In this document: in pieces, positions 1 through 64,000 of the stretch
Layout: every line of letters starts with the position of its first letter
How positions within the stretch are numbered: the stretch's first letter is position 1
NCBI GenBank assembly: GCA_947085505.1
Contig: CAMTWI010000004.1
Location: forward strand, 129,800 to 193,799
DNA: 64,000 bases
Direction: 5' to 3'
Source of the DNA: an uncultured bacterium
GTDB lineage: Bacteria > Patescibacteriota > Minisyncoccia > Phycocordibacterales > Phycocordibacteraceae
Made by a program: the position numbers and the translations under genes
Notes under the pieces: generated by a model
Database searches by the model: none
Seen by the model: only the letters and a program-made list of their open reading frames with translations
Told to the model about the DNA's origin: nothing

Positions 1-225
1 CCGATTCAGCACGTCGTTACTGAGAACAATGACGGCACGTTGTCGCTTCGTGTATCACGCAGTGCTGAGCTCAGTGCGGCCCGCGTGCAACTCCTTGCGG
101 CAACTAATCCGCCCTCGGCGATTGTGCAGCCGTTCTTCGAAGCCTACACCGAGAACACCGAACTCCTGCTTCAGGCATGGAAAGACGGGCTTCGCGTAGG
201 GAACGCATATCGACAACTACACTAA
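1..225 (+). CDS. 3' end of a CDS that starts upstream of the window; function unknown
   Basis: Frame 1 is open from base 1 to TAA 223-225. A hairpin terminator follows. Confidence 0.4.
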   Translation, partial: PIQHVVTENNDGTLSLRVSRSAELSAARVQLLAATNPPSAIVQPFFEAYTENTELLLQAWKDGLRVGNAYRQLH

Positions 226-230
226 GGCTC

Positions 231-262
231 GGGCCCTGGAATCTCTTCCAGGGCCCGCTTTA
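231..262 (+). terminator. intrinsic terminator-like hairpin
   Basis: GGGCCCTGGAA-TCTC-TTCCAGGGCCC (231-256) followed by GCTTTA. Confidence 0.55.
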
Positions 263-296
263 CGTATTCTTCACCAGTACGTCGTATACTTCATAC

Positions 297-689
297 ATGA
301 AAGGATTCATAAATGACATCGAGTCAGAGACGCTTGAGAACACCAACTTTAGGAAGGTGTTGTACACGGCCTCGTATATGCAACTTGTTTTGATGAGCAT
401 TCCAGCAGGTGAAGACATTGGGGAAGAGGTGCATGGACAGGACCAGTTTATCCGTATTGAGGCAGGGAACGGACAGGCAATTCTAGACGACGTCTCGCAT
501 GATATTGCGGACGGATCCGCTCTTGTTATACCAGCAGGTACCAAACACAATATTGTGAACGTAGGAGGCGAGGAACTGAAACTGTATTCAATCTACGCGA
601 CACCACATCACAAGGATGATGTGGTGCATAAAACTAAGGCAGATGCGGAGAAGGACGAGGAGGAGTTTCTAGGGGACACCACGGAGTAA
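297..689 (+). CDS. cupin domain protein
   Basis: Track ORF 177..689 trimmed to the internal Met at 297. Single-domain size with a cupin motif-2-like PAGTKHNIVN. Confidence 0.7.
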   Translation: MKGFINDIESETLENTNFRKVLYTASYMQLVLMSIPAGEDIGEEVHGQDQFIRIEAGNGQAILDDVSHDIADGSALVIPAGTKHNIVNVGGEELKLYSIYATPHHKDDVVHKTKADAEKDEEEFLGDTTE

Positions 690-737
690 GCAGAGTCCGG
701 TAAGGTTTTCATGCTACGAGCGTCTATACTTCTATAC

Positions 738-1286
738 ATGAAGAACACACCATCCATAGTGCTGGCTCTAGCCTTTGCCGTACTCGCTGTTCCCGCCATA
801 ACCCAGGCGGAGACTCCGACAATGTGCACCATGCAGTACGACCCGGTCTGCGGTACAGAAAAGGGTGTTTACAAGACGTACGGAAACAGCTGCGTGCTCG
901 GTGCTGAAGGTGCGACGTACCAACACAAAGGCGAGTGCACTGCTGCTGAGCTTAATGGAAAGCAAGAAGGAACCTATACGCCTCCAGCGAACTGCACCTC
1001 CTGGTTTGATGGGTGTAACAGCTGTAGCAAGAACGCAAACGGCCAAGCTATGTGCACACTTATGGCTTGCATGGGAGAGCCGGCTGCAGGGTATTGCAGA
1101 GCCTATGGAGAAACAACACCTAAGCCAGTCCCGTCCTCACCTCCGTCAGAGACTGTTGGGAGTGGCAGTATTGAGCCTGTAGAGGCTGAGATAGTTGTTG
1201 AAGCCACAACAACGGTTGAGACCGATCCAGGATTCTTCTTTGCCATCTGGAGAGCTATTGTTGCGTGGTTCCAAGGACTCTTCTAA
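738..1286 (+). CDS. secreted Cys-rich protein with a Kazal-like module
   Basis: Signal peptide MKNTPSIVLALAFAVLAVPAITQA. YDPVCG...TYGNSC...HKGEC spacing resembles a Kazal inhibitor domain, but only 4 Cys are present. A second Cys-rich module and a hydrophobic C-terminus follow. Start chosen from TATACT(725-730)-N7-ATG. Confidence 0.6.
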   Translation: MKNTPSIVLALAFAVLAVPAITQAETPTMCTMQYDPVCGTEKGVYKTYGNSCVLGAEGATYQHKGECTAAELNGKQEGTYTPPANCTSWFDGCNSCSKNANGQAMCTLMACMGEPAAGYCRAYGETTPKPVPSSPPSETVGSGSIEPVEAEIVVEATTTVETDPGFFFAIWRAIVAWFQGLF

Positions 1287-1298
1287 TCCTGTGGTGCT

Positions 1299-1327
1299 TT
1301 GACTAAGCTTCCCACTTCGGGCATATT
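1299..1327 (+). promoter_or_regulatory. sigma70-type promoter, predicted leaderless start at 1334
   Basis: TTGACT (1299-1304), 17 nt spacer, CATATT (1322-1327), then 6 nt to the ATG at 1334. Confidence 0.55.
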
Positions 1328-1333
1328 TTATGG

Positions 1334-1747
1334 ATGAGCGAAGAAAGAATTCCCCAGAAAAAGGTAACTCCTTCGGTTGAGGAGATCTCACGTCAGGCGC
1401 GTCGCATGCTTGAAGCGCAAAATGCTGAAATAACAGATACATGGTCGAAAATAGCAGACTTCAAGGAACGAATCGAGGCGGGTCGCAAGAAAGATGCTGA
1501 TTTACTCGCAGAGCTTGAGGCACAAAAAGACACTATTCCTGGAATAGCTGAGCTTATTGCCCGGCATACTGCAAGTATGAAGCTGTTTAATGAGGCCATG
1601 GAAGCTGAACTAACTGCTCTCGAGGCCATAACTACCAAGCTAGAAGAAGGGAGAGCAGCGCTTCAAGCAGGTTTAGATGAACTTCACACGACCCAACTAG
1701 AAACATTGGACATCAATACACCTGGATCTAAAACAACGATGCAATGA
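1334..1747 (+). CDS. coiled-coil hypothetical protein, first gene of the grpE-dnaK unit
   Basis: 137-aa charged, heptad-like sequence. Its stop overlaps the grpE start by 4 nt (ATGA). Confidence 0.6.
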   Translation: MSEERIPQKKVTPSVEEISRQARRMLEAQNAEITDTWSKIADFKERIEAGRKKDADLLAELEAQKDTIPGIAELIARHTASMKLFNEAMEAELTALEAITTKLEEGRAALQAGLDELHTTQLETLDINTPGSKTTMQ

Positions 1748-2298
1748 ACATGAACGACGACGTTGTAGTTGAGCGCGACGGCTCCGAAGAAGATGGTATG
1801 AGCGAGGTTGAGCTCGAGGAGCGTGAGTCGCGTGCTGATACGAAGCTCTCAAAAATCAAAAAAGAACTTGATGTCTGCAAGAAGGAGCGTCAGGAACATC
1901 TTGATGGATGGCAGCGTGCTAAGGCAGACTATGTAAATGCGCTTAAACGTTTCGAAGAGGAGCGTATGGACGCGGTGAAGCTCGGTACCGTTAAGGCATC
2001 ACGTGCATTCATAACCGCCATGGACTCACTCGCTCGTGCGGAAAGTGCTGGGGAGATTCCTGCATCCTTCCAAGCTATTGCAAAGCAGCTTCATGACGCG
2101 GCGAATTCGCTTGGACTCCAGACTTTCGGAGCTCCTGGAGAGGCATTTGACCCAATGCTCCATGAGGCGTTTGGCCAAGACCCGGTAGATACGAAAGAGA
2201 AGGACGACATTATCACAGTGGTTCTTGAGCCAGGGTGGAGGGCAGGCGACCTCGTGGTGCGTCCAGCCAAAGTACGGGTAGGGAGCTTCGAAGGCTAG
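1744..2298 (+). CDS. grpE: nucleotide exchange factor GrpE
   Basis: GrpE C-terminal region DPMLHEAFGQ...VVLEPGWRAGDLVVRPAKVRV; lies upstream of dnaK. Confidence 0.9.
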   Translation: MNMNDDVVVERDGSEEDGMSEVELEERESRADTKLSKIKKELDVCKKERQEHLDGWQRAKADYVNALKRFEEERMDAVKLGTVKASRAFITAMDSLARAESAGEIPASFQAIAKQLHDAANSLGLQTFGAPGEAFDPMLHEAFGQDPVDTKEKDDIITVVLEPGWRAGDLVVRPAKVRVGSFEG

Positions 2299-2393
2299 GG
2301 ACTTGAACCCCGGCGCAGGAAGCGTAAAATGAAGGGACTTGGGCGCGAGGGCGTTTTTGTAAGGGTTTCTCTAATAACCTAACTAATTTCACT

Positions 2394-4283
2394 ATGGGAA
2401 AGATTCTCGGTATCGATCTGGGCACCACCAACTCCGCCATGGCAATCATGGAGGGTGGCGAGGCTCGCGTTCTTGAGAACGCAGAAGGTACCCGCACTAC
2501 TCCTTCGGTTGTTGCTATCGCAAAGAATGGCGAGCGCCTCGTGGGTACACTCGCGAAGCGTCAGGCAGTAACCAATCCGAAGAACACTATTTACGGCATC
2601 AAGCGCTTTATGGGCCATGCTTTTAAGGACGATGTGGTACAGAAGGATAAGGATGTTGTGCCGTACGAAATTAAGGCAGGACCTAATGGCGGCGTTGAGG
2701 TACGGCTCGCGGACAAGGACTATCGTCCTGAGGAAGTATCCGCGATGATTCTGGCCAAAATGAAGGCTGACGCAGAGAAGAAGCTTGGCGAGACTATCAC
2801 TCAGGCGGTTATCACCGTGCCTGCATACTTTGACGATGCACAGCGTGCAGCAACAAAGGCGGCCGGACAGGTTGCAGGTCTCGAGGTACTTCGCATCATC
2901 AACGAGCCAACGGCAGCAGCACTCGCGTACGGCTTTAACAAGAAGAAAGAAGAGAAGATTGTTGTCTACGACTTCGGAGGAGGAACATTCGACGTGTCCG
3001 TGCTTGAGGTTGGCGATGATGTTATTGAGGTGAAGTCTACCGATGGCGACAGCCACATGGGTGGCAGGGATATCGATCAGAAGATTGTTCGCTATCTTGC
3101 GGACGAGTTTAAGAAGGAGTCTGGTATCGACGTAACGAAGGATCCTCTCGCGCTTCAGCGTCTTGATGAGGGTGCTGAGAAGGCAAAGCACGAGCTCTCA
3201 ACGTCTTCTGAGACTGAAGTGAACATCCCGTTCATCACCGTTGGTTCTGACGGCAATCCGCAGCATCTTCTTGTGAAGCTCACACGTGCGAATCTGGAAT
3301 CCCTTTCAGATGAGTACATTGCTCGCTCGATTGACATAACAAAGCGCGCACTTGAAGCGTCCGGAATCAAGGCGTCTGACGTAAACGAGGTTATTCTCGT
3401 CGGTGGTCAGACCCGCATGCCAAAGATTCAGGAAGAGGTTGAGAAGCTCTTTGGTAAGAAGCCGCATCGCGATGTAAACCCGGACGAGGTAGTGGCTATT
3501 GGTGCTGCTATTCAGGCGGGTATTCTTCAGGGAGATGTGAAGGACATTCTTCTCGTGGATGTTATTCCACTCTCACTCTCAATTGAGACCATGGGTGGTG
3601 TCGCGACGAAGCTTATTGAGCGCAATACTGCGGTTCCAACCTCTCGCAGCCAGACATTCTCAACGGCTTCAGACAACCAGACCAGCGTTGAGATTCACAT
3701 TACGCAGGGCGAGCGCGCTATGGCAGCTGATAACAAGTCTCTCGGACGCTTTATGCTCGACGGCATTCCACCGGCACCTCGCGGACTCCCGCAAGTTGAG
3801 GTTTCTTTTGACCTTGATACCAACGGTATCCTTACCGTAAAGGCAGTAGAGAAGACAACGGGTAAGGAGCAGTCTATCCGTATTGAGGGCTCTACAGGTC
3901 TTTCTGAAGCTGACATCGAGAAGATGAAAGCAGACGCTGAAGCACACGCAGGAGAGGATGCGAAGCGTAAGGAACTCGTTGAAGCAAAGAATCTTGCAGA
4001 GCAGATGATCTACACAGCAGAGAAGGCGGTGAAGGACGCAGGGGAGAAAGCACCTGCCGAGGTTGTTACGGAAGTGAACGAAAAGGTTGCAGGACTTCGC
4101 ACCGCACGAGACGGAGACGATATCGAGGCAATTAAGACAGCTTCTGAAGCACTCTCAACATCGCTCTCAAAGATTGGAGAGGCAATGATGAAGGATCAGC
4201 CACAGCCAGCTACTGAAGGCGAGCCCGCTCCTGAAGCCGGACCAACAGACGCTGAGTTCAGCGAAGAGAAGCCAAAGGAATAA
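2394..4283 (+). CDS. dnaK: molecular chaperone DnaK (Hsp70)
   Basis: 629 aa with [19 protein letters not shown] and [11 protein letters not shown] motifs. Confidence 0.98.
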
Positions 4284-4299
4284 GACACTTCGCGTGTTT

Positions 4300-4338
4300 C
4301 AATGGCCGTGGCATTCGCTACGGCCATTGACTTTTATG
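4300..4338 (+). terminator. intrinsic terminator after dnaK
   Basis: CAATGGCCGT / ACGGCCATTG stem followed by ACTTTTATG. Confidence 0.7.
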
Positions 4339-4355
4339 TTCTTATGGTGTATTAT
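4327..4355 (+). promoter_or_regulatory. sigma70-type promoter for the 4409 gene
   Basis: TTGACT (4327-4332), 17 nt spacer, TATTAT (4350-4355). The downstream leader carries a GGAG SD. Confidence 0.6.
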
Positions 4356-4408
4356 TGTATTAACGTTACTTGGGTCCCTCAGGGGACACGCAACACGGAG
4401 ATCCTTTA

Positions 4409-4792
4409 ATGACCAGCATCAAAGTACTCGGACTCGCGGCGTTCGCGGTTATGGTCTTCGCGACCAGCGCTTCGGCGCAATCTGTGACGCCCGATCCTTC
4501 GACCTGCACTGACGTGCAGGTCGGGGGCAAGCGCTTCATGCGCTGTCCGGACGGTCACTCATACGAGTGGCAAACGATAAACAATCGCAGTGTTTTGGTA
4601 CGGATTCAAACCCTTACCAATCCGTATGACGCGGATCGTCTGCGAGACGCCGAGCGGTACCAGAACCAGTACGGCTACTACTACGCCTTCCCGGACACTC
4701 GCTTTGGCAGAGACCCGTGTGAGCGGAGGAGTCAAATTACCGGCCGGCCCGTCATCTCCGAAAGGTGCGATCGGGCACGTCGTGGCTACTGA
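4409..4792 (+). CDS. secreted hypothetical protein
   Basis: Internal Met with a GGAG SD. Signal peptide MTSIKVLGLAAFAVMVFATSASAQ. Has its own promoter and terminator between dnaK and dnaJ. Confidence 0.6.
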   Translation: MTSIKVLGLAAFAVMVFATSASAQSVTPDPSTCTDVQVGGKRFMRCPDGHSYEWQTINNRSVLVRIQTLTNPYDADRLRDAERYQNQYGYYYAFPDTRFGRDPCERRSQITGRPVISERCDRARRGY

Positions 4793-4816
4793 AAACACTC
4801 CGACTACGAGTGTGAT

Positions 4817-4856
4817 AACGGGCGGTCTTCCTTGAGAAGACCGCCCGTTTTGATTT
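4817..4856 (+). terminator. intrinsic terminator
   Basis: AACGGGCGGTCTTC-CTTGA-GAAGACCGCCCGTT followed by TTGATTT. Confidence 0.75.
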
Positions 4857-4870
4857 ATATAGATGAGATT

Positions 4871-4899
4871 TTGCTACAAAAAATTACCAGGTGTATAGT
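4871..4899 (+). promoter_or_regulatory. sigma70-type promoter, predicted leaderless dnaJ
   Basis: TTGCTA (4871-4876), 17 nt spacer, TATAGT (4894-4899), then 6 nt to the ATG at 4906. Confidence 0.6.
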
Positions 4900-4905
4900 G
4901 GCCGT

Positions 4906-5976
4906 ATGGCGAAGAACTATTACGACATACTCGGCGTCGACAAGAAGGCCACTCAAGACGACGTTAAAAAGGCGTTTCGTAAGCTTGCGCAGAAGCACCA
5001 TCCTGATAAGGGTGGGGATGAGTCTAGGTTTAAGGAAATAACAGAAGCGTATAGCACCCTCTCAGACGAGAAGAAGCGTCGTGAGTACGATTCATACGGT
5101 CAAACGTTTCAAGGAGGAGGAGCTGGCGGGTACGGAGGCTTTGATCCGTCTCAATTTGGTGGCTTCGGGCAGGGTGGCGTTGAGTTCGATCTGAACGATC
5201 TCTTCGAGGGATTTGGAGACATATTCGGCGGAAGAGGAGGACGCTCTCGTGTGAAGCGTGGGCGAGACATTTCTATTGATATCGAGGCAACCTTTAAAGA
5301 GTCTATCCTTGGCGGTAGCCGCTCCGTACTCCTCACTAAAGTAGGTACCTGCAACACGTGTGAGGGTTCCGGTGCAAAGCCTGGAACCGAACTTGAGACC
5401 TGCAAGACCTGTAACGGGCAGGGCAAGATGCATGAGACGCGTAACTCGCCCTTGGGCGCGTTTACAAGCGTTCGATCATGCTCTGTGTGTGAAGGCTCGG
5501 GAAAGCTTCCGAAAGAGAAGTGTTCGACTTGCTCCGGACACGGTGTAGAGCGCCGCGAAGAGGAAATCAAGATTCAGATTCCAAAGGGTATTGATGGCGG
5601 GGAGATGATTCGTATGCCAGGACAGGGTGAAGCCATCAAAGGTGGGGTCTCCGGGGATCTGTATGTGAAGGTGCACGTGAAGCCGCATTCGGTATTTAAG
5701 AAAGAAGGCATGAACCTTGTGATGAACATGCCTATGAAGCTTACGGACGCGCTTCTTGGCACCACTGCAACCATCACCACCATCGACGAGAAGAAGCTTG
5801 AGGTGAAGATCCCAGCTATGAATGAGGCACAACAGACACTTCGCTTGCGAGGAAAAGGAGTCTCTATCGACGGACACGAGGGCGACCTCCTTATTCGTTT
5901 AACCGCGACCTTACCGAAGAAGATCTCAGGCAAGGCAAAGAAGGCAATCGAAGAATTGAAGAGCGAAGGACTCTAG
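4906..5976 (+). CDS. dnaJ: co-chaperone DnaJ
   Basis: J domain with HPDK, a G/F-rich linker and four CxxCxGxG repeats. Start moved from the track GTG at 4891 to MAKNYYDILGV. Confidence 0.95.
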   Translation: MAKNYYDILGVDKKATQDDVKKAFRKLAQKHHPDKGGDESRFKEITEAYSTLSDEKKRREYDSYGQTFQGGGAGGYGGFDPSQFGGFGQGGVEFDLNDLFEGFGDIFGGRGGRSRVKRGRDISIDIEATFKESILGGSRSVLLTKVGTCNTCEGSGAKPGTELETCKTCNGQGKMHETRNSPLGAFTSVRSCSVCEGSGKLPKEKCSTCSGHGVERREEEIKIQIPKGIDGGEMIRMPGQGEAIKGGVSGDLYVKVHVKPHSVFKKEGMNLVMNMPMKLTDALLGTTATITTIDEKKLEVKIPAMNEAQQTLRLRGKGVSIDGHEGDLLIRLTATLPKKISGKAKKAIEELKSEGL

Positions 5977-6012
5977 AGTGCACAGTACGTATCCGTTAGC
6001 ACGGCGTGTGTC

Positions 6013-6021
6013 TGCTATGCT
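6013..6021 (+). promoter_or_regulatory. extended -10 promoter, leaderless start at 6028
   Basis: TGcTATGCT, then 6 nt to the ATG at 6028. Confidence 0.5.
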
Positions 6022-6027
6022 AACCGT

Positions 6028-6534
6028 ATGGATGTCGTTAACCAGTTTGCAACCGGCGGGTTTGGATCAATTGTGACCTTCTTCGGGAACTTCCTTGTTC
6101 TTGTTGTTATAGCGGCGCTACTGTTCTTCTTTGCGCTTCGTGCGGGGCGAGCGATGCTCATTTCTCTTATACTCGCCCTCTATGTAGGATTCGCACTCTT
6201 TACGGTATTTCCGTACAAGGAGATGTTTCTTGTAGGGGACTCTGCACTTGTTCGGGCAGTTGCCGGAATCACACTCTTTGCAGTGTTTACCTTCTTCCCG
6301 TACATACTTCTCCGGCGGGTTGCCACGTCTGGCTCTATGCGAATTAATCCCATAGTGCTTTCTCTCCTTGCTCTTGTTACCGGGGGCTTCGTACTAGCGC
6401 TCGGGTATCACGTACTTGATATTGCAGCAGTTATCCCGCTTACCCCGTCTCTTGATGCTCTGTTTGCACCAGACAAGTACTTCTTCTGGTGGTTTGTAGC
6501 ACCAATGATCGGCGTGTACGCTACAGCCCGTTAA
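6028..6534 (+). CDS. multi-pass membrane protein, function unknown
   Basis: 168 aa with 4-5 hydrophobic helices. Confidence 0.6.
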   Translation: MDVVNQFATGGFGSIVTFFGNFLVLVVIAALLFFFALRAGRAMLISLILALYVGFALFTVFPYKEMFLVGDSALVRAVAGITLFAVFTFFPYILLRRVATSGSMRINPIVLSLLALVTGGFVLALGYHVLDIAAVIPLTPSLDALFAPDKYFFWWFVAPMIGVYATAR

Positions 6535-6582
6535 TTACACCACGTGCGGCTTTATGAAGTTCGTGGTATAATCCGAGGCTCT

Positions 6583-8382
6583 ATGGAGTCTATAGAAAAG
6601 AAAAAGAAAGCGGTTCGCTCGGTGCCTGTGCTTCGAGCGTATTTTTCCGCTGGAAAGAAGTATCCGTGGCTCGTTACTTCGCTTCTTCTCGGCAGCTTCC
6701 TTATAGAAATTGCAGGCGTCATCTCTCCGCTGTTTATCAAGCAGTTTATAGACCAGATCTCTGAAGGAGATGTCTCTGACGGAGTTGCATATGGACTCTT
6801 TGTAATACTCGGATTCTACGGACTTACCATGCTCATGGGGTGGATCGGACGCCGTATCCAGATGCTCTCCATGATGTATCTCGAGGCGAAGGTGATGGTC
6901 GACCTATACAACAAAGCATTCGCCTACCTTATTGGTCATTCCCACGACTTCTTTACAAAGAACTTCGCAGGATCGTTACAGCGTCGTATAAGCAGGTATG
7001 CGCAGTCCTTTGAGTCGGTTGTTGACATCTTTACGTTCAGTTTCTTTTCAACCGCGGTCTTCTCGGTGGGTGTGATTATCGTCCTTATCCAGCGGAATAT
7101 TTATATCGGGCTCGGGATCCTCGTATGGACGATCCTGTTCATCTGGATACAGATGGTTATGACAAAGTGGCGACAGCCGCTTCGTGTTAAGCGTGCAGCG
7201 GAGGAAAGTAATGTCACGGGTGTGCTTTCAGATTCCGTAAGTAACCAGTCAACCATAAGCCTGTTTGCAGCAGACCGACATGAACGCAGTATCCTTGGCA
7301 ACGCTCTCGGAAAGTGGTACCGCGCGACCATGAAATCATGGACTGCAGATGTATGGATCATGGGCGTTCAGGGGATCTTCGCGATCATCATAGAACTCGC
7401 GCTCCTCGGTGGTGCCGTACTGCTCTGGCAGCAAGGCCTCATCACTATTGGTGACTTCGTACTCATCCAGGTTTACATCATTGGGCTTGTTGACCGCGTG
7501 TGGGGAATCGGGAGTTCTATGCGCCGCCTCTTTACGGCGCTTGCGGATGCAAACGAGATGGTAGAGATATTCGACACACCGCATGCGGTCATGGATGCTC
7601 CAGACGCAAGGCCGCTCATTGTCCGGAACGGCGAGATACGCGCAGAGAATGTATCCTTTGGGTTCAACGAGGAACGCATCATTCTCAAGAGCTTCACGCT
7701 AAACGTTAGTGCGGGCGAGAAGGTGGCACTCGTAGGCCCTTCGGGAGCTGGTAAGTCCACCGTAACAAAGCTCCTTCTGCGCATGTACGACGTGACCAGC
7801 GGATCGATTCGCGTTGATGGGCAGGATATCGCAAAAGTCACCCAGGAGAGTCTTAGAGAGAACATCTCCTTCGTTCCGCAGGAACCTATTCTGTTCCATC
7901 GCTCTTTGCGAGACAATATACGCTACGGACGCCCTGAAGCGACCGACGAAGAAGTTATCGATGCTGCGAAGAAAGCTCACTGTCATGAGTTCATCGCATC
8001 GCTTGCCGAAGGGTACGAGACGCACGTGGGAGAACGAGGCGTGAAGCTATCAGGAGGCGAGCGTCAGCGCGTCGCCATCGCTCGTGCCATCCTTAAGAAT
8101 GCGCCGATTCTTATTCTGGACGAGGCAACATCTGCTCTTGATTCAGAGTCCGAGGCACTCATTCAGGACGCCCTTCGAGTTCTGATGGAAGGTAAGACGG
8201 TTATTGTTATTGCACATCGACTCTCTACCATCATGACCATGGACCGCATTATCGTTATTGAGGGCGGAAAGATTGCTGCTGAGGGAACCCATGACGAGCT
8301 CGTGACCCATAAGGGTGGTCTGTATCAGAAGCTGTGGAGCATCCAAGCGGGCGGGTTCCTTGACGACAGCAAGACGGTATAG
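6583..8382 (+). CDS. ABC transporter, fused permease and ATP-binding protein (MsbA-like exporter type)
   Basis: Six-TM N-terminal half. Walker A GPSGAGKST, signature LSGGERQR, Walker B ILILDEATS. Start at the Met after TGgTATAAT (6564-6572). Confidence 0.9.
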   Translation: MESIEKKKKAVRSVPVLRAYFSAGKKYPWLVTSLLLGSFLIEIAGVISPLFIKQFIDQISEGDVSDGVAYGLFVILGFYGLTMLMGWIGRRIQMLSMMYLEAKVMVDLYNKAFAYLIGHSHDFFTKNFAGSLQRRISRYAQSFESVVDIFTFSFFSTAVFSVGVIIVLIQRNIYIGLGILVWTILFIWIQMVMTKWRQPLRVKRAAEESNVTGVLSDSVSNQSTISLFAADRHERSILGNALGKWYRATMKSWTADVWIMGVQGIFAIIIELALLGGAVLLWQQGLITIGDFVLIQVYIIGLVDRVWGIGSSMRRLFTALADANEMVEIFDTPHAVMDAPDARPLIVRNGEIRAENVSFGFNEERIILKSFTLNVSAGEKVALVGPSGAGKSTVTKLLLRMYDVTSGSIRVDGQDIAKVTQESLRENISFVPQEPILFHRSLRDNIRYGRPEATDEEVIDAAKKAHCHEFIASLAEGYETHVGERGVKLSGGERQRVAIARAILKNAPILILDEATSALDSESEALIQDALRVLMEGKTVIVIAHRLSTIMTMDRIIVIEGGKIAAEGTHDELVTHKGGLYQKLWSIQAGGFLDDSKTV

Positions 8383-8410
8383 CGCGTGGGCGTGATACGA
8401 TATTTGCATC

Positions 8411-9874
8411 ATGTCAGCACTCGACGAAATACGCGCAGAAAAGCTACGCAAACTGAAGCTCCTTGAAGCTGCGGGGAGGAATCCCTACCCCAACAATGCC
8501 AGGCGTACGCATGAGATCGGACAGATCTTAGGGGGATTTAATGTGCTTGAGACTGAGGGTGGGAGTATCGTTGCTGATGGAAGGATTCGCTCCATTCGAA
8601 CCCATGGTGGCTCTTCGTTCGTTGATATCGATGACGGGACCGGCAAGATGCAGTTGTTTTTGAAGAAGGACGAGATTGGCGAAGAGGCGTTTACACTCTT
8701 TATCGACACTATTGATATTGGGGACTTTGTTGAGGCAACCGGAGTACCTATGCGCACCAAAAGCGGACAAGAAAGTCTTCTTGTTTCGGATTGGCGAATC
8801 CTTTCGAAGACGCTTCGTCCCATTCCAGACGAGTGGTATGGGTTCTCAGACGAAGACGAGCGATTCCGTCGCCGATATCTCGACATGCTTCTTAACAAGG
8901 AGGTTCTTGAGAACGCAAAGAAGCGTTCGGTCTTCTGGAATGCGTTCCGGACGTATCTTCTATCCCGCGAGTTCATTGAGGTCGAAACCCCAGTACTTGA
9001 GAACACCACCGGGGGCGCAGAGGCGCGTCCTTTTATTACGCACCACAACGCACTCAACATTGATGTGTATCTTCGTATCTCTGCAGGCGAGCTCTGGCAG
9101 AAGATGCTTCTTGTTGGAGGGCTTCCAAAGACATTTGAGATAGGTCGTATCTTCAGAAACGAAGGTATGTCCCGCGAGCATCTCCAGGACTACACCCAAC
9201 TTGAGTTTTACCAGGCTTATTCAGATTATGAGGAGGGTATGCGCATGGTTACCGATATGTACCGTTTCGTGGCGCAAGAAACCTTCGGTACTCTTGAGTT
9301 CACTATTGGCGAGCACCAGGTTGATCTATCGAAAGACTGGGAAGTCTATGACTTCTGCGAGGTTATAAAGAAGGAATACGATATTGATCCCCTAACTGTT
9401 TCTCTTGAAGAGGTTAAGGCGGCACTTAAGAAGGCCGGTATAGAGAAGGACGCTGATTCTATGAGTATCGGGCGTGGTGTTGATCTCCTGTGGAAGCGCA
9501 TACGGAAGGGTATTGCCGGCCCTGGATTCCTTATTGGTGTTCCGGTGTACCTTGAGCCACTTGCGAAAAGAAGCGAGAAGAATGCGGAGATTGTAGAGCG
9601 CTTCCAGATTATCCTTGCAGGAAGCGAGATGGGTAAAGGATTCTCTGAGCTCAACAATCCTATCGACCAGAAGGATCGATTTCTTGCGCAGCAGGCTCTC
9701 CGCGATGCCGGGGACGACGAGGCGCAGATGGCGGACATGGATTTCGTTGAAGCGCTTGAGTACGGCATGCCACCTTCGTTTGGGTTTGGACTCTCTGAGA
9801 GACTCTTTAGTTTCCTTATGAACAAGGACGTACGCGAGACGCAGCTGTTTCCGTTGATGCGGCCAAGAGAATAG
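8411..9874 (+). CDS. lysS: lysine--tRNA ligase, class II
   Basis: 487 aa; OB-fold N-domain plus class II core (FRNEGMS, GFGLSERL). Confidence 0.95.
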   Translation: MSALDEIRAEKLRKLKLLEAAGRNPYPNNARRTHEIGQILGGFNVLETEGGSIVADGRIRSIRTHGGSSFVDIDDGTGKMQLFLKKDEIGEEAFTLFIDTIDIGDFVEATGVPMRTKSGQESLLVSDWRILSKTLRPIPDEWYGFSDEDERFRRRYLDMLLNKEVLENAKKRSVFWNAFRTYLLSREFIEVETPVLENTTGGAEARPFITHHNALNIDVYLRISAGELWQKMLLVGGLPKTFEIGRIFRNEGMSREHLQDYTQLEFYQAYSDYEEGMRMVTDMYRFVAQETFGTLEFTIGEHQVDLSKDWEVYDFCEVIKKEYDIDPLTVSLEEVKAALKKAGIEKDADSMSIGRGVDLLWKRIRKGIAGPGFLIGVPVYLEPLAKRSEKNAEIVERFQIILAGSEMGKGFSELNNPIDQKDRFLAQQALRDAGDDEAQMADMDFVEALEYGMPPSFGFGLSERLFSFLMNKDVRETQLFPLMRPRE

Positions 9875-9881
9875 TTTGCAT

Positions 9882-9916
9882 AAAAAAGCGCCCAGAGTTT
9901 CCTCTGGGCGCTTAAA
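9882..9916. terminator. bidirectional terminator between convergent lysS and hisS
   Basis: AAGCGCCCAGAG-TTTC-CTCTGGGCGCTT flanked by A-rich and T-rich runs. Confidence 0.7.
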
Positions 9917-9933
9917 GTTCGATCTCACCGGTC

Positions 9934-11304
9934 TTAGGTGTCCTTGAGCAACCGATGAATTGTCGTCTCGAGATCTGCACTTGGAATTGTGTACTGATGT
10001 GAGGTCTTGAGATGCTTTACCGTAAGCATCTCAGAAGCGATGTCTTCCTCGCGCGTTATGAGCGCAAGGTCGAAACCTCTTCGCGATGCAAACTGAAGCT
10101 GCTTCGCGAGAGGACGCTCCTCGAGGTAAACCTCGACAGGAACTCCTGCCTCACGTAGACGCCGCGCTTGATCGAGATACACGGCGCCAAAAGATTCAGC
10201 GCCGAGTCCTGTCGTAACCAGAACTCGAGCGATGCTGACACTCTCCGCAGGCAAAAGACCTGCCTCGATTAGTCGAAGCAACAGCCGGGTAACGCCGATT
10301 GAGATACCGACACCCGGCAGACTCCGGTTGACGAACGTGCTGGCTAGGTTCTCGTAGCGACCGCCGGAGGCGATACTGCCAAGCTCAGGATATGCATCGA
10401 ACCGGGTCTCATAGACAGTGCCCGTATAGTAATCAAGACCGCGAGCGATCGAGATGTCCACACGGAAACGCTCTTCTGGTACGCCGAGCTGTCGAACCGC
10501 CGAAATAACTCGGGAGAGTTCTTGAACGCCTTCTGCGAACAAGGGACCGAAATCACCTTCACGCAGCGACGCCAAGATCGCACTAGTGCCACGAGCGTCA
10601 GTTAGAAGCCCGAGGATTTCAGAAGCACGATCTTTTTCCATGCCCAGCTCAGTCAGTTGGACGAGAGCGTTCTCGATACCGATTTTTTCGATGCGGTCGA
10701 TGACGCCAGACGCCTTCCTGACTAGCTCGCTGGAGAGACCTGTTGAACCGAGGATACCCTCGAGTACCTTTCGGTTCCCGATACGGATTGTGAATGGCCC
10801 GATAGCGAGTTCCGTGAAGATCCCGCTGATCACACCAACCATTTCTGCATCGTGCAGCAGCGAAAGCGAGCCGTCGCCGATGACGTCAATATCCGCCTGT
10901 GTGAACTGACGGTAGCGGCCGCTTTTCGGACGTTCGCCCCGGAAAACCGGGCCGATTGCATATCGCCTGAAGGGAAAAGTGAGATTCCCTTGCTGCGCCG
11001 CAACGAATCGTGCGAGCGGTACTGTCTGATCAAACCTGAGTGCCAGGTTCTTCGTGTCGTCTTCCGCGTCGGGCGCCGGATTCATGAGCCTGAGCCCATA
11101 TACTTGCGCACTGATTTCTCCACCGCCTTTGGCGAGGAGCACTTCAGGGCGCTCCACGAGCGAGGTCTCAATGGGCACGTAGCCGGCACGCTCAAATTGC
11201 GTGCGGATGATGCCCAGCATATAACGCTGCGCAATGGCTTCCCTCGGACCTAGATCCGGGAACCCGCTCGGTGCTTGTAACAGACGTTTCGGAAACGGAT
11301 CCAT
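9934..11304 (-). CDS. hisS: histidine--tRNA ligase
   Basis: Class II HisRS features (RYRQFTQADIDVIG, GGRYENL). Start set at MDPFPKRLL, which has a GAAGGA SD; the track N-terminal extension is discarded. Confidence 0.92.
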   Translation of the reverse strand: MDPFPKRLLQAPSGFPDLGPREAIAQRYMLGIIRTQFERAGYVPIETSLVERPEVLLAKGGGEISAQVYGLRLMNPAPDAEDDTKNLALRFDQTVPLARFVAAQQGNLTFPFRRYAIGPVFRGERPKSGRYRQFTQADIDVIGDGSLSLLHDAEMVGVISGIFTELAIGPFTIRIGNRKVLEGILGSTGLSSELVRKASGVIDRIEKIGIENALVQLTELGMEKDRASEILGLLTDARGTSAILASLREGDFGPLFAEGVQELSRVISAVRQLGVPEERFRVDISIARGLDYYTGTVYETRFDAYPELGSIASGGRYENLASTFVNRSLPGVGISIGVTRLLLRLIEAGLLPAESVSIARVLVTTGLGAESFGAVYLDQARRLREAGVPVEVYLEERPLAKQLQFASRRGFDLALITREEDIASEMLTVKHLKTSHQYTIPSADLETTIHRLLKDT

Positions 11305-11387
11305 GGTGTAATTCCTTCTAATGGTTAGGTTCGTGCAGTAAAAAGACTGCCAAAGGACTAACCGGATTGACGGTATATCCAATAGCG

Positions 11388-11416
11388 AGTATAGGGTATA
11401 ATCCTTGACATATCAA
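11388..11416 (-). promoter_or_regulatory. sigma70-type promoter for hisS
   Basis: On the minus strand: TTGATA, 17 nt spacer, TATACT. An ~80-nt leader follows. Confidence 0.5.
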
Positions 11417-11430
11417 ATGATAATTAGTAT

Positions 11431-12951
11431 ATGGCGAAACTTGACCTTGGGCCTGACCACACGCTGACAGTAGAAGAAGTACATCGCGTAGCTACGGACA
11501 TTACGTTCGAAGTGTCCCTATCCGAGGCAGCAATATCGGCAATACAACGTTCACGAGAAGTGGTTGAGAGGCTTATCGAGAAGGGTTCAGTGGCATACGG
11601 CATAACAACTGGGTTCGGTAAATTCAAAGATGTTTATATTGAAGCTGATAAGGTGTCTCAGCTACAAACCAATCTGATACGTAGTCACGCAGTGGGTGTG
11701 GGCGACGAGTACCCTGAGGAGATAGTGCGAGCCTCACTCCTTACGCGCGTCAACTCCTTATCTAAAGGATATTCTGGTATCCGACCTGAACTTGCTGAAA
11801 CAGCACTGGCTATACTTAATAACAATATCTGTCCGATCGTGCCGTCCCAAGGATCAGTTGGCGCGTCAGGAGATCTCGCACCGCTTTCTCACATCGGTCT
11901 CACTTTGATGGGTGAAGGTGAGGCTATGTACCAAGGACGTAGGATGCAAAGCAGTGAGGCACTTACTCTTGCAGGCATCACTCCTATAACTTTCACAGCG
12001 AAGGAAGGTCTTGCGTGGAATAACGGCACCTCAGTGATGCTTGCCACACTGTCTCTCGCACTTAAGCGAGCGCGTGTACTTGCTGATATCGCCGATATTG
12101 CTTGTGCCATGACTCTTGAGGCAGTCTGCGGAACAAGCGATGCATTTCGCAAAGAAGTACATGCTATCCGCCCCCATGTAGGACAAAAAGTGTCTGCAGA
12201 GCGTATCTGGGACATGATACAGGGTTCGTTGCTCGTTAACTCGGTGCCAGGAAGAATACAAGACGCGTATTCAATTCGTTGTGCTCCTCAGGTACATGGA
12301 GCATCGAGAGATGCGATTGCATACGTCGAATCTGTGGTTAATACAGAACTAGGCGCTGTGACTGATAACCCTCTAGTATTCCCGGATACAGGGGAGATTC
12401 TCTCAGGAGGTAATTTCCATGGAGAGCCGCTCGCTCAAGCTGCAGACATGCTTGCTATCGCAGTCTCTGAACTCGCAAGCATATCAGAGCGAAGATCCGC
12501 ACGACTAGTTGATAGCAACCTCAACGAAGGATTGCCGCTGTTCCTTGTGAAGCCAGAGCTTGCAGGCTTTCATAGCGGACTTATGATGCCGCAGTACACG
12601 GCTGCAGCGCTAGTATCTGAGAATAAGGTACTCTCGCACCCTGCCTCGGTTGATTCGATTCCGACATCTGCAAACCAAGAAGACCATGTAAGTATGGGAA
12701 GCATTGCCACACGCAAGGCGCTTCAGGTAGTAAGGAATGCGGAATCGGTACTCGCCATAGAACTCATGACAGCGGCACAAGCATTGGAATTTAGAGATGT
12801 CTCTAAGTTGTCACCAAAGATTACTAAGATCTTTGACCTTATACGTACTGCCACGACAGCTCTGGGCGAGGATAGAATTCTCTATACCGATATAGCAGAG
12901 GTGCGCTGTTTGATTGAGAAGAATTCAGAGCAATTGACGGGACTTGTCTAA
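11431..12951 (+). CDS. hutH: histidine ammonia-lyase family (MIO-dependent aromatic amino acid lyase)
   Basis: 506 aa with the MIO-forming motif GSVGASGDLAPLSH. Overall pattern is typical of HAL. Confidence 0.85.
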   Translation: MAKLDLGPDHTLTVEEVHRVATDITFEVSLSEAAISAIQRSREVVERLIEKGSVAYGITTGFGKFKDVYIEADKVSQLQTNLIRSHAVGVGDEYPEEIVRASLLTRVNSLSKGYSGIRPELAETALAILNNNICPIVPSQGSVGASGDLAPLSHIGLTLMGEGEAMYQGRRMQSSEALTLAGITPITFTAKEGLAWNNGTSVMLATLSLALKRARVLADIADIACAMTLEAVCGTSDAFRKEVHAIRPHVGQKVSAERIWDMIQGSLLVNSVPGRIQDAYSIRCAPQVHGASRDAIAYVESVVNTELGAVTDNPLVFPDTGEILSGGNFHGEPLAQAADMLAIAVSELASISERRSARLVDSNLNEGLPLFLVKPELAGFHSGLMMPQYTAAALVSENKVLSHPASVDSIPTSANQEDHVSMGSIATRKALQVVRNAESVLAIELMTAAQALEFRDVSKLSPKITKIFDLIRTATTALGEDRILYTDIAEVRCLIEKNSEQLTGLV

Positions 12952-13031
12952 ATCTCTATTGCGATTGCGCCTGTTTGACAATATACCTAAATAGGCCTAC
13001 TCTTTTCGAGGATTGGAAAGGGAGTCTACAA

Positions 13032-13691
13032 ATGCTCAACGTTACCTATGCGCGACATTCTCCGCACACCGGAGAGTCAAGCGTCACGGCGCAAGTCGTG
13101 AAAGCCTACCAGTCAGTCTTCGGCGACCCGCCGTGGAATGAATGGATGAGGTGCGAGACTTGCGGCGCCTTTTGGGGCTTCAAGGATCGTATTGAACTCG
13201 AGTCTCTCGGGTTCATTCACTGCAACAAGAAAATGACCGAGTACTGGCCGACGCATCAGGTCACGGAAGATCTCGAACACGAAATCGGACCTGACGCGTC
13301 AGCGTGGCTTGCGTTCTCTGGTGACAACGTGATCGGTTTCTGTTGGGGATACCCGATTGAAGCCGCAGAACTCGAAAAGAAGCTGAAGGTCGACTTCGCT
13401 GACGACTTGCTCCGCCGATTTGGAGCCACGAGGGTGGCATACCAAGATGAGCTCGGAATTGTCTCGGCCTTTCGGGGTCAGAAGCTTGCGAAAGAACTTT
13501 TTATTCGCAGGCATCGAGATTTCCTGGCACAGGGACTTACTGTGGGCGTCGTTCGCACACGGAGACTTCCTGAACCTTCGGTAACCTACCTGTGGTTTAC
13601 CGAAAAGCTGGGGTATGTCGTCGTCGCTGAATACGATGATGGCAGAGTCGTTCTCGCGAATGACATCCGAGATCTCGAGCGGCAAGTATAG
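13032..13691 (+). CDS. hypothetical protein, possibly GNAT-like acyltransferase
   Basis: Internal Met with an AAAGGGAG SD. C-terminal half has a GNAT-like beta-alpha pattern (AFRGQKLAKELF). N-terminal half has a CxxC...HC cluster. The assignment is weak. Confidence 0.45.
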   Translation: MLNVTYARHSPHTGESSVTAQVVKAYQSVFGDPPWNEWMRCETCGAFWGFKDRIELESLGFIHCNKKMTEYWPTHQVTEDLEHEIGPDASAWLAFSGDNVIGFCWGYPIEAAELEKKLKVDFADDLLRRFGATRVAYQDELGIVSAFRGQKLAKELFIRRHRDFLAQGLTVGVVRTRRLPEPSVTYLWFTEKLGYVVVAEYDDGRVVLANDIRDLERQV

Positions 13692-13750
13692 AAGTGCGTA
13701 GACAGAGACGCCGAGGGCGTGCTACACCAATAGCACGCCCTCATTTTTAT

Positions 13751-14581
13751 ATGAACACCTACGAAACATACGTACTCACAGGCAAGAACCCTGGTAATAA
13801 CGTCGTGGTTATGGTCGGCGTACACGGTGATGAGATATGTGGTCCAGAGGCACTTGCGCGCATACTTCCGAATCTTTCAATAGATACAGGGAAGGTAACG
13901 TTTGTCTGGGGTAATCCTGAGGCTCTTAGGATCGGTGCACGTTTTATTGATAGTAATTTAAATAGACTATTCCAGTCTAATGATGCACTTACTGATGAGC
14001 AGCGATCATCATACGAATACTCAAGGTCTCGAGAGATTCTACCTGTATTGCAGACAGCGGATGCCTTGTTGGACGTACACTCAAGCGCAACACCAAACTC
14101 GGTTCCGTTCATTATTTGTGAACCACACTCATTTGATATCGCTTCAGTATTGCCTACGGAACTAATCTCTTCAGGATGGGATGCTATTCAGCCAGGGGGC
14201 ACAGATTCCTTTGTAAATAAGAAAGGCGGGAAGGGTATATGTATTGAATGTGGGTACCACAACGATGTTGAAGCGATAGATCGTGCCGAGGAAGCTATAT
14301 ACACGTTTCTAAAATCAACCGGGAATATTAGTGGAAGTATTCCTACACCCTCGGAAGGAAAAGTGTTTATGAATGTAACCTTCCTCTATAAGTCGAAAAT
14401 AAATTTTACGCCAATTCGGCAGTTCAATGATTTTGAAAGGGTTACTAGTGGCGAGCTTATAGGTATAGACGCTGAAGAAATGGTATCCGCTCCATATGAT
14501 GGCTTTGTTCTTTTCGTAAGACAGAGAGAGACTCCGGATCAGGAAGCGTTTCTAATTGCTCAGGAGCTAGATAAAAAATAA
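13751..14581 (+). CDS. succinylglutamate desuccinylase/aspartoacylase family deacylase
   Basis: Zn-binding VGVHGDEICG and a downstream LLDVHS motif. Start at MNTYETYVL. Confidence 0.7.
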   Translation: MNTYETYVLTGKNPGNNVVVMVGVHGDEICGPEALARILPNLSIDTGKVTFVWGNPEALRIGARFIDSNLNRLFQSNDALTDEQRSSYEYSRSREILPVLQTADALLDVHSSATPNSVPFIICEPHSFDIASVLPTELISSGWDAIQPGGTDSFVNKKGGKGICIECGYHNDVEAIDRAEEAIYTFLKSTGNISGSIPTPSEGKVFMNVTFLYKSKINFTPIRQFNDFERVTSGELIGIDAEEMVSAPYDGFVLFVRQRETPDQEAFLIAQELDKK

Positions 14582-14610
14582 AGCGACCTTCAGGTCGCTT
14601 TATGCGCTTT
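14581..14610 (+). terminator. intrinsic terminator
   Basis: AAGCGACC-TTCA-GGTCGCTT followed by TATGCGCTTT. Confidence 0.6.
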
Positions 14611-14624
14611 CGCGATTTGAGAAG

Positions 14625-14700
14625 TGGGGTGGGTAAGGGGAATCGAACCCCCGACATTCGCGGTCACAGTGCGACGCTCTACCACTGAGCTATACCCACC
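14625..14700 (-). tRNA. tRNA-His (GTG)
   Basis: Hand-folded cloverleaf: encoded G-1, acceptor GTGGGTA/TACCCAC, anticodon loop CTGTGAC, T arm GGGGG-TTCGATT-CCCCT, discriminator C, encoded CCA. Confidence 0.9.
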
Positions 14701-14726
14701 ACAATCTCAACTGGGGTTACAATAAC

Positions 14727-14771
14727 AATAATTTTAAATAAATCAACCTCCCCTACAGTGAGGGGAGGTTG
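14727..14771 (-). terminator. intrinsic terminator of the 14777..15244 gene
   Basis: CAACCTCCCCT / AGGGGAGGTTG stem; on the minus strand it is followed by ATTTATTTAAAATT. Confidence 0.7.
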
Positions 14772-14776
14772 GGTCT

Positions 14777-15244
14777 TTATGCCTTTCGGGCGGCAAAGAC
14801 GTACCGTTTGCCCCAGTTATTTCTATACCAGATAGTGTACAGATGGCGTCTCTTCTGCAAATGAACGACGCACACCTGTTCACGTGTACCAGGTACTCTC
14901 CACAGATTGTCCGTATGGAGAAAAACAACCGGCAAATCATGTAAGCCGAGCGGTGACGCGATTGTGAAGCGAAGCGCGTCTTGCTCGGTAGGTTGTACTA
15001 GTCCAAGCCTAGAGAAAGTAGCGAGAACTTCGTCAGTGCTTGGCTCGTGATGAAACTGCACGAGAACGAGTACATTATCCCTGGGTTGCTCGGTCATCCT
15101 GAAGCTTTCAGATGCGACGAACTCGCGGGCAAGTGGACCGGCCAAATCGAATTTCGCCCTTTGGAACAGGTCTTCTTGAACTTCAGGTCGAAGTCTTATC
15201 TCCTGTATTACGGGAGACTGTATCGTAACGTGTGACGCAACCAT
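14777..15244 (-). CDS. hypothetical protein
   Basis: 155-aa ORF with its own terminator; no recognisable motif. Confidence 0.5.
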   Translation of the reverse strand: MVASHVTIQSPVIQEIRLRPEVQEDLFQRAKFDLAGPLAREFVASESFRMTEQPRDNVLVLVQFHHEPSTDEVLATFSRLGLVQPTEQDALRFTIASPLGLHDLPVVFLHTDNLWRVPGTREQVCVVHLQKRRHLYTIWYRNNWGKRYVFAARKA

Positions 15245-15328
15245 AATGTGCTGTCCCTATCTGATTTGATGAACCTTGTATCTTGCTGGAACATACATTT
15301 GTATCCAAAAACTGTCAAGAACAGATGC

Positions 15329-15356
15329 TTGCAATTTACATTGCTTGTGCTATAAT
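15329..15356 (+). promoter_or_regulatory. sigma70-type promoter
   Basis: TTGCAA, 16 nt spacer, TGcTATAAT. The leader carries an AAAGGAGG SD before a TTG start at 15411. Confidence 0.65.
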
Positions 15357-15410
15357 AGATGTACAGGCATTGTGCCTCTGATCTTTTCACTTTAGCCAAA
15401 GGAGGCTTCG

Positions 15411-16019
15411 TTGGGACTACTGACCACAGTACGTGAACGCGGCCTCTATTGGGCGACCGCACATGCGCTTCTATATGCATTCGATAAATTTGTAGAGTTC
15501 GTCGTAAGTCCTGCTGCAATTATCGACTTCGGTTTGGTGATGGGCACGGCCTTTCTGATGGCCTTCTCATTCGTCGTCTGCATTGTCCTCATAACTATCT
15601 ACGATTGGGTAGGTAACCAAGGAGTAAGAGATCTTCTTGGTTACGAGACAATAAGGAACATCGGCGGACGCTTTGGACGGCGACTTGGCCATCAAGCCAA
15701 TTCGCTCTGGGACAAGACCTTCAAACTCGGTGTATTCTTGTACCTCTCCATCATGAACGACCCCATGACTTGCACTCTAGTGCTTCGCGAGTCTGGTGTT
15801 TACAGGATGAGCAGAAAGGACTGGAGGAACTTCATTTGGAGCGTTATCGTCTCGAACGTCGCATGGGGACTTATGATTTGGGGAGGCTTCGGTCTTCTTG
15901 AAACATGGTTTCCGGAGGTGTCTGACAGCCTTAGATCACTAGCTTCTGGTTTTTGGGCCGTAATAAATGATCTTGTGGAATCACTGAAGCAGGGTTTGCT
16001 TTCATGGACCACAAACTAG
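15411..16019 (+). CDS. multi-pass membrane protein, function unknown
   Basis: TTG start 5 nt after AAAGGAGG; several hydrophobic helices. Confidence 0.55.
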   Translation: MGLLTTVRERGLYWATAHALLYAFDKFVEFVVSPAAIIDFGLVMGTAFLMAFSFVVCIVLITIYDWVGNQGVRDLLGYETIRNIGGRFGRRLGHQANSLWDKTFKLGVFLYLSIMNDPMTCTLVLRESGVYRMSRKDWRNFIWSVIVSNVAWGLMIWGGFGLLETWFPEVSDSLRSLASGFWAVINDLVESLKQGLLSWTTN

Positions 16020-16021
16020 CT

Positions 16022-16049
16022 GGGGGAGTTGAAAAACTCCCCCTTTCTG
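16022..16049 (+). terminator. intrinsic terminator
   Basis: GGGGGAGTT-GAAA-AACTCCCCC followed by TTTCTG. Confidence 0.75.
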
Positions 16050-16088
16050 TACCTATACGTGCTAGGATTTACACAAATACGCCAATCT

Positions 16089-16931
16089 ATGGCTAGAATC
16101 TCAACTAAAGACATCCCGTTTCTCAATCTCCTAAAAGGAGAGGTGCCTGAGCTTGAAGATTTTCTTACACCTCTTCCTTTGGCGCTAGAAGAGTTAGAGA
16201 GGAGACAAGGGGACAAAGATTTGCAACATAAAGTTGAGGCCTATTTACATAACGACATTCCAGAGCACTTTAGCAATGAGCCCATTCTTTACTTAGCGCG
16301 CCATATAGCAACACCTAACTTCGAGACCCTACGTTTCTTGCACCTCATTGAGCCGATTGGTCTTAAGACTGTTATTGGCCAGGATATAAAGGACAAGTTT
16401 GTACCCAAAAACCTACTGAAAAAATCACTGGCGAAGCTACCAGTATCAATGGGAGTTTCTTCAAAGAAGGGTGCATACCATGAATTATTCGAATACATTT
16501 CTATACTCGACTTTAATACAGCAAACGGTAAGCGGTTCGATGAAATCAAGACACACTGGGGAGAAGGCCTCTCGGACTTCCATCTGCGTCTTCTTAAAGA
16601 GCATGTGAAGTTCCCTGTATCAGTGGTTGATGAATCTGAATGGATAGACAGGAATAACCGTGGAGACTTACTTGAGCATTATAAAAAGTTTCTGGCTTTA
16701 TTTCTTGTTCATGGAATTCTGCTCGAAGACTATGCACTCGAAGACAAGGATGAAAAGCGTTTTATCTCTGAAATCCTAAAACCAGCCTATGATTTTATTG
16801 AGAACGAATTTGGTATCAAACCTTTGATTGCTCAACTCACCCCAACCTCTGTGGAGAGTTCTACGTTCTGGGTAAGTTACCCTCATGCTGTTAAACGTTC
16901 TATAGAAAACAGTCGGGAGGGACGTATATAG
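16089..16931 (+). CDS. hypothetical protein
   Basis: The track ORF start (16029) lies inside the preceding terminator, so the first ATG (MARISTKD) is used. No motif recognised. Confidence 0.5.
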   Translation: MARISTKDIPFLNLLKGEVPELEDFLTPLPLALEELERRQGDKDLQHKVEAYLHNDIPEHFSNEPILYLARHIATPNFETLRFLHLIEPIGLKTVIGQDIKDKFVPKNLLKKSLAKLPVSMGVSSKKGAYHELFEYISILDFNTANGKRFDEIKTHWGEGLSDFHLRLLKEHVKFPVSVVDESEWIDRNNRGDLLEHYKKFLALFLVHGILLEDYALEDKDEKRFISEILKPAYDFIENEFGIKPLIAQLTPTSVESSTFWVSYPHAVKRSIENSREGRI

Positions 16932-16943
16932 TATAATTAATAC

Positions 16944-17327
16944 ATGAAGCAACTTTTCAATATTCTGCTTGCGTTAGTCCTAGTTGGCGGCCTTTCATTC
17001 ACAGTAGTCGCCACGTATAACCGCATATTTGTTCAAGGAGACTATCAGCAAGAGTATGCGATTGCATGTAGCCCGCAAGACGCCTCATGCTTTAGCGAAG
17101 AAATATGTGATGAGGTTACCGAGGAGTGTACAACTGAATACTACGCATTAATGTCTCGCTCAGCAGCTACACTCAGAAAAGCTTGTGGCAATGATACGAG
17201 TAACTGTCTTGCTGCCCAATACTGCTTAGCTGATGAATTTAATTGCTCAGTTACATACTGTGACCCTGAAATAGAAGAGTGTACTAACATAAGTGCAGAG
17301 GAGGAGACGGTAGAGCTTAGTCCATGA
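16944..17327 (+). CDS. small Cys-rich membrane-anchored or secreted protein
   Basis: N-terminal hydrophobic helix and 12 Cys in an acidic region. TATAAT (16932-16937)-N6-ATG. 4-nt overlap with the next gene. Confidence 0.55.
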   Translation: MKQLFNILLALVLVGGLSFTVVATYNRIFVQGDYQQEYAIACSPQDASCFSEEICDEVTEECTTEYYALMSRSAATLRKACGNDTSNCLAAQYCLADEFNCSVTYCDPEIEECTNISAEEETVELSP

Positions 17328-18367
17328 CGGACACAGGGATGGTAAGGGTTTTCTATATCGGACTTCATCCTGGATCGCTTACTTTCATTAATAAGGATCC
17401 TTTTGAGGTTGTTGGTGTTTCCTACTTAGATTTTTTGGGGAAAGTCTCCATAAATCCTATTAACTCCTTATTTTCACTAGTCTATACAGTCCATAAAAGT
17501 AAATTGCCTCATGCGGTAACAATTGTTCTGTTTAGTTTATGGCAATCAATGCACTGGCTTACAACGGGATATCGATCCAGGTATAAAGACTACCTTAAAG
17601 AGGTCGTACTACGGAAAGTGGACATTGTTGATGCTGAACAACATGCCTCTATCGCAGATTTTATAAGTGAAAACAAAATAGACTTACTGCTAATAAATGG
17701 CTGGTCTTTGCTTCCAAAGGAGCTTGTTGTTCTGCCTCGTCTTGGGTGCATTAACGTACACCCGTCAATACTTCCCAAATATAGAGGTGCGCTTCCAACA
17801 TTATGGGCGCTTAAGAATAACGATACAGAGTCAGCCGTTTCACTTATTTTGCTTACAGCTGGGGTAGATACGGGACCGATGATTTCTCAGCGTAATTTCA
17901 AAATTGATTTTGATGACAATGCAATTTCTGTTGAAGGTAAAATTGATCAAGTACTAGAACAGCATTTATGGAGCGACATCCATGAGTATGTTACTGGTCA
18001 CGGGCAACAAATAGAGCAGGTGGGAGAAGTTTCTACGACCAGCAAATATGCAACGTACCGACAAGTACAGTGGCTTGAAGAGACGGCTAAAGATATTGTA
18101 AATAAAGTACTACTGTATCCTTTCTTCGAGCCTGGTCTGTATGTTCAAAGTACTCTTGGGAGGAGAGTTATACGAATAAAAAACGCTTCAGAGGCGCCAA
18201 CAGACGTTGACGTTAAGCCTGGAGTATACAAAATAATGTTGTATACGGTACTTATTAAAGCTAAAGAGGGAACAGTATTGTTACGGCTTTTCCGAGACGT
18301 TGGTGTGATGGATAGTCTTATCCTTTTATTCACGAAGCAACGAACAGTGGGCGAGCATTCATGCTAG
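17324..18367 (+). CDS. formyltransferase family protein (Fmt/ArnA-like)
   Basis: INVHPSILPKYRGALP (N-x-H catalytic motif) and GVDTGPM (Asp). A C-terminal Fmt-like domain is present. The N-terminal half is atypical and contains a hydrophobic insert. Confidence 0.7.
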   Translation: MTDTGMVRVFYIGLHPGSLTFINKDPFEVVGVSYLDFLGKVSINPINSLFSLVYTVHKSKLPHAVTIVLFSLWQSMHWLTTGYRSRYKDYLKEVVLRKVDIVDAEQHASIADFISENKIDLLLINGWSLLPKELVVLPRLGCINVHPSILPKYRGALPTLWALKNNDTESAVSLILLTAGVDTGPMISQRNFKIDFDDNAISVEGKIDQVLEQHLWSDIHEYVTGHGQQIEQVGEVSTTSKYATYRQVQWLEETAKDIVNKVLLYPFFEPGLYVQSTLGRRVIRIKNASEAPTDVDVKPGVYKIMLYTVLIKAKEGTVLLRLFRDVGVMDSLILLFTKQRTVGEHSC

Positions 18368-18377
18368 TATTTTTTGT

Positions 18378-20018
18378 ATGTTGTGTCCGTATCTGACTCC
18401 TCCACAGTACCTCGTCTTTGCAGAGGGAGTTCCAGCGCTTCTATATTATTCTCATATACCTGCAATAGTTATATCCGTGTTTATAGGGGCATTCATACTG
18501 TTCAAAAACCCCGGAGCACTATTAAATCGACTTCTTTCTTCGATAACTATTCTTTTCTCCCTTTGGGCGTTCTTTAATCTTGTTTTGTGGACTAGTGTTC
18601 ACAGCGATGTGATTGTTTTCCTTTGGTCTTTATTTGGCTTGCTGTATGGCCTTCTTGCAGTTACTAGCATTTATTTCATCACAGTATTCCTAACAAAGAA
18701 GGATGTAAGCTTCGTAGAGAAATGTGTGTATCTGGCCCTTCTGGCTCCGGTGCTCATTTTTACACCAACCGCATTCAATATAAGCGGATTTGATCTCGAT
18801 GTGTGTGGAAGCTCAGGATTTGAAGGGATTGAGTTTATTACTTACTACACGGGCTTAGGAGTAGTTGCTCTGATATGGATTACCGTCCTCCTGATTTATT
18901 GGTATAGGAAATCAGATTCTCTTTTTAGAAAGCAGATAGTCCCTATGGGTACTGGTTTGCTTCTTTTCCTTTCGACCTTCTTTGGTCTTGGCTATCTTGC
19001 CAGCTATCTCAATGACTTGGGTTTTGCTACCGATTACAGCATTGAGCAATACGGGCTCTTTGGTATGACCATATTTATGGGAGTAATCGCGTTTCTCATA
19101 GTTCGGTACCAGGCATTCAACGCAGGTATGCTTGCGGCTCAAGCGCTTGTGTTTGCGCTTATCTTCCTCATTGGCTCGCAGTTCGCTTTTGTAACATCTG
19201 ACATAAATCGAGTACTTGTTGCCATAACTCTAGTTCTTACAAGCGTAGCGGGTATTTACCTCATACGAAGTGTCCAAAGAGAAGTAATGCAGCGTGAGCG
19301 CATTGAAAAGCTTGCACGCGAGCTTGAAAAAGCAAACAAGCAGCAAGTTACGCTCATCCACTTCATCACGCACCAGATCAAAGGCTTCGTAACCAAATCA
19401 CGCAATATTTTCTCTCTTATGAAAGAAGGGGATCTTGGTCCAATTCCTGAAGCAATGAAGCCCATGATCGAGGAGGGATTCCGGTCTGACACAAAGGGTG
19501 TGAATACTATTCAGGAGATCTTGAATGCAGCAAACATTAAGAGCGGCAAGGTTGCGTACAGCAAGGAACCATTTGATCTTAAAGCGCTTGTAGACGAAAT
19601 CGGCACGGATCTCAAGACGGCTGCTGACACGAAGGGTCTTGCACTCAAACTTGAGACCGGTACAGAGCCGCTTATGTATCCTGGAGACAAGGGGCAGCTC
19701 GTTAATGCACTCAAGAATCTCATCGACAATTCAATCAAGTACACCCTAAAGGGAGAAGTGCGGGTGAAGCTTGCACAGGAAGGGAAGACTGTTCGCTTCA
19801 CTGTAGAAGACACGGGGGTTGGTATTACACAGGAAGATATGAAAAATCTCTTCACTGAAGGAGGTCATGGTGCGAACTCAGCCAAAATCAACGTTGAGTC
19901 TACCGGTTTCGGACTCTACATCGTGAAGAACATTGTTGAGGCTCATAACGGCAAGGTCTGGGCAGAGTCTAATGGAGAGGGTAAGGGCTCGCGGTTTATT
20001 GTGGAGCTTCCAGTTTAA
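18378..20018 (+). CDS. sensor histidine kinase with a polytopic N-terminal domain
   Basis: About 8 TM helices, H-box region LIHFITHQIKGF, HATPase_c (GFGLYIVKNIVEAHNGKVWAES). Confidence 0.85.
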   Translation: MLCPYLTPPQYLVFAEGVPALLYYSHIPAIVISVFIGAFILFKNPGALLNRLLSSITILFSLWAFFNLVLWTSVHSDVIVFLWSLFGLLYGLLAVTSIYFITVFLTKKDVSFVEKCVYLALLAPVLIFTPTAFNISGFDLDVCGSSGFEGIEFITYYTGLGVVALIWITVLLIYWYRKSDSLFRKQIVPMGTGLLLFLSTFFGLGYLASYLNDLGFATDYSIEQYGLFGMTIFMGVIAFLIVRYQAFNAGMLAAQALVFALIFLIGSQFAFVTSDINRVLVAITLVLTSVAGIYLIRSVQREVMQRERIEKLARELEKANKQQVTLIHFITHQIKGFVTKSRNIFSLMKEGDLGPIPEAMKPMIEEGFRSDTKGVNTIQEILNAANIKSGKVAYSKEPFDLKALVDEIGTDLKTAADTKGLALKLETGTEPLMYPGDKGQLVNALKNLIDNSIKYTLKGEVRVKLAQEGKTVRFTVEDTGVGITQEDMKNLFTEGGHGANSAKINVESTGFGLYIVKNIVEAHNGKVWAESNGEGKGSRFIVELPV

Positions 20019-20022
20019 TCTC

Positions 20023-20655
20023 ATGAAAGAAATATACCTCGTACGCCATGGTGAGAGCGAGGGTAATGCAGGTACGCACTATCAGAACGAGAACACTCGA
20101 TTAACTGAACTCGGTAGGAAGCAAGCAGCGTTCGTTGCCGAACGTGCAGCAAAGCTTCCCATTGAAGCGCTCATTGCCAGCACTATGGCTCGAGCACAGG
20201 AGACTGCAACGATAGTATCTGAAAAGATCGGTCTGCCAATAAACTCCTCAGAGCTGTTTGTTGAACGCCGCAGACCAACAGAACAGATCGATCAACCCAA
20301 GGATGATCCAGATGTCATGGCAGCCGAGGAAGCAATTATGCAGAGCTCGAGCGTACCTGGCATGCGCTTTTCAGACGAGGAGAACTTCGATGATCTCAAT
20401 GCGCGCTCGCGAGCAGCGTTAGCCTTTCTGGAAACGCACCCAAAGAATAGGGTTTTAGTTGTGACGCACGGAGTATTCCTCCGCAACATCGTTGCGCAGG
20501 TTATTTTCGGACGAGATCTAAAGGGCGAGGACTGTGGACATGTTCTAAACGCATTTATAGCTAGCAACACAGGAATCACCGTTCTTCGATTCAATCCAGT
20601 ATTGGCAAAGCCATGGAGACTTTTGACATGGAATGACCATGCGCATCTCGGGTAG
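20023..20655 (+). CDS. histidine phosphatase superfamily protein (PGM/SixA branch)
   Basis: N-terminal LVRHGESEGN catalytic motif and a later VVTHG. Start at MKEIYLV, 4 nt after the kinase stop. Confidence 0.85.
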   Translation: MKEIYLVRHGESEGNAGTHYQNENTRLTELGRKQAAFVAERAAKLPIEALIASTMARAQETATIVSEKIGLPINSSELFVERRRPTEQIDQPKDDPDVMAAEEAIMQSSSVPGMRFSDEENFDDLNARSRAALAFLETHPKNRVLVVTHGVFLRNIVAQVIFGRDLKGEDCGHVLNAFIASNTGITVLRFNPVLAKPWRLLTWNDHAHLG

Positions 20656-20662
20656 ATAGAAT

Positions 20663-20686
20663 AAGCCGCTCCCTAGGGAGCGGCTT
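20663..20686. terminator. bidirectional terminator between convergent genes
   Basis: AAGCCGCTCCC-TA-GGGAGCGGCTT. Confidence 0.65.
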
Positions 20687-20700
20687 TCAGTGTAGTTTCA

Positions 20701-21354
20701 TCAGGATGATTGATTAGTTTCTTTTGTTACTCGTTTACGTTGGATTCTCGTAAGCTTCGGGAGCGTTCCAGAAGCACGATAGCGCTCCCAGATAGGTTCC
20801 CAGTCCTCACGGAAGCACTCGAGTATGATCACGTCGACATACGCGCCTTCATGGAAGTCATGTGCCTTCCTACGGCCGACAATCTTGTACCCGCACTTCA
20901 GAAGGTGTCCGAGACTAGGTGCATTGAATGCCTTCACCTCGGACAGCAGTTTGCGCAGACCAAGGACTTTGAATGCGTGATACTGTATCCAGAGTTTTGC
21001 TTCAGTACCGTATCCTTTCTCGCGCGCGTTATCCGCGCCGAGAACGGAGCCGGTTGTGGCATGGCCCGAAGGCCACTCAACATGATGTATGCCCGCATGT
21101 CCGAGATACCGGTACCCACGGCCTGTCTCCGTGTCCTCATGTGCAAGGACTGCGAAGACTTCGTGTACCCCCTTGCTCTTGCGGAGCCTCTCTATCCACT
21201 CGTCGAAGTCTTCGGGATAGTAGGGTGGGCGCTGAAGCGTACCGTTGATTGCGGTACGCCGGTTAGGCCACGGCAGGTACTCAGGCCCATACATACGTTG
21301 CATCAATGCCAGCGACATAGTGATGCCTTTGTAGACGATGATATGACTAGACAT
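20701..21354 (-). CDS. GNAT family N-acetyltransferase (RimJ/RimL-like)
   Basis: 217 aa from MSSHIIVYKG with a CAGGAG SD. GNAT core pattern (ARGKGYG-like AREKGYGTEA...AFNAPSLGHLLKCGYKIVG). Confidence 0.75.
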   Translation of the reverse strand: MSSHIIVYKGITMSLALMQRMYGPEYLPWPNRRTAINGTLQRPPYYPEDFDEWIERLRKSKGVHEVFAVLAHEDTETGRGYRYLGHAGIHHVEWPSGHATTGSVLGADNAREKGYGTEAKLWIQYHAFKVLGLRKLLSEVKAFNAPSLGHLLKCGYKIVGRRKAHDFHEGAYVDVIILECFREDWEPIWERYRASGTLPKLTRIQRKRVTKETNQSS

Positions 21355-21541
21355 ACTATTCTCCTGTAAGGAACGTGCTCTGCTCACAAAACGAGAAAAC
21401 CTCGGCTTCTGCAGAGCCGAGGTTTTTCTTTACGAGGGTGTGGGGAAAGAAGAATCGCGGCTATGCATAAGCAACAGAAAAGGCGAGGTCACGAGAGACC
21501 TTCGTCATAATCTGCTTTGCATTGCCGCGGTTGTTCATAAC
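21355..21541 (-). promoter_or_regulatory. candidate structured 5' leader/attenuator of the GNAT gene
   Basis: A predicted minus-strand promoter (TTGACA at 21570-21575, 16 nt spacer, TATTGT at 21548-21553) gives an ~187-nt leader. The leader contains a long imperfect hairpin and an intrinsic terminator ~45 nt before the start codon. Confidence 0.4.
21396..21432. terminator. hairpin with U-tracts on both strands, located between divergent genes
   Basis: AAAACCTCGGCT-TCTGCAG-AGCCGAGGTTTT. TTTTTCTTT follows on the plus strand and TTCTCGTTTTG on the minus strand. Confidence 0.55.
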
Positions 21542-21578
21542 AAATCCACAATAGCGATAACTGAGTTTTTGTCAAGTA

Positions 21579-21588
21579 CTGCTATAGT
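21579..21588 (+). promoter_or_regulatory. extended -10 promoter, near-leaderless tyrS
   Basis: TGcTATAGT, then 7 nt to the ATG at 21596. Confidence 0.5.
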
Positions 21589-21595
21589 CATTGCA

Positions 21596-22846
21596 ATGAA
21601 TCTTGCAGAAGAACTCGAAGCACGCGGGCTCATAGAGCACGTCTCAGCACCAATAGAAACAATCCTTAAGGAGAAGCGAACGGTATACCTCGGCGTTGAT
21701 CCGTCTGCAGACTCCATGCATGCCGGGAACCTGCTCGTAGTGCTTATGATGAAGCGCTTAGCGCTTGCAGGACATAAAATTATGCTCCTTGTCGGTGGCG
21801 GGACCGGCATGATTGGCGACCCTCGCGAGAGTGGCGAGCGCGTACTTTCTGACCAAAAGGTTGTAGAAAAGAACAAGAAGGCTCTCAAAGTCCAGATGCA
21901 GCGGATTGTGGGAACGAACGTAACCGTTGTCGACAATGCTGACTGGCTTCTTAAGGTACACCTTATCGATTTCCTCAGGGACATCGGGAAGCATTTTACG
22001 GTTAATGAGCTTATAAAGCGCGACATCATAAAGCGCAGGCTCGAGAATCCAGACGACAGTATCTCGTATACTGAGTTCGCATACTCCCTGCTTCAGGGCT
22101 ACGACTACCTCGTCCTGAACAAGGAGAAGGGGGTTGATCTTCAGGTTGGTGCAAGTGACCAATGGACCAACATCCTTTCCGGCGTTGAACTTATCCGCCG
22201 GAAAGAAGGAAAGACTGCCTACGCGCTCACAACCCCACTCGTTACGGACTCAACAGGTAAGAAGTTCGGCAAGTCAGAAGGAAACGCTATTTGGCTCGAT
22301 GCGGAAAAGACTTCGCCGTATGCCTTCTATCAGTTTTGGCTCAATCAACCGGACGACATGGTTGGGAAGTACCTCAAGATGTTTACGTTCCTTCCAATTG
22401 ATGAGATTGATACGCTTCTTGATTGGCACAAAGACAATGCGCAAACACGCAAAGCACAGCGCACACTCGCACACGCCGTTACAGAGCTCGTACACGGCAC
22501 AAAGGCAGCCGACGCAGCAGCATCAGCTTCTAGCGCCCTCTTTGGCGAGATGGTGCTTTCTGAACTTGATCAAGGAGCACGTTTGGTTGTACTCAAGGAG
22601 GCTCCGACACTCACAATCCTTAGAAAGGACATCATAGGCGGATTAACCATTCTTGACACCCTCGCCACAAGCCCGCTCAGCTCTTCTAAGGGCGATGCGC
22701 GCCGGCTTATAGAAGGAAAGGGTGTGAGCTTGAATGGCACAGCGGTTGATACTCTAGATCAGAAGCTTGCTGAGGGGCACTTCTCAGGAGGTCTCGCGCT
22801 CCTTAAGAAGGGCAAGCGGGATGTAGTTATCCTTATCCTCAAATAG
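21596..22846 (+). CDS. tyrS: tyrosine--tRNA ligase
   Basis: Start at MNLAEELEARGLIEH. HAGN (HIGH-like), KFGKSEG (KMSKS-like), C-terminal S4-like domain. Confidence 0.95.
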   Translation: MNLAEELEARGLIEHVSAPIETILKEKRTVYLGVDPSADSMHAGNLLVVLMMKRLALAGHKIMLLVGGGTGMIGDPRESGERVLSDQKVVEKNKKALKVQMQRIVGTNVTVVDNADWLLKVHLIDFLRDIGKHFTVNELIKRDIIKRRLENPDDSISYTEFAYSLLQGYDYLVLNKEKGVDLQVGASDQWTNILSGVELIRRKEGKTAYALTTPLVTDSTGKKFGKSEGNAIWLDAEKTSPYAFYQFWLNQPDDMVGKYLKMFTFLPIDEIDTLLDWHKDNAQTRKAQRTLAHAVTELVHGTKAADAAASASSALFGEMVLSELDQGARLVVLKEAPTLTILRKDIIGGLTILDTLATSPLSSSKGDARRLIEGKGVSLNGTAVDTLDQKLAEGHFSGGLALLKKGKRDVVILILK

Positions 22847-22880
22847 TACACAACTTTTATAGTGCTCTGTCTTCCGGAGG

Positions 22881-22889
22881 TGCCATACT
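22881..22889 (+). promoter_or_regulatory. extended -10 promoter, leaderless start at 22896
   Basis: TGcCATACT, then 6 nt to the ATG. Confidence 0.5.
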
Positions 22890-22895
22890 TTCTGT

Positions 22896-23678
22896 ATGGC
22901 TAGGAGATGGAATCTACAGGAAGAGAACTTCTACCGAGAGGAACTACTGGAATTTTACGTTCGGCAGAATATGTCTATACGTGAAGTTGGCATAGCACTT
23001 TGTATTCCAGAGGGCACGGTCTTCGACCGGCTGCAACGGCTATCTGTGCAAACATGCCCTGAGCGTAAATCAAACTATCTTCGAAAGAGAAGTGATATTC
23101 ATATTCCCCATGAGCGATCAAGGAATCTCGCTGAGTTTTTCGGAATCATGCTTGGCGACGGGCATGTATCGCCATATCAAACCATAGTGACTCTGGGCAC
23201 TAAGGAATACGACTATGTGTGCTATGTACAGTGGCTCATGACCAGCCTATTTGGGGCTCCTGCAACCATTAATCTCAAGGGGTCTGGATATCATGATGTC
23301 TATATCGGATCTATCGAGCTAACCCGATGGCTGTGCGCGGAAGGGCTCGTAGCAAACAAGGTCGCTGCGCAAGTAGGAGTACCGGCATGGATACTTGATT
23401 CACGCGAGTATATGCAGGCCTTCCTGCGAGGATTTTTCGATACTGATGGCTCGGTATATAAACTTCGTTTTGGTATCCAGCTATCATTTACTAATCGATC
23501 GATTCCGCTTCTGATTGCTTTACAGGCTATGTTGCGAAGGTTAGGATACCGAGTATCGGAGCTTAGTGTGTTTCGCATTTATATTACGCGACAAGACGAC
23601 GTAGAAAGATTCTTCGCCGAAATCCAGTCTATGAATACGAAGCATCAGGACCGATACAGACACTTGACGCGTCGGTAG
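22896..23678 (+). CDS. free-standing LAGLIDADG-family homing endonuclease-like protein with an N-terminal HTH
   Basis: Two LAGLIDADG-type motifs (FFGIMLGDGHV and LRGFFDTDGSV) about 100 aa apart. N-terminal HTH-like segment MSIREVGIALCIPEGTVFDRLQRL. The last 10 nt overlap tRNA-Tyr. Confidence 0.8.
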   Translation: MARRWNLQEENFYREELLEFYVRQNMSIREVGIALCIPEGTVFDRLQRLSVQTCPERKSNYLRKRSDIHIPHERSRNLAEFFGIMLGDGHVSPYQTIVTLGTKEYDYVCYVQWLMTSLFGAPATINLKGSGYHDVYIGSIELTRWLCAEGLVANKVAAQVGVPAWILDSREYMQAFLRGFFDTDGSVYKLRFGIQLSFTNRSIPLLIALQAMLRRLGYRVSELSVFRIYITRQDDVERFFAEIQSMNTKHQDRYRHLTRR

Positions 23679-23754
23679 GTAAGTGGTCAAAACATGCAGG
23701 CTGTAAACCTGTCGCCTCACGGCTTCGGAGGTTCGAATCCTCCCCGGCGCACCA
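23669..23754 (+). tRNA. tRNA-Tyr (GTA), long variable arm
   Basis: Acceptor GCGTCGG/CCGGCGC, anticodon stem-loop GCAGG-CTGTAAA-CCTGT, 14-nt variable arm, T arm GGAGG-TTCGAAT-CCTCC, encoded ACCA. The D stem is weak in my hand fold. Confidence 0.85.
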
Positions 23755-23757
23755 CTG

Positions 23758-23782
23758 AAAAGGCCTCCCTGGAGGCCTTTTC
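23758..23782 (+). terminator. intrinsic terminator after tRNA-Tyr
   Basis: AAAGGCCTCC-CT-GGAGGCCTTTT. Confidence 0.75.
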
Positions 23783-23796
23783 GCGTCTCCTAGACG

Positions 23797-23805
23797 TGGT
23801 ATCGT
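23797..23805 (+). promoter_or_regulatory. extended -10 promoter, leaderless trpS
   Basis: TGgTATCGT, then 6 nt to the ATG at 23812. Confidence 0.5.
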
Positions 23806-23811
23806 AACGGT

Positions 23812-24768
23812 ATGGAATCAGACAAGCCTATTCTCCTCTCCGGTATCAAGCCGACCGGAGCCGCACACATTGGTAACTACTTTGGCGCAATCAAGCAGTG
23901 GAAGGAATTCCAGACTGTAGGGAGCCATCAGTGCTACTTCATGGTTGCTGACTACCATGCACTTAATTTTGTACAGAATGCTGGCGACATGCGGGACCTC
24001 ACGCATGAGCTCGTCTTAACCTACCTCGCTTCAGGTATCAATCCGGAGAAGGTAGTCTTGTTCAAGCAGTCTGACGTGCCGGCACACACGGAGCTCGCGT
24101 GGATATTCGACACCATCACAACCATGCCGTATCTCGAGCGTGCACACGCGTACAAGGACGCTGAAGCAAAGGGCAGAGAAGTATCCGTAGGTACCTTCAA
24201 CTACCCTATGCTTATGGCAGCCGACATCCTCCTCTACAACACAGCTAAAGTACCAGTCGGACATGATCAAAAGCAGCATATCGAGTACGCCCGCGATACA
24301 GCGGAGAAGTTCAACCGTATCTATGGCGACACCTTCACGCTTCCCGAGGAATTCATCATTCCTGAAGTTGCAACAGTGCCTGGTGTGGATGGACGCAAGA
24401 TGAGCAAGAGCTACAACAACACCATCCCACTATTCTCAACCCGTCACGAGATTGAAGAACTCGTTATGTCCATTGTTACGGACTCGTCCGGAGACCGACC
24501 AGAGAACGTGTACGCCATTCACCGGCTTCTTAAGACTGAACGTGAGCTTGATGCCCTCTATGACGAGCACCAGGGCCGCTACAAGGCACTGAAGGAAGCC
24601 CTTATCGAAGACCTCGATGCCTTTATTGCACCTATGCGAGAGAAGTATCATGAACTCGCATCAGATCCTCGTACCGTAGCAGACGTGCTCGAAAAGGGCG
24701 GGCAGCTTGCACGAGAGCGCGCGAACACCAAGATTGAGGAAGTGCGAAGGGCAGTAGGAGTCTCGTAG
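23812..24768 (+). CDS. trpS: tryptophan--tRNA ligase
   Basis: TGAAHIGNY (HIGH) and KMSKS motifs; 318 aa. Confidence 0.95.
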   Translation: MESDKPILLSGIKPTGAAHIGNYFGAIKQWKEFQTVGSHQCYFMVADYHALNFVQNAGDMRDLTHELVLTYLASGINPEKVVLFKQSDVPAHTELAWIFDTITTMPYLERAHAYKDAEAKGREVSVGTFNYPMLMAADILLYNTAKVPVGHDQKQHIEYARDTAEKFNRIYGDTFTLPEEFIIPEVATVPGVDGRKMSKSYNNTIPLFSTRHEIEELVMSIVTDSSGDRPENVYAIHRLLKTERELDALYDEHQGRYKALKEALIEDLDAFIAPMREKYHELASDPRTVADVLEKGGQLARERANTKIEEVRRAVGVS

Positions 24769-24788
24769 AGGTTACGTATTTGTACGAG

Positions 24789-24825
24789 CCACGGCCGCGC
24801 ATTTCATGCGCGGCCGTGGTATTTT
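24789..24825 (+). terminator. intrinsic terminator after trpS
   Basis: 14-bp stem CCACGGCCGCGCAT / ATGCGCGGCCGTGG followed by TATTTT. Confidence 0.8.
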
Positions 24826-24833
24826 AGGCCTAT

Positions 24834-26237
24834 ATGCAGGACCGCACGATGATAGGAGACCTCGCCGAAAAAGCAGGCGAGAGCGTAACGATTAAAGGAT
24901 GGGTAGACGTGCGCCGCGACCAAGGCAAGCTTGTCTTCTTTGATTTCCGCGATATGTCGGGAACCGTCCAGGGTGTTGTCCTTCCAGGAGACGAGGCTCT
25001 TATGGAAGCTGCAAAGAGCGTCCGGAACGAGTTCGTTGTTTCTATTGAAGGAATAGTGAACAAGCGCCCAGAGAAGAACGTGCAGGAAGGGAAGATTAAT
25101 GGGGACATCGAGCTTGAGATTAAGGGTATTGAGATTCTCAATGCAGCTGAGCCTCTTCCGTTCGACATAACTGAAGACACAAGCGGCATCGACGAGAATG
25201 TGCGTCTTGAGCATCGCTATGTTGACCTGCGTTCAGCACGTCTCCAGAAGAACATTCGTACGCGCAGCGAGTTCGTGCAGCGTTGTCGTGACCATCTCTT
25301 CAAGCGCTCCTTTACTGAAATTGAAACTCCTCTCCTTACCGAATCAACACCGGAAGGTTCGCGTGACTTTGTGGTGCCAAGCCGCTTAAATCCTGGAAAG
25401 TTCTATGCGCTTCCGCAATCCCCGCAGCAGTACAAGCAGCTTCTTATGACTGCAGGATTTGAGAAGTACTTCCAGGTAGCACGTGCCGTTCGTGACGAGG
25501 ATCTTCGTGCTGACCGCGGGTTCGAGCACACGCAGCTCGATCTTGAGATGTCGTTTGCATCTATGGAGGATGTTATGTCTCTTGTTGAGGGAATGATCAC
25601 GGAGACCGTCGAGGCTATGGGACATACCATCAAGCAGAAGCCCTTCCCTCGTATCTCATACAAGGAAGCTATGGAGACCTACGGTGCTGACAAGTTCGAT
25701 ATGCGTACTGAGGAGGACAAGGAAAAGGGTATCCTTGCCTACGCATGGGTGGTTAACTTCCCATTCTTTGAGAAGACTGATGAAGGAACGTGGACCTTCA
25801 CCCACAATCCATTCTCTATGCCAATTCCCGAGCACATCGAGTGGCTCAAGCAAGGGAAGAATATCGAAGATATCCTCACTACTCAGTACGATCTTGTATG
25901 TAACGGATTCGAAGCAGGAGGAGGTTCTATTCGGGCACACCAGCCTGAGATTCTCCGCGCTACGTACAAGGTTATGGGATACACGGAAGAAGAAACTGAA
26001 GAGCGTGTTGGACACATGCTTAAAGCCTTTGGGTACGGTACGCCACCGCACGGCGGTATCGCACTCGGTGTTGAGCGCAGCATCATGAACCTTACTGGTG
26101 AAGACTCACTTCGCGAAGTTCAGGCGTTCCCAATGACAAGGAGCGGGCAGACAGCTGCCATGAAGGCCCCGAAGGCACTTACCGACAAACAACTCGCGGA
26201 ACTTGGTCTTGAAATCAGGAAGAAGCCAACAAAGTAA
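24834..26237 (+). CDS. aspS: aspartate--tRNA ligase, bacterial-type core without the GAD insertion
   Basis: OB-fold N-domain, FYALPQSPQQYKQLLM, motif 3 GGIALGVER. Only 467 aa: the segment after YGADKFDMR runs directly into WVVNFPFFE. Confidence 0.88.
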   Translation: MQDRTMIGDLAEKAGESVTIKGWVDVRRDQGKLVFFDFRDMSGTVQGVVLPGDEALMEAAKSVRNEFVVSIEGIVNKRPEKNVQEGKINGDIELEIKGIEILNAAEPLPFDITEDTSGIDENVRLEHRYVDLRSARLQKNIRTRSEFVQRCRDHLFKRSFTEIETPLLTESTPEGSRDFVVPSRLNPGKFYALPQSPQQYKQLLMTAGFEKYFQVARAVRDEDLRADRGFEHTQLDLEMSFASMEDVMSLVEGMITETVEAMGHTIKQKPFPRISYKEAMETYGADKFDMRTEEDKEKGILAYAWVVNFPFFEKTDEGTWTFTHNPFSMPIPEHIEWLKQGKNIEDILTTQYDLVCNGFEAGGGSIRAHQPEILRATYKVMGYTEEETEERVGHMLKAFGYGTPPHGGIALGVERSIMNLTGEDSLREVQAFPMTRSGQTAAMKAPKALTDKQLAELGLEIRKKPTK

Positions 26238-26245
26238 TAAAACCT

Positions 26246-27664
26246 ATGAAGATAACCTTCGGGAAGACTGCTATAGACTCTGCACCGAAGGGATATCTTC
26301 GCGTGCGTTTTATTGAAGAACCAAAGGGTACGAAGCGATTCGTCCGAGAGGACGGCGCTGAATGGCTTGAGCTCGGTATAGGAAAGGCGAAGGACCTAAC
26401 CAACCGCAAGTTCACTATCCTCATCCGGAGCATCGTGCAGGCAGCAAAGCAGCAGAATGCACGCAAGGTTGCTGTGACCTTTACTGCAACTCCTAAGCTC
26501 TGGGAGAACCTTTCATTCTCATCAGAAGAGCTGCGTGGCCAAGTCTTTGCAGAGAATGTTGTTATGGCGAACTTCGAGTTCCGTACTTTTAAAACAAAGC
26601 CAAAGGATGGCTGGAAAGATGTGGAGGAGATTCTCATTTGTGATGCAGCGACGCCAGCAATGCGTGCCGGTATTAAGAAGGGTCTTCTTGTGGGCGAAGC
26701 GGTTAACGCAGCAAGGGAACTTTCAAACACTCCTGGTGGCTCCATGACTCCAAAGGGACTTGCGAAGGCTGCTAAAGCTGCCGTAGCAGGGCTTCCCGTA
26801 ACCGTTCAGACGTTGGATCGTGCAGCACTTACGAAGCTTGGTATGGGACTTCTTGCGGGAGTTGGTGCTGGCTCCTCAGACGACCCAACCTTCACAGTTA
26901 TGACCTACAAGGGCGGCAAGCCTAGCGAGAAGCCAATCGTGCTTGCAGGCAAAGGCATCACCTTTGATTCAGGAGGTCTTAACATCAAGCCTTCAAGCAG
27001 TATTTACGAGATGCACCTTGATATGTCGGGCGCCGCGAGTGTTATTCATGCTGTAGCTCTTGCGGCTCAGCTTAAGCTCAAGAAGAACGTTATTGCACTA
27101 GTACCAGCGGCAGAGAATATGCTTGGGAACGGCGCGACACGCCCGGGAGATATCCTTACCTCTCTTTCAGGCAAGACAGTTGAAGTAACTGATACCGATG
27201 CAGAAGGAAGGCTCGTGCTTGCGGATGCTATTACCTACGCGAAACGCCTCAAGCCTGGTGTGGTTATCGATGTCGCAACCTTAACAGGTGCTGTCCTTGT
27301 GGCGCTCGGTTTCCAGGCGTCAGGTCTTATGACTCGTGACGACAAGCTCGCAGACCAGCTTCTTGCTCTTGGCGAAGAGTCCGGGGACTATGTATGGCGT
27401 CTCCCGCTCTGGGACGAATACGAAACAGTTATAAAGAGCGACTTCGCTGATTTGCAGAATCATTCAATCTCTGGCGGCAGGTATGCTGGTGCTACAAACG
27501 GAGCTATATTCCTCTGGCAGTTTGCGAAAGAGCTCGGATGCCCATGGGCACACCTTGATATCGCCTCAAGAATGACCGCAGTTCGTGGCGAGGAACTTGC
27601 AAAGGGTGCCGCAGGAGCTCCTGTACGGCTTCTCATAGCGTTTATCGAATCATGGAAGGCGTAA
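26246..27664 (+). CDS. pepA: leucyl aminopeptidase (M17)
   Basis: M17 signature VTDTDAEGRLVLAD; 472 aa. Confidence 0.9.
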   Translation: MKITFGKTAIDSAPKGYLRVRFIEEPKGTKRFVREDGAEWLELGIGKAKDLTNRKFTILIRSIVQAAKQQNARKVAVTFTATPKLWENLSFSSEELRGQVFAENVVMANFEFRTFKTKPKDGWKDVEEILICDAATPAMRAGIKKGLLVGEAVNAARELSNTPGGSMTPKGLAKAAKAAVAGLPVTVQTLDRAALTKLGMGLLAGVGAGSSDDPTFTVMTYKGGKPSEKPIVLAGKGITFDSGGLNIKPSSSIYEMHLDMSGAASVIHAVALAAQLKLKKNVIALVPAAENMLGNGATRPGDILTSLSGKTVEVTDTDAEGRLVLADAITYAKRLKPGVVIDVATLTGAVLVALGFQASGLMTRDDKLADQLLALGEESGDYVWRLPLWDEYETVIKSDFADLQNHSISGGRYAGATNGAIFLWQFAKELGCPWAHLDIASRMTAVRGEELAKGAAGAPVRLLIAFIESWKA

Positions 27665-28392
27665 CCGCATACACCGGGTTCACGATACGCACCGGCTCAT
27701 TTGAGGGGCCGTATGACCTCATCCTTGATCTCATCGACAAGCGAAAGCTCTCGGTTAACGAGCTGTCGCTCACTCAGGTAACCGACGATTACATCGCATT
27801 CGTGCGTGGGCATGAGGCATTCCCGATGGAGGAAGCTGCGCAGTTCATTGGTGTGGCTGCGACGCTTCTACTTATTAAGTCGAAGTCCCTCATTCCAGAA
27901 CTCGAGCTCTCCATGGAAGAGGAGGAAGATGTCGACGATCTTAAGAGGAGACTCTCCATGTATGAGAAGGTTCGTGAAGCACGATCGGAGCTCTCGCGAA
28001 TATATGGGAGGAACGTCATGGTGTCCGCAGGAGAGCGAGCACCAACACCCATGTTTGCTCCGGCACGTGACCTTACGCTACAGAACCTTTCAAGCGCACT
28101 TGCCAATGCACTCGCGACACTTGAGAAGGCTGAGGAGAAGCTGCCTGAAGCTAGAGTGCGCCCTCTGGTTACCATCGAGGAGATGATGGACACACTCCTC
28201 TCGCGAGTACAGCGCGCCATGACACTCTCCTTTAAAGAGTTCTCAGCTGGAAGTGCTGAAAAGGTTGAAGTTATTGTCTCGTTCCTCGCGCTTCTTGAGC
28301 TTGTTAAACAGGGTGCCGTTGAAGCCGCGCAGCACGATCCATTTACGGATATTAGGATTACGAACACCTCAGCGGGGGTACCGCGCTACTAG
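27652..28392 (+). CDS. scpA: segregation and condensation protein A
   Basis: Kleisin-like ScpA pattern (FEGPYDLILDLIDKRKLSVNELSL...VSFLALLELVK). Confidence 0.85.
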   Translation: MEGVTAYTGFTIRTGSFEGPYDLILDLIDKRKLSVNELSLTQVTDDYIAFVRGHEAFPMEEAAQFIGVAATLLLIKSKSLIPELELSMEEEEDVDDLKRRLSMYEKVREARSELSRIYGRNVMVSAGERAPTPMFAPARDLTLQNLSSALANALATLEKAEEKLPEARVRPLVTIEEMMDTLLSRVQRAMTLSFKEFSAGSAEKVEVIVSFLALLELVKQGAVEAAQHDPFTDIRITNTSAGVPRY

Positions 28393-28394
28393 GT

Positions 28395-29165
28395 TTAGTA
28401 CAGGACGATAAAGAAGAAGACAACCGCAAGCACAATGCGATAAATACCAAACGGTATAAAGCTGTAACGCCGCACGATCTGAAGCAGGAATTGCATTGAA
28501 AGGAGTGCAACGATAAAGGCGGTAACAAATCCTATTGCAAGGAGACCAAAGTCGTCAGTGGCGAACGTGTCGGCTGACTTAAGAAGATCGTAGCCGGTTG
28601 CCGCTACCATCGTTGGCACCGCTAGAAGAAACGAGAACTCAACGATTGCAACTCTTCGCATTCCAGCAACAAGACCGCCTATGATGGTTGCGGCGGAGCG
28701 AGAGACACCCGGAATAATAGCGATCGATTGAAAGAGACCAACGAGGAGTGCTTGCCGGTACGTAATCTCTTTTGCACCCTCAAGAGACTCGGGACGTTCC
28801 TTGTGTATGAGCTCGAAGAGGATAAGTACCACACCGCCTATAAACAAGGACGCGACTACAACCATAGAATTCCCAAGCAGGAATCCCTTAACGTACGGAT
28901 AGACCAAGAATCCAACGAGCCCCGTGGGAAGGAAGGCAACGAAAAGCTTCTTTAAGAAATTGAGATCAAGGAAAGACTTCCAGTACAAGAACACAACCGC
29001 ACCAACAGCACCGAGCTGTATCGCAATTTGAAACGAGGACAGGAATGCACTCGGCGGAATATTGAGGAGCTCACTTGCGAGTATGAGGTGACCCGTTGAG
29101 GAGATTGGAAGGAACTCCGTGATGCCCTCGATAATGCCGAGAATAACGCTGTCCAGCGGTGTCAT
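28395..29165 (-). CDS. uppP: undecaprenyl-diphosphate phosphatase
   Basis: GITEFLPISSTGHL motif; 8 TM helices; 256 aa. Confidence 0.92.
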   Translation of the reverse strand: MTPLDSVILGIIEGITEFLPISSTGHLILASELLNIPPSAFLSSFQIAIQLGAVGAVVFLYWKSFLDLNFLKKLFVAFLPTGLVGFLVYPYVKGFLLGNSMVVVASLFIGGVVLILFELIHKERPESLEGAKEITYRQALLVGLFQSIAIIPGVSRSAATIIGGLVAGMRRVAIVEFSFLLAVPTMVAATGYDLLKSADTFATDDFGLLAIGFVTAFIVALLSMQFLLQIVRRYSFIPFGIYRIVLAVVFFFIVLY

Positions 29166-29248
29166 GATGGAAAAAGTATACCAGGGCTTTCTCGTCCCCA
29201 GTCCCCAAGGGTTGCCGTAGCCGCGTTTGACGGTATTCTTTAGGCATT

Positions 29249-29791
29249 ATGGCGCTCGCGCTCTCATCCCGGCTTGAAGCCCTTCTCTTTGCCTCTGGCG
29301 AGCCGCTTACAAAGAAGCGTCTCGCGGGTTTTTTGGACACCAATCTGGACGGTATTGAGGATGCGCTAAATGCGCTCCGCATTACTCTTGAGGATCGTGG
29401 ACTCATGCTTGTTGAAGCAGGGGAGATGGTTGAACTACGTACAAGCCCAGAAGCGGCTGACACCATTCAGAAACTCCGCGAGAGCGAGCTATCCCGCGAC
29501 CTTGGGAAGGCGAGCCTTGAGACGCTCGCTATCATTCTCTACAAGGGAGGATCAACACGCGGGGAGATCGATTGGGTTCGCGGTGTGAATTCAGGTGCCG
29601 CTATTCGTGCGCTTCTTCTTCGCGGCCTTATCGAGCGCACCGAAGACAGGGATGACAAGCGACGCGCATTCTACAAGCCAACGGTTGACGCACTTGCGCA
29701 CCTTGGGGCCGGCAAGCTTGAAGACCTTCCGCGCTACGCAGAACTGCATGCGGCACTCGCTGCAAACGAAGCAACCGCATCCGACGTATGA
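29249..29791 (+). CDS. scpB: segregation and condensation protein B
   Basis: LEALLFASGEPL N-terminus and tandem winged-helix pattern. Confidence 0.85.
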   Translation: MALALSSRLEALLFASGEPLTKKRLAGFLDTNLDGIEDALNALRITLEDRGLMLVEAGEMVELRTSPEAADTIQKLRESELSRDLGKASLETLAIILYKGGSTRGEIDWVRGVNSGAAIRALLLRGLIERTEDRDDKRRAFYKPTVDALAHLGAGKLEDLPRYAELHAALAANEATASDV

Positions 29792-30768
29792 CCACACCTA
29801 CTCCAGACCTAAAGACGCTCATACGGAGGCTTGAGAAGCGCCACCAAAAAAAGCAGGCCGCTACCGCACTTATTGCAGGTACCGCGGTGCTTGGATTAAC
29901 CGTGCTCGTTGCACCTCTCTTTGGCCAGGAAGAAGACGTGACACCGATTGCCGTTGAGCCATCACCCATTGTTATGCCGGCGTCTAGTGCCTTTGAGGAA
30001 GTGCGCCTCGAAGGGAAGGCAGCTATTGTCTATGACCTCGTTACCGGCGAGACACTGTACGAAAAGAACAGCCGTTCTCAGCTTCCACTGGCATCCCTCA
30101 CGAAGCTCCTTACCGTATACGCTGCAGCAGAAAGCATCGACAGCAACGCAACCGTGACGATAAGCGAGACGGCGCTTCTTTCCGAAGGAGACAACGGATT
30201 CTCAGCCGGCGAGAGCTTTGCGTTTGGCGACCTCGCTCGTCTTGCGCTCGTATCGTCTTCAAACGACGCAACCGCTGCTATTGCTGAGAGCGCCGCTATC
30301 GCTCGCGCAACAACCGGTAAGAACATGCTTGCGAGTGCCGCGTCAGCTCTTGGACTTTCACAGACATATGCGCTGAACGGTACCGGCCTCGACGAGAGCA
30401 CCTCAGTCTCTGGCGGATACGGATCAGCAAAGGACATCGCCACGCTTTCAGGAAAGCTTCTTCAGATAGCGCCTGAAATAGCGAGCGCTACTGTTAGTAC
30501 ATCAATTTCCATTCGCTCGCGTGAGGGAGTGCTCCATACATTACCGAACACAAACCCGGGTATCGCACGAATCCCGAACGCGCTTCTTTCAAAGACTGGC
30601 TTCACGGACCTTGCCGGCGGAAACCTAGCCGTTGTGTACGATGCAGGCATCGGGCGCCCAATCGCGATTGTTGTACTTGGTTCGTCCCGGGATGGACGCT
30701 TCACGGACGTGAACGTGCTCATGAACCGAACCAACGAATACTTCGCTGGCATTAACAAACAGCGTTAA
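29788..30768 (+). CDS. D-alanyl-D-alanine carboxypeptidase (S11, PBP5-like)
   Basis: SxxK (ASLTK), SxN (SSND) and KTG (KTGFT) motifs; N-terminal TM anchor. Confidence 0.85.
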   Translation: MTTPTPDLKTLIRRLEKRHQKKQAATALIAGTAVLGLTVLVAPLFGQEEDVTPIAVEPSPIVMPASSAFEEVRLEGKAAIVYDLVTGETLYEKNSRSQLPLASLTKLLTVYAAAESIDSNATVTISETALLSEGDNGFSAGESFAFGDLARLALVSSSNDATAAIAESAAIARATTGKNMLASAASALGLSQTYALNGTGLDESTSVSGGYGSAKDIATLSGKLLQIAPEIASATVSTSISIRSREGVLHTLPNTNPGIARIPNALLSKTGFTDLAGGNLAVVYDAGIGRPIAIVVLGSSRDGRFTDVNVLMNRTNEYFAGINKQR

Positions 30769-30773
30769 TTTGT

Positions 30774-31835
30774 ATGATCATCGACGCAGCGCGTGTACTC
30801 ATCCCGTCGGTCATCGCCTTCACCGTAGGTATCGCACTCGCGCCCATACTCACGCACTATCTCTTTAAACACCGCGCCTGGAAGAAGAAGAGCGGGAAGG
30901 GGAACAGCATGGGGGACATGAACGGTACCCCGCTATTTGACGAGCTTCATAAGGAGCGCGAGGTATCAACGCCGCGCATGGGTGGCATTATCGTATGGGC
31001 TTCGACGCTTATAACCGCACTTGGTCTGTGGGGTCTTGCGATGTTGTTCGGCGAACCATTTGCCTCCTTTGATCTGATTACGCGCAGCCAGACCTGGCTT
31101 CCATTGTTTGCGCTTGCAGTCGGTGCAGGTGTAGGGCTTGTTGACGACATCTTTGAAATTACCCGTTCTAATGGGGGGCTCCGGCTTCGCTGGCGCCTTC
31201 TCGTTGTTGCACTTCTTGGGTTGTTTGCGGGCTGGTGGTTCTACGAGAAGCTCGGTGTCTCAAGTATCGGCATTCCACTTGTTGGTCCAGTTGAGCTTGG
31301 CGTCTTTTTCATTGGCTTCTTTATGTTGGTTACGCTCGCACTCTATGCGGGCGGGGTTATCGATGGTATCGACGGCTTAGCGGGCGGTGTGTTCGCCATT
31401 ATTTTCATGACGTATGCAGGTATCGCGTTTGCGCAAGGGCAGACGTCTCTTGCCGCGTTTGCGGCTTGTGTCTCTGGCGCGTTGTTCGCATTCCTTTGGT
31501 TTAATATTCCGCCCGCTAGATTTTATCTGTCCGAGACCGGGACCATGGCGTTAACCGTTGCGCTTGCCATAACGGCATTCTCAACGGATGTGCTTGGAGA
31601 GGGAGTAGGTGTCGCTGTTCTTCCGATTATCGCGCTTCCGCTTACCGTTACCGTCTTTACGAGTGTCCTGCAGGTATTCTCAAAGAAAGTTCTCAAGAAG
31701 AAGTTGTTTAAGATTGCACCAATTCATCATCACTTTGAAGCGATTGGCTGGCCTGCGTACAAGGTTGCGATGCGGTACTGGGTTATTACGATTATTGCGG
31801 GAATCTTTGGGTTGGCGCTCGCGCTTTTAAAGTAA
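30774..31835 (+). CDS. mraY: phospho-N-acetylmuramoyl-pentapeptide transferase
   Basis: Polytopic; DGIDGLAGG and PIHHHFE motifs. Confidence 0.93.
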   Translation: MIIDAARVLIPSVIAFTVGIALAPILTHYLFKHRAWKKKSGKGNSMGDMNGTPLFDELHKEREVSTPRMGGIIVWASTLITALGLWGLAMLFGEPFASFDLITRSQTWLPLFALAVGAGVGLVDDIFEITRSNGGLRLRWRLLVVALLGLFAGWWFYEKLGVSSIGIPLVGPVELGVFFIGFFMLVTLALYAGGVIDGIDGLAGGVFAIIFMTYAGIAFAQGQTSLAAFAACVSGALFAFLWFNIPPARFYLSETGTMALTVALAITAFSTDVLGEGVGVAVLPIIALPLTVTVFTSVLQVFSKKVLKKKLFKIAPIHHHFEAIGWPAYKVAMRYWVITIIAGIFGLALALLK

Positions 31836-31851
31836 AGTAATGAGGATATTG

Positions 31852-31899
31852 AAAAGCCGCCCCCGTTGAAGGAGGCGGCTTTAGCGGCTGAAGCCGCTT
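31852..31899. terminator. paired hairpins between convergent mraY and the 31898 gene
   Basis: AAAGCCGCC...GGCGGCTTT and AGCGGCT-GA-AGCCGCT. Confidence 0.6.
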
Positions 31900-32263
31900 A
31901 CTTGAAGGTGCGAACCCGTGTGCAGGCCCGAGCGACCATGGTCTCGAAGTCGTCGAGCGCGAAGTCCTCCGAAGGACCGTGCGGGCCATACAACGAGTAC
32001 AGCGAGTCGAGTTTTACATCGAACTGCATCATCGTGTGGATGCCGTACGAATCCTTGAGCTTCACGATGACCGAGTAATACCCGGCATTGTTTTCGATGA
32101 CGCTCACGAGGAGTTCGTGGCCGTGCTCGTTTTCGATCGCAGCTTTCTCGATGTGCATGCGCAGCATCTCACCGAGACGCTTTTGCTCAGCGAGCGCTGC
32201 TTGTGCGAGACGCCCGAGCTCACGTTGCTCCTCGGCCGCTTTTCTGGTTTTGATTCCAAACAC
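31898..32263 (-). CDS. hypothetical protein, opposite strand inside the dcw block
   Basis: 121-aa ORF; N-terminal charged helix; no motif recognised. Confidence 0.5.
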   Translation of the reverse strand: MFGIKTRKAAEEQRELGRLAQAALAEQKRLGEMLRMHIEKAAIENEHGHELLVSVIENNAGYYSVIVKLKDSYGIHTMMQFDVKLDSLYSLYGPHGPSEDFALDDFETMVARACTRVRTFK

Positions 32264-32393
32264 GTATTCTCTCCAAAAGGTTCAAGGGGTACTCTATAAC
32301 TATACACGAATATGCATTATTGTCAATATTTGTACCCTGTATATCATTTTGATCGGTGAGTGTATGGCACCCATAGGATAGAATAGGGAACAT

Positions 32394-33503
32394 ATGCGCC
32401 TTTCAGGAGATCGAGCGTTCGCCTTCATCGTCGCCATCTTAGTTGTTGGCGGCGCTGCTATTTTCCTTTCAGCTGCGCTTGGTCTGCTTGCACGCGAAGG
32501 AGCATCGATTGGCAAGCTTGCCCTCACACAGCTCGCTCTTGGTCTCATCCCAGGACTCATAGCACTCGCGGTTATCCGCTTCATGCCGCAGAAGCTCCTC
32601 ATGCGGGCAGTTATCCCGTTCTATGTTCTCGCGCTCATCGTTACTTCGCTCGTCTTCATTCCAGGACTTGGTGTGCATGCAGGTGGCGCGACACGTTGGA
32701 TTGATCTCGGTCTCTTTACGGTCCAGCCGGCAGAGTTCTTGAAGCCTGCCGTTATCCTAATGCTCGCTTTGTTCCTTGCCCGCGCAAAAGAAAAGATTAA
32801 ATACTTCAAGAACGGACTTATCCCGTTTGGCCTCATTATAGGTCTGCCGATTGTTTTGCTCGCACTGCAGCCAAACAACAGTACGATCCTGGTTATTGGT
32901 GCCACGAGCATGGCACTCTACTTTATTGCGGGCGCCAGATGGCGAGATATTGGCCTCATTATCCTCGCCGGTCTCGCCTTTGTTGCTATAGCTCTGTTCT
33001 TTAGGCCCTATGCGCTTGAGCGTGTGAAGACGTTCATTAACCCCGAACAGGATGGACTCGGGAGCGGATATCAGATACAGCAATCCTTAATTGCTATAGG
33101 CTCTGGCGGGATGCTCGGGCGCGGATTCGGCCAGAGCGCACAGAAATACAACTATCTCCCTGAGCCCGTAGGGGATTCCGTGTTCGCCGTCTACGGAGAA
33201 GAGTTCGGATTCATCGGTACTGTACTTCTCGTTATCTTATTCACGGCCTTCGCAACACGCGGATTCGCTATTGCGGCCCAATCTGCGAATGCATTTGGTA
33301 CCTATGCCGCCACCGGCCTCACCTTATTGCTAACCATATCAGCGTTCATGAATATAGGGGCAATGCTCGGTATTATGCCCTTAACCGGGCTTCCGCTCCC
33401 GTTTGTGTCGCACGGCGGTACGGCACTCCTTGCAGCCCTAGCCTCAGTTGGCGTTATTCTGAACGTCGCTGCCAACAGGAGCAAGAAGAAGACTCTAGAG
33501 TAA
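32394..33503 (+). CDS. ftsW: SEDS family peptidoglycan polymerase FtsW/RodA
   Basis: 10-TM SEDS pattern; located between mraY and murG. Confidence 0.88.
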   Translation: MRLSGDRAFAFIVAILVVGGAAIFLSAALGLLAREGASIGKLALTQLALGLIPGLIALAVIRFMPQKLLMRAVIPFYVLALIVTSLVFIPGLGVHAGGATRWIDLGLFTVQPAEFLKPAVILMLALFLARAKEKIKYFKNGLIPFGLIIGLPIVLLALQPNNSTILVIGATSMALYFIAGARWRDIGLIILAGLAFVAIALFFRPYALERVKTFINPEQDGLGSGYQIQQSLIAIGSGGMLGRGFGQSAQKYNYLPEPVGDSVFAVYGEEFGFIGTVLLVILFTAFATRGFAIAAQSANAFGTYAATGLTLLLTISAFMNIGAMLGIMPLTGLPLPFVSHGGTALLAALASVGVILNVAANRSKKKTLE

Positions 33504-33543
33504 AGGAGTGAGTGTTTCCATGCTATAAAAAGGCTACTAAAGT

Positions 33544-34695
33544 ATGAAGATTGTATTTACTGGCGGGGGAACAGGCGGGCATTTCTATCCGCTGATTGCT
33601 ATTGCGGAGTCTTTGCACGACCTTGTTCAGGAACGGAAGTTGCTCCCACCGCAACTCTACTACTTGGCGGACAAACCATATGACGAGGAGGCACTCTTCG
33701 CCAACGATATCGTCTTTCTGAAGGCTCCTGCCGGAAAGGTTCGTCGCTACTTCTCACTATCAAATGTAACTGATGTCTTTGTTACGGCATGGGGGCTCGT
33801 TACTTCATTCTTCATACTCCTTAAGCTCTATCCGGACGTTATTATCTCGAAGGGCGGGTACGCGAGCGTCCCAACGGTCCTCGCAGCCTCTTTCCTTGGT
33901 ATCCCGATTATCGTGCACGAATCAGACGCAAAGCCTGGACGTGCGAACCTACTTGGTGCCAAGCATGCGACACGTATTGCCGTTGCATTTGAAAGCGCTA
34001 TCGAAGGATTCCCAGCAAAGCTCCGGAACAAAGTAGCGAAGGTTGGTATTCCTGTCCGTAAGGAACTTCTTACTCTGCCGCCACGGATAGACGCGGTTAC
34101 TGCACTGAATCTCGATCCTTCTATCCCTACGGTTTTCATCATTGGCGGATCCTCTGGCTCTCTTCGTATTAACGAAACCGTACTTGATGCGCTTCCAAAC
34201 CTCGTGTCATTTGCAAACGTGATACACCAAACAGGTAAGGACCACTTCGACAACATCATGAAGACCGGGAACGTTATTATTGAAAAGAGCGGGCACGAAG
34301 CGAGGTACCACCCGTACCCTTATATGAACGCAGAAACGATGCGCAGAGCAGCCGCAGCAGCAGACGTCATTATTACGCGTGCTGGAACCGGCTCCATAAC
34401 GGAGATCTCTCTTTGGGGTGTACCGTCTATCTTGATTCCGATTCCTGAAGCTATAAGCCACGACCAACGCACCAACGCGTATGCGTATGCGCGCACCGGT
34501 GCAGCGGTAGTGCTTGAAGAGGCGAACCTTACGCCACACGTTCTCGCTTCAGAAGCGCAGCGTATAGGAACTGATTCTGTGGTTGCAAGCCGCATGCGCG
34601 AAGCTGCAAAGGGGTTTGCGAACCCGCTTGCTGGACGCCTTCTCGCGGAAGAAGCTCTTCGCATTGGTCTTTCACACCAAGGGAAGAACGGCTAA
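33544..34695 (+). CDS. murG: UDP-N-acetylglucosamine--N-acetylmuramyl-(pentapeptide) pyrophosphoryl-undecaprenol N-acetylglucosamine transferase
   Basis: GGGTGGHFYPLIA N-terminal loop; GT28 two-domain size. Confidence 0.9.
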   Translation: MKIVFTGGGTGGHFYPLIAIAESLHDLVQERKLLPPQLYYLADKPYDEEALFANDIVFLKAPAGKVRRYFSLSNVTDVFVTAWGLVTSFFILLKLYPDVIISKGGYASVPTVLAASFLGIPIIVHESDAKPGRANLLGAKHATRIAVAFESAIEGFPAKLRNKVAKVGIPVRKELLTLPPRIDAVTALNLDPSIPTVFIIGGSSGSLRINETVLDALPNLVSFANVIHQTGKDHFDNIMKTGNVIIEKSGHEARYHPYPYMNAETMRRAAAAADVIITRAGTGSITEISLWGVPSILIPIPEAISHDQRTNAYAYARTGAAVVLEEANLTPHVLASEAQRIGTDSVVASRMREAAKGFANPLAGRLLAEEALRIGLSHQGKNG

Positions 34696-34704
34696 GCTCT
34701 CTCT

Positions 34705-36138
34705 ATGACCGTCCGTACCCGATTCGCCCCCAGCCCCACTGGCTTTCTGCATGTAGGAGGCGCCCGCACGGCGCTCTATGCGTGGCTGTATGCAAGAAGG
34801 CACAACGGCACGTTCATTCTTCGTATCGAAGACACCGACAAGGGGAGGGAAGTTGAGGGTGCAATCGGGCACATGATGGAATCCTTGAAGTGGCTGGGTA
34901 TTCGGTGGGACGAGAGTATTGATATTGGTGGACCCTATGGGCCGTATATTCAATCCGCTCGATTGGATTCCTATCATACATACGCACGCAGACTCATCGA
35001 TGCCGGATTCGCCTACCCGGATCCCTACACCGAGGAGGAGGTTGAAGTGTTCCGAAAGACTGCTGAAGCAGAGAAGCGTCCGTTCCTGTTCCGCGACCAT
35101 CGACCAGAGACTGTTTCCGCTTGGAACGGCTCACAGCCGCTTCGTTTCAAAGTTCCAACGATTAAGCGATTTGAATGGGAGGACGCAGTTATGGGAACCC
35201 TGTCCGCAGGTGAGGAAGCGCTTGACGATTTCATACTTATCAAAGGCGACGGCTACCCAACCTACAACTTCGCACACATCATTGACGACATAGAAATGAA
35301 AGTTACGCATGTAATGCGAGGTCAAGAGTTTGTCTCGTCTACACCAAAGTTTCTTTCTCTCTATGAGGCCTTGAACGAAGTGCCACCCGTATTCGTGACG
35401 CTTCCGCCCATTCTTGGCGACGGCGGAAACAAGAAGCTCTCGAAGCGTGACGGTGCGAAAGATATTCTGGACTATCGTCGTGAAGGGTATCTGCCAGAAA
35501 CGCTTGTTAACTTCCTCGCACTCCTTGGTTGGAGCCCGGGCGGGGACCAGGAGTTCTTCACACCCTATGGCCTTATCGAAGCGTTCGATATCTCGCGCAT
35601 TCAGCGCTCGGGTGCGCAGTTCGACGAAGACAAACTAAAGCATTTGAACCGCGAGCACATGAGGCTTCTTTCAGACCAGGAGTATGTATCGCGCGGAGAG
35701 CTCAACGCTACGGATGATACACGTCTGTTTAAAGCGGTACCGCTTCTTAAGGAACGAGCCTACACATTCTCTGAGGCTAGAGACATGCTTAAGGGGGAGC
35801 TTTCTTGTTTATTTTCAACCCCAAAATTATCCGTAGAGGGCCTCAAAGCGAAGGAGCCAGCAGAGCGCGCGGGCCTTACAAAAGAGGCTCTGGAGGGCAT
35901 TTTGGGGCTTTTGGAAGGTCTTCCAGCGATGCTTCCGGCAGAAGCCGTTAAGATGGCGCTTATGCCATTTGCGGATAGTCAGGAGGCTCTCATAAAGGGA
36001 GGAAGGGGAGCAGTTCTATGGCCTACACGCTATGCACTTTCCGGCGCTGAGCGGTCTCCAGACCCATTCACCCTTATTTCCATTTTAGGCACAGAGGAGG
36101 CATCTTCCCGTATTCGGGCCGCACTTGCTATACTCTAG
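34705..36138 (+). CDS. gltX: glutamate--tRNA ligase
   Basis: RFAPSPTGFLHVGGARTAL (HIGH) and KLSKRDG (KMSKS). Confidence 0.93.
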   Translation: MTVRTRFAPSPTGFLHVGGARTALYAWLYARRHNGTFILRIEDTDKGREVEGAIGHMMESLKWLGIRWDESIDIGGPYGPYIQSARLDSYHTYARRLIDAGFAYPDPYTEEEVEVFRKTAEAEKRPFLFRDHRPETVSAWNGSQPLRFKVPTIKRFEWEDAVMGTLSAGEEALDDFILIKGDGYPTYNFAHIIDDIEMKVTHVMRGQEFVSSTPKFLSLYEALNEVPPVFVTLPPILGDGGNKKLSKRDGAKDILDYRREGYLPETLVNFLALLGWSPGGDQEFFTPYGLIEAFDISRIQRSGAQFDEDKLKHLNREHMRLLSDQEYVSRGELNATDDTRLFKAVPLLKERAYTFSEARDMLKGELSCLFSTPKLSVEGLKAKEPAERAGLTKEALEGILGLLEGLPAMLPAEAVKMALMPFADSQEALIKGGRGAVLWPTRYALSGAERSPDPFTLISILGTEEASSRIRAALAIL

Positions 36139-36141
36139 GGG

Positions 36142-37509
36142 ATGCAGATCCTACGCTCCTTAGTACTCGCCTTTTCTTTCCTTACCGCTTTCTCGCTTAT
36201 TGGCGCGATTGTACCGAGCGACGTACGTGCCCAGACTGAGGAACAGATTAAGAGCCAGATAAACGAACATGCCCAGCGCATCAAAGATCTCGAAAAGGAG
36301 ATCGCTGAGGCGGAGCGGCAGCGCACAATCCTGAACGGACAATCTCAGACGCTTCAAACCGCAATTAAATCGATTGATATCACCCGTAGGCAGACAACCT
36401 CGCAAATCGATCTAACGCAGAACAGAATTTCATCAACGAACCTAAAGCTCGAGGAACTTTCCTACAATATTCAAGACACCGAGCAGCTCATAGCGCTCGA
36501 CAAACGCACCATAGAGCAGTCCATTCGCAATATGGCAGAAGCTGCTGACGTCTCACTCGTTGAACAGGTGTTCGCCGCAGGTAACTTAACCGAAGCGTGG
36601 ACAGCCGTTGATGACGCAGCCTCACTCAATTCTGCACTTCGCGCGAATCTTGCAAATCTTGCAAAAGCAAAAGACGAACTTTCAAACCAGAAGCAGGACG
36701 TTGACGCAAAGAAGAACGAACTTACCTCACTCGCTACTGACCTTTCAACGCAAAAGCGTTCCTTGGACATTGCCAAGAGCGAGAAGGATAGACTCCTCGC
36801 GCAAACAAAGAATCAGGAGAGTGCATACCAGAATCTCATAGCAAAGAAGCAGGCAGAGAGGAGGATCTTTGAGCAAGCACTCTCAAGCCTTGAGAACAGT
36901 CTCACGTCTGTGGGACAGGGAGCGGCACCGGCGTCCCAGACCGGTGTGCTCGCATGGCCGTACTCCTCAACCTTTGCACAGAGTTGCGCAGGGAAGGCTG
37001 GCGCACTCGGGAACTCACGCTGCATAACGCAGTATTTCGGGAACACGGCGTTCGCAACCGCAAACTCGCAGATCTATAATGGCTCTGGACACAATGCCAT
37101 CGATATTGGCATGCCCGTTGGTACGCCGGTCCTTGCCGCACTCTCCGGAACCGTTGCAGGCACAGGGAACACCGACTCGGTTCCTGGTTGCTACTCTTTT
37201 GGGAAGTGGGTAGCGATAAAGCACGCGAACGGCCTTACAACCTCCTATTCGCATCTCTCTTCGATTTCAGTGTCAGCGGGCCAGACCGTTACCACCGGTC
37301 AGGTTATCGGAAATTCCGGTATGACTGGGTACGCAACTGGTCCACACCTCCATTTCAGCGTGTACGCGTCAGCTGGCTTCAAGATTATGGATCTTGGAAA
37401 CTGGAGAAGGCAGCAAGGACTTCCAACCGGGACTGGGTGTACTGCGGGAGGTGCCATTATGCCGGTTGCACCGCTTGATGCGTATTTGAATCCGATGTCA
37501 TATTTGTAA
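36142..37509 (+). CDS. M23 family peptidase with an N-terminal coiled coil (EnvC-like)
   Basis: Signal/TM segment, ~250-aa coiled coil, then M23 motifs GHNAIDIG and GPHLHFSV. Confidence 0.85.
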   Translation: MQILRSLVLAFSFLTAFSLIGAIVPSDVRAQTEEQIKSQINEHAQRIKDLEKEIAEAERQRTILNGQSQTLQTAIKSIDITRRQTTSQIDLTQNRISSTNLKLEELSYNIQDTEQLIALDKRTIEQSIRNMAEAADVSLVEQVFAAGNLTEAWTAVDDAASLNSALRANLANLAKAKDELSNQKQDVDAKKNELTSLATDLSTQKRSLDIAKSEKDRLLAQTKNQESAYQNLIAKKQAERRIFEQALSSLENSLTSVGQGAAPASQTGVLAWPYSSTFAQSCAGKAGALGNSRCITQYFGNTAFATANSQIYNGSGHNAIDIGMPVGTPVLAALSGTVAGTGNTDSVPGCYSFGKWVAIKHANGLTTSYSHLSSISVSAGQTVTTGQVIGNSGMTGYATGPHLHFSVYASAGFKIMDLGNWRRQQGLPTGTGCTAGGAIMPVAPLDAYLNPMSYL

Positions 37510-37534
37510 GTTCGATACCTAGTCTGCCAGCAAT
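37510..37534 (+). repeat. box copy R0, truncated (right part only)
   Basis: GTTCGATACCTAGTCTGCCAGCAAT starts directly after the M23 stop codon. It matches the box ends GTTC...CTGCCAGCAAT. Confidence 0.6.
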
Positions 37535-37602
37535 TCTTTTAAACCCCTATTGGGTGTAGTATTTAGATTAGAAGGCTGTTTGGGCCACAAGGAGAACTCA
37601 AG

Positions 37603-37851
37603 ATGTTTGATCCTCTTTTAGGCATGTCTGAAGAAGAGTACGAGGCAGAGCTGGTGCGTATGGCTGAGCAGAGCGACAATCCGAGCGCGAAGCGGTGGCT
37701 AGAATGCAGGAATGCGCCACCCCTCACTCTGAAGCAGACTGAGGAGATTCTCGTGCGAATGTCCGAGTACAACCCGGATGCGCCCGAGATACTTCGCAAA
37801 TTTCGACTCAAGCATGCGGACGAACTTGGAAGTGACGAGGCGGCTCCGTGA
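37603..37851 (+). CDS. cassette gene P1, hypothetical 82-aa acidic protein
   Basis: AAGGAG SD 8 nt upstream of the ATG; a hairpin spans the stop codon. Confidence 0.55.
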   Translation: MFDPLLGMSEEEYEAELVRMAEQSDNPSAKRWLECRNAPPLTLKQTEEILVRMSEYNPDAPEILRKFRLKHADELGSDEAAP

Positions 37852-37872
37852 GCCGCCTCAAAACTTTATATA

Positions 37873-37903
37873 GGTTCCAACATCGTCCCAGACTGCCAGC
37901 AAT
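37873..37903 (+). repeat. box copy R1 (consensus)
   Basis: GGTTCCAACATCGTCCCAGACTGCCAGCAAT. Confidence 0.9.
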
Positions 37904-37906
37904 GTT

Positions 37907-37915
37907 TGATAGAAT
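37907..37915 (+). promoter_or_regulatory. extended -10 promoter, leaderless P2
   Basis: TGaTAGAAT, then 6 nt to the ATG at 37922; begins 4 nt after box R1. Confidence 0.5.
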
Positions 37916-37921
37916 CTTGAT

Positions 37922-38359
37922 ATGGATGAACTCCTCGAACTCTTCCCGAAGGCTGTCGCATGGGCAGAGGACCATTCCGCTCAAATCCTGAAAGAGGGGA
38001 GATCGTTAACAGTAGAGGAGATGGAAGCGGCTAGGAGAGTGGGTGTCCAGCACCCAGAGAGCGTGCGCATCTCTGAAGTAACTGAACTCCCTAAGCCTGA
38101 GGACGAAGAGCTGCGAGCGGCAGCTCTCTCAATCGGCTTGCTTGGACCAACGATGATCGGGCTCACGCTTGGGTATGGCATCTATCTTGTACGTGGAAAT
38201 GAGACGAGGTTTATACCCCATGAGCTACGGCACGTGTATCAGTTTGAGCGCTTAGGATCGATTTCAAACTTTCTAACTGTTTATCTGCAGGAACTCCAGA
38301 AATTTGGTTACGCGAATGCGCCTCTTGAAGTGGATGCATCAAGGTACGAGCCTGTGTAA
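37922..38359 (+). CDS. cassette gene P2, HExxH-motif protein (putative zinc metallopeptidase-like)
   Basis: 145 aa with GYGIYLVRGNETRFIPHELRHVYQFERLG. The HELRH motif and its context recall DUF4157-type domains (from memory, not searched). Confidence 0.55.
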   Translation: MDELLELFPKAVAWAEDHSAQILKEGRSLTVEEMEAARRVGVQHPESVRISEVTELPKPEDEELRAAALSIGLLGPTMIGLTLGYGIYLVRGNETRFIPHELRHVYQFERLGSISNFLTVYLQELQKFGYANAPLEVDASRYEPV

Positions 38360-38362
38360 GTA

Positions 38363-38393
38363 GGTTTCAACATAGTCCCAGACAGCCAGCAAC
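38363..38393 (+). repeat. box copy R2 (4 mismatches)
   Basis: GGTTTCAACATAGTCCCAGACAGCCAGCAAC. Confidence 0.8.
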
Positions 38394-38445
38394 AAATAAC
38401 AAAAGCCGCCCAACAAAGTCGAACGACTTCTGTAGGCGGCAGCGG

Positions 38446-38841
38446 CTAGAACCGATATGAGGTTTGCTCGAGCCCGACCTTCTTTTCGGCGGGCCTCTTG
38501 CCGTAGCCGAGACCGAACATCAGAAGGAAGGCGGCCCCGCAGATCGCCAGGGAGCCGGCATTCAGCTGAAGCGCGAGGAGGGCCGGCGTTTCGTCTTCCA
38601 TGGCAGTCCTCAGGGTGAGGACGGGTAAGAGACCGAATACCAGTCCCAGCACACCGCCTTTCGAGCGTTGAAAGCCCGCATACCAGACCAGCAGGGTCCA
38701 GAGCAGCACGAGCACAAAGAAGATGGGTGTGAAGGACCAGGCGGCGATTGGCTCGGCCACGGGCGGATAGAACCCGAGGAAGAGTCCGGACAGCAGCATG
38801 AGAAGCGGCATCCAGATCATGAAGCTACTTTTGACGTACAT
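38446..38841 (-). CDS. cassette gene P3, small membrane protein
   Basis: Start at MYVKSSFMIW with a GGGAGA SD; 4 hydrophobic helices. The track N-terminal extension reads through the repeat and is discarded. Confidence 0.55.
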   Translation of the reverse strand: MYVKSSFMIWMPLLMLLSGLFLGFYPPVAEPIAAWSFTPIFFVLVLLWTLLVWYAGFQRSKGGVLGLVFGLLPVLTLRTAMEDETPALLALQLNAGSLAICGAAFLLMFGLGYGKRPAEKKVGLEQTSYRF

Positions 38842-38934
38842 TGCGTTTCTCCCGCAAGTTGTTTCCTTTGTGAATATATATTTAAATCTAGAAAAGTAAA
38901 GATGCTTCGGTATGTGTCTCTTATAGAGGCATGT

Positions 38935-38975
38935 GTTGCAGAAAGGTTCCAACATCGTCCCAGACTGGCAGCAAT
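38935..38975 (+). repeat. box copy R3 with GTTGCAGAAA extension
   Basis: GTTGCAGAAA + GGTTCCAACATCGTCCCAGACTGGCAGCAAT (1 mismatch). Confidence 0.9.
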
Positions 38976-38977
38976 AC

Positions 38978-39006
38978 ATAAAGCGAAAGAGGCACCGAAG
39001 TGCCCC
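38978..39006 (-). terminator. intrinsic terminator of P4
   Basis: On the minus strand: GGGGCAC-TTCG-GTGCCTC followed by TTTCGCTTTAT. Confidence 0.7.
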
Positions 39007-39008
39007 TG

Positions 39009-39230
39009 TCAGAGAATTAATATCTCCCTCTCTCGTAGACCGGCTTCGGTCTGATTGATGGGTTGCAGTGTGCTGCCTGCGTCTCTCTCCTGCAAAAGCA
39101 GGGAATACAGATCAAGTGCGGCACGAACGGTTGAACTTTTTGATTCAGCGTTTGTATCGACTTGAATCCTTTCAATACGCTGCATGTCCTTCTCAGAGAG
39201 GACAAGCTGCAGGCGCGCTGTCAGAGCCAT
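39009..39230 (-). CDS. cassette gene P4, ribbon-helix-helix (CopG/Arc-like) DNA-binding protein
   Basis: 73 aa. N-terminal beta-strand-like LQLVLSEKDMQRIERI followed by STVRAALDLY helices. AGGAGG SD. Confidence 0.6.
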   Translation of the reverse strand: MALTARLQLVLSEKDMQRIERIQVDTNAESKSSTVRAALDLYSLLLQERDAGSTLQPINQTEAGLREREILIL

Positions 39231-39249
39231 GAGTTCCTCCTGAAAATAC

Positions 39250-39311
39250 TCTAGACAGAACGTACCATATGTTGCAGAAAGGGTCCAACATCGTCCCAGA
39301 CTGCCAGCAAT
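39250..39311 (+). repeat. box copy R4 with full promoter module
   Basis: TCTAGACAGAACGTACCATATGTTGCAGAAAGGGTCCAACATCGTCCCAGACTGCCAGCAAT. On the minus strand this reads TTGGAC, 18 nt spacer, TGgTACGTT. Confidence 0.9.
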
Positions 39312-39344
39312 AGAAATACTCCCCACCTTTCGATGGGAAGTATT
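39312..39344 (-). terminator. intrinsic terminator of P5
   Basis: On the minus strand: AATACTTCCCA...TGGGGAGTATT followed by TCTATT. Confidence 0.6.
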
Positions 39345-39374
39345 ATGGCAACACTGACTTGATGAAGTGGCGAG

Positions 39375-39872
39375 TTAAGCGTCAGATGTGCTGATTCGCT
39401 CTCCAAAGTCCCAGTTGAACTTCGATCTTCTAAAGCGGCCCTTGCCGATACTGAACATAAAGCTCGGCCGCGTGAAGACTTTCAAGTCGGTCTCTACAGC
39501 ATCAGGAATGCACTGGTAGTAGAACATGAGCCTGTGCGGCTCTCTGTGCCGGTCAACCGAAAGGCACAACATGAGCGCGTCGCCAGTGCCGCTTCGAATC
39601 GTCAGCTGCAGCTTATACGAACGCCGCCACACGTCTTCGGAAACTTCTGATAGCAAGTATCTTTTCCGATTGTTCATTGCTTCCTCGACTTCTTCATGTG
39701 GAAATGAAACTGTCGAGTAATCGTAGGTAGTTTTATCCTCACAGGTAAGGACTTCGATCTGAGCGCCCGGGACGTACTGTTGAACAAGTGTAGAGAGTCG
39801 GCGTGCTGACTCCAGGAACTCGTTGAGTCCAATAGCCAGTAGTAAACGGTTATCGCGACTGAATCTAGACAC
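39375..39872 (-). CDS. cassette gene P5, hypothetical 165-aa protein
   Basis: GTG start with an ACGGAGA SD; no motif recognised. Confidence 0.5.
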   Translation of the reverse strand: MSRFSRDNRLLLAIGLNEFLESARRLSTLVQQYVPGAQIEVLTCEDKTTYDYSTVSFPHEEVEEAMNNRKRYLLSEVSEDVWRRSYKLQLTIRSGTGDALMLCLSVDRHREPHRLMFYYQCIPDAVETDLKVFTRPSFMFSIGKGRFRRSKFNWDFGERISTSDA

Positions 39873-39903
39873 TATTATTCTCCGTGTTGGTACAAAACCT
39901 TTA

Positions 39904-39934
39904 TATATAATAGTTCATTATTGACATTTGTCAA
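39904..39934 (-). promoter_or_regulatory. P5-specific promoter with a palindromic -35
   Basis: On the minus strand: TTGACAAATGTCAA (perfect palindrome containing TTGACA), then an AT-rich -10 (ATTATA/TATATA) 17-19 nt downstream. Confidence 0.5.
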
Positions 39935-39950
39935 ACATAAGCCGTAGAAA

Positions 39951-39981
39951 GGTTCCAACATCGTCCCAGACTGGCAGCAAT
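39951..39981 (+). repeat. box copy R5
   Basis: GGTTCCAACATCGTCCCAGACTGGCAGCAAT (1 mismatch, same variant as R3). Confidence 0.9.
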
Positions 39982-40021
39982 AAAATAGGAAAACCGCGTG
40001 AACGGAATTCCGTTACGCGGT
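39982..40021 (-). terminator. intrinsic terminator of P6
   Basis: On the minus strand: ACCGCGTAACGGAATTCCGTTCACGCGGT followed by TTTCCTATTTT. Confidence 0.75.
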
Positions 40022-40030
40022 AACAAGCTA

Positions 40031-40444
40031 TTAAGGGTGGTACGACCTCCATAACTTCCTCCACGGTTGGTAGAGCAGAAATATAATCACACCAACCAGC
40101 GCCGAATTCGCCCCGAGTAGGAAGAAGTAGGCGAACCAACAACACTCCTTGGCGTAAAAGTAACGGGGAAGTTTGTAGTAGCACCTGACAAGGCTCGGGT
40201 CAGGGGCACCGGAGGCGCGAAGAGCCTCTGCTTCCCTCATGTATTCAGCAATCGTTGCGTGCATAAAGGTAAAGAAAACCGCCGCAACGCCGATGTATTC
40301 AATTCCGCCCTTTCGTGTGACGAGTGCCACAGCGATAAGGACGCTGAGTACAACCCCGCCCTCGACCTGATATGTACGGCACCCGAAAGCCCTTTTGATC
40401 TTTTCGACCAAGAAGACGGGTACGTATGCCAATGATCTTGCCAC
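40031..40444 (-). CDS. cassette gene P6, small membrane protein
   Basis: GTG start 5 nt after AAGGAGG; 137 aa with 3-4 hydrophobic helices. Confidence 0.55.
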   Translation of the reverse strand: MARSLAYVPVFLVEKIKRAFGCRTYQVEGGVVLSVLIAVALVTRKGGIEYIGVAAVFFTFMHATIAEYMREAEALRASGAPDPSLVRCYYKLPRYFYAKECCWFAYFFLLGANSALVGVIIFLLYQPWRKLWRSYHP

Positions 40445-40461
40445 AATGGCCTCCTTGTTTA

Positions 40462-40523
40462 TCTAGACAGAACGTAGCATACGTTGCAGAAAGGTTCCAA
40501 CATCGTCCCAGACAGCCAGCTAT
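40462..40523 (+). repeat. box copy R6 with full promoter module
   Basis: TCTAGACAGAACGTAGCATACGTTGCAGAAAGGTTCCAACATCGTCCCAGACAGCCAGCTAT. On the minus strand this reads TTGGAA, 18 nt spacer, TGcTACGTT. AACGTA-GCA-TACGTT is a perfect palindrome. Confidence 0.9.
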
Positions 40524-40562
40524 ACAAAGCAGAAGAGGAGACCCGCTCATGGGTCTCCTCTT
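40524..40562 (-). terminator. terminator-like hairpin overlapping the P7 stop
   Basis: AAGAGGAGACCC / GGGTCTCCTCTT stem; CTGCTTTGTATA follows on the minus strand. Confidence 0.5.
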
Positions 40563-40921
40563 GATTTCTTGCGCTTAAGTCTGCGCGCAGCATTTCGCTT
40601 TTGTCGTTCAAGCTGTGGGCGTAAGTACTCAAACTTTCCAAGATGCATGAAGCCGCTGTACGTTCCGATTAGTGGGTGCGGCCAAAGTCCACACTCACGA
40701 ACCATTTGCTCAGTGGCAATGACCTTCGGAAACTCACCGTGCCAGGTTAATGAAGGCCGGCGATGTGCTCGTTCTGGTGGCGTACATTCGGAACAAAGAG
40801 CCGTTACTTTCGAATGATCCTTCACGAGAAGTCCATAGAACTTACCGGTCGATTTCAGGAACGATGTTCCTAATGCAGTGTTCTCTATACCACTGCACTC
40901 ATCACAAATGAAAAGTGGCAT
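40547..40921 (-). CDS. cassette gene P7, CxxC...CxxC zinc-ribbon-like protein with a basic tail
   Basis: 124 aa; CDEC and CSEC pairs; C-terminal RQKRNAARRLKRKKSR; GGGAGA SD. Confidence 0.55.
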   Translation of the reverse strand: MPLFICDECSGIENTALGTSFLKSTGKFYGLLVKDHSKVTALCSECTPPERAHRRPSLTWHGEFPKVIATEQMVRECGLWPHPLIGTYSGFMHLGKFEYLRPQLERQKRNAARRLKRKKSRGDP

Positions 40922-40937
40922 TGATGTTCTCCCTGTA

Positions 40938-40975
40938 TCTAGACAGAACCTACCACGTGTTGCAGAAGGGTTCCA
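40938..40975 (+). repeat. box copy R7, truncated (promoter module plus first 7 nt of the box)
   Basis: TCTAGACAGAACCTACCACGTGTTGCAGAAGGGTTCCA ends 3 nt before the alkA stop codon. On the minus strand it reads CTGGAA, 18 nt spacer, TGgTAGGTT. Confidence 0.8.
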
Positions 40976-40978
40976 GCT

Positions 40979-41620
40979 TTAAGCGTCCCGGACACGCCAC
41001 AACACCTTTGACGCAAACGTCCGATGCGGAGACCACCGGAGAGCAATAACTTCGAGCTCCTGTACGGCAACATCTTTAGGTAATCCATAGAGACTCTCCA
41101 TAGAACGCCTTAGTCCTAAATCTCCCAGAGAGAACACATCCTCTCGTTCAAGTGCGAACATAAGAAACATTTCCGCAGTCCAGCGGCCAATACCCCACAC
41201 CGAAGAAAGTCTTGTTATGGCTTCTTTCTCAGGAATCTTCCGGAGTGCGGGCAAATCAAGTTCTCCCTTAAGCACCGCTTTCGACAATTCCTTAAGAGTC
41301 TTTGATTTAGCTGCAGAGAGCCCGGCCTTACGCATCGTTGGCAGACGGAGCTTTTGAATAGCTTCGGGTGTAACCTCTCCCTTACACGCAACAACGAGCC
41401 GTTCCCATATAGTGTCGGCGGCTTTCGTTGAGAGTTGTTGGCCCGTTACGCTCGCTGCAAGAGAGGAGAAGAGCTTCTGTCCGGAGTAGCGTCGTTGCGC
41501 CGTGGAGCGGGGAACGAAGTGATCCTTTAGAGGCAGCGCCGCTCTATGTAGTATTGGGTCCGCTTTCTTCAGATGAAGAAGGGCAGCCGCTACGTGCACA
41601 TCGTGCTTCTTTGAAGGCAT
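40979..41620 (-). CDS. alkA: DNA-3-methyladenine glycosylase II family (HhH-GPD)
   Basis: HhH-GPD region SSVWGIGRWTAEMFLMFALEREDVFSLGDLGL. Start at MPSKKHD after TATACT-N7. Confidence 0.8.
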   Translation of the reverse strand: MPSKKHDVHVAAALLHLKKADPILHRAALPLKDHFVPRSTAQRRYSGQKLFSSLAASVTGQQLSTKAADTIWERLVVACKGEVTPEAIQKLRLPTMRKAGLSAAKSKTLKELSKAVLKGELDLPALRKIPEKEAITRLSSVWGIGRWTAEMFLMFALEREDVFSLGDLGLRRSMESLYGLPKDVAVQELEVIALRWSPHRTFASKVLWRVRDA

Positions 41621-41642
41621 CGAGACTAGTATACTGGAGGCA

Positions 41643-41840
41643 ATGGTACGATTCATCATCCTCATAATCATATTGATCCTTGCGCTGTCTTATTTCGGCA
41701 TTTCGATTCGCGATATAGCACAATCGCCAACAGGAGAAGATAACTTCACCTTTGTCTGGAACTACGTGAAGGACGGGTGGGAGATCATAACTGCCATTCT
41801 CGCTGGTCTTATCGAGGCCGTTCGAAACGTATTCTCATAA
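41643..41840 (+). CDS. small membrane protein
   Basis: 65 aa with an N-terminal TM helix (FIILIIILILALSYF). Divergent from alkA, with which it shares the palindromic AGTATACT. Confidence 0.45.
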   Translation: MVRFIILIIILILALSYFGISIRDIAQSPTGEDNFTFVWNYVKDGWEIITAILAGLIEAVRNVFS

Positions 41841-41851
41841 TCCTCATACCT

Positions 41852-42097
41852 ATGGAAAAGAAACAAATTGCTATCTCAGCCGCACCGAACACGAACGCAA
41901 CCTTCGTAAACGCTACGCAAGTAACCGTCTCAGACGATGCGGTCATCATTCAGTTCGCCTATGTACGGCCAAACACAGAGGTTGGGCAGCTTATTTCTGA
42001 GATTGTGCTCTCGCCAAAGCACGCCATAGAGTTCAGCAAAGCGCTCGACAACACCATAAAGCAACACTTCACCAGACATCTCGAGGTAGGGGAGTAA
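41852..42097 (+). CDS. small hypothetical protein (DUF3467-like by recollection)
   Basis: 81 aa from MEKKQIAIS. The pattern VTVSDDAVIIQFAYV...VLSPKHAIEFSKALDNTIKQH resembles DUF3467; this was not searched. Confidence 0.5.
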   Translation: MEKKQIAISAAPNTNATFVNATQVTVSDDAVIIQFAYVRPNTEVGQLISEIVLSPKHAIEFSKALDNTIKQHFTRHLEVGE

Positions 42098-42191
42098 CAT
42101 GAACGCTTCATGCCGACTTCATGATGCTGCGCGTAGTATTCACACATGGTTAGTAGCAAGTACTAACGATTAATTAACCTATTGTATTGCT

Positions 42192-42425
42192 ATGAAGAAA
42201 CTACTACTCGGATCGCTCGCGCTTGCAGCAGTTGTCGCCATCCCTGGCGTATCATTCGCAGCGACCTACGCATACGTAAACACTGCAGGAGAAGTTATGA
42301 CGATGGAAGCTTCAAACGCGTCTACCGCCATTGCTACCGCTCCTGGTATTCACCCACGCAGCGGTGTTCTGCTCATCCAGTCAACCAGCGACCCTATTGT
42401 TGGAGACACGGTGCAGGTTCGGTAA
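42192..42425 (+). CDS. small secreted protein
   Basis: Signal peptide MKKLLLGSLALAAVVAIPGVSFA; 77 aa. Confidence 0.55.
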   Translation: MKKLLLGSLALAAVVAIPGVSFAATYAYVNTAGEVMTMEASNASTAIATAPGIHPRSGVLLIQSTSDPIVGDTVQVR

Positions 42426-42568
42426 GACACCACTCGTCTTATACGTCTTAACTCCTGAAGCATTGTGCCTCAGGAGTTTTGCGTTCTCAACTTCATGAAG
42501 CATATTCCTCTTCATATTTCTTTCCGTGCTACGGTTTTAAGACTAACTTTGCATCTAGATCCTTACGT

Positions 42569-43660
42569 ATGACATACACCCCATTAAAGACACTAAGCAT
42601 ATTAGCCATTATGGCACTCGCGTTTATCCCGTTCACTGCGTCAGCAGCAAGCTCAAGAGTATCCTGCGAACTCACCGTTACAACGTCCTTTGACGACGCA
42701 TCCTTTAAGAAGAAAGGGAAGATCCTTGTGCAGAAGGGCGACGAGGTTACTATTGCGTGGGAAGGAAAGAATGCCACGAAGGTTATTGATCGAGACAAAG
42801 ACGAGGTGCATCTCAAAGACTCGATAACCGTTACTCCAGACAAAGACGAGACATACTCCTTCCAATTTACCGACAATAGAAGGAAGACAGACTGTTCAGT
42901 TGAACTCGTTGTTGTTGATGCCCTAATAGACGAAGACACTCTCCAAACAGGCAAAGCAAAGCCGACCATTTCAGGTGAGGCTATAGGTGCTAAATCTGTA
43001 TACCTCCTTATTACAGACGAGAACAGAAAGACTGCATTCAAAAGTAGAAACATCCGCACAAAAGATGGCGATTGGATGACGCATGTTACTAAAAGCCTCA
43101 AGGACGGGTCCTATGACGTGACGCTCTTTGGGGATAAGCGTGCCAACATAAACATCATCGCTACGAGCACGCTCGTTATTGGAGATGGCTCAACCTCTGC
43201 AAGCAACTCTTCAACCAAGAAGGGAGGCATGCTTGCTATTAGCCCAATAGCACTTCTCTCAGGAGGAAACGCGGTCCCTGGCGCATCAGTTCCCGTGGTC
43301 TACATTAAGGTAGCGAATCCAGGAAAGGATGCCGCCTCTATTGATGGGTTCACCCTGAAGCAAAACGGTTCTGCTTCCACCAACGCGATACTGAGCTTCT
43401 CAACTAATGACGACAAGAGCGGTTCTCGCTTCACAACGTCTGGAGCAGGTCTCTTCAAGAATGGTCATACGTTCGTAGGTCTTCCGGCTACTATCCCCCC
43501 GGGCCAGTTCCGCATCTTCACGATTAAGGCCAACTTGAACTCGACAAGCGGTATATCCGCGGGACAGACGCTCATGCTTGATGTTGCCTCAGTTACCTCT
43601 GGTGCAGCACTTGGCGGTTCGTTCCCAATTAAGGGAGTGACGTGGACCCTCACAAACTAA
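42569..43660 (+). CDS. secreted beta-rich hypothetical protein
   Basis: Start at MTYTPLKTLSILAIMALAFIPFTASA (signal peptide); Ig-like beta-rich composition. Confidence 0.6.
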   Translation: MTYTPLKTLSILAIMALAFIPFTASAASSRVSCELTVTTSFDDASFKKKGKILVQKGDEVTIAWEGKNATKVIDRDKDEVHLKDSITVTPDKDETYSFQFTDNRRKTDCSVELVVVDALIDEDTLQTGKAKPTISGEAIGAKSVYLLITDENRKTAFKSRNIRTKDGDWMTHVTKSLKDGSYDVTLFGDKRANINIIATSTLVIGDGSTSASNSSTKKGGMLAISPIALLSGGNAVPGASVPVVYIKVANPGKDAASIDGFTLKQNGSASTNAILSFSTNDDKSGSRFTTSGAGLFKNGHTFVGLPATIPPGQFRIFTIKANLNSTSGISAGQTLMLDVASVTSGAALGGSFPIKGVTWTLTN

Positions 43661-43725
43661 ACACACTGTAGAAGGAATAAAGGGGGCTACTGCCTCCTTT
43701 TTTCTTTTACTGTAGAATTGAGTAA

Positions 43726-44574
43726 ATGGAGACCCAGATACTGCTTTTCTATAAATATGTAACCGTTGAGGACCCCGAGACCCTCGCGTCATGGCTACGC
43801 ACTCGCTGTTCTGAGCATAATCTCGTTGGACGTATTCTCGTGGCGGAGGAGGGTCTAAACGGCACTGTAGAGGGCACCGTTGAGAACACGGAGAGATTCG
43901 CTCACGAGCTTGTTAAAGACGCACGATTCAGCGACATGAAGGTAAAGCGGAGTGTAGGCACTGGGAAAGGATTCCCGAAGCTTTCTGTTAAAGTCCGAAA
44001 GGAAATTGTCGGGACACAGTTCCCAGCAACGGTTGATCCCCGAGTTCGTACGGCTACGCACCTTGCTCCCGAGGAACTTCGACGGTGGTACGAAGAGGGG
44101 AAGGACTTCGTTATCGTCGACATGCGTAATGATTACGAATTCCAGTCAGGGCACTTCAAGGACTCTATTAATCCAGGACTTGAGAATTCCCGCGATCTCC
44201 CGAAGGCGCTTCCTAAGCTCGAAGGACTCAAAGAGAAGACCGTCCTTACGGTGTGCACCGGCGGCGTACGCTGCGAGAAAATGTCAGCCCTTCTTCTTGA
44301 GAATGGCTTTTCTGACGTATACCAGCTTGATAACGGGATACACGGGTACATGGAGAAGTACCCTGGGCAGGATTTTGTTGGGGGACTTTATACGTTTGAT
44401 GATCGTAAGGTCATGCACTTTGGCGGAGACCGGGAGATCGTTGGGCGGTGCCATTTCTGCCAGGCTCCAACGGAGAAATACGTAAACTGTGCCAACGATT
44501 TCTGCCACCTCCATTTCCTTGTTTGTGAGGGCTGCAGCAGCTCACGGAGCGTATTCTGCTCCAGGGTCTGCTAA
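43726..44574 (+). CDS. trhO: rhodanese-domain protein of the UPF0176/TrhO (YceA) family
   Basis: N-terminal ILLFYKY, rhodanese active-site loop CTGGVRCEK, C-terminal Cys cluster. Confidence 0.8.
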   Translation: METQILLFYKYVTVEDPETLASWLRTRCSEHNLVGRILVAEEGLNGTVEGTVENTERFAHELVKDARFSDMKVKRSVGTGKGFPKLSVKVRKEIVGTQFPATVDPRVRTATHLAPEELRRWYEEGKDFVIVDMRNDYEFQSGHFKDSINPGLENSRDLPKALPKLEGLKEKTVLTVCTGGVRCEKMSALLLENGFSDVYQLDNGIHGYMEKYPGQDFVGGLYTFDDRKVMHFGGDREIVGRCHFCQAPTEKYVNCANDFCHLHFLVCEGCSSSRSVFCSRVC

Positions 44575-44615
44575 CCACATGCAATCTTCATGAAGTTCAT
44601 GCGTATACTGTACGT

Positions 44616-44939
44616 ATGATACTTTCACTAATTCTTGGTTTTCTTTTGGGTGTTGCAGCACTTTTATTCGCTCTTCAGAACACCGCTGTTGTTGAACTCT
44701 CGTTTATGGGGTGGCAGTTCGAAAGCTCGCTTGCGCTCCTTATCCTTATGGCATTCGCTGCCGGAATTGTGGTGAGTCTCCTTGTCTCTATTCCTTCTGC
44801 AGTTAAGGACAGCTTCCGCATTGGCGGCTTGAAGAAGGAGAATAAGAAGCTTGTTAACGAAGTAAATGAGTCTCGCCGTGTGAGTCAGGCTGTTGCGGAC
44901 GATGCCATTCCACAGGTGCTCGATATTCGTAACCCCTAA
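44616..44939 (+). CDS. LapA-domain (DUF1049-like) membrane protein
   Basis: Two TM helices followed by a charged coiled tail. TATACT-N6-ATG. Confidence 0.6.
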
Positions 44940-45427
44940 TGGAAAAGAAAGCATATCTCGCGGGAGGATGCTTCTGGGGACTAGAGGAGCTCTTTCGGGA
45001 GCAAGAGGGAGTTCTTAGTATTGAAGCCGGGTATACCGGCGGCGAGAATGAGAACCCTACCTACGAAAATCATCCTGGACATGCTGAGGCACTTGAAATA
45101 ACCTACGACTCTGAGAAGACGTCGTTCAAGAAAATCCTCGACTTCTTCTTTCAGATTCATAACCCAACGACCTTGAATCGACAAGGGAATGATGTGGGGT
45201 CCTCATACCGTTCTGCGATCTTCTATCAAGACGAAGAAGAGCGGAAAGAGGGCCAGGACTTCATACGTCTTGTTAATGAGTCCGGACGATGGGGTGACCC
45301 TGTCGTTACGACCTTAGAGCCGTTTACTCAGTTCTATAGAGCAGAAGAGGAACATCAAGACTATCTTCAAAAGAACCCAGGCGGCTATACCTGCCATGCT
45401 ATCTATTTCGATAGCTACCTGGGGTAA
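44939..45427 (+). CDS. msrA: peptide-methionine (S)-S-oxide reductase
   Basis: GGCFWGLEE active-site motif; 162 aa. Confidence 0.93.
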
Positions 45428-45436
45428 CATATATCT

Positions 45437-46000
45437 ATGAAAGCAAACTTAATTCTCGCCGTGCTTGTGATCGCTGCTATTGGCGCTGCTCTCTGGTTTA
45501 TGACCAAATCTGAGAAGCAGGCAGTAGTAATTAACGATTCTGAAATCCGTTCCTTTGCTGACTGTGCCGCGGTATATCCTGTAATGGAGAGCTACCCTCG
45601 CCAGTGCAAGACCAATGATGGCCGTACCTATGCGGAAGAGCTGCCACCGCCGGATCCAACGTATGTGAACGCGTCAGCTGACCTGATCCGTGTTACTACC
45701 CCAACACCAGCGTCTGTAACAGGGAAGCCAATTATCGTAAAGGGTGAGGCTCGTGGCAGTTGGTACTTCGAAGCATCCTTCCCGATTGAAGTACGTGACA
45801 GTGCAGGCTCAGTTATCGCAACCGGATACGCTCAGGCGCAAGGGGAGTGGATGACGTCTGAGTTTGTGCCGTTCGTAGGAACCATTCAAATTCCAGAGAC
45901 GTACATCGGTGAAGCCGTCCTCGTCTTTATGAATGACAACCCGTCTGGCATGGCAGAGAACGCTCGCTCAGTTTCATTTCCCATTACTATTGAGTACTAA
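45437..46000 (+). CDS. membrane-anchored protein with a Gmad2-like Ig domain
   Basis: N-terminal TM helix. C-terminal VKGEARGSWYFEASFPIEVRD...GEWMTSEFVPF pattern. Confidence 0.6.
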   Translation: MKANLILAVLVIAAIGAALWFMTKSEKQAVVINDSEIRSFADCAAVYPVMESYPRQCKTNDGRTYAEELPPPDPTYVNASADLIRVTTPTPASVTGKPIIVKGEARGSWYFEASFPIEVRDSAGSVIATGYAQAQGEWMTSEFVPFVGTIQIPETYIGEAVLVFMNDNPSGMAENARSVSFPITIEY

Positions 46001-46007
46001 CTCATAA

Positions 46008-46056
46008 AAGAAAGCAGAAGCCGCCGCAACCAACACGGGTGCGGCGGCTGTCTTTC
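46008..46056. terminator. bidirectional terminator
   Basis: AGAAGCCGCCGCA...TGCGGCGGCTGTCT flanked by A-rich and T-rich runs. Confidence 0.65.
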
Positions 46057-46061
46057 TGATG

Positions 46062-46385
46062 CTATGCGAATCGATCGGCAGCTGAAAATATCTCCTCAAC
46101 GGTTGATCTATACCCGCCGTACTGAATCGCAAGGGCAACTGCAGCCACATTGTTCGAGACCCCAAGCTTTGAAAGCAGTCTGCGAATTTGGGTTCTCACG
46201 GTCTCAACCGAGCTACCTTTCTTCGTAGCAATTCCTTCAGCGGTTAGGCCGTGACACATAAACGCTAGGACTATGCGCTCATGTGGAGTAAGTGATTCGA
46301 GTCCGTCTTGTGTCCGCCCTTTGAGTTCAAGACACGTAGCTTCTGGAAAAAGGTTGTCGATAACAATACTGGCACTGGCACGCAT
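46062..46385 (-). CDS. LuxR/GerE-type HTH transcriptional regulator (no receiver domain)
   Basis: Start at MRASASIV. C-terminal LTPHERIVLAFMCHGLTAEGIATKKGSSVETVRTQIRRLLSKLGV. Confidence 0.7.
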   Translation of the reverse strand: MRASASIVIDNLFPEATCLELKGRTQDGLESLTPHERIVLAFMCHGLTAEGIATKKGSSVETVRTQIRRLLSKLGVSNNVAAVALAIQYGGYRSTVEEIFSAADRFA

Positions 46386-46540
46386 ACAATTACTTTCTAA
46401 TGAACAGGTCGTACATATAATACTACAAAAACATACGTACGTAAAGTATTCAAGCTGACTCGATATAGTTGTGTATATTGTGTGGAAAAATGCACAAGTT
46501 GTGTATTGTCGCTCATACAGACGGGGTGTACGATACATCT

Positions 46541-47233
46541 ATGACAAAGCTCGTTGCACTCACTCCAGCACAGAAAGAAACACTCACGCTTATTCAAAAA
46601 CACACGGAGAAGCATGGACAGGCTCCAACCATCACGGAGATGCGTGACACACTGAAGCTCCGTTCACTCAGAAGTGTTACGCAGCGTATCGAGAGCCTTG
46701 AGAAGAAGGGACTTATAACAAGGAATCGTTTTCAGCATCGCGGCATCGCTCTTCTTGAAGGCGTGGGGTCCCAGCTTTCGTCCGACCTCATCCAGGTCCC
46801 GGTTATAGCCTCCGCTGGTTGCGACGCTATGGATGTGTATGCAGAGCAAAGCTTCGGCGAGTACATCGTTATAGACCGAAGCCTCATTGGAGGCCGTCGA
46901 GAGAGCACGAATATCGCAGCGGTACGCGCCGTAGGGGACTCCATGCAGGATGCAGGGATCCATAGCGGCGACTACGTTATCGTTGAGGTTACGGATCAAG
47001 TTGAGAATGGGGACAGGGTAGTGGCCATCCTCGGAAACATGGCTGTTATTAAGCGCTTTGAGCGGGTTGATGAGGTTGTATACCTCAATCCTGAGAATAG
47101 ATACGGTACCTATCACCCGATTGTTGTGCGTGAAGAGGATTCAAAGGTGTTTGGGAAGGTTCTTTCAATAATCCCTGGCACTGAGTGGGTGGACGATATT
47201 AAGATTGAGTACTATACCGAGCAGGCGCTCTAG
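46541..47233 (+). CDS. lexA: LexA-family repressor (S24 peptidase)
   Basis: N-terminal winged HTH (LTPAQKETLTLIQKH...PTITEM). S24 catalytic region AVGDSM...VVAILGNMAVIKRF. Confidence 0.88.
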   Translation: MTKLVALTPAQKETLTLIQKHTEKHGQAPTITEMRDTLKLRSLRSVTQRIESLEKKGLITRNRFQHRGIALLEGVGSQLSSDLIQVPVIASAGCDAMDVYAEQSFGEYIVIDRSLIGGRRESTNIAAVRAVGDSMQDAGIHSGDYVIVEVTDQVENGDRVVAILGNMAVIKRFERVDEVVYLNPENRYGTYHPIVVREEDSKVFGKVLSIIPGTEWVDDIKIEYYTEQAL

Positions 47234-47237
47234 ATAC

Positions 47238-47270
47238 GAAAACACCCCGCGTTATGCGGGGTGTTTTCTA
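47238..47270 (+). terminator. intrinsic terminator after lexA
   Basis: GAAAACACCCCGC-GTTAT-GCGGGGTGTTTTC. Confidence 0.85.
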
Positions 47271-47886
47271 TCACTCAAGATCTAGATAGATCTAGTCTGC
47301 GATAGACAGGGAAGTGAGACTCCCCTAACCATAAGAGATTAACTCTTTGGGGAGTAAGGCCAGGGGTGGGCCAGAAAGATAAAGCTTCACCAGAAGTGTC
47401 GAAACACATACATCAATGCCCTCAGGGGGAACGCATAGGTGAATGAAAGACAAGTTCATGCACAATAAGCACACTTATTTGCCAGAATACAGCCCAGTGT
47501 TTAGGTAGATTGTACTACGCAAAAGATATATTGTACGAAGTACATTCAAGAAGCTCCCAGAAGGGCTTTAGATCTCAATTATTGCTTTCCTGCCTAGGGA
47601 CCTTTTGTACTTCTCTATTCCCTCTTAAGGTATCTCCTTCAGCCGGACCTGCCTCCGGAATTTCCTCTGCATGATTAGTGGTGCGCTAATTTGCACAAAA
47701 GGGACCACTTCCCCGATTTCAAAAAAAGAGGTCCGGGGAAGTGGTTTATAGGACTTTACTGAAGACACTTCCCTGCCTCGGCTTCACTTTTTGAATTACT
47801 TCTAAGGGTGTGCGATTTACACGGAAAGGAGTGCTGCTATGTCATCTATCGAAGAGTGGAAACACTCCCGGCCCTTTTCTATATCT

Positions 47887-47970
47887 GTAAACAACAAACT
47901 GCCCGTGAAGGCAGTTTGTGTGATGGTAGCCACCATCTCGGTCCGGTTTCCTGTTGTACCAGGGGCCGGA
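47887..47970 (-). ncRNA. candidate ~85-nt small RNA (three hairpins ending in an intrinsic terminator)
   Basis: On the minus strand, TGtTAGTAT (47977-47985) is followed 7 nt later by three hairpins. H1 is UCCGG..CCUG-GUACAA-CAGG..CCGGA. H2 is GAUGGU-GGCU-ACCAUC. H3 is AAACUGCC-UUCACG-GGCAGUUU followed by GUUGUUU. Confidence 0.35.
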
Positions 47971-47994
47971 ATCCGCATACTAACACCTTGTCTC

Positions 47995-48117
47995 CTACCG
48001 CGCTTTCTTTCCGTAGTACGTGGCACGCACCGGCTTTTTCACTCCCTTACTCGAAAACCCAGTAGGACTTCCCTTCGGAATCCATGCTGGTGCTGGTTTC
48101 TTCTTTGGTGCATCCAT
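47995..48117 (-). CDS. possible 40-aa basic peptide
   Basis: The ATG lies 2 nt after the stop of the 48120 gene. Sequence MDAPKKKPAPAWIPKGSPTGFSSKGVKKPVRATYYGKKAR. No SD; speculative. Confidence 0.2.
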   Translation of the reverse strand: MDAPKKKPAPAWIPKGSPTGFSSKGVKKPVRATYYGKKAR

Positions 48118-48119
48118 AA

Positions 48120-48323
48120 CTATTTCTTAGTCTGTCGATCGCGCCAGCCGAGCGTATACAGAAATAGTACAAGCGGAATAAGCCAACCCATAAGTTCAGG
48201 GAATGTGTAGTTCGCCGTGTAGTGCGAGTAGCTTGCCTTCTCGATAGACCAGAACGTTGCAACAGCTCCAAACACCCACAGAACAATAAGTTGTGCTTTC
48301 GATATGCTGTAGAAGCGCTTCAT
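48120..48323 (-). CDS. small two-TM membrane protein
   Basis: 67-aa track ORF with two hydrophobic helices. Confidence 0.45.
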   Translation of the reverse strand: MKRFYSISKAQLIVLWVFGAVATFWSIEKASYSHYTANYTFPELMGWLIPLVLFLYTLGWRDRQTKK

Positions 48324-48329
48324 GATTCC

Positions 48330-48473
48330 CTACCCTTTAGTTGCAACAATGAGCACATGAAGAAGACTAATTAGCGTGCTGGCAAATCCGGTCCAGAATG
48401 CATATACCTCAAGTCCAGGGCCCCTGACCTTTGTCTTGTGAGCAGAGTGCTTCTTCGTCTTGTGGCGTTGCAT
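48330..48473 (-). CDS. small tail-anchored membrane protein, paralog of the 48513 ORF
   Basis: Hand-translated 47 aa: MQRHKTKKHSAHKTKVRGPGLEVYAFWTGFASTLISLLHVLIVATKG. Shares KKH...YAFxTG...LxSLxHxxIV with its neighbour. Confidence 0.35.
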   Translation of the reverse strand: MQRHKTKKHSAHKTKVRGPGLEVYAFWTGFASTLISLLHVLIVATKG

Positions 48474-48512
48474 GGATCGTGCGTAGGCTTGTATACACAT
48501 CAGGATATCACG

Positions 48513-48671
48513 CTACCGAATGATTGTGACGATGAGGTGCACGAGGGACACTAACATTCCCATAACACCCGTCAGGAACGCGTACTTTCGTAAACGTTCA
48601 CTCCTCGGATCGTGCTTCTTGCTATGAAGCGCTTTCGAGATTAGACGTTTCTGGCTGTAGTCGAGTCCCAT
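48513..48671 (-). CDS. small tail-anchored membrane protein, paralog of the 48330 ORF
   Basis: Hand-translated 52 aa: MGLDYSQKRLISKALHSKKHDPRSERLRKYAFLTGVMGMLVSLVHLIVTIIR. Confidence 0.35.
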   Translation of the reverse strand: MGLDYSQKRLISKALHSKKHDPRSERLRKYAFLTGVMGMLVSLVHLIVTIIR

Positions 48672-48681
48672 ATGCGTATGG

Positions 48682-49476
48682 CTAGCAATCGGTAACGGTC
48701 TTTTTGATGTAGTCGAACGCTTCGTCTACAGAATCAACAACATGGAAGAGTGCAAGGTCCTCTTCGCTAATAGTTGCATACCCCTCGAGAAGATGTGTTC
48801 GGAACATCTCCACAACTGGCTCCCAAAATCCCTTTCCGTAGAGCACGATTGGAATCTGCTTAATCTTCTTGGTCTGCACCAGCGTGAGAATCTCAGTGAA
48901 CTCGTCAAGTGTGCCGTAGCCACCCGGGAAATAAATATAGACACGCGATGCAAATGCGAGCATCACTTTGCGCACAAAGAAGTGCTCGAAAGTAAATGAA
49001 TCAGTCAGGTACGAATTGTTAGCTTGGTTGTCCTCAAGCCGAATATTAAGACCGATGGATGAGCCACCAGCATCATGTGCACCCTTGTTCCCTGCCTCCA
49101 TGATCCCGGCCGAACCGCCTGTAATAACGGCGTAGCCTTCCTTGGCGAGTCTTGCCGAAAGTTCAACGGCCTCCTGGTAGTAATGATGATCGGGCTGCGT
49201 GCGGACACTTCCGAAGAACGTTGCAGCAAGGCCGTACTTCTTCAAGAGATCAAACCCGTCAACGAACTCCGCCATAATCTTAAAGACTCTCCAGCTCTCA
49301 ATCTGCGTAGGCTTGCAAACAAGTGGCGCTGGATTATTTGGTACGTCGTGCTTCCCTTCCTCAATAGCGCGCGTAAGAACGTTTCCCATTTCCTGGTTAC
49401 GCTCCTGCGTAGACTCCCCTTCATCAGGGGCGTACAGACTCATTGTTGGTGTCGTAATTATCGGTTCGTCTCCCAT
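48682..49476 (-). CDS. LOG/TIGR00730 family nucleotide 5'-monophosphate nucleosidase
   Basis: GGSAGIMEAGNKGA and PGGYGTLDEFTE motifs. An ~70-aa N-terminal extension is present. The start is ambiguous (49476 or 49443). Confidence 0.85.
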   Translation of the reverse strand: MGDEPIITTPTMSLYAPDEGESTQERNQEMGNVLTRAIEEGKHDVPNNPAPLVCKPTQIESWRVFKIMAEFVDGFDLLKKYGLAATFFGSVRTQPDHHYYQEAVELSARLAKEGYAVITGGSAGIMEAGNKGAHDAGGSSIGLNIRLEDNQANNSYLTDSFTFEHFFVRKVMLAFASRVYIYFPGGYGTLDEFTEILTLVQTKKIKQIPIVLYGKGFWEPVVEMFRTHLLEGYATISEEDLALFHVVDSVDEAFDYIKKTVTDC

Positions 49477-50063
49477 GGAATATCAAATGAACTAAAGTCG
49501 GACAATAGTTTTTTATTATACGCTATGCGTGAAATTACCTCCGCATGACAATACGCGCCAGTGAGCGCATTATGTGGCTTTGGTTCTCCCGGCACACCGC
49601 AGTACGCGAGTGCCGCATCAAGATTTATTGCAGAGTGCTCGTTTCTTGTTGGTGGCTCAATATCACGCGTAACCATATGCAACCAGGTAATCGAATGAAC
49701 GTCGATGGTCCGCTTTGCGAATGGACACTCGATACCTGCGCGCTTGCATGCCGCTTGTACGAACTCTAAATCAAAGGACACGTTCTGTGCCGCTAACGTT
49801 CGCTCTTTCGGCCGGTCCATAGCCCACGCGACAAACGCTCGAATGAGACCTTCCTCAGTCTGCTTCTTTGAGCCCTGGTCCACGACCTCTTCCCTCTTAA
49901 ATCCGTTTATGGCAAGTGCCTCGTCTTCAATCTCTGCCCCGTCCCATACCTGGCACTCCTCGTAGAACTGGTTTGTCGGGTCATTGAGATCGAGTGCTCC
50001 CAATGAAAGGATGGAGTGTCTTTCTGGCACGAGGCCGGTTGTCTCAACATCGAGTACTATCAT
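49458..50063 (-). CDS. DEDDh 3'-5' exonuclease (DnaQ/RNase T-like)
   Basis: MIVLDVETTGL, VSFDLEF and HNALTGAYCHAE motifs. Confidence 0.85.
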   Translation of the reverse strand: MIVLDVETTGLVPERHSILSLGALDLNDPTNQFYEECQVWDGAEIEDEALAINGFKREEVVDQGSKKQTEEGLIRAFVAWAMDRPKERTLAAQNVSFDLEFVQAACKRAGIECPFAKRTIDVHSITWLHMVTRDIEPPTRNEHSAINLDAALAYCGVPGEPKPHNALTGAYCHAEVISRIAYNKKLLSDFSSFDIPWETNR

Positions 50064-50077
50064 TTCCCTATTCTACC

Positions 50078-50500
50078 CTAGAGCCCCGGACAGTTTGCAG
50101 CCGGACCATACCCTGCAGCTTCAGCCTCTGCTTTCGTCTGGAACCAAACGATATTTTCTGGCTTTATCCGCTTCGCACTCCCACAAGTCGGTAGATAGTA
50201 CTTGGTACCGTTCTTTGAGGCTAAGTACGTCCCCGATGTAGCCACAGGAATTGCAGGCTTAGCTACTTTCACGGCTTCTATGGCGGCCGCAGGGCCTCTA
50301 GCGCTCGGAAGCGGCTTCTCCGGGAGCTGCTCTATCCAGAATCCGTCCTTGCCTTCTGCTTTAACCATATCTTTCCCAGCGAGGACCCCAAGCCCGAAGG
50401 CCAAGGTCGCGGAGAGGATGAGCACTAAAACAACGAGGATATCAGGCGGAATACGGCCTAGGAGCGCCTTGCCTCTCTGTGTACCGTCTGCTATAGTCAT
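50078..50500 (-). CDS. membrane-anchored protein with a C-terminal YYLPxC...AGY...C motif
   Basis: Start at MTIADGTQ; one TM helix. The C-terminal KYYLPTCGSAKRIKPENIVWFQTKAEAEAAGYGPAANC resembles Ada-like/'sunset' Zn-binding tails. Confidence 0.55.
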   Translation of the reverse strand: MTIADGTQRGKALLGRIPPDILVVLVLILSATLAFGLGVLAGKDMVKAEGKDGFWIEQLPEKPLPSARGPAAAIEAVKVAKPAIPVATSGTYLASKNGTKYYLPTCGSAKRIKPENIVWFQTKAEAEAAGYGPAANCPGL

Positions 50501-50520
50501 ACCTAAGTAAAGTATAACGT

Positions 50521-50799
50521 ATGGCAAGTACAAAGGCTGGAGGATCAGCAAAAAACCTCAATGATTCGAACCCGAAGTTCCTCGGGGTTAAGCTTTCTGA
50601 TGGCCAGGCAGCTCGCCCAGGCATGATTATCGTGCGCCAGCGCGGTACCAAGATCGAGGCAGGCAAGAACGTAAAGGTTGGCCATGACCACACCCTCTAC
50701 TCCATGGTTGTGGGTAAGGTCTCCTTCCGTAGCCGCCGCAAGACCAACTTTGATGGACGTGTTGTCCAAAAGAAAGTTGTGGACGTGGTTCCAGCGTAA
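50521..50799 (+). CDS. rpmA: 50S ribosomal protein L27
   Basis: [12 protein letters not shown]...IIVRQRGTK...[14 protein letters not shown]. Confidence 0.95.
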
Positions 50800-50810
50800 G
50801 CCACACATAC

Positions 50811-50840
50811 GAAAAAGCCGCCTTAGAGCGGCCTTTTTCG
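50811..50840 (+). terminator. intrinsic terminator after rpmA
   Basis: AAAAAGCCGC-CTTAGA-GCGGCCTTTTT. Confidence 0.75.
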
Positions 50841-50974
50841 TATCTCATACAATTTGACACATGCTCGTATATGTTTTAATATCTATCCGGAGATTCCTCG
50901 GCGTATGTGGAAACGGCTTCCTGCCATTCACCCGCCGGATCATCAATCAGAACATCGAAAGAAGGAGAATTGTT

Positions 50975-51670
50975 ATGTTGAAGTGGATTGCGCCAATACT
51001 GGCCGCGGTCGCTCTCGTCGGTTGCCAGAAGGCCCCCGAAGAGAAGACGGCGCGTCCCGAGGCTCGACCCGTGGCGGCTCTGATCGCACCGGCACGTCCG
51101 GCTCCCCAGCCAGAGATCATCGTCACCAATGCGGAGAGAAATCTCTGCAAGAACAGCTGGGTCGCCGCACAGGCGGCCGAGCTCAAGATCAGCACTGCTG
51201 AGGTTGAACGTCGCGCACGCTTCATGCGCGCGACTCCGACATCAACAGTAACCGTACACGGTGTGTCCACGTCGTTCACGAAGAGCGTCTGGCACTCGTG
51301 CGGCGTTGCCATCGAGGCTTCGCGCAGGACTGAGGTCCAGGCAGCTCCGGCTGTACGAGACCCGAATCTGGTGACGCTCACGCGTCAGCAGTACAACAAC
51401 CTGCGCGCAGCCGCCTACAAGAACCCCGAGGAATCGGACCCCGCCAAGCTTCTCGGCTACCGTGAAGACGCGGCAAGGCTTGAAGTTGAGAGAGACAATC
51501 TCTTGGGTTTCACTCCGATGCACGGATTGTCTTTCGTGCTCGGTCTGGTGCTGGGCGCCTTCTCTATCTGGTTCTTCAACCTACCTATAAAGACCCGGAC
51601 CAAGAGACGTCGTGATCTTCCCCGTGAAGATCCGCGGCCGACAGCGTCTGAGCCAGACCCTGAACATTAG
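50975..51670 (+). CDS. putative lipoprotein with a C-terminal TM helix
   Basis: Start at MLKWIAPILAAVALVGC (lipobox LVGC) with an AAGGAG SD. Visibly more GC-rich than its surroundings. Confidence 0.55.
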   Translation: MLKWIAPILAAVALVGCQKAPEEKTARPEARPVAALIAPARPAPQPEIIVTNAERNLCKNSWVAAQAAELKISTAEVERRARFMRATPTSTVTVHGVSTSFTKSVWHSCGVAIEASRRTEVQAAPAVRDPNLVTLTRQQYNNLRAAAYKNPEESDPAKLLGYREDAARLEVERDNLLGFTPMHGLSFVLGLVLGAFSIWFFNLPIKTRTKRRRDLPREDPRPTASEPDPEH

Positions 51671-51947
51671 GTACCCGATTCCCGGGACTTCACCTGATTC
51701 GACATTCTGCTCCATTAAGGAGTCCTCTCGAGCGTAGGTAACGTTCAAACAGCACCTTACAAACAAGCTTCTCCGGGACCCAGGATTAACCTGTACGTCC
51801 ACGTGTAGATCAGCGTCACGTATTCCCTCGGGAATGCGTTCTTCCGGTAAAGAAGGAAGAGGAGTCGCAAATCGCGACAACGGCAGTCTTGTAAGACTAA
51901 ACAAAGGCGACCCTCCCCGGGCCGCCTTTATCTATATCCTCTTTTGC

Positions 51948-52373
51948 TTATTCTGCTTCGATTGTAATCGAGAGCTTTCCGAAACTCTCGCCGAGCGAAA
52001 CGGGCACATCAAAGGTACCCAGCTCCTTAAATGGTTTCTCAATCTTTATCGCATCAACTGGAAGTTGTGTTGCTTTTGCGATATCAGCGGCGTCAACGGC
52101 ATCATAGAGATGTCCCTTCTCGTTCGCCTTCTTGAGGATAACGATGCGCTCCTCAGAAAGTGCCGAGAGACGGTCTTGGATAAGCTTCACATCAAGCTCC
52201 TTTCGATCAATGCCCTGCTTTATACGAAGCTCAGCCTGCTTAAGGTTTGCGGGTGTTGCGAGTGCAGCCATACCGCGAGGAATAAGGAAATTCTGTGCGT
52301 GGCCATCTGCACAGTTAACGACAGCTCCGGCACGGCCCGTGTTCTTAACGTCTTTCAGTAGTACAACTTTCAT
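51948..52373 (-). CDS. rplI: 50S ribosomal protein L9
   Basis: MKVVLLKDVKNTGRAGAVVNCADGHAQNFLIP. Confidence 0.9.
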   Translation of the reverse strand: MKVVLLKDVKNTGRAGAVVNCADGHAQNFLIPRGMAALATPANLKQAELRIKQGIDRKELDVKLIQDRLSALSEERIVILKKANEKGHLYDAVDAADIAKATQLPVDAIKIEKPFKELGTFDVPVSLGESFGKLSITIEAE

Positions 52374-52476
52374 ATATAGGCATCCTACCGGTCCTGGGGC
52401 CATAGGGCAAATTGACGATTTTGGATTTTATTGGTTATCTCTAATTAGACTCATCGAATACGAAAGGGACGAATCA

Positions 52477-52809
52477 ATGTCAGAACCTAGGTTATATGGA
52501 TTTGAGCGATCTCAGGCTCTCAAGCTGCTCGACTCATCCGCAGCTCGTACACACTACGTGATGGAACCAACGTTGAGTGGAATGATCGCGGGCGCAATGC
52601 TTGGAGCAGTCTCGTTTTTTTACTTCCACGGATTCCAGACCCTGCAGACATCCGATGGCTGGCGTCAGCTCTTTTTTTGTCTGATTCTTGGCGTAATTCT
52701 GGTTGGAGGAATCCTTTGGGCCTCACACTACGAGAACATCGAAAAGTTACTCAGAGCAGATCGTGACGCAAGGGTCTTGAACCAGATGCGACACAATGAC
52801 AACCAGTAG
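52477..52809 (+). CDS. small membrane protein
   Basis: Internal Met MSEPRLYG of track ORF 52132..52809. The upstream part of that ORF is antisense to rplI. Two TM helices. Confidence 0.5.
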   Translation: MSEPRLYGFERSQALKLLDSSAARTHYVMEPTLSGMIAGAMLGAVSFFYFHGFQTLQTSDGWRQLFFCLILGVILVGGILWASHYENIEKLLRADRDARVLNQMRHNDNQ

Positions 52810-52815
52810 TAGCGT

Positions 52816-52850
52816 AAAACCGCCCGGCTTCGTAGCCGGGCGGTTTCTTC
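52816..52850. terminator. bidirectional terminator
   Basis: AAACCGCCCGGCT-TCGT-AGCCGGGCGGTTT. Confidence 0.75.
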
Positions 52851-52858
52851 ATTGCGCT

Positions 52859-54118
52859 TTACTTCCCTGTCGTAAGGAATTGTATGCCGCGTGCTTTCTG
52901 TGGATCCGCTTTCGCTTCCCTGTCTTCCTTAGTGTACGGAACCTCAATGTCTGGCGAGAGTCCGCCGTCAGAGATGGACTGTCCAGCAGGGGTGAGCCAG
53001 CGGGCGATAGTGACCTTCAGCGCGCCGCCATTGATCTCAACAAGTTCTTGCACCGAACCCTTGCCGAACGAGCGCGTCCCGACAAGTGTTGCAACGTTTG
53101 CGTCTTGAAGCGCTCCTGCAAGAATTTCAGAGGCTGATGCCGAACCCTGATCAATGAGGACAACTACCTTTGTGCCTTTAGGAAGTCCTCCGATACCACG
53201 ACTACGGTGTACAACATTCTCCTGCTTACCCTTATAGTCTTCTGTAACAACGGCTGCTCCCTTTGGAAGGAAGTGGCCAGCAACAGAGACCGCCGACTCG
53301 AGATACCCTCCAGGATTACTCCTCAAATCAATCATGAGCTTGGTTGAACCTGACTTTCTAAAGTCAGCCATTGCCTTAGAGAACAACTGGCTCGAATTAG
53401 CCGTAAAGCTATAGAAGGAAATGATATAGACCCCGCTCTCATCAAGTTTTGTTTCGATGGTTGGGACCGTAATAGTATCGCGTACGACCTGAATTTGGAG
53501 TGATTCGCCATCGCGCAGAATCATGAACGTAACCGTCGTACCCTTCTCGCCACGGATGAGCTTCACTGCCACATCCGTCGACATACCATCAGTTGAGGTT
53601 TTATCAATCATGATAATCTTGTCTCCCGAGCGCAGACCTGCACGTTCAGCAGGCGTTCCCTTGAGAGGCGCAATAACCGTGAGCACCCCTTCCTTAACAC
53701 CGATTTCCATACCAACACCCTGGAAGTCTCCTCGTATATCATCCTGGAACTTCTTCGCCTCAGTTGGCGGCATGAATACGGTATACGGATCGCCGTAGGA
53801 AGCAGCAAGACCTTGGATAGCACCCCAGATCTTGCTCTCAGTCGACGGTGGTGTGCTGGTTGCCTGTGTCTGCACAAACCGCTCGTTAAGTGCATTCCAT
53901 GCTTTCCAAAAATCCGCTAAGTCTGCAGATGCGTCCGGGGTTGCGTCAAGACCGTCTCCAAGTAAAGGGAGGTTCGAGAGCATCCGACTGCCGCCTGCAG
54001 CACCTACCGTGACGCCACCCGCAAACCCAATGGCGAGCATGAGTGCCAACGCCACACCAAGCTTAGCGAGCTTAGTAAAGGAACCAGGGAGTACGTTTGT
54101 TTCTTCGGAAGGATTCAT
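52859..54118 (-). CDS. ctpA: carboxyl-terminal processing protease (S41)
   Basis: PDZ domain plus S41 core (RSNPGGYLESAV, GSASASEILAGAL). ATG at 54118 is preferred over the track TTG at 54124 because TGaTATGAT-N6-ATG precedes it. Confidence 0.9.
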   Translation of the reverse strand: MNPSEETNVLPGSFTKLAKLGVALALMLAIGFAGGVTVGAAGGSRMLSNLPLLGDGLDATPDASADLADFWKAWNALNERFVQTQATSTPPSTESKIWGAIQGLAASYGDPYTVFMPPTEAKKFQDDIRGDFQGVGMEIGVKEGVLTVIAPLKGTPAERAGLRSGDKIIMIDKTSTDGMSTDVAVKLIRGEKGTTVTFMILRDGESLQIQVVRDTITVPTIETKLDESGVYIISFYSFTANSSQLFSKAMADFRKSGSTKLMIDLRSNPGGYLESAVSVAGHFLPKGAAVVTEDYKGKQENVVHRSRGIGGLPKGTKVVVLIDQGSASASEILAGALQDANVATLVGTRSFGKGSVQELVEINGGALKVTIARWLTPAGQSISDGGLSPDIEVPYTKEDREAKADPQKARGIQFLTTGK

Positions 54119-54124
54119 ACCCAA

Positions 54125-54133
54125 ATCATATCA
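54125..54133 (-). promoter_or_regulatory. extended -10 promoter, leaderless ctpA
   Basis: On the minus strand: TGATATGAT, then TTGGGT, then ATG. Confidence 0.5.
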
Positions 54134-54204
54134 TGATGCCCATATCCCCGAGTAGAGCGTGAACGAGGGTTTTGGTTCACCAACGGGAGCGTATACTTAC
54201 CCTA

Positions 54205-55122
54205 ATGATAACTAGGCACAAACGCGGCAAGGCGGTATGGGTCGATCTTGAGTCGCCCACTGATGACGAGATTAGGGATGTTATGTGTGAATTCAATATA
54301 GATGAACGTATTCGTGAGGAAATACAAACCCCGACACCCTATCCACTCTCTATCGCATTCCCAGACTATTCTTACCTTATCCTCCATTTTCCGGTGGCAG
54401 GTTCTGTAGATGGCACCCGGTCTCAAGAAGTAGACTTTGTCGTTGGAAAGGAGTTTCTCATAACGGCCCGCTATGAATCGGTCGAGTCCCTTCACAATCT
54501 GCAGCGTGTTCTCGAAACTGAGGAGCTGCTTGGCATTTCAGGAAACTCAAAACCTGTCGGTGAGATGCTTGAACGAGCATTGGGTCACCTCTATACATCA
54601 ATTGGAGAAGAAATTGAACGTGTTGGCAGACGACTCGAGCGCATCGAACAAGACATCTTTGCAGGAAAGGAACGACAGATGGTGCGAGCCATATCAAACA
54701 CAGGCCGAGTCTTACTTCGGTTTGAGACTTCTCTTGCACGACACGAGGAACCATTGACTGAATTCCTCGCTGGACTATCAACAAGCTCACTTCTCGGTAC
54801 ATACTTCGAAGAACATGCAGCAAAGATTGCAAGCCGTCGTGCGCATGCAAAATCTCTAGCATCATCCTACCGAGAAATTGCGCACGAACTACGTATTACG
54901 AACGACTCACTCCTTAACACCTCCCAAAATGAGGTTATGAAGATCCTTACCATCATGGCTTTCGTAACCTTCCCGCTCTCGCTTATCGCTTCGGTATTCG
55001 GCATGAACACAGAATATTTGCCGTTCGTTGGCCAACCGGGTGATTTCTGGATTGTGGTTGGCATAATGGTTGCCCTTACCATCACTTTCTTCGCCTATTT
55101 CAGAATGAAGCGGTGGCTCTAA
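54205..55122 (+). CDS. corA: magnesium/cobalt transporter CorA
   Basis: GMN motif (VFGMNTEYLP) between two C-terminal TM helices. Start chosen from TATACT-N7-ATG. Confidence 0.88.
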   Translation: MITRHKRGKAVWVDLESPTDDEIRDVMCEFNIDERIREEIQTPTPYPLSIAFPDYSYLILHFPVAGSVDGTRSQEVDFVVGKEFLITARYESVESLHNLQRVLETEELLGISGNSKPVGEMLERALGHLYTSIGEEIERVGRRLERIEQDIFAGKERQMVRAISNTGRVLLRFETSLARHEEPLTEFLAGLSTSSLLGTYFEEHAAKIASRRAHAKSLASSYREIAHELRITNDSLLNTSQNEVMKILTIMAFVTFPLSLIASVFGMNTEYLPFVGQPGDFWIVVGIMVALTITFFAYFRMKRWL

Positions 55123-55155
55123 CCTGTATAAGACACCGTGCGGTAGAATATTGCT

Positions 55156-56619
55156 ATGACCTGGCTCACCTCCCTCTTCTCGCGCAAAAGTGAGCCCGCA
55201 AAAAGTGAGGCTCCTCTCTTCTTTACTAACACCCTCTCGGGCAAAAAGGAGCTCTTTTCCTCGCGCAAGGCGGGAGAAGTTTCTATGTATTCCTGCGGGC
55301 CAACAGTCTACAGTAAGCAGCATATTGGAAACCTGAAGGCTCCTTTGTTCGCCGACCTTGTTGCGCGTGTACTCTCTTCCTCTGGCTACCGTGTGCGAAG
55401 GGTCATGAACATCACTGACGTTGGACACCTTGTTTCTGACGCAGACGAGGGTGAAGACAAGATGGAGGCCGGTGCCCGCTCTGAGGGTCTTTCCGCTCAA
55501 GAGGTGGCAGCTCGTTACACACGACTTTTCCTTGAGGACAATCGATTACTCAACATAGATACTGATGCGATTAGCTTTCCGCGCGCAACTGACTACATAA
55601 AGGAGCAAATTGCTATGGTACAGACGCTCGAACAGAAAGGATATGCGTATCGCACAAGTGACGGCGTCTATTTTGATACAAGTCGATTCCCTCATTATGG
55701 TGCCTTAAGCCATGGTGGCGGCTCGTTTCGTGAAGAGGCATTTGCCGAAATCGGTCGACGTGTTGGCCACAATCAAGAAAAGAGACACCCTGCAGACTTC
55801 GCACTTTGGAAACTCTCTCCAAACGGTACAGCACGACAACAGGAATGGGCATCTCCTTGGGGCACCGGGTTCCCCGGCTGGCACATTGAATGCTCTGCAA
55901 TGGCAAAGGCATTACTTGGTCCTGAACTCGATATTCATACGGGAGGTATTGACCACATACCAGTACATCACACAAATGAAATAGCGCAGTCCGAAAGCGC
56001 AAACGAGAAACCTCTCTCTCGATTTTGGATGCATGAAGCATTCATAAACTTTGGAGATGAAAAGATAGCGAAGTCCACCGGAAACGTAATCTACCTTTCG
56101 GATATCACAGAGCGTGGCTACAGTCCTCTAGCACTACGTTATTTGTTTCTTCAGGCGCACTATCGCTCACCCCTTTCCTTCTCCTGGGATGCGCTTGCTG
56201 CAGCAAATGAAGCACTAGGACGCTTAACGAAGCTTGCTCACAAGATTAGTGTTGAAGCGAAAGGGCGTATGCGACAAACCGACACAAGCAGACGCATGAT
56301 TGCGCTTTTACGCGACGATCTTGCTACGCCCGCAGCATTAGCACTAGTGTGGCAAGTTGTACGAGACGAAGAGATGACCCGTGAAGAACAGCTTGCCGTT
56401 ATCGACGCTGCGGAAAGCGTCCTTGGGCTATCCCTTCTAACGCCGCATGATGTGCTCGACATCCCGCCGCACATACAAGCGCTCGTCAAAGAACGTGAGT
56501 TGGCCCGTAAAAATGGTGATTTCGCAAAATCTGATGCACTGCGTATCCACATAGAGGAGGGTGGATATCATGTGGAGGACAGGCCTTCCGGAGCCATAGT
56601 CACTAGGAGACCTGGTTGA
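55156..56619 (+). CDS. cysS: cysteine--tRNA ligase
   Basis: CGPTVYSKQHIGN (HIGH) and KIAKSTGN (KMSKS-like). Confidence 0.93.
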   Translation: MTWLTSLFSRKSEPAKSEAPLFFTNTLSGKKELFSSRKAGEVSMYSCGPTVYSKQHIGNLKAPLFADLVARVLSSSGYRVRRVMNITDVGHLVSDADEGEDKMEAGARSEGLSAQEVAARYTRLFLEDNRLLNIDTDAISFPRATDYIKEQIAMVQTLEQKGYAYRTSDGVYFDTSRFPHYGALSHGGGSFREEAFAEIGRRVGHNQEKRHPADFALWKLSPNGTARQQEWASPWGTGFPGWHIECSAMAKALLGPELDIHTGGIDHIPVHHTNEIAQSESANEKPLSRFWMHEAFINFGDEKIAKSTGNVIYLSDITERGYSPLALRYLFLQAHYRSPLSFSWDALAAANEALGRLTKLAHKISVEAKGRMRQTDTSRRMIALLRDDLATPAALALVWQVVRDEEMTREEQLAVIDAAESVLGLSLLTPHDVLDIPPHIQALVKERELARKNGDFAKSDALRIHIEEGGYHVEDRPSGAIVTRRPG

Positions 56620-56633
56620 TAGAATAGAGGGTA

Positions 56634-57998
56634 ATGGCAACCGACCCCACCCTCCGCCTTCCACCTCAGAGCCTTGAGTCGGAGCGTGCACTCCTCGGCT
56701 CTCTTCTTTTGAAGCCGGATGCTATACACGACGTCTCGGACCTGATTCGACCCGAATCTTTCTATGCGGATAAACATCGCCATATTTTTGACTGTATGCG
56801 CGAGCTCGTTGAGCGCGGCGAGCCAATCGACATGCTCTCCTTGGGAGAACGGTTGAATACGAAAGGTCTCCTTGAGCGAGCTGGCGGACGTGCATACATT
56901 GCAGAGCTCGCGAGCTCTTCTCCTACCCCAGGCAACTTTAATCACTACGCGGAGCTCGTGGTGCGAAAGCACATCATGCGCTCGTTGATCGATACCGCGA
57001 GTGAGATTACAGAATCTGCCTATGACGACAGTGTCGACACGGCAGTTGCACTCGATAGTGCCGAGAAATCTATTTACGCTATCGGGAACGCGTCGGCAAC
57101 GCATAAGTTCGTTGCAATTAAAGACAAAATGGATGACGCATGGGATCGCATCGAATCTCTTTCTAAGAACAAGGGTGCCATTCGCGGCGTCTCAACCGGC
57201 TTCCCTGATCTCGACAACCTTCTCTCGGGTCTCCATAAATCTGATCTCATCATTCTTGCGGCACGTCCTTCCATGGGTAAGACATCGCTCGCGCTCGATA
57301 TCGCTCGTAACGCAGCTGTGCGCCATGACACGCCGGTTGGTATTTTCTCGCTTGAGATGAGCTCCGAACAGCTGGTTGATCGTATGCTTTCAGCAGAGTC
57401 CTTCATCGATTCCTGGAAGATGCGCACCGGTGCCATACATGCCGAAGAAGACTTCAGCAAGATTCGTGATGCGCTCGAGAGTCTTTCAAAAGCCCCTATC
57501 TACATCGACGACAAGCCAGCACAGAACATCCTATCGATGCGTGCAGTAGCGAGGCGCCTGAAGCGCGAACGTGGTATCGGCCTCATTATTGTCGACTACC
57601 TCCAGCTCATGGCCCCAACCAACACCAAGGCGTCTGATTCCATGGTGCAGCAGGTTACGGAGATATCGCGTTCTCTAAAGCAACTTGCGCGCGAGATCGA
57701 GGTACCGGTTATCGCACTCTCCCAGTTATCGCGTGCAGTTGAGCAGCGCGGCGGTACCCCTCGTCTCTCGGATCTTCGAGACTCGGGATCGATTGAGCAG
57801 GACGCTGACGTCGTTATGTTCATCCACCGAGAGGACAAGATAAACAAGGAGAGCGATCGCCCAAACATCGCGCAGATTCTTGTTGAGAAGCACCGCAATG
57901 GCCCTACCGGGAAGGTTGAGCTCTACTTCGACGAGAAGCGCACTAGCTTTATGCCGATGGATAAAACGGGATATGGCGAACTCGCTGACGAATTCTAG
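56634..57998 (+). CDS. dnaB: replicative DNA helicase
   Basis: N-terminal PPQSLESERALLGSLL, Walker A ARPSMGKTS; 454 aa. Confidence 0.95.
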   Translation: MATDPTLRLPPQSLESERALLGSLLLKPDAIHDVSDLIRPESFYADKHRHIFDCMRELVERGEPIDMLSLGERLNTKGLLERAGGRAYIAELASSSPTPGNFNHYAELVVRKHIMRSLIDTASEITESAYDDSVDTAVALDSAEKSIYAIGNASATHKFVAIKDKMDDAWDRIESLSKNKGAIRGVSTGFPDLDNLLSGLHKSDLIILAARPSMGKTSLALDIARNAAVRHDTPVGIFSLEMSSEQLVDRMLSAESFIDSWKMRTGAIHAEEDFSKIRDALESLSKAPIYIDDKPAQNILSMRAVARRLKRERGIGLIIVDYLQLMAPTNTKASDSMVQQVTEISRSLKQLAREIEVPVIALSQLSRAVEQRGGTPRLSDLRDSGSIEQDADVVMFIHREDKINKESDRPNIAQILVEKHRNGPTGKVELYFDEKRTSFMPMDKTGYGELADEF

Positions 57999-58000
57999 CT

Positions 58001-58606
58001 ATGCGCGATCGTATCGAAGACCTCTCATCTGCATTCAATCGCTTTCCGGGAATTGGTCCTCGGCAAGCGAGGCGTTTCGTGTATCACTTACTTGCCGTTC
58101 CGCAGAGCGACCGCACTCGCCTCGCTGACCTTATAGCAAACCTCGGAAATGATGTGCAGCAGTGCGCAATGTGTATGCGGTTTGCTCCCGTTACGAGCGA
58201 GTCCCTCTGCAACTACTGCGCAGACCAGAACCGGCAGGATGCGATTCTTATGATTCTCGAGAAGGATCAAGACCTTGTTGCGGTTGAGCGCACCGGCACC
58301 TATCGCGGACGGTACTTTGTGCTCGGCGGTGTACTTACCCTTTCCGGCAAGGGTGCAATTCGAGAGCTCGATTTAATACGAGTAGTTGAAGCGAGAGCCA
58401 GTACAGGTCTATCTGAGATTGTGCTCGCGCTTTCCGCTACAAGCGAGGGGGAACATACGGCAGATCGTGTGCGCGAAATTCTTGGACCTCTGCGTGGATC
58501 GATACTTATCTCAGAGCTCGGGCGTGGCCTTTCAACAGGCAGCGAGCTTGAGTATGCAGACTCCACTACCCTATCTGCAGCACTTCAAAACCGAAAGGAG
58601 ACATAA
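58001..58606 (+). CDS. recR: recombination protein RecR
   Basis: HhH N-terminus, C4 zinc finger (CAMC...CNYC), Toprim domain. Confidence 0.93.
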   Translation: MRDRIEDLSSAFNRFPGIGPRQARRFVYHLLAVPQSDRTRLADLIANLGNDVQQCAMCMRFAPVTSESLCNYCADQNRQDAILMILEKDQDLVAVERTGTYRGRYFVLGGVLTLSGKGAIRELDLIRVVEARASTGLSEIVLALSATSEGEHTADRVREILGPLRGSILISELGRGLSTGSELEYADSTTLSAALQNRKET

Positions 58607-58607
58607 G

Positions 58608-58645
58608 GAAAAGGCCCGCGAACGTTCTGTTCGTGGGCCCCTTTG
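58608..58645. terminator. bidirectional terminator
   Basis: GGCCCGCGAAC-GTTCT-GTTCGTGGGCC. Confidence 0.65.
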
Positions 58646-58649
58646 CCTA

Positions 58650-58928
58650 TCAAACGACCGGCGCGCCCTGGGCGGTATGCGGTCTCCAGCCGCATTTTGC
58701 GGCGAGGAGGTCTTCAACCTCCCTGCGCTCAATCAGAAAATGAGCGGTATTGCGATGATAACGCCAGACTTCCTGTATCCGGCCGAGGCCCGGGATTTCA
58801 ATCCTACTGTCCTCAGTCAGCGGCGGGCCATTCCAGTCTCGCTCAGCGCAGAGCGAATGGGTGCAGTCCGCATTTCCCACGACAAGCAACCGCGTGGGTT
58901 CAGTCTCAGCCACCGTTTGTTGTGTCAT
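58650..58928 (-). CDS. hypothetical 92-aa protein, GC-rich
   Basis: Start at MTQQTVAE, 7 nt after AGGAGG. Competing plus-strand ORFs lack start signals. Confidence 0.45.
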   Translation of the reverse strand: MTQQTVAETEPTRLLVVGNADCTHSLCAERDWNGPPLTEDSRIEIPGLGRIQEVWRYHRNTAHFLIERREVEDLLAAKCGWRPHTAQGAPVV

Positions 58929-59016
58929 CTCTATTCCTCCTGCTAGAACAATGCCAACAGCCATAGTGCCACAGCACGTTCGTAACGCAAGAACCGCCCT
59001 CTCAGGCGGCTTCTTG

Positions 59017-59346
59017 TTACGCGATTGAGTCAATCTTGACCCTAATCTCTGGCTGGCGATGTCCGCGGCGCTTTAGATAGCGGCTCTTAGCCTTGTACTT
59101 AACCACCTCGATTTTCTTGGCGCGTCCTACCGAGTACACGGTGCCGGTAACCGTCTTTCCGGGAAGTGTTGGTGTGCCAAGCGAAAGGGTGCCGTTATCG
59201 GTCATGAGGACCTTATCAAACGTGATAGTGTCCCCCTTCTTAATATCCTGCGTAGCGGCGCCACGACCAAGCTTCTCGATAGTTACGAGAGCGCCTGGGG
59301 AGACGACATACTGCTTGCCGCCGGTCTTGATTACTGCGAGTTCCAT
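59017..59346 (-). CDS. rplU: 50S ribosomal protein L21
   Basis: MELAVIKTGGKQYVVSPG. Confidence 0.93.
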   Translation of the reverse strand: MELAVIKTGGKQYVVSPGALVTIEKLGRGAATQDIKKGDTITFDKVLMTDNGTLSLGTPTLPGKTVTGTVYSVGRAKKIEVVKYKAKSRYLKRRGHRQPEIRVKIDSIA

Positions 59347-59392
59347 AGTCCCCGTATAGTACCGAAATAGGCCCTAGAAAGCAATAGCGGGG

Positions 59393-60445
59393 CTATTCCT
59401 CCCTATTTCCCGGCTTATCCAGGAGTTCCACCTCAAGCCCTATCTTCTCCTCGGTTATCCGGTAGACGTCCTTTTCAACTTTCCCGAGCTCCTTGTACCC
59501 ACTGTTGTAGTGCGATACGGCGGTTCCAAGGGCTGCCCCGAGCTTCTGATAGTAGGTCTCATAGGCCCCCAGATGCTTCCCAAGCTCACCCACGCGCTTC
59601 TGGATCTCTTCGGCCCGCTTCTCGATCTGAAGGGCCTTCAGGCCCTGCATAACGGTCTGGAGATAGGCGAGGAAGGATGTTGGCGAGACGATAATCACCT
59701 TGAACTTCCCAGCCGCACGTTGGATGAGATTCTCGTCCTCTCCCGCACCTACTTGGTTTGTGAGGAGGTCGTAGTAGATACCTTCCGACGGAATGAACAT
59801 GAACGCGAAGTCCATAGTTCCCTCTTCAGGACGGATGTACTTAGCAGTCTCAGAAATTCTAAGTTTTAGATCGTTCACGAACGCTTTCTCGAGCGCTATG
59901 CGTTCTGCACCCTCTGCATGAATGTAGCGGTTGTAGTTGTCGAGAGAGAACTTTGAGTCGACCGGTACAATCTTGTCGTTGATATACACCGCAGCGTCGA
60001 CAACCTCTCCGTTCTCGAACATGTGCTGCATCTTGAACATGCCTGGCGGCAAGACATTCTTAAGAACGGTCTCCAAGTAGTACTCGCCGAGAATACCGCG
60101 CTGTTTCGGATTCTTTAGGATGTCCTGAAGATTCTTTAACTGCTCCGCGAACTTCCCCGTCTCACGCCCGATCTCCTTAACAGAAGTTATCTCTGCCGTT
60201 ATCTCTTTTATGAGTCTTGAGGACTCTCCAAGCTGGCTACGAACGGTCTCGTGCATCTGCTTCGAAGACTCGTTCATACGGGAATCCAAGGAACGCTCGA
60301 GCTTCTCCATCTGATTCTGTATAAGTATGAGCCCTCCCTCGTCCTTAGGTTTATCGTTCTCACGACGACGGAGCATAAGCCACAGTCCAATCCCCTGCAG
60401 AAAGACAAGCACAAGAACGATTATGGCAACGGTGAAGATATCCAT
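59393..60445 (-). CDS. rmuC: DNA recombination protein RmuC
   Basis: N-terminal TM helix, long coiled coil, C-terminal RmuC nuclease-like region (FAFMFIPSEGIYYDL). TATACT-N6-ATG. Confidence 0.85.
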   Translation of the reverse strand: MDIFTVAIIVLVLVFLQGIGLWLMLRRRENDKPKDEGGLILIQNQMEKLERSLDSRMNESSKQMHETVRSQLGESSRLIKEITAEITSVKEIGRETGKFAEQLKNLQDILKNPKQRGILGEYYLETVLKNVLPPGMFKMQHMFENGEVVDAAVYINDKIVPVDSKFSLDNYNRYIHAEGAERIALEKAFVNDLKLRISETAKYIRPEEGTMDFAFMFIPSEGIYYDLLTNQVGAGEDENLIQRAAGKFKVIIVSPTSFLAYLQTVMQGLKALQIEKRAEEIQKRVGELGKHLGAYETYYQKLGAALGTAVSHYNSGYKELGKVEKDVYRITEEKIGLEVELLDKPGNREE

Positions 60446-60460
60446 ATGAAAAGTATACTG

Positions 60461-63151
60461 CTAGGCCGCGAAACCTGCCTTTCGGCTTGCTGCTTCTTGA
60501 GGACGGATAAAGACCAACCACTTAGCAAGCTCGATGGTGGCAAGATTTACAATACCGAACCCAACCAAGATCACGACCTGAAGCATTGTTGGTTGCGCGA
60601 TATGAATAAGTGTCTGTAGGAACGGCACATACAGCACCGCGAGGAGCAGTAGTGAGCTTGTGAGAAGAGACACGAGAAGGAATTTATTGGAAAGCAATGG
60701 CAACCTCCACAATGGCGTTCCAAAGCTCTTCATCGAGAACGCCATGAAGATACAGTTCACGGAGACAGCAATAAACATCAAGGTCTGGATTTCAAGAACG
60801 CTCACACTTGTCATGAAGACGAGATACAGATACACCCCAATAAGGGTTAAGGACGTAACCGTACCTACAAGCACAATAAGACGAAGAAGTTTTGGTGAAA
60901 GAACACGGGAAGTTTCTGGATCCTTTGGAGAGCGCTTCATGGCGTCTGGGTACAAAGGCTCAAACGCGAAGGCGAAGTTCATAAGACCTCCTTGGATGAG
61001 GTTGGACCACAGAATTTGAGTAGGAAGTATAGGAAGTGGTAACGCGAAAATAAGCGAAAATGCAATGAGAATAACCTCACTAAAATTGTTTGAAAGCATG
61101 TAGGCAAAAATCTTTCGGAAGTTATCCCGAAGTCGCCTTCCCTCTCGTATAGCGGCATTAATAACGGAAAAGCCATTATCAAGCAGCACCAAATCTGATG
61201 CTTCCTTTGCGACGTCGGTTCCCGATCCTACGGCAATCCCAATAGCAGCGGCCCGCAGTGCTGGCGCATCGTTCACTCCGTCTCCCGTCATTGCTACAAC
61301 TTCTCCGGCATCCTTGAGTACGTTGGCTATCCTGAGCTTTTCTGCAGGAGCGACCCTGGCAAAAACGCTGTGCTCTCTCAACACGGTAACGAGCTCCTTG
61401 TCTGTCAGTTCGGAAAGCTCCATACCCGTATAGACACGCTCGTCAGGACTGAGCGCAATACCAACCGCATGCGCAATGGATAGCGCCGTCTGTGGATTGT
61501 CGCCTGTGAGCATCACAACACGTGCACCGGCTTCTTGCATTTCGCGTATAGCATCCTTTGCTTCAGCACGAATAACATCCGAAAATATGAGCAAGCCCAG
61601 GAATTCGCCATGAGTAAGAACCGAAAGAAGATCTTTCTCGTTCGGAAACGAGCGAGCAGAGAACGGCATACGTGCCGCCGCGATAACTCGTTTTCCGTCT
61701 CGTGCCGCCGATGAGAGTGCGTCTTCAAAATGCGCACGCACCTTTTCTGTCATGGCGTGGGTGGTGCCTCCCTTTCCTGCTACTTTTGTAAACACTTCAA
61801 GAAAGAGCTCCGGCGCGCCCGTAAGATATGCGATGGGTCCGTCCTTTCCTTCGTACAACATCGCACCAAATCTGCGTGAAGAGTCGAAATGAAGTTCATC
61901 GAGTCGAGGGGACTCGGCAAGCAATACATGCTGTGCAATACCATTCTGAAGTCCGAGCGTCACGATTGCTTGCTCAATGGGCCTGCCGTGCACAACCAAC
62001 TTCTCGTCCTCAGACGCATCTTGCCGCTCCTCCACGTACGCGTTTGAGGCCAACACGCCCGCTAGGAGAAGTTGGTGCGCTTCTCCCTCTCTACCTTCGC
62101 GATACGTGTCATTCATTCCAACCAGCGTCTCGAGTGTCATGCGACCCTCGGTCAATGTGCCAGTTTTATCAGTGAGGATGTAGCTCGTTGTACCAAGCGT
62201 CTCAGCAGCAAGAAGGTTTCGCACAAGACCACCTTGCTTCAAAATCCGCTCCATCCCGAGCGCAAGCACGACCGTCACGGCGGCAGGGAGTCCCTCAGGC
62301 ACGCTCGCCACAGCGAGCGCGATTGCTGTAAAGAGAGTCTCTTCAAACGGAAGGTTGCGCAATGCGCCAAGCGCGAGAATACCCGCCAGTATCACTGCCA
62401 CCGCACCAAGCAGCAGGTGTGCTACCTGCCGTATATCACGCATCAACGGTGTTACTGTCTTGTCCTTCGTACCGAGTTCTGCTGCAATCTGGCCAAGCTC
62501 TGTATCTCCTCCCGCTGCCACCACAATTCCCTTTCCGGCTCCGGCAGCGATAAGAGTGCCCGCATACGCCATACCTGCGCGCTCAACAAGTGGAGCCTCA
62601 GGCACTGCGATAGTTGTACTCTTTTCGACGGCCATCCATTCACCAGAGAGCGCCGATTCGTTCACCATGAGCCCATGCGTCTCAATGAGTCGTATGTCAG
62701 CAGGGACGGCATCTCCTGTAGAAAGTGCAACCAGGTCTCCCAGCACAAGTTCCTCGGCAGGTATCCGTTTTGGTTCTCCGTTACGGAACACAACTGCAAA
62801 TTTAGCCTCGCCCTCTTTAAGTGCTTCGAACGCCTTGGACGCCCTCCCCTCCTGAACTAACCCAATGACTACATTTACAAAAAGCGCGATACCAATCACC
62901 ACGGTATCTGTCAGATGACCCAGGAATAGCATCGCGAACACGGCGAGCACAAGCACGAGCGTAATAGGGCTCGTAAACTGTCTTAAGAGCCGTATAAGAA
63001 AGGATTCACGTTCAGGAGCCGGGATGCGGTTTCCGCCTTGTTTAAGACGCGTCGCAGCCTCTTCTGGTGCAAGGCCTCGCTCTAAATCAGTCTTCTGATA
63101 CTCCGCAGTCTCCTCTAGAGAAAGGGCATGCCATGGTCGAGAATCTGCCAT
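60461..63151 (-). CDS. cation-transporting P-type ATPase (P2-type, Ca2+/Mg2+-like)
   Basis: DKTGTLT, TGDGVNDAPAL, 10 TM helices. Start at MADSRPWHAL. Confidence 0.93.
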   Translation of the reverse strand: MADSRPWHALSLEETAEYQKTDLERGLAPEEAATRLKQGGNRIPAPERESFLIRLLRQFTSPITLVLVLAVFAMLFLGHLTDTVVIGIALFVNVVIGLVQEGRASKAFEALKEGEAKFAVVFRNGEPKRIPAEELVLGDLVALSTGDAVPADIRLIETHGLMVNESALSGEWMAVEKSTTIAVPEAPLVERAGMAYAGTLIAAGAGKGIVVAAGGDTELGQIAAELGTKDKTVTPLMRDIRQVAHLLLGAVAVILAGILALGALRNLPFEETLFTAIALAVASVPEGLPAAVTVVLALGMERILKQGGLVRNLLAAETLGTTSYILTDKTGTLTEGRMTLETLVGMNDTYREGREGEAHQLLLAGVLASNAYVEERQDASEDEKLVVHGRPIEQAIVTLGLQNGIAQHVLLAESPRLDELHFDSSRRFGAMLYEGKDGPIAYLTGAPELFLEVFTKVAGKGGTTHAMTEKVRAHFEDALSSAARDGKRVIAAARMPFSARSFPNEKDLLSVLTHGEFLGLLIFSDVIRAEAKDAIREMQEAGARVVMLTGDNPQTALSIAHAVGIALSPDERVYTGMELSELTDKELVTVLREHSVFARVAPAEKLRIANVLKDAGEVVAMTGDGVNDAPALRAAAIGIAVGSGTDVAKEASDLVLLDNGFSVINAAIREGRRLRDNFRKIFAYMLSNNFSEVILIAFSLIFALPLPILPTQILWSNLIQGGLMNFAFAFEPLYPDAMKRSPKDPETSRVLSPKLLRLIVLVGTVTSLTLIGVYLYLVFMTSVSVLEIQTLMFIAVSVNCIFMAFSMKSFGTPLWRLPLLSNKFLLVSLLTSSLLLLAVLYVPFLQTLIHIAQPTMLQVVILVGFGIVNLATIELAKWLVFIRPQEAASRKAGFAA

Positions 63152-63226
63152 CGTCTTCTGAGTATACCCGACTAATATCAAGCCGCGATATGTGGGATAT
63201 TCGGTCTCCCTATATAGAGCCGGAAA

Positions 63227-63235
63227 TGCTACGAT
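63227..63235 (+). promoter_or_regulatory. extended -10 promoter, leaderless start at 63242
   Basis: TGcTACGAT, then 6 nt to the ATG. Confidence 0.5.
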
Positions 63236-63241
63236 TTCCCC

Positions 63242-63697
63242 ATGACCATACACCAAGGAATCAAGGCAGGAATCCCTGACGCGCTACGTGCCAAGGATGA
63301 AGTACGTCTGCGCACCCTCCGATCGCTCACAACCGCCATGACAAACGAAGTTGTAGCGAAAAAACGTAAGCCAGATGAGTTTCTCACCGATGAGGAGGCA
63401 CTAGCGGTACTCAAGCGCGCAAGCAACCAGCGCAAAGATTCTATCGAGCAGTTCGAAGCAGCAGGACGTCATGAACTAGCCATTCCGGAGAAGGAAGAGC
63501 TCGCGGTTATTGAGTCTTTCCTACCTGCTCAGATGAGCACTGAAGAGATTGAGGTAGTCGTTAAGGCCAAGATGGCTGAGGTGGGTATCACTGAAAAGAA
63601 GGATGCGGGTAAATTCACTGGTGCCGTTATGCAGGAACTCAAAGGCAAGGCAGACGGAGGAGCAGTGAAGGCGGTTATCGATTCTCTGCTTAGTTAG
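63242..63697 (+). CDS. GatB/YqeY domain protein
   Basis: Typical YqeY pattern (LRAKDEVRLRTLRSL...AVIESFLP); 151 aa. Confidence 0.85.
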   Translation: MTIHQGIKAGIPDALRAKDEVRLRTLRSLTTAMTNEVVAKKRKPDEFLTDEEALAVLKRASNQRKDSIEQFEAAGRHELAIPEKEELAVIESFLPAQMSTEEIEVVVKAKMAEVGITEKKDAGKFTGAVMQELKGKADGGAVKAVIDSLLS

Positions 63698-63754
63698 CAG
63701 TTGACGATCAGCTGTATCTGATGCATATTCTCCCCAGACAAGGGAGAATTGTTC

Positions 63755-64000
63755 ATGAAAACAGCAGTATGGAGAATTTCAGGCACAGCGCTTCTGCTGA
63801 GCCTACCTGAACTCGATATTGAGAGAACAGTCTGGATTGACTACGTCTCTGAAGACCGGGTTGTATTTCGTACCCAGCATCCTTTTGAACTTGATGATGA
63901 TGTCGTTACGATCGAGTATCGTGGCCACTCATCCAAGGCGAAAGGTCCTGCTCTGTATGACGGCCTCATTTACCAGCCTCTCTATCTGGCCATGAGGCAG
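63755..64000 (+). CDS. 5' part of a hypothetical CDS running off the window
   Basis: ATG 63755 lies 8 nt after AGGGAG. The frame is open for 82 codons to the window end. A TTGACG-17-CATATT promoter candidate lies at 63702-63730. Confidence 0.4.
   Translation, partial: MKTAVWRISGTALLLSLPELDIERTVWIDYVSEDRVVFRTQHPFELDDDVVTIEYRGHSSKAKGPALYDGLIYQPLYLAMRQ

Follow-up and report, generated by a model that had tools for sequence, protein, structure and literature searches.

How genes are started in this window, the whole 64,000-nt stretch of DNA analysed here, is a question raised by a preliminary description, which noted hexamers resembling a -10 promoter box just ahead of many start codons and proposed that the genes concerned are leaderless. 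The sequences and spacings it listed read back as described (12 cases with a six-nt spacer, N6, five with N7 and five with N8–10, the last including the minus-strand ATG at 63151), except that two of the N6 hexamers, CATATT and CATACT, do not conform to TAnnnT. The enrichment at start codons over shuffled controls was confirmed window-wide. With starts taken as the first ATG of each self-called gene, picked blind to the motif (n = 61), and d defined as the number of nt between the end of TAnnnT and the ATG, 21 of 61 genes carry the hexamer at d = 6–7, against 2.8 ± 1.6 in 1000 dinucleotide shuffles (maximum 9; z = 11), and 32 of 61 carry it at d = 5–10, against 7.8 in dinucleotide shuffles. 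Control ATGs show it at d = 6–7 in 6 of 290 internal in-frame cases (2%) and in 3.1% of all ATG trinucleotides, and the positional profile of the window has a sharp maximum at d = 6 (13 against a background of ~0.9 per position). The box is associated with ATG, and not with GTG or TTG, as it precedes 15.6% of ATG candidates but 1.8% and 2.8% of the others, respectively (p = 2e-21). In a cleaned set of 32 genes the spacings, six nt in 14, seven in eight, eight in four, nine in five and ten in one, are the canonical distance between a -10 hexamer and the transcription start.

A pattern of this kind might in principle arise from statistics or ORF definition, through A+T-rich upstream sequence, stop codons supplying the 'TA', or starts fitted to the motif. 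Three matches (gltX at 34705, Gmad2 at 45437, and 18378) do take their TA from the TAA or TAG stop of the preceding gene and are considered doubtful, and some starts had been shifted in the preliminary description to suit the motif. Such an origin is nevertheless extremely improbable, given that the z-score was obtained with motif-blind starts, that the in-frame neighbours d = 3, 12 and 15 show no TAnnnT excess in the window profile, and that among 64 XY...Z patterns TA...T ranks first with 11-fold enrichment, the runner-up reaching threefold. Independent gene calls at locus L001 also give the same starts, including the same 416-aa product for tyrS (TGcTATAGT-N7-ATG, 21580–21598, plus strand). 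Three reassigned starts hold up: that of dnaJ at 4906 (TATAGT-N6-ATG, 4894–4908, plus) agrees with a J domain from residue 4 and with orthologues beginning MAK or MSK, that of ctpA at 54118 instead of TTG 54124 (TGaTATGAT-N6-ATG, 54116–54133, minus) likewise agrees with domain position and orthologues, and that of a P-type ATPase at 63151 instead of TTG 63256 (TATACT-N9-ATG, 63149–63166, minus) agrees with orthologues and Pfam.

Traits that were not used in selecting the hexamers, the TGn extension and base preferences, bear on the nature of the box. TG occupies positions -15/-14 in 12 of 37 start-proximal hexamers and in 48 of 1316 other TAnnnT (odds ratio 12.7, p = 1.5e-8), T directly 5' of the start-proximal hexamer is depleted (1 of 37 against 25%), and within this set position 4 is enriched in A and position 3 in T. 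TATACT and TAGAAT are the most frequent forms, and about one third of boxes carry the extended -10 TGn, as for trpS (TGgTATCGT-N6-ATG, 23797–23814) and aspS (TGgTATTTT-N8-ATG, 24817–24836), both on the plus strand; other boxes precede ftsW (TAGAAT-N9-ATG, 32379–32396, plus), trhO of the rhodanese/UPF0176 family (TAGAAT-N7-ATG, 43713–43728, plus) and an alkA-like glycosylase gene (TATACT-N7-ATG, 41618–41633, minus). In sigma-70 extended -10 promoters (TGnTATAAT) the TG is read by sigma region 3.0 and a -35 element is dispensable. These likewise place TG one base 5' of a hexamer with invariant A2 and T6, but promoters of this class seem to be the default in the present genome, with +1 placed at the start codon. 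No -35 box was detectable upstream of the start-proximal hexamers in the window, and classical two-hexamer promoters are fewer than in shuffles (10 observed against 16.2), so that promoter identity derives from the -10/TGn signal alone. The tRNA upstream regions examined provided no independent confirmation of a promoter box.

Genomic context places further constraints. Divergent gene pairs are separated by 86 nt (ctpA and corA, the latter with TATACT-N7-ATG at 54192–54207, plus), 90 nt (the ATPase gene and yqeY, with TGcTACGAT-N6-ATG at 63227–63244, plus), 83 nt (uppP and scpB), 20 nt (ada and rpmA) and as little as 2 nt (a LuxR-type gene and lexA), leaving no room for their promoters other than at the box. 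Here uppP is preceded by TGgTATACTTT, readable as TATACT-N9 or TACTTT-N7 (29163–29181, minus), scpB by TATTCT-N9-ATG (29234–29251, plus), the Ada-Zn protein gene by TATACTTT, readable as TACTTT-N8 or TATACT-N10 (50498–50516, minus), and lexA by TACGAT-N6-ATG (46529–46543, plus) lying within the divergent gene. Other boxes lie next to same-strand genes. That of lysS (TGaTACGAT-N9-ATG, 8393–8413, plus) occupies the 28-nt gap behind an ABC exporter gene, itself preceded, at its candidate start 6583 (6544 being the other), by TGgTATAAT-N10-ATG (6564–6585, plus) with an expected leader of ~3–4 nt, and that of an M23 peptidase gene (TGcTATACT-N7-ATG, 36126–36144, plus) falls within the final codons of gltX across a gap of 3 nt. 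Five boxes lie within 15 nt of a preceding gene on the same strand, and there read-through transcripts must occur as well.

This last observation is what an alternative reading would build upon, namely that UAnnnU is a non-SD translation-initiation signal on mRNAs starting further upstream, acting as an A/U-rich contact for the ribosome or bS1, or by pairing with a different part of 16S rRNA. For the genes whose motif lies 3–15 nt behind a same-strand neighbour (M23, the exonuclease gene, dnaB, rmuC and 16944) polycistronic read-through is likely, the missing -35 box would be expected, and an alternative to SD pairing is needed in that part of the Parcubacteria reportedly without an anti-SD (PMC9297842). 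We consider this reading very unlikely. The tenfold enrichment of TG one base 5' of the hexamer, the invariant A2/T6 and the preferred T3/A4 correspond to bases that sigma regions 3.0 and 2.4 contact, and to our knowledge match no known ribosome site. The spacing peak is the -10-to-start distance, and divergent pairs with gaps of 2–90 nt require promoters at that very place. Such a role has been proposed for the non-SD motifs of Bacteroidota (GeneMarkS-2 group B), which share with the window an A/T-rich motif near starts and an altered-SD lineage; the group B motif, however, is found ahead of every gene, those internal to operons too, which rules it out as a promoter, whereas the box is missing from 13 overlapping or abutting genes here and has the promoter-specific TGn. 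That the window also contains canonical SD motifs argues for a normal anti-SD; the 16S 3' end itself was sought, and no rRNA was found in the window or in L003–L009.

The promoter reading gains further from conservation. Orthologues down to ~25% protein identity retain the placement of the box relative to the ATG while their flanks diverge, which an artefact would not explain. TATACT or TATAAT lies 5–10 nt upstream of the conserved corA ATG in 18 of 19 orthologue loci, and the yqeY box recurs in 9 of 10. For the RNase T-like exonuclease gene (TAGAAT-N6-ATG, 50061–50075, minus) it is found in 6 of 6, with d = 6 in five and d = 8 in L009. The N6 spacing of cysS (TAGAAT-N6-ATG, 55144–55158, plus) is kept in L003–L006, TATACT-N6 of rmuC (60443–60457, minus) in L003, L005, L006 and L007, and TAGGAT of rplI (bL9; TAGGAT-N8-ATG, 52371–52387, minus) at 8–9 nt in L003, L004, L006 and L007; ctpA and rplU (bL21; TACTAT-N9-ATG, 59344–59361, minus) retain the arrangement as well. 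The box of dnaB (TGaTAGAAT-N8-ATG, 56617–56636, plus), the TG of which comes from the TGA stop of cysS, is kept in 11 of 13 loci, and the adjoining recR shows neither box nor SD in the window or in any of the 13. The window belongs to the genome of an ultrasmall bacterium, a member of the Patescibacteria (CPR) of Parcubacteria/Paceibacteria type, and the d = 6 peak is present across 28 Patescibacteria loci (in close relatives, 20 over a per-position background of 2.2; in 23 other loci, 48 over 12.8), significantly so in three of four subgroups, and at 33–41% GC in related Paceibacteria loci as at 51% here. Under identical analysis, no such peak appears in Ignavibacteria/Bacteroidota, other bacteria or DPANN archaea, again contrary to an artefact.

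The observed motif, its canonical spacing, TGn enrichment, ATG specificity, orthologue conservation and lineage specificity thus lend good in silico support to the leaderless proposal, and from them we infer both transcription start positions and a leaderless mode of translation. Leaderless transcription from (extended) -10 promoters devoid of a -35, the architecture of GeneMarkS-2 group C, is the likely explanation. In roughly half of the genes a -10 box lies 6–10 bases before the ATG and the mRNA probably starts at the start codon, which would make leaderless mRNA the default mode of expression in this genome. A sigma-70-type holoenzyme would recognise the TAnnnT element and place +1 either on the A of the start codon or as much as 4 nt ahead of it; the d = 8–10 tail (10 of 32 genes) implies leaders of 1–4 nt or flexible start choice, and hence not strict leaderlessness. 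The 5'-terminal AUG would presumably be bound directly by ribosome and initiator tRNA, with no SD pairing. Owing to the compactness of the genome, many of these promoters appear to be embedded in other genes, either in the 3' end of the one before or in a divergent neighbour. Genes unable to be 5'-terminal on a transcript would use other routes.

Group C organisation is known from Actinobacteria (Mycobacterium tuberculosis, M. smegmatis, Streptomyces, Corynebacterium), where, as here, a Pribnow box lies 6–8 nt before first-gene starts, SD serves other genes, starts are AUG-dependent and 25–50% or more of units are leaderless (PMC6028130); the consensus of the box is likewise TANNNT. Unlike here, these genomes are high-GC, as are nearly all code-11 group C genomes according to MetaGeneMark-2; the window differs further in its extended -10 boxes, undetectable -35, many promoters in neighbouring coding sequence and operon-internal genes mostly devoid of SD. 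Deinococcus deserti, of a different phylum (Deinococcus-Thermus), also has a -10 motif directly before the start codon, with 167 of 262 mapped genes leaderless and confirmed by RNA-seq and proteogenomics (de Groot et al. 2014, as cited in PMC6028130); relative to both systems, the present case is known from sequence alone. Group C also includes Mycoplasma, with small, reduced, low- to mid-GC genomes, 30–60% of transcripts predicted to be leaderless and ribosomal equipment that is likewise reduced, but they use code 4 and belong to an unrelated lineage, while TGA terminates ORFs normally in the window (code 11). No report of this mode, known elsewhere, was found for the Patescibacteria phylum; reportedly, about half of the Parcubacteria lack an anti-SD.

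The preliminary description went on to propose that core genes are leaderless and accessory genes SD-led. Sorting of 71 genes gave 32 leaderless-type, 14 SD-led, 13 apparently coupled and 12 unclear. The SD leaders it named are present (4409, 13032, 15411, 21354 on the minus strand, 37603, 50975, 58928 on the minus strand, 63755 and a 39–41 kb cassette), with a peak at d = 6–7 in the window (7 against a background of 0.86); two of the boxed genes it listed as free of SD, 6583 and 56634, do have GAGG inside the spacer. The statistical split is real, core genes making up 27 of 36 leaderless-type but 1 of 14 SD-led genes (Fisher p = 1.5e-5; functional labels author-assigned). As a rule it is too simple, because accessory or hypothetical genes account for nine of the leaderless type, the coupled class takes in eight core genes, the ATGs of dnaK, murG, hisS and hutH lack a box (dnaK and murG being among the 12 outside every class), six of the 14 SD genes belong to one cassette, and group C, in which the Pribnow box lies 6–8 nt from first-gene starts and SD elsewhere, was already described as split by transcript position (PMC6028130). 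The nine include the cupin gene (TATACT-N6-ATG, 285–299, start 297 rather than 177), an accessory Kazal-type inhibitor gene (TATACT-N7-ATG, 725–740), those for a hypothetical membrane protein (TGcTATGCT-N6-ATG, 6013–6030), a 127-aa hypothetical whose preceding stop is 12 nt away (TATAAT-N6-ATG, 16932–16946), hypothetical 'P2' (TGaTAGAAT-N6-ATG, 37907–37924), a small secreted hypothetical (TATTGT-N6-ATG, 42180–42194) and a LapA-domain protein (TATACT-N6-ATG, 44604–44618), all on the plus strand.

It therefore seems rather probable that the promoters are real and that the choice between SD and leaderless start follows transcript architecture and gene history, and not a core/accessory regulatory strategy: heads of their own transcripts would be leaderless whatever their function, polycistronic-internal genes coupled or SD-led, and SD-led genes for the most part newly acquired or cassette-borne, having retained or required their SD. 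The 13 genes lacking either signal overlap or abut the preceding gene and look translationally coupled, probably by termination-reinitiation (among them grpE, pepA, scpA, dacA, recR, the mraY-like GT4 gene, and msrA, which overlaps the LapA-domain gene by 1 nt; gltX completes the coupled core genes); in recR, only 2 nt separate the dnaB stop from the ATG (57996–58003, plus). Against this reading, the SD/non-core association is strong, and 12 of 14 SD genes resemble first genes of units (divergent, or with a gap of more than 15 nt), so that position alone is insufficient. The SD-led minority, with GGAG to AGGAGG 4–8 nt from the start, consists mostly of short strain-specific hypotheticals, among them a membrane protein gene (AGGAGG-N5-TTG, 15400–15413, plus) and a lipoprotein-like one (AGGAG-N7-ATG, 50963–50977, plus); SD-led hypotheticals, the latter included, have no detectable orthologue in L003 or L004, where flanking genes are 83–100% identical. 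The recR–rplU gap, home to a small SD-led ORF (AGGAGG-N7-ATG, 58926–58941, minus), is a hotspot with different SD-led small ORFs in the window, L003 and L004. The repeat-bounded cassette (38446–40932, minus), the SD genes of which are not independent of each other, has a 37–67 nt repeat and an SD ahead of each small hypothetical ORF (39230, 39872, 40444, 40550 and 40921). SD genes are also shorter (median 133 against 252 aa) and higher in GC3 (0.58 against 0.53).

Judged from sequence, the TAnnnT hexamers that lie just ahead of many start codons in the window are probably start-codon-proximal promoters, which would give rise to leaderless or near-leaderless mRNAs. The window is gene-dense (51% GC) and carries bacterial housekeeping genes recognized by Pfam, including the chaperone genes grpE-dnaK-dnaJ, eight aminoacyl-tRNA synthetases, dnaB, recR, the genes of ribosomal proteins bL9, bL21 and bL27, and a cell-wall cluster (dacA, an mraY-like GT4 gene, ftsW and murG). 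It also has two tRNAs, and short hypothetical ORFs are scattered between the housekeeping genes. Its TrpRS protein has an identical copy in MAG GCA_030695235.1 and on one Logan contig, and the nearest relatives of its CysRS gene are Patescibacteria MAGs at 83% and 70% identity, followed at 57–60% by records labelled 'Paceibacteria' or 'Parcubacteria'. These affinities place the organism among the Patescibacteria (CPR), as a Parcubacteria-type member; its species is present in ERR3478709 as well as in that MAG.

Genes were called with a self-trained codon model and, because circularity was to be avoided, the first ATG of each ORF was used as its start. With starts so defined, 21 of 61 first ATGs carry a TAnnnT box at d = 6–7 (d being the number of nucleotides between the end of the box and the start codon) vs a mean of 2.8 in 1000 dinucleotide shuffles (sd 1.6, max 9; z = 11), a comparison that upholds, for the window, the pattern reported in the preliminary description, whose quoted sequences and spacings were all correct on read-back. 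At d = 5–10 the count rises to 32 of 61 (expected 7.8), and the box is found ahead of just 2% of in-frame ATGs inside genes and of 3% of ATG trinucleotides overall. The profile for first ATGs of six-frame ORFs of at least 100 codons rises steeply at d = 6 (to 13 vs a background of ~0.9 per position), with a shoulder of 7, 4, 7, 4 and 4 at d = 7–11 over the same background. Among 64 patterns of the form XY...Z, TA...T is the most enriched at d = 6–7 (11-fold), the runners-up (3-fold) being phase-shifted versions of it, and it also heads the 64 patterns in relatives. An artefact of stop codons or of ORF definition accounts for only 3 of 36 matches, namely gltX, Gmad2 and the gene starting at 18378, where the TAA or TAG of the preceding gene supplies the 'TA'. 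Once these and the weak match of scpA are dropped there are 32 leaderless-type genes, with spacings of 6 (14 genes), 7 (8), 8 (4), 9 (5) and 10 nt (1), and the tail at d = 8–10 may correspond to leaders of 1–4 nt.

Several properties bear on the identity of the box. A TG one base 5′ of the hexamer (-15/-14) accompanies 12 of 37 start-proximal boxes vs 48 of 1316 other TAnnnT occurrences in the window (odds ratio 12.7, p = 1.5e-8), so that the elements of an extended -10, TG at -15/-14 and a hexamer with A2 and T6, are found together. The base directly before the hexamer is almost never T, and positions 3 and 4 of the hexamer favour T and A, the commonest versions being TATACT (8) and TAGAAT (6). 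TGn and these hexamer preferences are typical of recognition by regions 2.4 and 3.0 of sigma-70, as at extended -10 promoters. The TGn, the excluded T and the hexamer preferences played no part in the selection of the boxes, and they speak for the box being a promoter. Its distance from the ATG equals the canonical -10-to-+1 distance, and therefore at N6 (d = 6) transcription would begin on the A of the ATG. Moreover, in the window and 15 patescibacterial loci the box precedes 15.6% of ATG candidates vs 1.8% of GTG and 2.8% of TTG candidates (p = 2e-21), a link to ATG that is expected if a 5′-terminal AUG is needed.

At 16–18 nt upstream of the start-proximal hexamers no -35 box is enriched, the best match to TTGACA averaging 2.32 of 6 positions vs 2.36 for control hexamers, and the boxes do not conform to the classical sigma-70 -35/-10 arrangement. 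A two-hexamer -35/-10 scan of positions 44001–64000 returned 10 sites, fewer than in shuffles (16.2), and was set aside as an uninformative promoter finder here. Promoter recognition in this organism thus seems, on sequence grounds, to depend on -10 and TGn alone. The upstream regions of tRNAs, a translation-independent test of the promoter, were only eight in number and heterogeneous, and lent it no independent confirmation. A search for transcript-like contigs beginning at the ATG did not find the exact rplU protein on record, and found trpS only on two DNA contigs.

Gaps between divergent genes are 86 nt for ctpA/corA, 90 nt for ATPase/yqeY, 83 nt for uppP/scpB, 20 nt for ada/rpmA and 2 nt for LuxR/lexA, and in such pairs (2–90 nt) the predicted promoters have nowhere else to be. 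Two of these pairs are very tight, with start codons 2 nt apart in LuxR-type/lexA (46536–46543) and 20 nt apart in ada-like/rpmA (50498–50523), so that each promoter would lie inside the coding sequence of the partner gene. The initial codons of ada, read as their reverse complement, form a conserved TGcTATAGT that lies 23 nt upstream of rpmA.

Orthologues retain the box-to-ATG arrangement where the flanks have completely diverged. Comparison was made with 80 loci of ~10–21 kb from many phyla, gathered in a cysS scan as relatives and controls, one such sample per genome with taxon labels as given by depositors; synteny of the cysS region is kept in the closer relatives (L003–L009) and in further loci. 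For corA, the ATG-ATx-ACx start is conserved and in 18 of 19 loci is preceded at 5–10 nt by TATACT or TATAAT, even where protein identity falls to 22–36%, and cysS has TAGAAT, TATAGT or TAACAT at N6 in L003–L006. The arrangement is also conserved for exo, dnaB, rplI, rplU, rmuC, yqeY and ctpA. By comparison, neither box nor SD accompanies recR, which begins 2–10 nt past dnaB, in the window; the same is true of 12 among 13 orthologue loci, and the remaining one (L064) has a mere match at d = 4.

The d = 6 peak extends beyond the nearest relatives. It amounts to 20 in the five closest relatives (background 2.2 per position) and to 48 in 23 other Patescibacteria-labelled loci (background 12.8); it reaches significance in the Parcubacteria-type subset, in the one labelled 'Saccharibacteria' and in that of unspecified Patescibacteria, is no more than a trend in the Magasanikbacteria subset, and is present in low-GC loci (33–41% GC). 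No d = 6 peak was seen in the loci of Ignavibacteria/Bacteroidota, of other bacteria or of the DPANN archaea used as controls. Elusimicrobia-labelled control loci (among L016–L081, e.g., L032) have a modest TAnnnT peak at exactly d = 6 (16 vs a background of 3.3 per position) together with a clear SD peak, which suggests that a minority of their genes may be leaderless too.

Not all genes in the window fall into this class. The curated set of 71 genes comprises 32 leaderless-type, 14 SD-led, 13 coupled-looking and 12 unclassed genes. The SD-led genes have a core of GGAG to AGGAGG 4–8 nt before the start, four of them begin with GTG or TTG, and hisS was assigned to this class on a weak AGGA; the SD positional peak at d = 6–7 (7 vs a background of 0.86 in the window) is seen in relatives too. 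No gene for 16S or any other rRNA is contained in the window or in L003–L009; the SD peak and the AGGAGG and GGAG motifs at 4–8 nt suggest that the anti-SD is probably retained and would be functional in the window's organism. Thirteen genes with neither box nor SD overlap or abut an upstream gene on the same strand (grpE, formyltransferase, 18378, 20023, pepA, scpA, dacA, the mraY-like GT4 gene, gltX, msrA, Gmad2, LOG and recR) and are presumably translated by termination-reinitiation coupling. The unclassed genes include dnaK, murG, hutH, the gene starting at 1334 and the LAGLIDADG gene; the preliminary description had listed the last two among its N6 cases, and the spacings of that list stand, while the CAT-type boxes of these two genes do not belong to the leaderless class. 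The highly conserved dnaK and murG (2299–2393 and 33504–33543) lack both an SD and a suitably spaced TAnnnT, and elsewhere in Patescibacteria dnaK is preceded by an AAGGAG leader (L014).

The preliminary description read this division as a two-tier strategy, leaderless for core and SD-led for accessory genes. The correlation itself is strong, core genes making up 27 of 36 leaderless-type vs 1 of 14 SD-led genes (Fisher p = 1.5e-5, with the core and accessory labels, like some starts of hypothetical ORFs, being the analysts' own judgement), but it describes a strategy only incompletely. A reading from the architecture of transcripts and the history of genes fits at least as well: genes heading a transcript would be leaderless, those inside one coupled, and SD leaders would belong to cassette genes or recent acquisitions. 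Accessory or hypothetical genes of leaderless type occur (cupin, Kazal inhibitor, 6028, 16944, 37922, 42192 and a LapA-like gene), core genes are also found among the coupled or box-less genes, and a single small-ORF array with repeat spacers of 37–67 nt holds six of the SD genes. No orthologues of the SD-led hypotheticals were detected in L003 and L004, where flanking genes are 83–100% identical, and the SD genes tend to be short, with a raised GC3, by comparison. The recR-rplU gap contains a separate SD-led small ORF (80–92 aa, with AGGAGG or GGGAGG) in the window (58650–58941), L003 (13512–13763) and L004 (13495–13737), always on the minus strand, and no similarity is detectable among the three proteins, which would reflect either rapid evolution of one gene or a hotspot of replacement. 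Reliance on architecture and history also agrees with the description of group C, the leaderless bacterial class of GeneMarkS-2, as having a Pribnow box 6–8 nt from the starts of first genes and SD elsewhere (PMC6028130). In the window the Pribnow-type box precedes 27 of 51 candidate first genes, and the dependence on AUG is that of group C; SD leaders occur as well, but 12 of the 14 SD-led genes look first in their unit and the 13 short-gap internal genes are SD-less.

Groups B and D of GeneMarkS-2 agree less well. In group B (Bacteroidota-type non-SD RBS) the same motif precedes all genes, operon-internal ones included, whereas the box in the window is absent from the 13 overlapping or abutting genes; nor is there any TAnnnT excess at d = 14–40, as against the box ~26 nt upstream of group D (archaeal leaderless). 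Mycobacterium, Streptomyces, Corynebacterium and Deinococcus are known to have leaderless transcriptomes, in which TANNNT stands at about -10 relative to the start codon, and ~1000 group C genomes have been predicted (PMC6028130); according to MetaGeneMark-2, high GC characterizes nearly all group C genomes with code 11, code-4 Mycoplasma being the low-GC exception. The proposed mechanism is of a kind already known, to which the patescibacterial case would add. Unlike known group C, this lineage is mid- to low-GC, its predicted promoters lack a -35, often carry an extended -10 and would be embedded in adjoining coding sequence, and its coupled internal genes are SD-less. Our literature search found no paper joining leaderless genes or SD use to Patescibacteria/CPR, Parcubacteria, Saccharibacteria or TM7x, though an earlier description may exist, and a recent perspective on patescibacterial biology is silent on promoters and translation initiation.

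It is conceivable, at slightly less than an even chance, that leaderless initiation from a -35-less (extended) -10 is the default in much of Patescibacteria, notably Parcubacteria/Paceibacteria, low-GC members included. If true, Patescibacteria would be a large and hitherto undescribed addition to the group C bacteria, with SD pairing either wholly lost or confined to accessory or cassette genes, a minority. It would also account for translation initiation in the roughly half of Parcubacteria that reportedly lack the anti-SD motif, often together with bS21, for which Tsurumaki et al. 2022 put forward no alternative initiation mechanism (PMC9297842) and the pattern offers a candidate. A phylum with reduced ribosomes, frequent bS21 loss and patchy anti-SD loss would then gain a concrete mechanism of initiation. 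Gene finding and start annotation in CPR genomes need knowledge of the initiation signals in use; if the leaderless model holds, the longest-ORF starts at 4891, 54124, 63256 and 177 are wrong. Leaderless translation is often regarded as ancestral, and finding it dominant in a streamlined lineage that branches deeply would be relevant to the debate on ancestral translation. Minimal TGnTAnnnT-N6-ATG cassettes may also provide natural expression signals for emerging genetic systems in Patescibacteria.

Some further features of the window were observed. A repeat family at 37867–41004 has 6–7 copies of a 37–67 nt unit with the core AGGTTCCAACATCGTCCCAGACTGCCAGCAAT, spaced by 336–670 nt (copies at 37867, 38357, 38939, 39275, 39945 and 40487, and a partial one at 40938). 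One copy lies between successive small hypothetical ORFs of the P1–P7 cassette, and on the minus strand it is followed by an SD and then the ORF start. An integron attC identity for these repeats was rejected, as they fold no better than shuffles (z 0.05–1.07) and no integrase domain is nearby. In the region 22896–23754 a free-standing LAGLIDADG_3 ORF of 260 aa lies between tyrS and trpS, and its final 10 nt overlap tRNA-Tyr (23669–23754); the contigs L001 and L002 have the same layout. Lastly, a low-GC stretch at 13700–20700, whose genes have a GC of 0.41–0.45 vs 0.51 overall, contains hypotheticals, a formyltransferase, a histidine-kinase-like ATPase and a histidine phosphatase; the block also occurs in the Logan contig L001, and may be an acquired island.

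Follow-up and report, generated by a model that had tools for sequence, protein, structure and literature searches.

What is a LAGLIDADG endonuclease gene doing between a tyrosyl-tRNA synthetase gene and the cognate tRNA gene, with its stop codon lying inside the tRNA? To our knowledge, homing endonuclease genes (HEGs) can survive in essential genes only when they are housed within self-splicing introns or inteins, the known exceptions being the intergenic HEGs of phages and the 'gene hybrid' ORFs of mitochondria. We analyzed this arrangement in the window, the whole 64,000-nt stretch of DNA under study, and compared it with related loci; all of the sequences derive from metagenome assemblies.

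The tyrS–tRNA-Tyr locus and its endonuclease ORF

All features of the locus lie on the forward strand. The tyrS gene (21596 to 22846) encodes a tyrosyl-tRNA synthetase (TyrRS) of 416 aa (Pfam tRNA-synt_1b, 2.4e-75) and is a host gene that forms the left flank of the element. It is followed by a 49-nt spacer (22847 to 22895), which alignment with occupied and empty relatives assigns to the element, by a 260-aa ORF (22896 to 23678), and by a class II tRNA-Tyr(GTA) gene with an encoded CCA (23669 to 23754). A second host gene, trpS (23812 to 24768; tRNA-synt_1b, 1.7e-58), forms the right flank. We recovered the same coordinates for tyrS, the two-motif ORF and the tRNA as the preliminary description of this DNA, which also had the ORF run into the tRNA and proposed that the tRNA ends be verified. 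The tRNA begins at 23669 both in ARAGORN and in a search with the tRNA model of Rfam (50.9 bits, model positions 1-71), and ARAGORN ends it, including the CCA, at 23754. Because the tRNA starts at 23669 and the TAG stop codon of the ORF (23676 to 23678) corresponds to U8-A9-G10 of the tRNA, the 10-nt overlap (23669 to 23678) is real, and the first 10 nt of the tRNA double as the last ORF codons and the stop. The C-terminal tail encoded by the overlap is poorly conserved among orthologues.

A strong hairpin at 23754 to 23785 (−19.1 kcal/mol, z −4.8 by folding) provides an intrinsic terminator that closes the ORF-tRNA unit; it belongs to the host flank and is near-identical in the empty relative L088 and the occupied relative L008. 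Two weak 6-bp stems reported within the ORF by a terminator pattern scanner are regarded as noise, which leaves the single terminator 3′ of the tRNA that had been described. An intron- or intein-encoded endonuclease was rejected, in agreement with the earlier impression that the ORF lies outside such elements: a search of 21000-24500 at E ≤ 1 gave no group I or group II intron and no other RNA family, the tRNA is complete and contiguous by both ARAGORN and Rfam, and TyrRS is 416 aa long in occupied and empty relatives alike, so that insertion leaves tyrS uninterrupted. The linkage of tyrS to tRNA-Tyr had been called uncommon; it is unusual in general, but within this clade it is the conserved ground state, present at every assessable locus with a TyrRS identity of at least 57%.

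The ORF matches Pfam LAGLIDADG_3 (2.4e-16) in two stretches. The first motif (LAEFFGIMLGDG; residues 78-89, nt 23127-23162) contains D88, as LAEFFGIMLGD88G, and the second (FLRGFFDTDGS; residues 176-186, nt 23421-23453) contains D184. Both aspartates, whose inspection had been suggested, are invariant together with K155 among 41-44 orthologues (41-93% identity), and a conserved lysine lies about 29 residues ahead of motif 2; D88 and D184 are the predicted catalytic residues. The AF2 model (pLDDT 92.3) places a three-helix HTH at the N-terminus (approximately residues 7-48, nt 22914-23039), and the model and Foldseek together reveal tandem alpha-beta-beta-alpha-beta-beta-alpha domains arranged as a DNA-binding saddle. 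Structurally, the model comes closest to homing endonucleases of inteins and archaeal introns and to I-DmoI (TliVMA intein endonuclease domain, 4e-11; I-Tsp061I, 3.5e-10; I-DmoI, ~3e-7), with bI3, I-AniI and WhiA (8dy9_I) also among the matches, and the nearest PDB sequence is again the TliVMA endonuclease domain (7.8e-9). The ORF has 783 homologues, the best matches listed being about 260 aa long, and its GC3 is about 10 points lower than that of neighbouring genes (46% vs 55-60%). From its sequence and predicted structure, we infer that the ORF is an intact, free-standing, two-motif monomeric LAGLIDADG homing endonuclease gene whose product is predicted to cleave DNA.

Identity with WhiA was considered and rejected: LAGLIDADG_WhiA reaches 16.1 bits where 23.2 are required, WhiA_N and HTH_WhiA give no match, the HTH is N-terminal, and the aspartates are kept. 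Some sources label homologues of the ORF 'WhiA'.

Presence, absence and exchange among relatives

Comparison of the tyrS–tRNA-Tyr spacer in relatives, as the preliminary description had proposed, turned up empty, intact and decayed sites. Among tyrS-linked relatives, 19 sites are empty, with the tRNA 27-42 nt past the tyrS stop, and four carry intact copies; the ORF is frameshifted in L104 and L105 and reduced to remnants in L090, L111 and L126. L088 is empty at 91% TyrRS identity, passing from the tyrS stop through 29 nt to tRNA-Tyr (junction ...GGGCGTATT/GCGTCGGTGGTAGAGTGGTCAATTACAACAGGCTGTAAACC), L089 is empty at 89%, and the empty L117 and the occupied L118 have TyrRS sequences that are 90% identical. 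The site is thus fixed, and close relatives carry the element, lack it or hold a decayed copy.

By alignment, the 49-nt spacer is common to the occupied L008 and L001 and the decayed L090 and differs in the empty L088 and L089; it would accordingly be the element's own, standing in place of the native spacer (27-42 nt) and promoter that empty sites have. Within it, a TGcCATACT box (22881 to 22889) lies 6 nt before the ATG, and a comparable TGnYAnnnT box is found 4-9 nt ahead of the start codon at 30 of 48 orthologue loci. This family-wide conservation is consistent with a putative extended −10, leaderless promoter, which the preliminary description had also assigned to the ORF.

The ORF and the tRNA have a history unlike that of their host flanks. 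Between the window and L008, TyrRS and TrpRS are 92% and 96% identical, but the ORF and the tRNA only 74% and 76%. At the nucleotide level, identity to L008 averages about 84% in tyrS, is 86-93% from ~50 nt before the end of tyrS through the spacer into the start of the ORF, ranges from 51 to 83% from about 22916 to 23754, and is back to 88% from 23755, such that the divergent tract stops exactly at the 3′ end of tRNA-Tyr. TrpRS is 94-96% identical in L088 and L008. The tRNA-Tyr of the window is 100% identical to the ORF-adjacent allele of L001 (TyrRS 80%) but only 85-87% identical to the empty-site alleles of L088 and L089 (TyrRS 91% and 89%). In the sole empty-empty pair with TyrRS identity of at least 85% the tRNAs are identical, whereas in empty-occupied pairs they are 73-87% identical. 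The comparison with L008 and the tRNA shared with L001 both point to co-conversion of the flank, and the tRNA-Tyr gene appears to have been exchanged together with the ORF as one cassette (22916 to 23754) that comprises the ORF body and the entire tRNA.

Occupancy can also change without tRNA exchange, since L101 (empty) and L102 (occupied by another ORF family) have identical tRNAs. ORF identity drops broadly with taxonomic distance, from 74% to 44%, and much of the inheritance is therefore vertical; transfer of the ORF may occur mostly among relatives. In its distribution, its invariant aspartates, its low GC3 and its discordant history, the ORF has the behaviour of a selfish, mobile gene. 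Of the readings offered in the preliminary description, that of a free-standing homing endonuclease gene is favoured by the empty sites, the decayed copies, the invariant aspartates and the history unlike the flanks.

Association with the tRNA gene and a proposed homing route

The linkage partner of the ORF is tRNA-Tyr and not tyrS, because the gene upstream of the ORF-tRNA-Tyr unit varies and elsewhere is clpB, tRNA-Thr(UGU) or another gene. Of 46 orthologue loci (41-74% identity), 45 have the ORF stop inside tRNA-Tyr(GTA) or no more than 8 nt ahead of it; relative to the stop, the tRNA starts anywhere between 8 nt downstream and 54 nt upstream, and the stop falls at tRNA position 4, 8, 13, 16, 20, 24, 29, 35/36 or 52, or 2-8 nt before +1. 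Same-strand tRNA starts occur within −120 to +45 nt of the stop of 76 of 83 family ORFs, compared with about 2% expected per ORF. Paralogous clades adjoin tRNA-Ser (bacteria) or tRNA-Gln (DPANN archaea), and protein clade corresponds to tRNA identity (Tyr, 43/45; Ser, 21/21; Gln, 5/7). The ORF is a member of a large group, apparently not described before, located on the 5′ ends of particular tRNA genes in Patescibacteria and DPANN archaea.

We consider it probable that the ORF is an active-looking, free-standing LAGLIDADG HEG that resides at the 5′ end of the tRNA-Tyr gene, from where it spreads by homing. The predicted enzyme would cut a tRNA-Tyr gene without the element, and the occupied copy would serve as the template for break repair. 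The ORF would be copied in along with the adjacent tRNA-Tyr allele by co-conversion, so that the cassette would consist of its own promoter, the leaderless ORF and a tRNA-Tyr allele. Because the ORF runs directly into the tRNA, one transcript ending at the terminator past the tRNA would carry both. RNase P, acting in ordinary tRNA 5′ processing, would then free a normal tRNA, which would make the insertion harmless without an intron or intein, and the same processing would remove the stop codon of the ORF.

The window carries a variant D-arm allele (T8 A9, GGTA/AACA D-stem), and 10 of the 19 differences between it and the L088 tRNA-Tyr fall in positions 9-28. The canonical GGTGGYRGAGYGGTCAAT D-arm occurs at 17 of 19 empty sites, the non-canonical ones being L108 and L128, and in none of eight ORF-linked tRNAs (Fisher p = 2e-5, a value that ignores kinship). 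The dead copy in L090 is linked to the canonical allele. In addition, a canonical tRNA-Tyr 5′ fragment (positions 1-26/28) is found 28-31 nt before the ATG at 29 of 48 orthologue loci (p ≤ 0.01 each), with TGnTAnnAT between it and the ATG. Most other family members have the tRNA-Tyr D-arm box TAGAGTGGTC ahead of the ORF, the upstream copies in L013 and L040 include the acceptor strand from position 1, and an equivalent fragment layout, with a TATA box in place of the −10, is present in the tRNA-Ser and archaeal tRNA-Gln clades.

At the level of the family, these fragments suggest insertion inside the tRNA by an element that carries a replacement 5′ segment. The element would lie within the tRNA gene at about position 26/27, and its 3′ end would supply a new copy of tRNA positions 1-26; the host's own 5′ fragment, displaced, would be left upstream, its TTGCAA serving as a −35 box, and the replacement D-arm, differing from the canonical one, would protect the occupied allele from cutting. 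In the window, neither local alignment (p = 0.77) nor an nhmmer profile search detected an upstream tRNA fragment, and none is detectable in L008 and L001, the nearest occupied relatives; for these loci the inside-tRNA architecture is therefore extrapolated from other members. The window's TATAGTGCTC (22858 to 22867) resembles the spacer of L010 (TACACA-N5-TAGAGTGGTT) by eye, with the same p of 0.77 and no nhmmer match, and is an uncertain candidate for a decayed D-arm remnant. The proposal in the preliminary description that the ORF invaded the tyrS–tRNA-Tyr spacer has to be amended, as in many family members the element looks inserted in the tRNA, at about position 26/27, and not in a spacer.

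We see even chances for the broader claim that tRNA genes of Patescibacteria and DPANN archaea (Tyr, Gln and several Ser isoacceptors) house homing elements of an undescribed class that has neither intron nor intein. Each would combine a promoter, a leaderless LAGLIDADG ORF and replacement tRNA positions 1-26 at the D-arm/anticodon-stem junction, would depend on tRNA 5′ processing with no splicing, and would owe its immunity to the divergent D-arm.

The upstream D-arm box is more conserved than expected of a neutral remnant. It may be a selected promoter or operator, instead of or besides a displaced fragment.

The window's own layout, in which the element spans from the tyrS stop to tRNA +1 with no detectable tRNA fragment, would also suit a simple HEG located just upstream of tRNA +1. 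Its target would be the leader/tRNA 5′ junction, destroyed by insertion; the D-arm-like box would be a promoter or operator acquired by target duplication or mimicry for autoregulation, and the variant tRNA alleles would reflect donor co-conversion, not immunity. Woesebacteria-type loci (L044-L047) likewise lack the fragment and have the ORF stop 2-5 nt before the tRNA, and the box, which keeps a constant distance and is strongly conserved, provides a −35 (TTGCAA), as a selected regulatory element would. We nevertheless judge this arrangement unlikely, as the acceptor strand from position 1 in the L013 and L040 upstream copies is not needed by any promoter, the layout has arisen independently with fragments of tRNA-Ser and of archaeal tRNA-Gln, and absence of the canonical D-arm from all eight ORF-linked tRNAs is expected if that D-arm is part of the target.

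The intact ORFs of about 260 aa, well conserved in several Patescibacteria classes and declining in identity with taxonomic distance, could instead be domesticated, vertically inherited HTH-LAGLIDADG proteins that bind DNA, regulate tRNA-Tyr or the aminoacyl-tRNA synthetase cluster in the manner of WhiA, and stay by the tRNA only because overlapping genes are inseparable. WhiA has a degenerate LAGLIDADG scaffold without the catalytic acidic residues and a C-terminal HTH. The ORF resembles it in joining a LAGLIDADG scaffold to an HTH, in weak sub-threshold Pfam matches, in the structural match to 8dy9_I and in the name given to some homologues; it differs in its N-terminal HTH, in scoring below the WhiA cut-offs and in the aspartates, which are invariant throughout the family. 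The ORF is moreover missing from the nearest relatives (the 19 empty sites) and decayed in others, its tract is discordant with the flanks, and each paralogous clade is tied to a different tRNA. The domesticated regulator or maturase that the preliminary description had entertained does not sit with a gene that is dispensable in the nearest relatives and decays, and we regard a regulatory role as quite improbable. An RNA-acting protein, that is, a factor translated from the leader of the pre-tRNA that specifically helps tRNA-Tyr to mature or fold, is scarcely credible: ORF and tRNA probably share one transcript (single terminator), LAGLIDADG maturases for introns exist and bI3 and I-AniI are among the structural matches, but tRNA-Tyr of the same kind is produced in close relatives that lack the ORF, the DNA-cleavage residues are conserved, and the search of 21000-24500 at E ≤ 1 found no intron or unusual RNA element.

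Implications and relation to known homing systems

As a mobile HEG at the tRNA-Tyr 5′ end, the locus suggests that cellular genomes hold a third solution, in which an element occupies the 5′ end of a tRNA gene, the tRNA is brought along or restored, and processing removes the rest. If confirmed, this would explain the strikingly different tRNA-Tyr alleles among closely related ultra-small bacteria, show horizontal replacement of a single-copy essential tRNA, link bacterial and archaeal episymbiont lineages by a shared type of mobile element, and offer a natural set of meganucleases whose targets are readable from empty sites. If the tRNA-internal class is real, selfish endonucleases would be the force behind an unusually rapid, compensatory evolution of essential tRNA genes and behind their horizontal replacement, and removal of the stop codon from the endonuclease mRNA by RNase P could limit expression of the enzyme. 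For annotation, gene callers may drop these ORFs because they overlap tRNAs, and some sources list them as WhiA.

In its fold, its two LAGLIDADG helices ending in Asp and the Lys before motif 2, the predicted enzyme resembles PI-SceI, TliVMA, I-Tsp061I and I-DmoI. Unlike these, it is encoded outside an intein or intron, has an extra N-terminal HTH, and shares only 13-24% identity with them.

Among the intergenic Seg and Mob HEGs of T-even phages, the HEG and the markers that flank it are preferentially inherited together, the site that is cut is in or close to the conserved neighbour gene of HEG-less genomes, and the HEG-bearing genome is spared by sequence differences. These are GIY-YIG or HNH proteins in phage genomes, and SegB sits in the T4 tRNA gene cluster. 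The tRNA-Tyr ORF shares the tie to tRNA genes and would share the co-inheritance with its flank, the kind of target and the sparing of the occupied genome, but it is a LAGLIDADG enzyme in a cellular chromosome, overlaps a single essential tRNA-Tyr gene, and belongs to a family with lineage-specific clades for different tRNAs. Such 'intronless homing' is the subject of two reviews (PMC2988022, PMC2790892), and SegB that of a further paper (PMC13096335).

In CPR bacteria, LAGLIDADG endonucleases are encoded within insertion sequences and group I introns of rRNA genes that are removed from the rRNA (PMC11270868; the word 'tRNA' is absent from this paper). The phylum, the enzyme superfamily and the logic of targeting a highly conserved RNA gene are the same; unlike the tRNA-Tyr ORF, those enzymes reside inside rRNA genes.

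The mobile endonuclease ORFs of fungal mitochondria (mORFs) carry a duplicate gene terminus and form 'gene hybrids' in atp6 of Allomyces macrogynus and in atp6, atp9, cox2 and nad3 of Glomus (PMC3630166). As in those hybrids, a free-standing LAGLIDADG ORF (in fungi also GIY-YIG) would occupy a host gene without an intron or intein, the element would bring a foreign, divergent copy of the displaced segment that keeps the host gene functional, and presence is patchy with signs of horizontal transfer. The native segment would likewise be kept alongside and match close relatives: a canonical fragment is present at 29 of 48 orthologue loci, and the searches of the window gave p = 0.77 and no nhmmer match. 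The elements described here differ in that the host gene is a tRNA and not protein-coding, the hosts are Patescibacteria and DPANN archaea and not mitochondria, the duplication would involve the 5′ part (positions 1-26) and lie at the 3′ end of the element, a mirror image of the fungal C-terminal duplications, and the displaced fragment is apparently re-used as the element's −35 box.

The tRNA-Tyr locus and its LAGLIDADG protein

The 260-aa ORF (22896-23678; LAGLIDADG_3, 2.4e-16) follows tyrS (21596-22846; Pfam tRNA-synt_1b, 2.4e-75) after a 49-nt spacer and runs into tRNA-Tyr(GTA) (23669-23754): its final 10 nt double as tRNA positions 1-10, and its TAG stop is tRNA U8-A9-G10. This overlap rests on the tRNA start at 23669, placed inside the ORF both by ARAGORN and by the Rfam tRNA model (full model covered, 50.9 bits), and the coordinates of the whole layout agree with the preliminary description. 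A TGcCATACT box (22881-22889) lies 6 nt 5′ of the ATG, and a strong hairpin past the tRNA (23754-23785; −19.1 kcal/mol, z −4.8, then UUUUCG), where a terminator had already been proposed, ends the ORF-tRNA unit before trpS (23812-24768) and aspS. As there is no room for a separate promoter and only a single terminator, we predict that ORF and tRNA are co-transcribed and that RNase P releases the tRNA; it is a matter of speculation that processing at tRNA +1 would strip the stop codon from the endonuclease mRNA. A candidate tRNA promoter within the 3′ end of the ORF (scanner call TTTACA-17-TAGGAT, 23519-23547) was set aside, as no consistent −10 was seen near the tRNA in other occupied loci.

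Elsewhere in the window, a strong hairpin resembling a bidirectional terminator (AAAACCTCGGCT...AGCCGAGGTTTT, 21396-21426) between a minus-strand ORF (20701-21387) and tyrS accounts for a weak Rfam 'FsrA' match (28 bits against an 80-bit cut-off). The minus-strand ORF upstream of tRNA-His, the window's other tRNA (ORF 14777-15244; tRNA at 14625-14699), is unrelated to the family, matching neither Pfam nor the family HMM.

A database search returned 783 homologues of the ORF protein; nearly all of the top matches listed are ~260 aa long, at 54-93% identity, and their sources are Patescibacteria, Kaiserbacteria and Wolfebacteria for example. Against 1.84 billion cluster representatives, a profile search yielded 283 clusters at E<=1e-30 and 1969 at E<=1e-10. 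The protein collection contains the exact TyrRS of the window (P0121, 100%), but the best match of the ORF among those listed is a 93%-identical cluster representative. Homologues are named 'WhiA' or 'intein/homing endonuclease' in some sources, and ORFs that overlap a tRNA may be under-called or mislabelled in databases.

Both motif aspartates, D88 (motif LAEFFGIMLGDG) and D184 (FLRGFFDTDGS), which the preliminary description had singled out as retained, are invariant in alignments of 41-44 orthologues, as are K155 and Q95 in both alignments and Q159 in the 44-sequence alignment. In the AF2 model (pLDDT 92.3) a linker joins a three-helix HTH at the N-terminus (residues 7-48) to two LAGLIDADG domains, and the best structural matches of the model are the TliVMA (Thermococcus litoralis VMA) intein endonuclease domain, the archaeal intron enzyme I-Tsp061I, WhiA and I-DmoI; PDB relatives found by sequence are intein endonuclease domains only (7.8e-9). 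From the conserved motifs, the modeled domains and these structural and PDB matches, the protein appears to be a monomeric LAGLIDADG enzyme with two motifs that is catalytically competent and carries an extra DNA-binding domain.

Empty, decayed and occupied sites

Relatives were found through TyrRS, independent of ORF presence, and the comparison of their tyrS-tRNA-Tyr spacers revealed empty sites. In L088, a relative with 91% TyrRS identity, the tyrS stop is followed by 29 nt, tRNA-Tyr (GCGTCGGTGGTAGAGTGGTCAATTACAACAGG...), the same terminator and trpS, and the ORF is absent; L089 (TyrRS 89%) is also empty. L090 (TyrRS 80%) contains a 47-aa C-terminal remnant of the ORF with an in-frame stop just 5′ of the tRNA. 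A scan of metagenome TyrRS genes found tRNA-Tyr downstream of tyrS at every assessable locus with at least 57% TyrRS identity: empty sites (tRNA 27-42 nt past the stop, 19), intact ORFs (4), truncated remnants (2), a frameshifted ORF on two contigs (L104, L105), a different ORF (5), other inserts (L110, L113) and an inverted tRNA (3). Empty sites have a near-consensus promoter, TTGAAA[TAG/TAA]-N16/17-TATACT, that spans the tyrS stop and ends ~11 nt before tRNA +1 (e.g., L088:4236-4280), a position that predicts a pre-tRNA leader of only ~4-5 nt. At occupied sites this native spacer is swapped for the element's own.

The ORF and the adjacent tRNA have a history discordant with that of the flanking genes. 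Between the window and L008, one of its nearest occupied relatives, TyrRS is 92% and TrpRS 96% identical, as against 74% for the ORF and 76% for the tRNA. Nucleotide identity averages ~84% in tyrS, is 86-93% from ~50 nt before the end of tyrS through the spacer into the ORF start, falls to 51-83% from ~22916 to the final base of the tRNA, and is 88% from 23755. The window tRNA is 100% identical to the ORF-adjacent tRNA of L001, the other near occupied relative (TyrRS 80%, ORF 72%), and differs at 19 positions from another allele, common to L088, L089 and L090. Among pairs with at least 85% TyrRS identity, the single empty-empty pair has identical tRNAs, and the tRNAs of empty-occupied pairs are 73-87% identical; a second independent case is L117 (empty) and L118 (occupied), with TyrRS at 90% and tRNA at 82%. 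GC3 of the ORF is 46%, compared to 55-60% in neighboring genes.

Empty and decayed sites, together with the discordant ORF and tRNA history, form the classical signature of homing, a cycle of invasion, decay and loss in which the adjacent tRNA would be co-converted. We consider it very probable that the ORF is a selfish homing-type LAGLIDADG gene and not a domesticated factor. Of the two possibilities first raised for it, the free-standing homing endonuclease gains from the empty, decayed and intact sites, and the domesticated regulator is disfavored by the empty relatives, the decayed copies and the invariant aspartates. Membership in WhiA, a transcription factor that pairs an HTH with a LAGLIDADG scaffold and is among the structural matches, was rejected: the ORF protein differs in having its HTH at the opposite, N-terminal end and in retaining the catalytic aspartates, and WhiA models score under their cut-offs. 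Residence in an intron or intein, which had not been apparent from the sequence in the preliminary description, was rejected in view of the intact tRNA and tyrS and of the Rfam search of 21000-24500 (E<=1), which detected no introns or other RNA families.

Other genes occupy the same site. A second ORF family (~205-215 aa; 306 homologues) lies directly 3′ of tyrS and abuts or overlaps tRNA-Tyr in five tyrS-linked metagenome loci (L095:3375-4016, L097, L102:3801-4424, L112, where the copy is fragmented, and L122:3901-4461) and in L091:4306-4950; L172:2501-3127 and L174:2501-3151 have it in the same place. Its junction with the tRNA is flush or has a 38-nt overlap stopping at the anticodon TAA. 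Homology to the LAGLIDADG family is confined to the N-terminal HTH (hhalign E 9e-6); the C-terminal domain, with invariant residues YW.EG.K, DF.NSD and G..H..Y.D, has neither a Pfam match nor a PDB match at E<1e-3. A single-motif LAGLIDADG assignment, suggested by MLYWAEGYK, was rejected on the AF2 topology (alpha-beta-alpha-beta-alpha-beta-beta-alpha), the lack of PDB matches at that threshold and the homology confined to the HTH. L101 (empty) and L102 (occupied), which differ by this second ORF, have 97% identical TyrRS and identical tRNAs. The spacer also holds a GIY-YIG-like mini-ORF in L110 (3814-3978; YVLRS...YIGGSTNLERRLLGHN), and L090 has two NYN-domain gene fragments (4300-4813) beside its LAGLIDADG remnant. 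Judging from these occupants, the tRNA-Tyr 5′ flank appears to be a hot spot for genes of this type.

Association of the family with tRNA genes

The ORF-into-tRNA-Tyr arrangement is found 3′ of tyrS (L001, L006) and, in Kaiserbacteria, 3′ of clpB (L003-L005): the ORF is partnered with the tRNA and not with tyrS. Scanning GTDB species genomes identified at least 45 full-length orthologue loci (41-74% identity), with MAG labels that include Nomura-, Vogel-, Zambryski-, Sungi-, Brenner- and Woesebacteria. A same-strand tRNA-Tyr(GTA) is present in 45/46 distinct orthologue loci, 44 called outright plus L049, whose tRNA was missed by ARAGORN and is placed by Rfam directly after the ORF stop; the sole exception, locus L034, ends at a contig edge. 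The stop lies either inside the tRNA (overlap 6-54 nt, at tRNA position 4, 8, 13, 16, 20, 24, 29, 35/36 or 52) or 2-8 nt before tRNA +1. In the orthologue alignment, conservation is poor over the tRNA-encoded C-terminal residues. The overlap appears to be an incidental result of the ORF abutting the tRNA and not a functional extension. At several loci, tRNA-Thr(UGU) lies 58-270 nt upstream, with tRNA-Thr(GGU) and tRNA-Trp downstream; this is the widespread thrU-tyrU-...-tRNA-Trp-rpmG neighborhood.

A same-strand tRNA also lies directly 3′ of 35 more distant matches (~30-36% identity, without the N-terminal HTH), namely tRNA-Ser in Patescibacteria (mostly GGA, also TGA, GCT and CGA) and tRNA-Gln in Woese- and Pacearchaeota. 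Protein clustering yields three clades by tRNA identity (Tyr, 43/45; Ser, 21/21; Gln, 5/7). In total, 76/83 family ORFs have a tRNA start within −120 to +45 nt of their stop, whereas the tRNA density of these loci predicts ~2% per ORF (binomial P ~1e-118). Homing endonuclease families typically have a lineage-specific tie to one conserved target.

The archaeal members (L056, L057, L063, L065 and L068; Woese-/Pacearchaeota) are located on tRNA-Gln (TTG or CTG). Upstream of the ORF, a tRNA-Gln 5′ fragment precedes a TTTATATA-like TATA box that stands ~25-30 nt from the start codon. DPANN archaea thus contain this type of element too, with an archaeal promoter. L003 additionally encodes a 186-aa LAGLIDADG_3 protein (7384-7944, minus strand) that departs from the family's upstream-of-tRNA rule, lying directly downstream of tRNA-Leu(CAA) (7963-8047, minus strand) and upstream of miaA (6470-7387, minus strand).

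Proposed target and insertion architecture, and relation to known elements

Empty-site tRNAs share the D-arm GGTGGYRGAGYGGTCAAT (17/19), which is found in 0/8 ORF-linked tRNAs (Fisher p = 2e-5, not corrected for phylogeny), and the dead ORF copy of L090 is linked to this canonical allele. Ten of the 19 differences between the window and L088 tRNAs fall at positions 9-28, and the window D-stem (23678-23694, positions 10-26) is weak: G10·A25, G11-C24, U12-A23, A13·A22. The window D-arm is kept in three ORF-adjacent tRNAs (L001, L104 and L139) and at one empty site (L128).

When the sequences 5′ of the start codon are lined up, most loci have a copy of the 5′ part of canonical tRNA-Tyr (e.g., GCGTCGGTGGCAGAGCGGTCAATTGCAA in L040, 2944-2971), significant in 29/48 loci (local alignment against shuffled controls, p<=0.01). 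The homology stops at tRNA position 26-28, 28-31 nt before the ATG. This upstream fragment resembles the canonical allele, unlike the variant tRNA downstream at the same locus. The aligned block (L012-L040 and others, ~28-60 nt upstream) consists of GGTAGAGTGGTCAATTGCAA, 13-15 nt, TGnTAnnAT, 6-7 nt and ATG, a spacing that would make the 3′ strand of the D-stem (TTGCAA) the −35 of an extended −10 promoter and the predicted mRNA leaderless. The block is more strongly conserved than would be expected of a neutral remnant and so may additionally serve the endonuclease as an operator.

The tRNA-Ser(GGA) clade has an analogous GGAGGCGTCGCATAGTGGTCTAGTGC fragment, inverted repeat and extended −10. 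In L061, L071, L073, L075, L079, L085 and L087 the fragment lies ~30-70 nt before the ORF start, and the inverted repeat, GGTCTAGT-N14-18-ACTAGACC, between the fragment and the −10 box, could form a hairpin or serve as a palindromic operator.

Local alignment and an nhmmer profile built from 24 loci found no upstream tRNA 5′ copy in the window, nor was a fragment detectable by these methods in L008 or L001; a 10-nt resemblance at 22858-22867 of the window is doubtful and unconvincing. On the simplest reading, the element would sit within the tRNA gene at about position 26/27, with its 3′ end supplying its own divergent copy of tRNA positions 1-26 and so restoring the gene; for the window locus this architecture is an extrapolation from other members. 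We lean slightly towards a target in canonical tRNA-Tyr near the junction of D-arm and anticodon stem, with the variant D-arm conferring immunity and the insertion inside the tRNA accompanied by a duplicated 5′ segment.

Our literature search, whose incomplete coverage leaves novelty unproven, found no description of LAGLIDADG genes abutting tRNA genes in CPR/DPANN, and tRNA is not mentioned in the main paper on CPR rRNA-insert endonucleases (PMC11270868). The parts are known: the LAGLIDADG homing endonuclease, free-standing homing with co-conversion, and gene-segment duplication. What appears new is their combination, with tRNA genes as hosts, replacement of the 5′ segment, a distribution that spans CPR bacteria as well as DPANN archaea, and tRNA alleles that are exchanged. 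Mobile ORFs of fungal mitochondria import a foreign version of the atp6, atp9, cox2 or nad3 C-terminus, and the native one stays behind as a remnant (PMC3630166); the logic of replaced segment plus remnant is alike, whereas members of the present family would duplicate the 5′ part of a tRNA.

Follow-up and report, generated by a model that had tools for sequence, protein, structure and literature searches.

Between a gene for an M23 peptidase (36142..37509, plus strand; Pfam Peptidase_M23, E=4e-28) and the convergent gene of an HhH-GPD, alkA-like DNA glycosylase (40979..41671, minus strand; Pfam HhH-GPD, E=2e-14), the 64 kb stretch of DNA analysed here, which we call the window, carries seven small genes set apart by copies of a 31-nt box, aagGTTCCAACATCGTCCCAGACtGCCAGCaa. 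The locus raises the question of what the box is and how the genes came to lie between its copies. The initial annotation had proposed a recombination-built cassette array that matches neither CRISPR, a classical integron nor a REP family, and had left the box undecided between a regulator site, a recombination site and a mobile promoter. We consider it probable that the interval 37510-40975 represents a hypervariable seven-cassette array, one instance of a capture system widespread in Patescibacteria (Paceibacteria and relatives) in which the box is an att-type site; the recombinase is unidentified.

Boxes and small genes of the interval

Six full copies of the box, all on the plus strand, lie between the two anchor genes, together with two terminal part-copies. 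Box 1 (37873..37903) equals the consensus, box 3 (38945..38975), box 4 (39281..39311) and box 5 (39951..39981) have one mismatch each, and box 6 (40493..40523) has two; the chance expectation for such matches is 0. Pattern and profile searches recovered these five, and a repeat search recovered box 1 as well. The degenerate box 2 (38363..38393, four mismatches) was found by repeat and core searches, as was a right-part copy at 37518-37534, and it scored 30 bits in the profile search. At the distal end (40938..40975, plus strand) the array closes with the leftward module of P7 and a GGTTCCA stub (40969-40975), both covered by a 67-nt repeat family, D1. The stub breaks off 3 nt short of the alkA stop codon (40979-40981), a junction that is identical in the close relative L011. 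A profile search of the whole window found no box copy beyond this set. The positions and common orientation of the copies in the initial annotation are thus borne out, as are its distal extension with 7 nt of box near the alkA stop and its statement that the 64 kb hold no other copy.

All seven genes are orphans in Pfam and NCBIfam scans. On the plus strand, P1 (37603..37851, 82 aa) has a Shine-Dalgarno sequence and no PHROG match, and P2 (37922..38359, 145 aa) has an HExxH motif (HELRH) and a weak match to phrog_37302 (E=2e-4). The remainder are on the minus strand: the hydrophobic P3 (38446..38841, 131 aa), P4 (39009..39230, 73 aa; weak phrog_8557 match), P5 (39375..39872, 165 aa), the membrane-like P6 (40031..40444, 137 aa) and P7 (40547..40921, 124 aa), which has two CxxC pairs and matches phrog_11861 (E=5e-8). 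Terminator-like hairpins accompany P3 (38399-38433), P4 (38988-39007) and P7 (40533-40562). The M23 gene and P1 are also adjacent in an independent assembly, and P5 and P4 in an independent contig.

In our interpretation, rightward genes rely on extended -10 promoters that need no -35 element, and on leaderless starts, because units start directly past ...CAGCAA. The extended -10 element of P2, TGATAGAAT (37907..37915, plus strand), lies 4 nt past box 1, and the ATG follows 6 nt further, a leaderless start. Among 209 rightward cassette genes, 92 have TGnTAnnnT (7.9 expected), with the start codon 6-8 nt downstream in 82 of the 92. The -10 element falls 5-14 nt past the box and the start a median of 21 nt past it. 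P5, a leftward gene, has its own TTGACA-N16-TATTAT promoter (39907-39934). P4 is preceded by a putative promoter/leader module of family D1 (39250..39280, minus strand; TCTAGACAGAACGTACCATATGTTGCAGAAA on the plus strand), and the copy upstream of P6 (40462..40492, minus strand) matches the reference copy at 91% identity. On the minus strand the P4 module offers an extended -10, TGGTACGTT, and TTGGAA, the reverse complement of the left end of the box, could serve as its -35. The pattern is observed; that the module is a promoter is our inference, as is the interpretation that leftward genes can use the box edge as their -35. Across genomes, 37 of 417 boxes have the module, and in 29 of these cases the gene is leftward. 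A secondary promoter contribution of the box on its leftward side is plausible.

The array head and tRNA-Gln

The array begins at the stop codon of the M23 gene with GTTCGATACCTAGTCTGCCAGCAAT (37510..37534, plus strand). The initial annotation took this segment for a truncated box; it is instead an orphan fragment of a tRNA-Gln 3' end, aligning with tRNA-Gln genes over the T-loop, the 3' strand of the T-stem, the 3' strand of the acceptor and the discriminator. It is not a tRNA gene. The head is conserved behind the M23 stop codon in five genomes, and the sequences diverge directly past ...CAGCAAT; the diagnostic bases of heads are likewise retained in five genomes. The head of L069 matches genuine tRNA-Gln genes at 25/25 positions of their 3' end, and L127 carries an intermediate variant. 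We propose that the head is the primary (attB/attI-like) site.

Elsewhere, an array starts either from a tRNA-Gln gene, at its 3' end, or from an orphan piece of that end 22-25 nt long, and many heads, that of the window included, are fragments away from any tRNA gene. About half of the tRNA genes in the fetched blocks (20/39) are tRNA-Gln, and every one of these 20 has a co-oriented box 320-2276 nt downstream. When arrays cut by a block edge are excluded, 57 of 75 show, one unit ahead of their first box, a site that resembles the tRNA-Gln 3' end. In the genome loci all 44 such sites have boxes downstream, 0 have them upstream, and none lies inside an array; in the metagenome set 15 of 17 are upstream of boxes and the remaining 2 have no box nearby. 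Alignment of the consensus sequences places GGTTC and CCnAGnCTnCCAGCAA in both the box and the tRNA-Gln 3' end (tAgGTTCGATcCCTAgTCTcCCAGCAa); the box differs by an insert of 5 nt. On this comparison, the 31-nt box derives from the tRNA-Gln 3' end. The cassette array proposed in the initial annotation is supported; the tRNA-Gln origin of the box, the tRNA-Gln array starts and the clade-wide spread were not visible from the window.

Spread and turnover of the arrays

We fetched 180 stretches, 94 from 52 Patescibacteria/CPR genomes and 86 from metagenome contigs. They hold about 500 copies of an identical 24-28-nt box core: the window and the 94 genome loci together have 266 box copies, the 86 metagenome loci 235. 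The idea that the box is specific to the M23-alkA locus was rejected; it is a clade-wide element of Patescibacteria/Paceibacteria. The 24-nt core is unchanged between genomes with only about 62-71% identity in their DnaX, Dus and SerRS proteins. Copies always occur in co-oriented arrays, whose units are roughly 540 bp long (median 542 bp) and mostly hold a single gene; a genome has several such arrays, located where housekeeping genes meet. Within each array all boxes point one way, the sole mixed locus being two separate arrays, and this direction agrees with that of the head. After the head, each unit comprises a promoter of its own, a small gene (usually just one, on either strand) and often a terminator, followed by one box. 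The cargo, which includes NUDIX, HAD, GNAT and histidine phosphatase genes and many orphans, resembles that of accessory-gene cassettes.

Arrays with the same anchors differ in content between relatives. Orthologues of the M23 gene anchor arrays in L011, L009, L037 and L069, and alkA-like orthologues stand at the far end in L011, L009 and L058; among related genomes, the number of boxes in the interval is 1, 2, 7 or about 10. The window and L011 share 99% amino acid identity in M23 and 92-94% nucleotide identity in the flanks, yet P7 is their only common cassette: homology is lost right behind the head and regained at the left edge of box 6. L138 and L142 (92-95% nucleotide identity) differ by exactly one box-bounded unit. 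Blocks of box-to-box similarity were found between different genomes, hotspots and orders, and homologous cassettes with exact box boundaries are present in different arrays and genomes. A box at hundreds of unrelated sites genome-wide, or an interval invariant across relatives, would have refuted the cassette array of the initial annotation. Neither is the case: no single genome has more than 21 copies in the retrieved blocks, all in a few co-oriented arrays, and the breakpoints of the variable interval fall at head and box. This confinement and turnover support the array.

Origin of the arrays and known systems

Our best reading, an inference, is that circular cassettes were inserted one after another at an att site derived from a tRNA; integrases classically target tRNA 3' ends. 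A circular cassette with one box would recombine with the head or a resident box, under a recombinase supplied in trans and encoded elsewhere (not identified). If the crossover lies in the right end common to head and box (...CCAGCAA), the head would retain the true tRNA sequence and each inserted unit would end in a full box. Repeated insertion would yield a co-oriented array, and box-by-box recombination would delete or reshuffle units. The crossover position is inferred from the head/box asymmetry only; co-variation of box variants and cassettes gave too few informative pairs. Motif screens of all ORFs of 185 loci and the window for a recombinase beside arrays yielded only a pair of XerC/D-type orthologues, both from the same syntenic hotspot; the genes that recur beside arrays resemble housekeeping genes. 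The sequences searched yielded no circular cassette, and no autonomous element or phage with the box. These negative results count against the proposal, as do the lack of dyad symmetry (by inspection) and of a hairpin in the box, and the orphan tRNA-Gln fragments at many non-tRNA loci, the window too, which require a seeding mechanism that has not been demonstrated.

Every observed polymorphism runs from box to box, and RecA-dependent recombination between identical 31-35-nt repeats could also yield all the observed indels and shuffles. The box might then be merely a conserved, portable homology segment, its tRNA-Gln likeness a fossil of the first element; cassettes would pass between cells by DNA uptake and be exchanged, deleted or duplicated by RecA-type recombination, without a dedicated recombinase. 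That no dedicated recombinase was found near any array, and that the box lacks the dyad symmetry a core site should show, agrees with this possibility, which we think unlikely without dismissing it. Identity-driven recombination needs only matching partners, so boxes should drift by lineage, whereas the same 24-28-mer is kept across deeply diverged genomes. The strict head/box asymmetry (44/44, 15/17) and tRNA-gene anchoring are hallmarks of attB x attP recombination, head and box have only about 11-17 contiguous nt in common, and, by our reasoning, linear DNA with two box arms replaces units but cannot add them. An origin as decayed scars, in which larger elements or prophages repeatedly integrated and decayed at tRNA-Gln and left att sites with no ongoing cassette mobility, has precedent in tRNA-seeded islands with scattered partial tRNAs; L100 has a classic partial tRNA-Gln duplication, and a phage-like contig has a tRNA-Gln with the same 3' end. 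We find it scarcely credible for units that are uniform, small and mainly one intact gene with its own promoter, in which no integrase fragments were seen. The boxes, moreover, are one specific derived sequence rather than true tRNA copies, identical across deep divergence, and unrelated arrays have single cassettes in common with exact box boundaries.

The tight spacing of gene starts and -10 elements from the box, and TTGGAA at -35 distance from the conserved leftward module, would suit a transcriptional element, either a promoter upstream element or a global-regulator operator of accessory genes, with the cassette layout as a by-product. This is improbable in our judgement: box direction is fixed within arrays but gene direction varies (99 same, 52 opposite), and about 45% of boxes precede a convergent gene's 3' end or terminator, not a promoter. 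Rightward promoters, being of the extended -10 type, make a -35 unnecessary, inspection found no -35-like hexamer at the right distance inside the box, and tRNA-Gln heads and unit-wise turnover would be unexplained. A CRISPR-like array with 'spacers' the size of genes, made by an unknown casposase/Cas1-like or transposase-like integrase that inserts box-less DNA into a box through staggered cuts of about 31 nt and so doubles the box each time, could account for a repeat within the CRISPR size range, one per insert and strictly co-oriented, and for box quality that falls mildly with rank from the head, which makes growth from one end plausible. We give such target duplication very little credence, since the head is never duplicated, no type-A sites lie inside arrays, and cluster annotation and Pfam scans of subsets revealed no cas1-like or transposase gene near arrays. 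Variant left edges of the box travel with the left unit (ATGGCTCC in L138; shared left flanks in L004/L043), which fits units carrying their own box. Overall the evidence favours a recombination site among the three roles left open initially, the leftward promoter role remaining a plausible secondary one.

As in integrons, the arrays are made of small cassettes, most with a single gene and each with one recombination-type site in the common orientation. They have a distinct primary site at the head, turn over unit-wise between close relatives, share cassettes with other arrays, and carry small accessory enzymes and orphans. The absence of an array-associated recombinase and of a box hairpin means that this is not a classical integron. 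Sedentary chromosomal integrons and CALIN arrays, which have no integrase, were also compared; IntI is absent beside the array, the head is a tRNA-Gln 3' end rather than attI, cassettes carry their own promoters in either orientation, and a genome has several arrays, at housekeeping-gene junctions. Typical tyrosine-recombinase core sites and attC are expected to show dyad symmetry or a hairpin; the box, by inspection, has no dyad symmetry and no hairpin, and is an unstructured 31-mer conserved in sequence whereas attC hairpins are conserved in structure. In tRNA-anchored islands (Prochlorococcus tycheposons, or CIMEs that arise by tandem accretion of att-flanked elements) partial tRNA copies separate serial integrations. 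The arrays are similarly tRNA-seeded, with separators akin to partial tRNA 3' ends; as in tycheposon islands, newer units plausibly push older ones outward, and the genomes are streamlined with few classical mobile elements. Tycheposons, however, carry integrases and replication genes, whereas the units here, about 0.5 kb long, have a single gene and no integrase. The separator is a fixed, clade-wide derivative with a 5-nt insert and not a true tRNA copy, many heads lie off tRNA genes, and no cognate autonomous element was found.

The PeSL cassettes of T4-type phages, in which promoter and stem-loop motifs flank small ORFs and allow modular shuffling, also place a short, conserved intergenic motif near promoters and terminators, beside small novel ORFs and at shuffling breakpoints. 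PeSLs are phage promoters and terminators that act through homologous recombination; the box is chromosomal, tRNA-derived, locked in orientation and separable from promoters. Xer-dependent modules (IMEX elements at dif, pdif modules of Acinetobacter plasmids) are likewise integrase-less, with short recombination sites and a host tyrosine recombinase in trans, and the one recombinase observed close to an array belongs to the XerC/D type. By inspection, however, the box does not have the 11-6-11 dyad architecture, its copies are all direct rather than alternating, and the Xer adjacency concerns one hotspot among about 180 arrays. We found no published description of such a cassette system. The array design recurs in many bacteria of the candidate phyla radiation, and it looks like an undescribed, integron-like system of gene capture.

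The box and its tRNA-Gln heads

The 31-nt repeat reported in the initial annotation for the interval between the M23 peptidase and HhH-GPD glycosylase (alkA) genes was recovered by our search. Copies start at positions 37873, 38945, 39281, 39951 and 40493 of the window, all on the plus strand and with 0-2 mismatches, where none would be expected by chance. Repeat and core searches yielded three further elements: a copy at 38363 with 4 mismatches, a right-hand part at 37518-37534, and a 67-nt family that takes in a leftward extension and the stub GGTTCCA (40969-40975), which ends 3 nt short of the alkA stop codon. A profile search of the window found no further box, in agreement with the claim that no copy lies elsewhere in the 64 kb. 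The array is flanked by the M23 peptidase and HhH-GPD glycosylase genes and encloses seven ORFs (P1 and P2 on the plus strand, P3-P7 on the minus strand), none of which matched a Pfam or NCBIfam family. A weak Rfam sucA-II match on the minus strand at 37661-37863, which overlaps P1 and scores 17.5 bits where the gathering threshold is 70 (E = 0.62), is almost certainly due to chance.

Among GTDB species-representative genomes, 94 stretches contain an exact 24-mer of the box. Going by the record titles, all of them belong to Patescibacteria (Paceibacterota/Parcubacteria, Nomura-, Kaiser-, Wolfe- and Berkelbacteria, with some labelled Saccharibacteria), and there were no matches in 2.9 million viral contigs. 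A profile built from the 24-mer matches identified 266 box copies in these 94 loci and the window, and an independent metagenome scan added 235 copies in 86 contigs. The sequence is near-invariant in the profile search. Its core is identical even between genomes that share only about 62-71% protein identity in DnaX, Dus and SerRS, and the box is therefore strongly constrained, or horizontally spread, or both.

Box orientation is uniform in every array, genomic or metagenomic, all sites being direct; the sole mixed-orientation locus (L048) consists of two arrays 4.7 kb apart. The copies are also clustered, with six full and two partial copies at a single locus in the window and at most 21 per genome in the retrieved blocks. 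Scatter over hundreds of unrelated sites, which would have made the box a generic repeat, is excluded by this arrangement in clustered, co-oriented arrays. We considered whether the box derives from the 3' coding end of alkA by att duplication, and rejected this origin: the alkA orthologues in two related loci, L009 and L058, keep the C-terminus VLWRxRD without an adjacent box, so the resemblance of the box to the end of alkA is native alkA sequence or chance.

In many loci a tRNA-Gln gene lies downstream of dnaX, and its 3' end is nearly equal to the apparent half box of the window. ARAGORN identified 39 tRNA genes in the fetched blocks, 20 of them for tRNA-Gln, and a co-oriented box occurs 320-2276 nt downstream of all 20 of the latter. 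A site resembling the tRNA-Gln 3' end precedes the first box by one unit in 57 of the 75 arrays that are not cut by a block edge. This head is either a full tRNA-Gln gene or an orphan fragment of 22-25 nt that starts at the T-loop and in many cases directly joins the stop codon of the gene before it. Heads are true copies of the tRNA 3' end (0-3 mismatches). In the genome loci, boxes lie downstream of 44/44 head sites with at most 3 mismatches and upstream of 0/44; in the metagenome set 15 of 17 head sites have boxes downstream, and the other two have no box within 1.5 kb. The head consensus, tAgGTTCGATcCCTAgTCTcCCAGCAa, and the box consensus, aagGTTCCAACATCGTCCCAGACtGCCAGCaa, share GGTTC and 13 of 16 right-hand positions when aligned, with a 5-nt insert in the box, and a variant head in one locus (L127), GGTTCCAAACCTAAACTGCCAGCAAT, is intermediate between the two.

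The element at 37510-37534 was at first taken for the right part of a box. It is instead an orphan tRNA-Gln head of 25 nt, like the orphan heads at other loci; the 64-kb window contains no tRNA-Gln gene. A head of this type is kept after the M23 stop codon in five genomes, which diverge immediately after ...CAGCAAT. A partial-tRNA match of heads or boxes was sought at a permissive Rfam threshold and none was obtained, the sequences being too short. At another locus (L100, 7773-7945) a full tRNA-Gln gene is followed 42 nt on by a 57-nt partial copy of itself (D-arm to 3' end) and then by boxes. This tandem is a classic integration footprint with a different duplication boundary, more 5' than that of the orphan heads. 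In viral data the head sequence was seen in one phage-like contig only (L099, IMGVR_UViG_3300000881_000002), where a tRNA-Gln(TTG) at 3628-3702 has 3' 23 nt identical to array heads. That contig also encodes a small terminase subunit and a Toprim/DnaB-type primase-helicase, and has neither box nor integrase within the 8.5 kb examined.

Anatomy and cargo of the units

From box to box the median unit is 542 bp long (10-90% range 319-974); 114 of 167 units contain one ORF, and the genes run in the direction of the box in 99 cases and against it in 52. Gene positions were also compiled around 417 boxes. In 205 cases a same-strand gene starts to the right of the box, at a median of 21 nt beyond ...CAGC; in 186 cases a convergent gene ends there, at a distance of about 52 nt that would accommodate a terminator. 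To the left lies either the stop codon of a same-strand gene, a median of 7 nt before the box (207 cases), or the start of a leftward gene about 50 nt away (158 cases).

An extended -10 element, TGnTAnnnT, stands between the box and the start codon of 92 of 209 rightward genes, compared with 7.9 expected, and in 82 of those 92 the start codon follows it by 6-8 nt; a Shine-Dalgarno-like motif was present in only nine. This short distance and the near absence of Shine-Dalgarno motifs suggest, as a prediction from sequence, that leaderless mRNAs are widespread in these CPR genomes. In the window, P2 follows the rightward design, with its extended -10 and start region at 37907-37924. A leftward module of about 33 nt, TCTAGACAGAAC...TTGCAGAAAGG (also written TCTAGACAGAACSTASCAYAYGTTGCAGAAAGG), is conserved at 37 boxes in other loci and occurs in the window at 39250-39280, 40462-40492 and 40938-40968, with P4, P6 and P7. 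What the initial annotation called the upstream extension is this module, a second conserved element present at 37 of the 417 boxes. It travels with unrelated leftward cassette genes across genomes, its conservation reaches past the -10/-35-like parts, and it is probably a portable promoter/leader. P5 (39375-39872) has its own TTGACA/TATTAT promoter, and P3, P4 and P7 have terminator-like hairpins. A sigma-54 or ECF promoter at the minus-strand edge of the box (TGGAAC...TGCA) was considered and rejected on inspection, the GG/GC spacing being one nt short of the sigma-54 rule.

The cargo of 146 cassette proteins is mostly orphan proteins and small enzymes. Among the best 25 of 55 families the enzymes are led by NUDIX (8), HAD (4) and histidine phosphatase (3), followed by GNAT, DUF218, PIG-L, cupin and others. 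P2 (37922-38359) contains an HExxH motif (HELRH) and may, if this motif is a guide, be a small metallopeptidase. In P7 (40547-40921) there are two CxxC pairs, and the protein has a match in a phage orphan family (phrog_11861, E = 5e-8). In one locus (L010, 3500-3770) the first unit behind the head lacks an ORF; its minus strand shows a promoter of the TTGACA type, some 230 nt of GC-rich sequence and a hairpin terminator, and the unit may represent a cassette-borne gene for a small RNA.

Turnover and assembly of the arrays

The interval between the M23 gene and alkA is a syntenic hotspot that holds one box in L011, two in L009, seven cassettes in the window and about ten boxes in L058 and L037 together. 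An invariant interval, named in the initial annotation as grounds for abandoning the cassette interpretation, is thereby excluded, and the alignment of relatives proposed there uncovered differences in cassette content with breakpoints at head and box. The M23 proteins of L011 and the window are 99% identical and the flanking DNA is 92-94% identical; P7 is the only cassette in common, and the two sequences cease to be homologous directly behind the head and are so again from the left edge of the box that precedes P7. In a pair of metagenome contigs with 92-95% identity, one has exactly one unit more than the other (box-844 nt-box versus a single box); the lone box of the shorter contig has the left side of one of the two boxes and the right flank of the second. 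Between more distant genomes, many blocks of similarity are bounded precisely by boxes: they end 0-4 nt from a box edge, and their neighbours are unrelated. Homologous cassettes (HAD, NUDIX, several orphan families) appear at different hotspots and in different orders.

Exact-protein look-ups for strain-level variants returned only short contigs of the same study with the same adjacencies, alkA not being on record. The cassette adjacencies of the window are reproduced on Logan contigs of about 1 kb from the same organism (L095-L098, short-read runs ERR3478703/06/09), and a 13-kb short-read contig carrying M23 and P1 ends about where the first box begins. Because of these observations, we consider that the boxes probably cause assembly breaks and that they may contribute to the fragmentation of CPR assemblies. 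One stretch with a box near each end (L163) was evaluated as a circular cassette and rejected, since its termini differ.

We infer that the arrays would be built by serial site-specific integration, because they are anchored at tRNA 3' ends, are strictly co-oriented, have a distinct head and turn over unit by unit. Since the heads have retained genuine tRNA sequence, and a complete box closes every unit, the crossover between head and box would fall to the right of the last difference between them, within ...CCAGCAA, and the mobile unit would consist of content plus box. A unit boundary right after the box would also explain the promoter design: a rightward gene could not bring its own -35 and would depend on an extended -10, and a leftward gene could use TTGGAA at the box edge. 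Box quality falls mildly with rank from the head, from 42.8 to about 33-35 bits, which is compatible with insertion at the head, with ascertainment bias a possibility. Co-variation of box variants with homologous cassettes could not be used to locate the crossover, the eight pairs being too few and too diverged. Homologous recombination between boxes nonetheless remains a serious rival, because we found no array-linked recombinase, no hairpin or evident dyad, no circles in the assembled sequence and, in viral contigs and fetched loci, no autonomous element bearing the box; it may well act alongside site-specific insertion.

The dedicated recombinase that the initial annotation suggested looking for was not found in linkage with the arrays: motif screening, which covered every ORF of 185 loci and of the complete window, yielded only one pair of XerC/D-type orthologues. 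These Pfam-confirmed tyrosine recombinases (L010 4198-5190 and L127 5434-6507, both on the minus strand, 77% identical) are encoded in one syntenic hotspot, at the distal end of the array, where the stop codon of each gene directly adjoins the last box; their position could be a coincidence of that hotspot. Recurrent array neighbours look like housekeeping genes in the representative sequences inspected (dnaX, Dus, an FtsQ-like protein, SerRS, an ABC ATPase). No integrase was present among the families listed for the 146 cassette proteins (best 25 of 55) or in the motif screens, no unit in any array bears an integrase, and no autonomous element with the box was found in viral contigs or fetched loci, plasmid collections being outside the scope. 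The sequence ARRLSTLVQQ in P5 fits a loose serine-recombinase catalytic pattern and was rejected for lack of Pfam support.

Eighteen mid-size ORFs of the window were scanned and were housekeeping-like or without match. A low-GC stretch at 16000-19000 (0.41 versus about 0.51 elsewhere), with a formyltransferase-like gene at 17324-18367 and an orphan at 16029-16931, may be a separately acquired region. This small CPR genome also has a LexA homologue (LexA DNA-binding domain and S24 peptidase, 46469-47233) and a gene for an RmuC family protein (59393-60445).

In its full form, the proposal is of an undescribed, integron-analogous system of gene capture in Paceibacteria and related CPR bacteria, in which a dedicated, as yet unidentified recombinase would act on an unstructured, tRNA-Gln-derived 31-nt site and insert self-expressed single-gene cassettes at tRNA-Gln genes or their orphan fragments, providing the main route of accessory-gene flux in these episymbionts with streamlined genomes. 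We judge this proposal to have an even chance of being correct.

Significance and comparison with known systems

Patescibacteria are abundant episymbionts with tiny genomes, and to our knowledge few mobile elements have been identified in them. A cassette system that spans the clade and has tens of units in each genome would account for accessory-gene exchange in CPR bacteria. The invariant 24-28-mer offers a tag for mining CPR accessory genes from metagenomes, much as attC sites have been used to recover cassettes. If a dedicated recombinase exists, it recognizes a long, asymmetric duplex site and would be of interest for genome engineering. The promoter architecture, with its extended -10 elements and leaderless starts, has apparently been shaped by the position of the recombination junction.

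CRISPR arrays consist of 28-37-nt direct repeats, 26-72-nt spacers, a leader and cas genes. The length of the box fits such repeats, but the inter-repeat units are gene-coding and, with a median of 542 bp, unlike spacers, and there are no cas-like genes among the recurrent neighbour families, so that the dismissal of a CRISPR array stands. Repeats of the REP/BIME or MITE type are palindromic or hairpin-forming and occupy hundreds of intergenic sites in both orientations; the box is not one of these, having no hairpin and being clustered in co-oriented arrays. A dif-type site is 28 nt long, with two 11-nt imperfect inverted arms and a 6-nt spacer, and is found in modules with alternating site orientation, whereas inspection of the box revealed no such dyad (the repeat search gave no internal inverted repeat) and its sites are all direct. 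For CIME-type or hitcher elements, which are att-flanked and lack a recombinase, a cognate integrase-bearing element with the box was not found in viral contigs or arrays.

Closer parallels exist in tRNA-seeded islands such as tycheposons, where partial tRNAs separate serial integrations. At 20 tRNA-Gln genes in other genomes the array does start at the 3' end of the tRNA gene; in the window it starts at a 25-nt orphan fragment, with no tRNA-Gln gene in the 64 kb. The arrays differ from such islands in that their units are about 0.5 kb long, single-gene and without integrase, that what separates these units is one fixed derivative of the tRNA end, and that many heads are orphan fragments.

Integrons have intI beside the array, attC sites that are imperfect inverted-repeat hairpins of conserved structure and variable sequence, and a Pc promoter that drives mostly promoterless, co-oriented cassettes. 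The arrays have no adjacent IntI, their cassettes lie in either orientation with their own terminators and extended -10 or TTGACA-type promoters, and the box is near-invariant in sequence without attC structure. Tested for an attC-like hairpin, the box showed no folding beyond that of shuffled controls on either strand, whether or not its extension was included (z = +0.2 to -0.3). The earlier verdict that this is not a classical integron is therefore upheld: there is no intI beside the arrays, no attC hairpin and no set of cassettes under a common promoter. What the arrays share with integrons is a primary site and, after it, a co-oriented site for each cassette; the cargo is likewise small and accessory, and it turns over rapidly. 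No publication in the literature collection searched reports the motif or arrays of this kind in CPR bacteria, and we rate the arrays as undescribed as such while combining traits of known kinds; they link integron-like cassette arrays with tRNA-seeded islands, which are usually treated separately.
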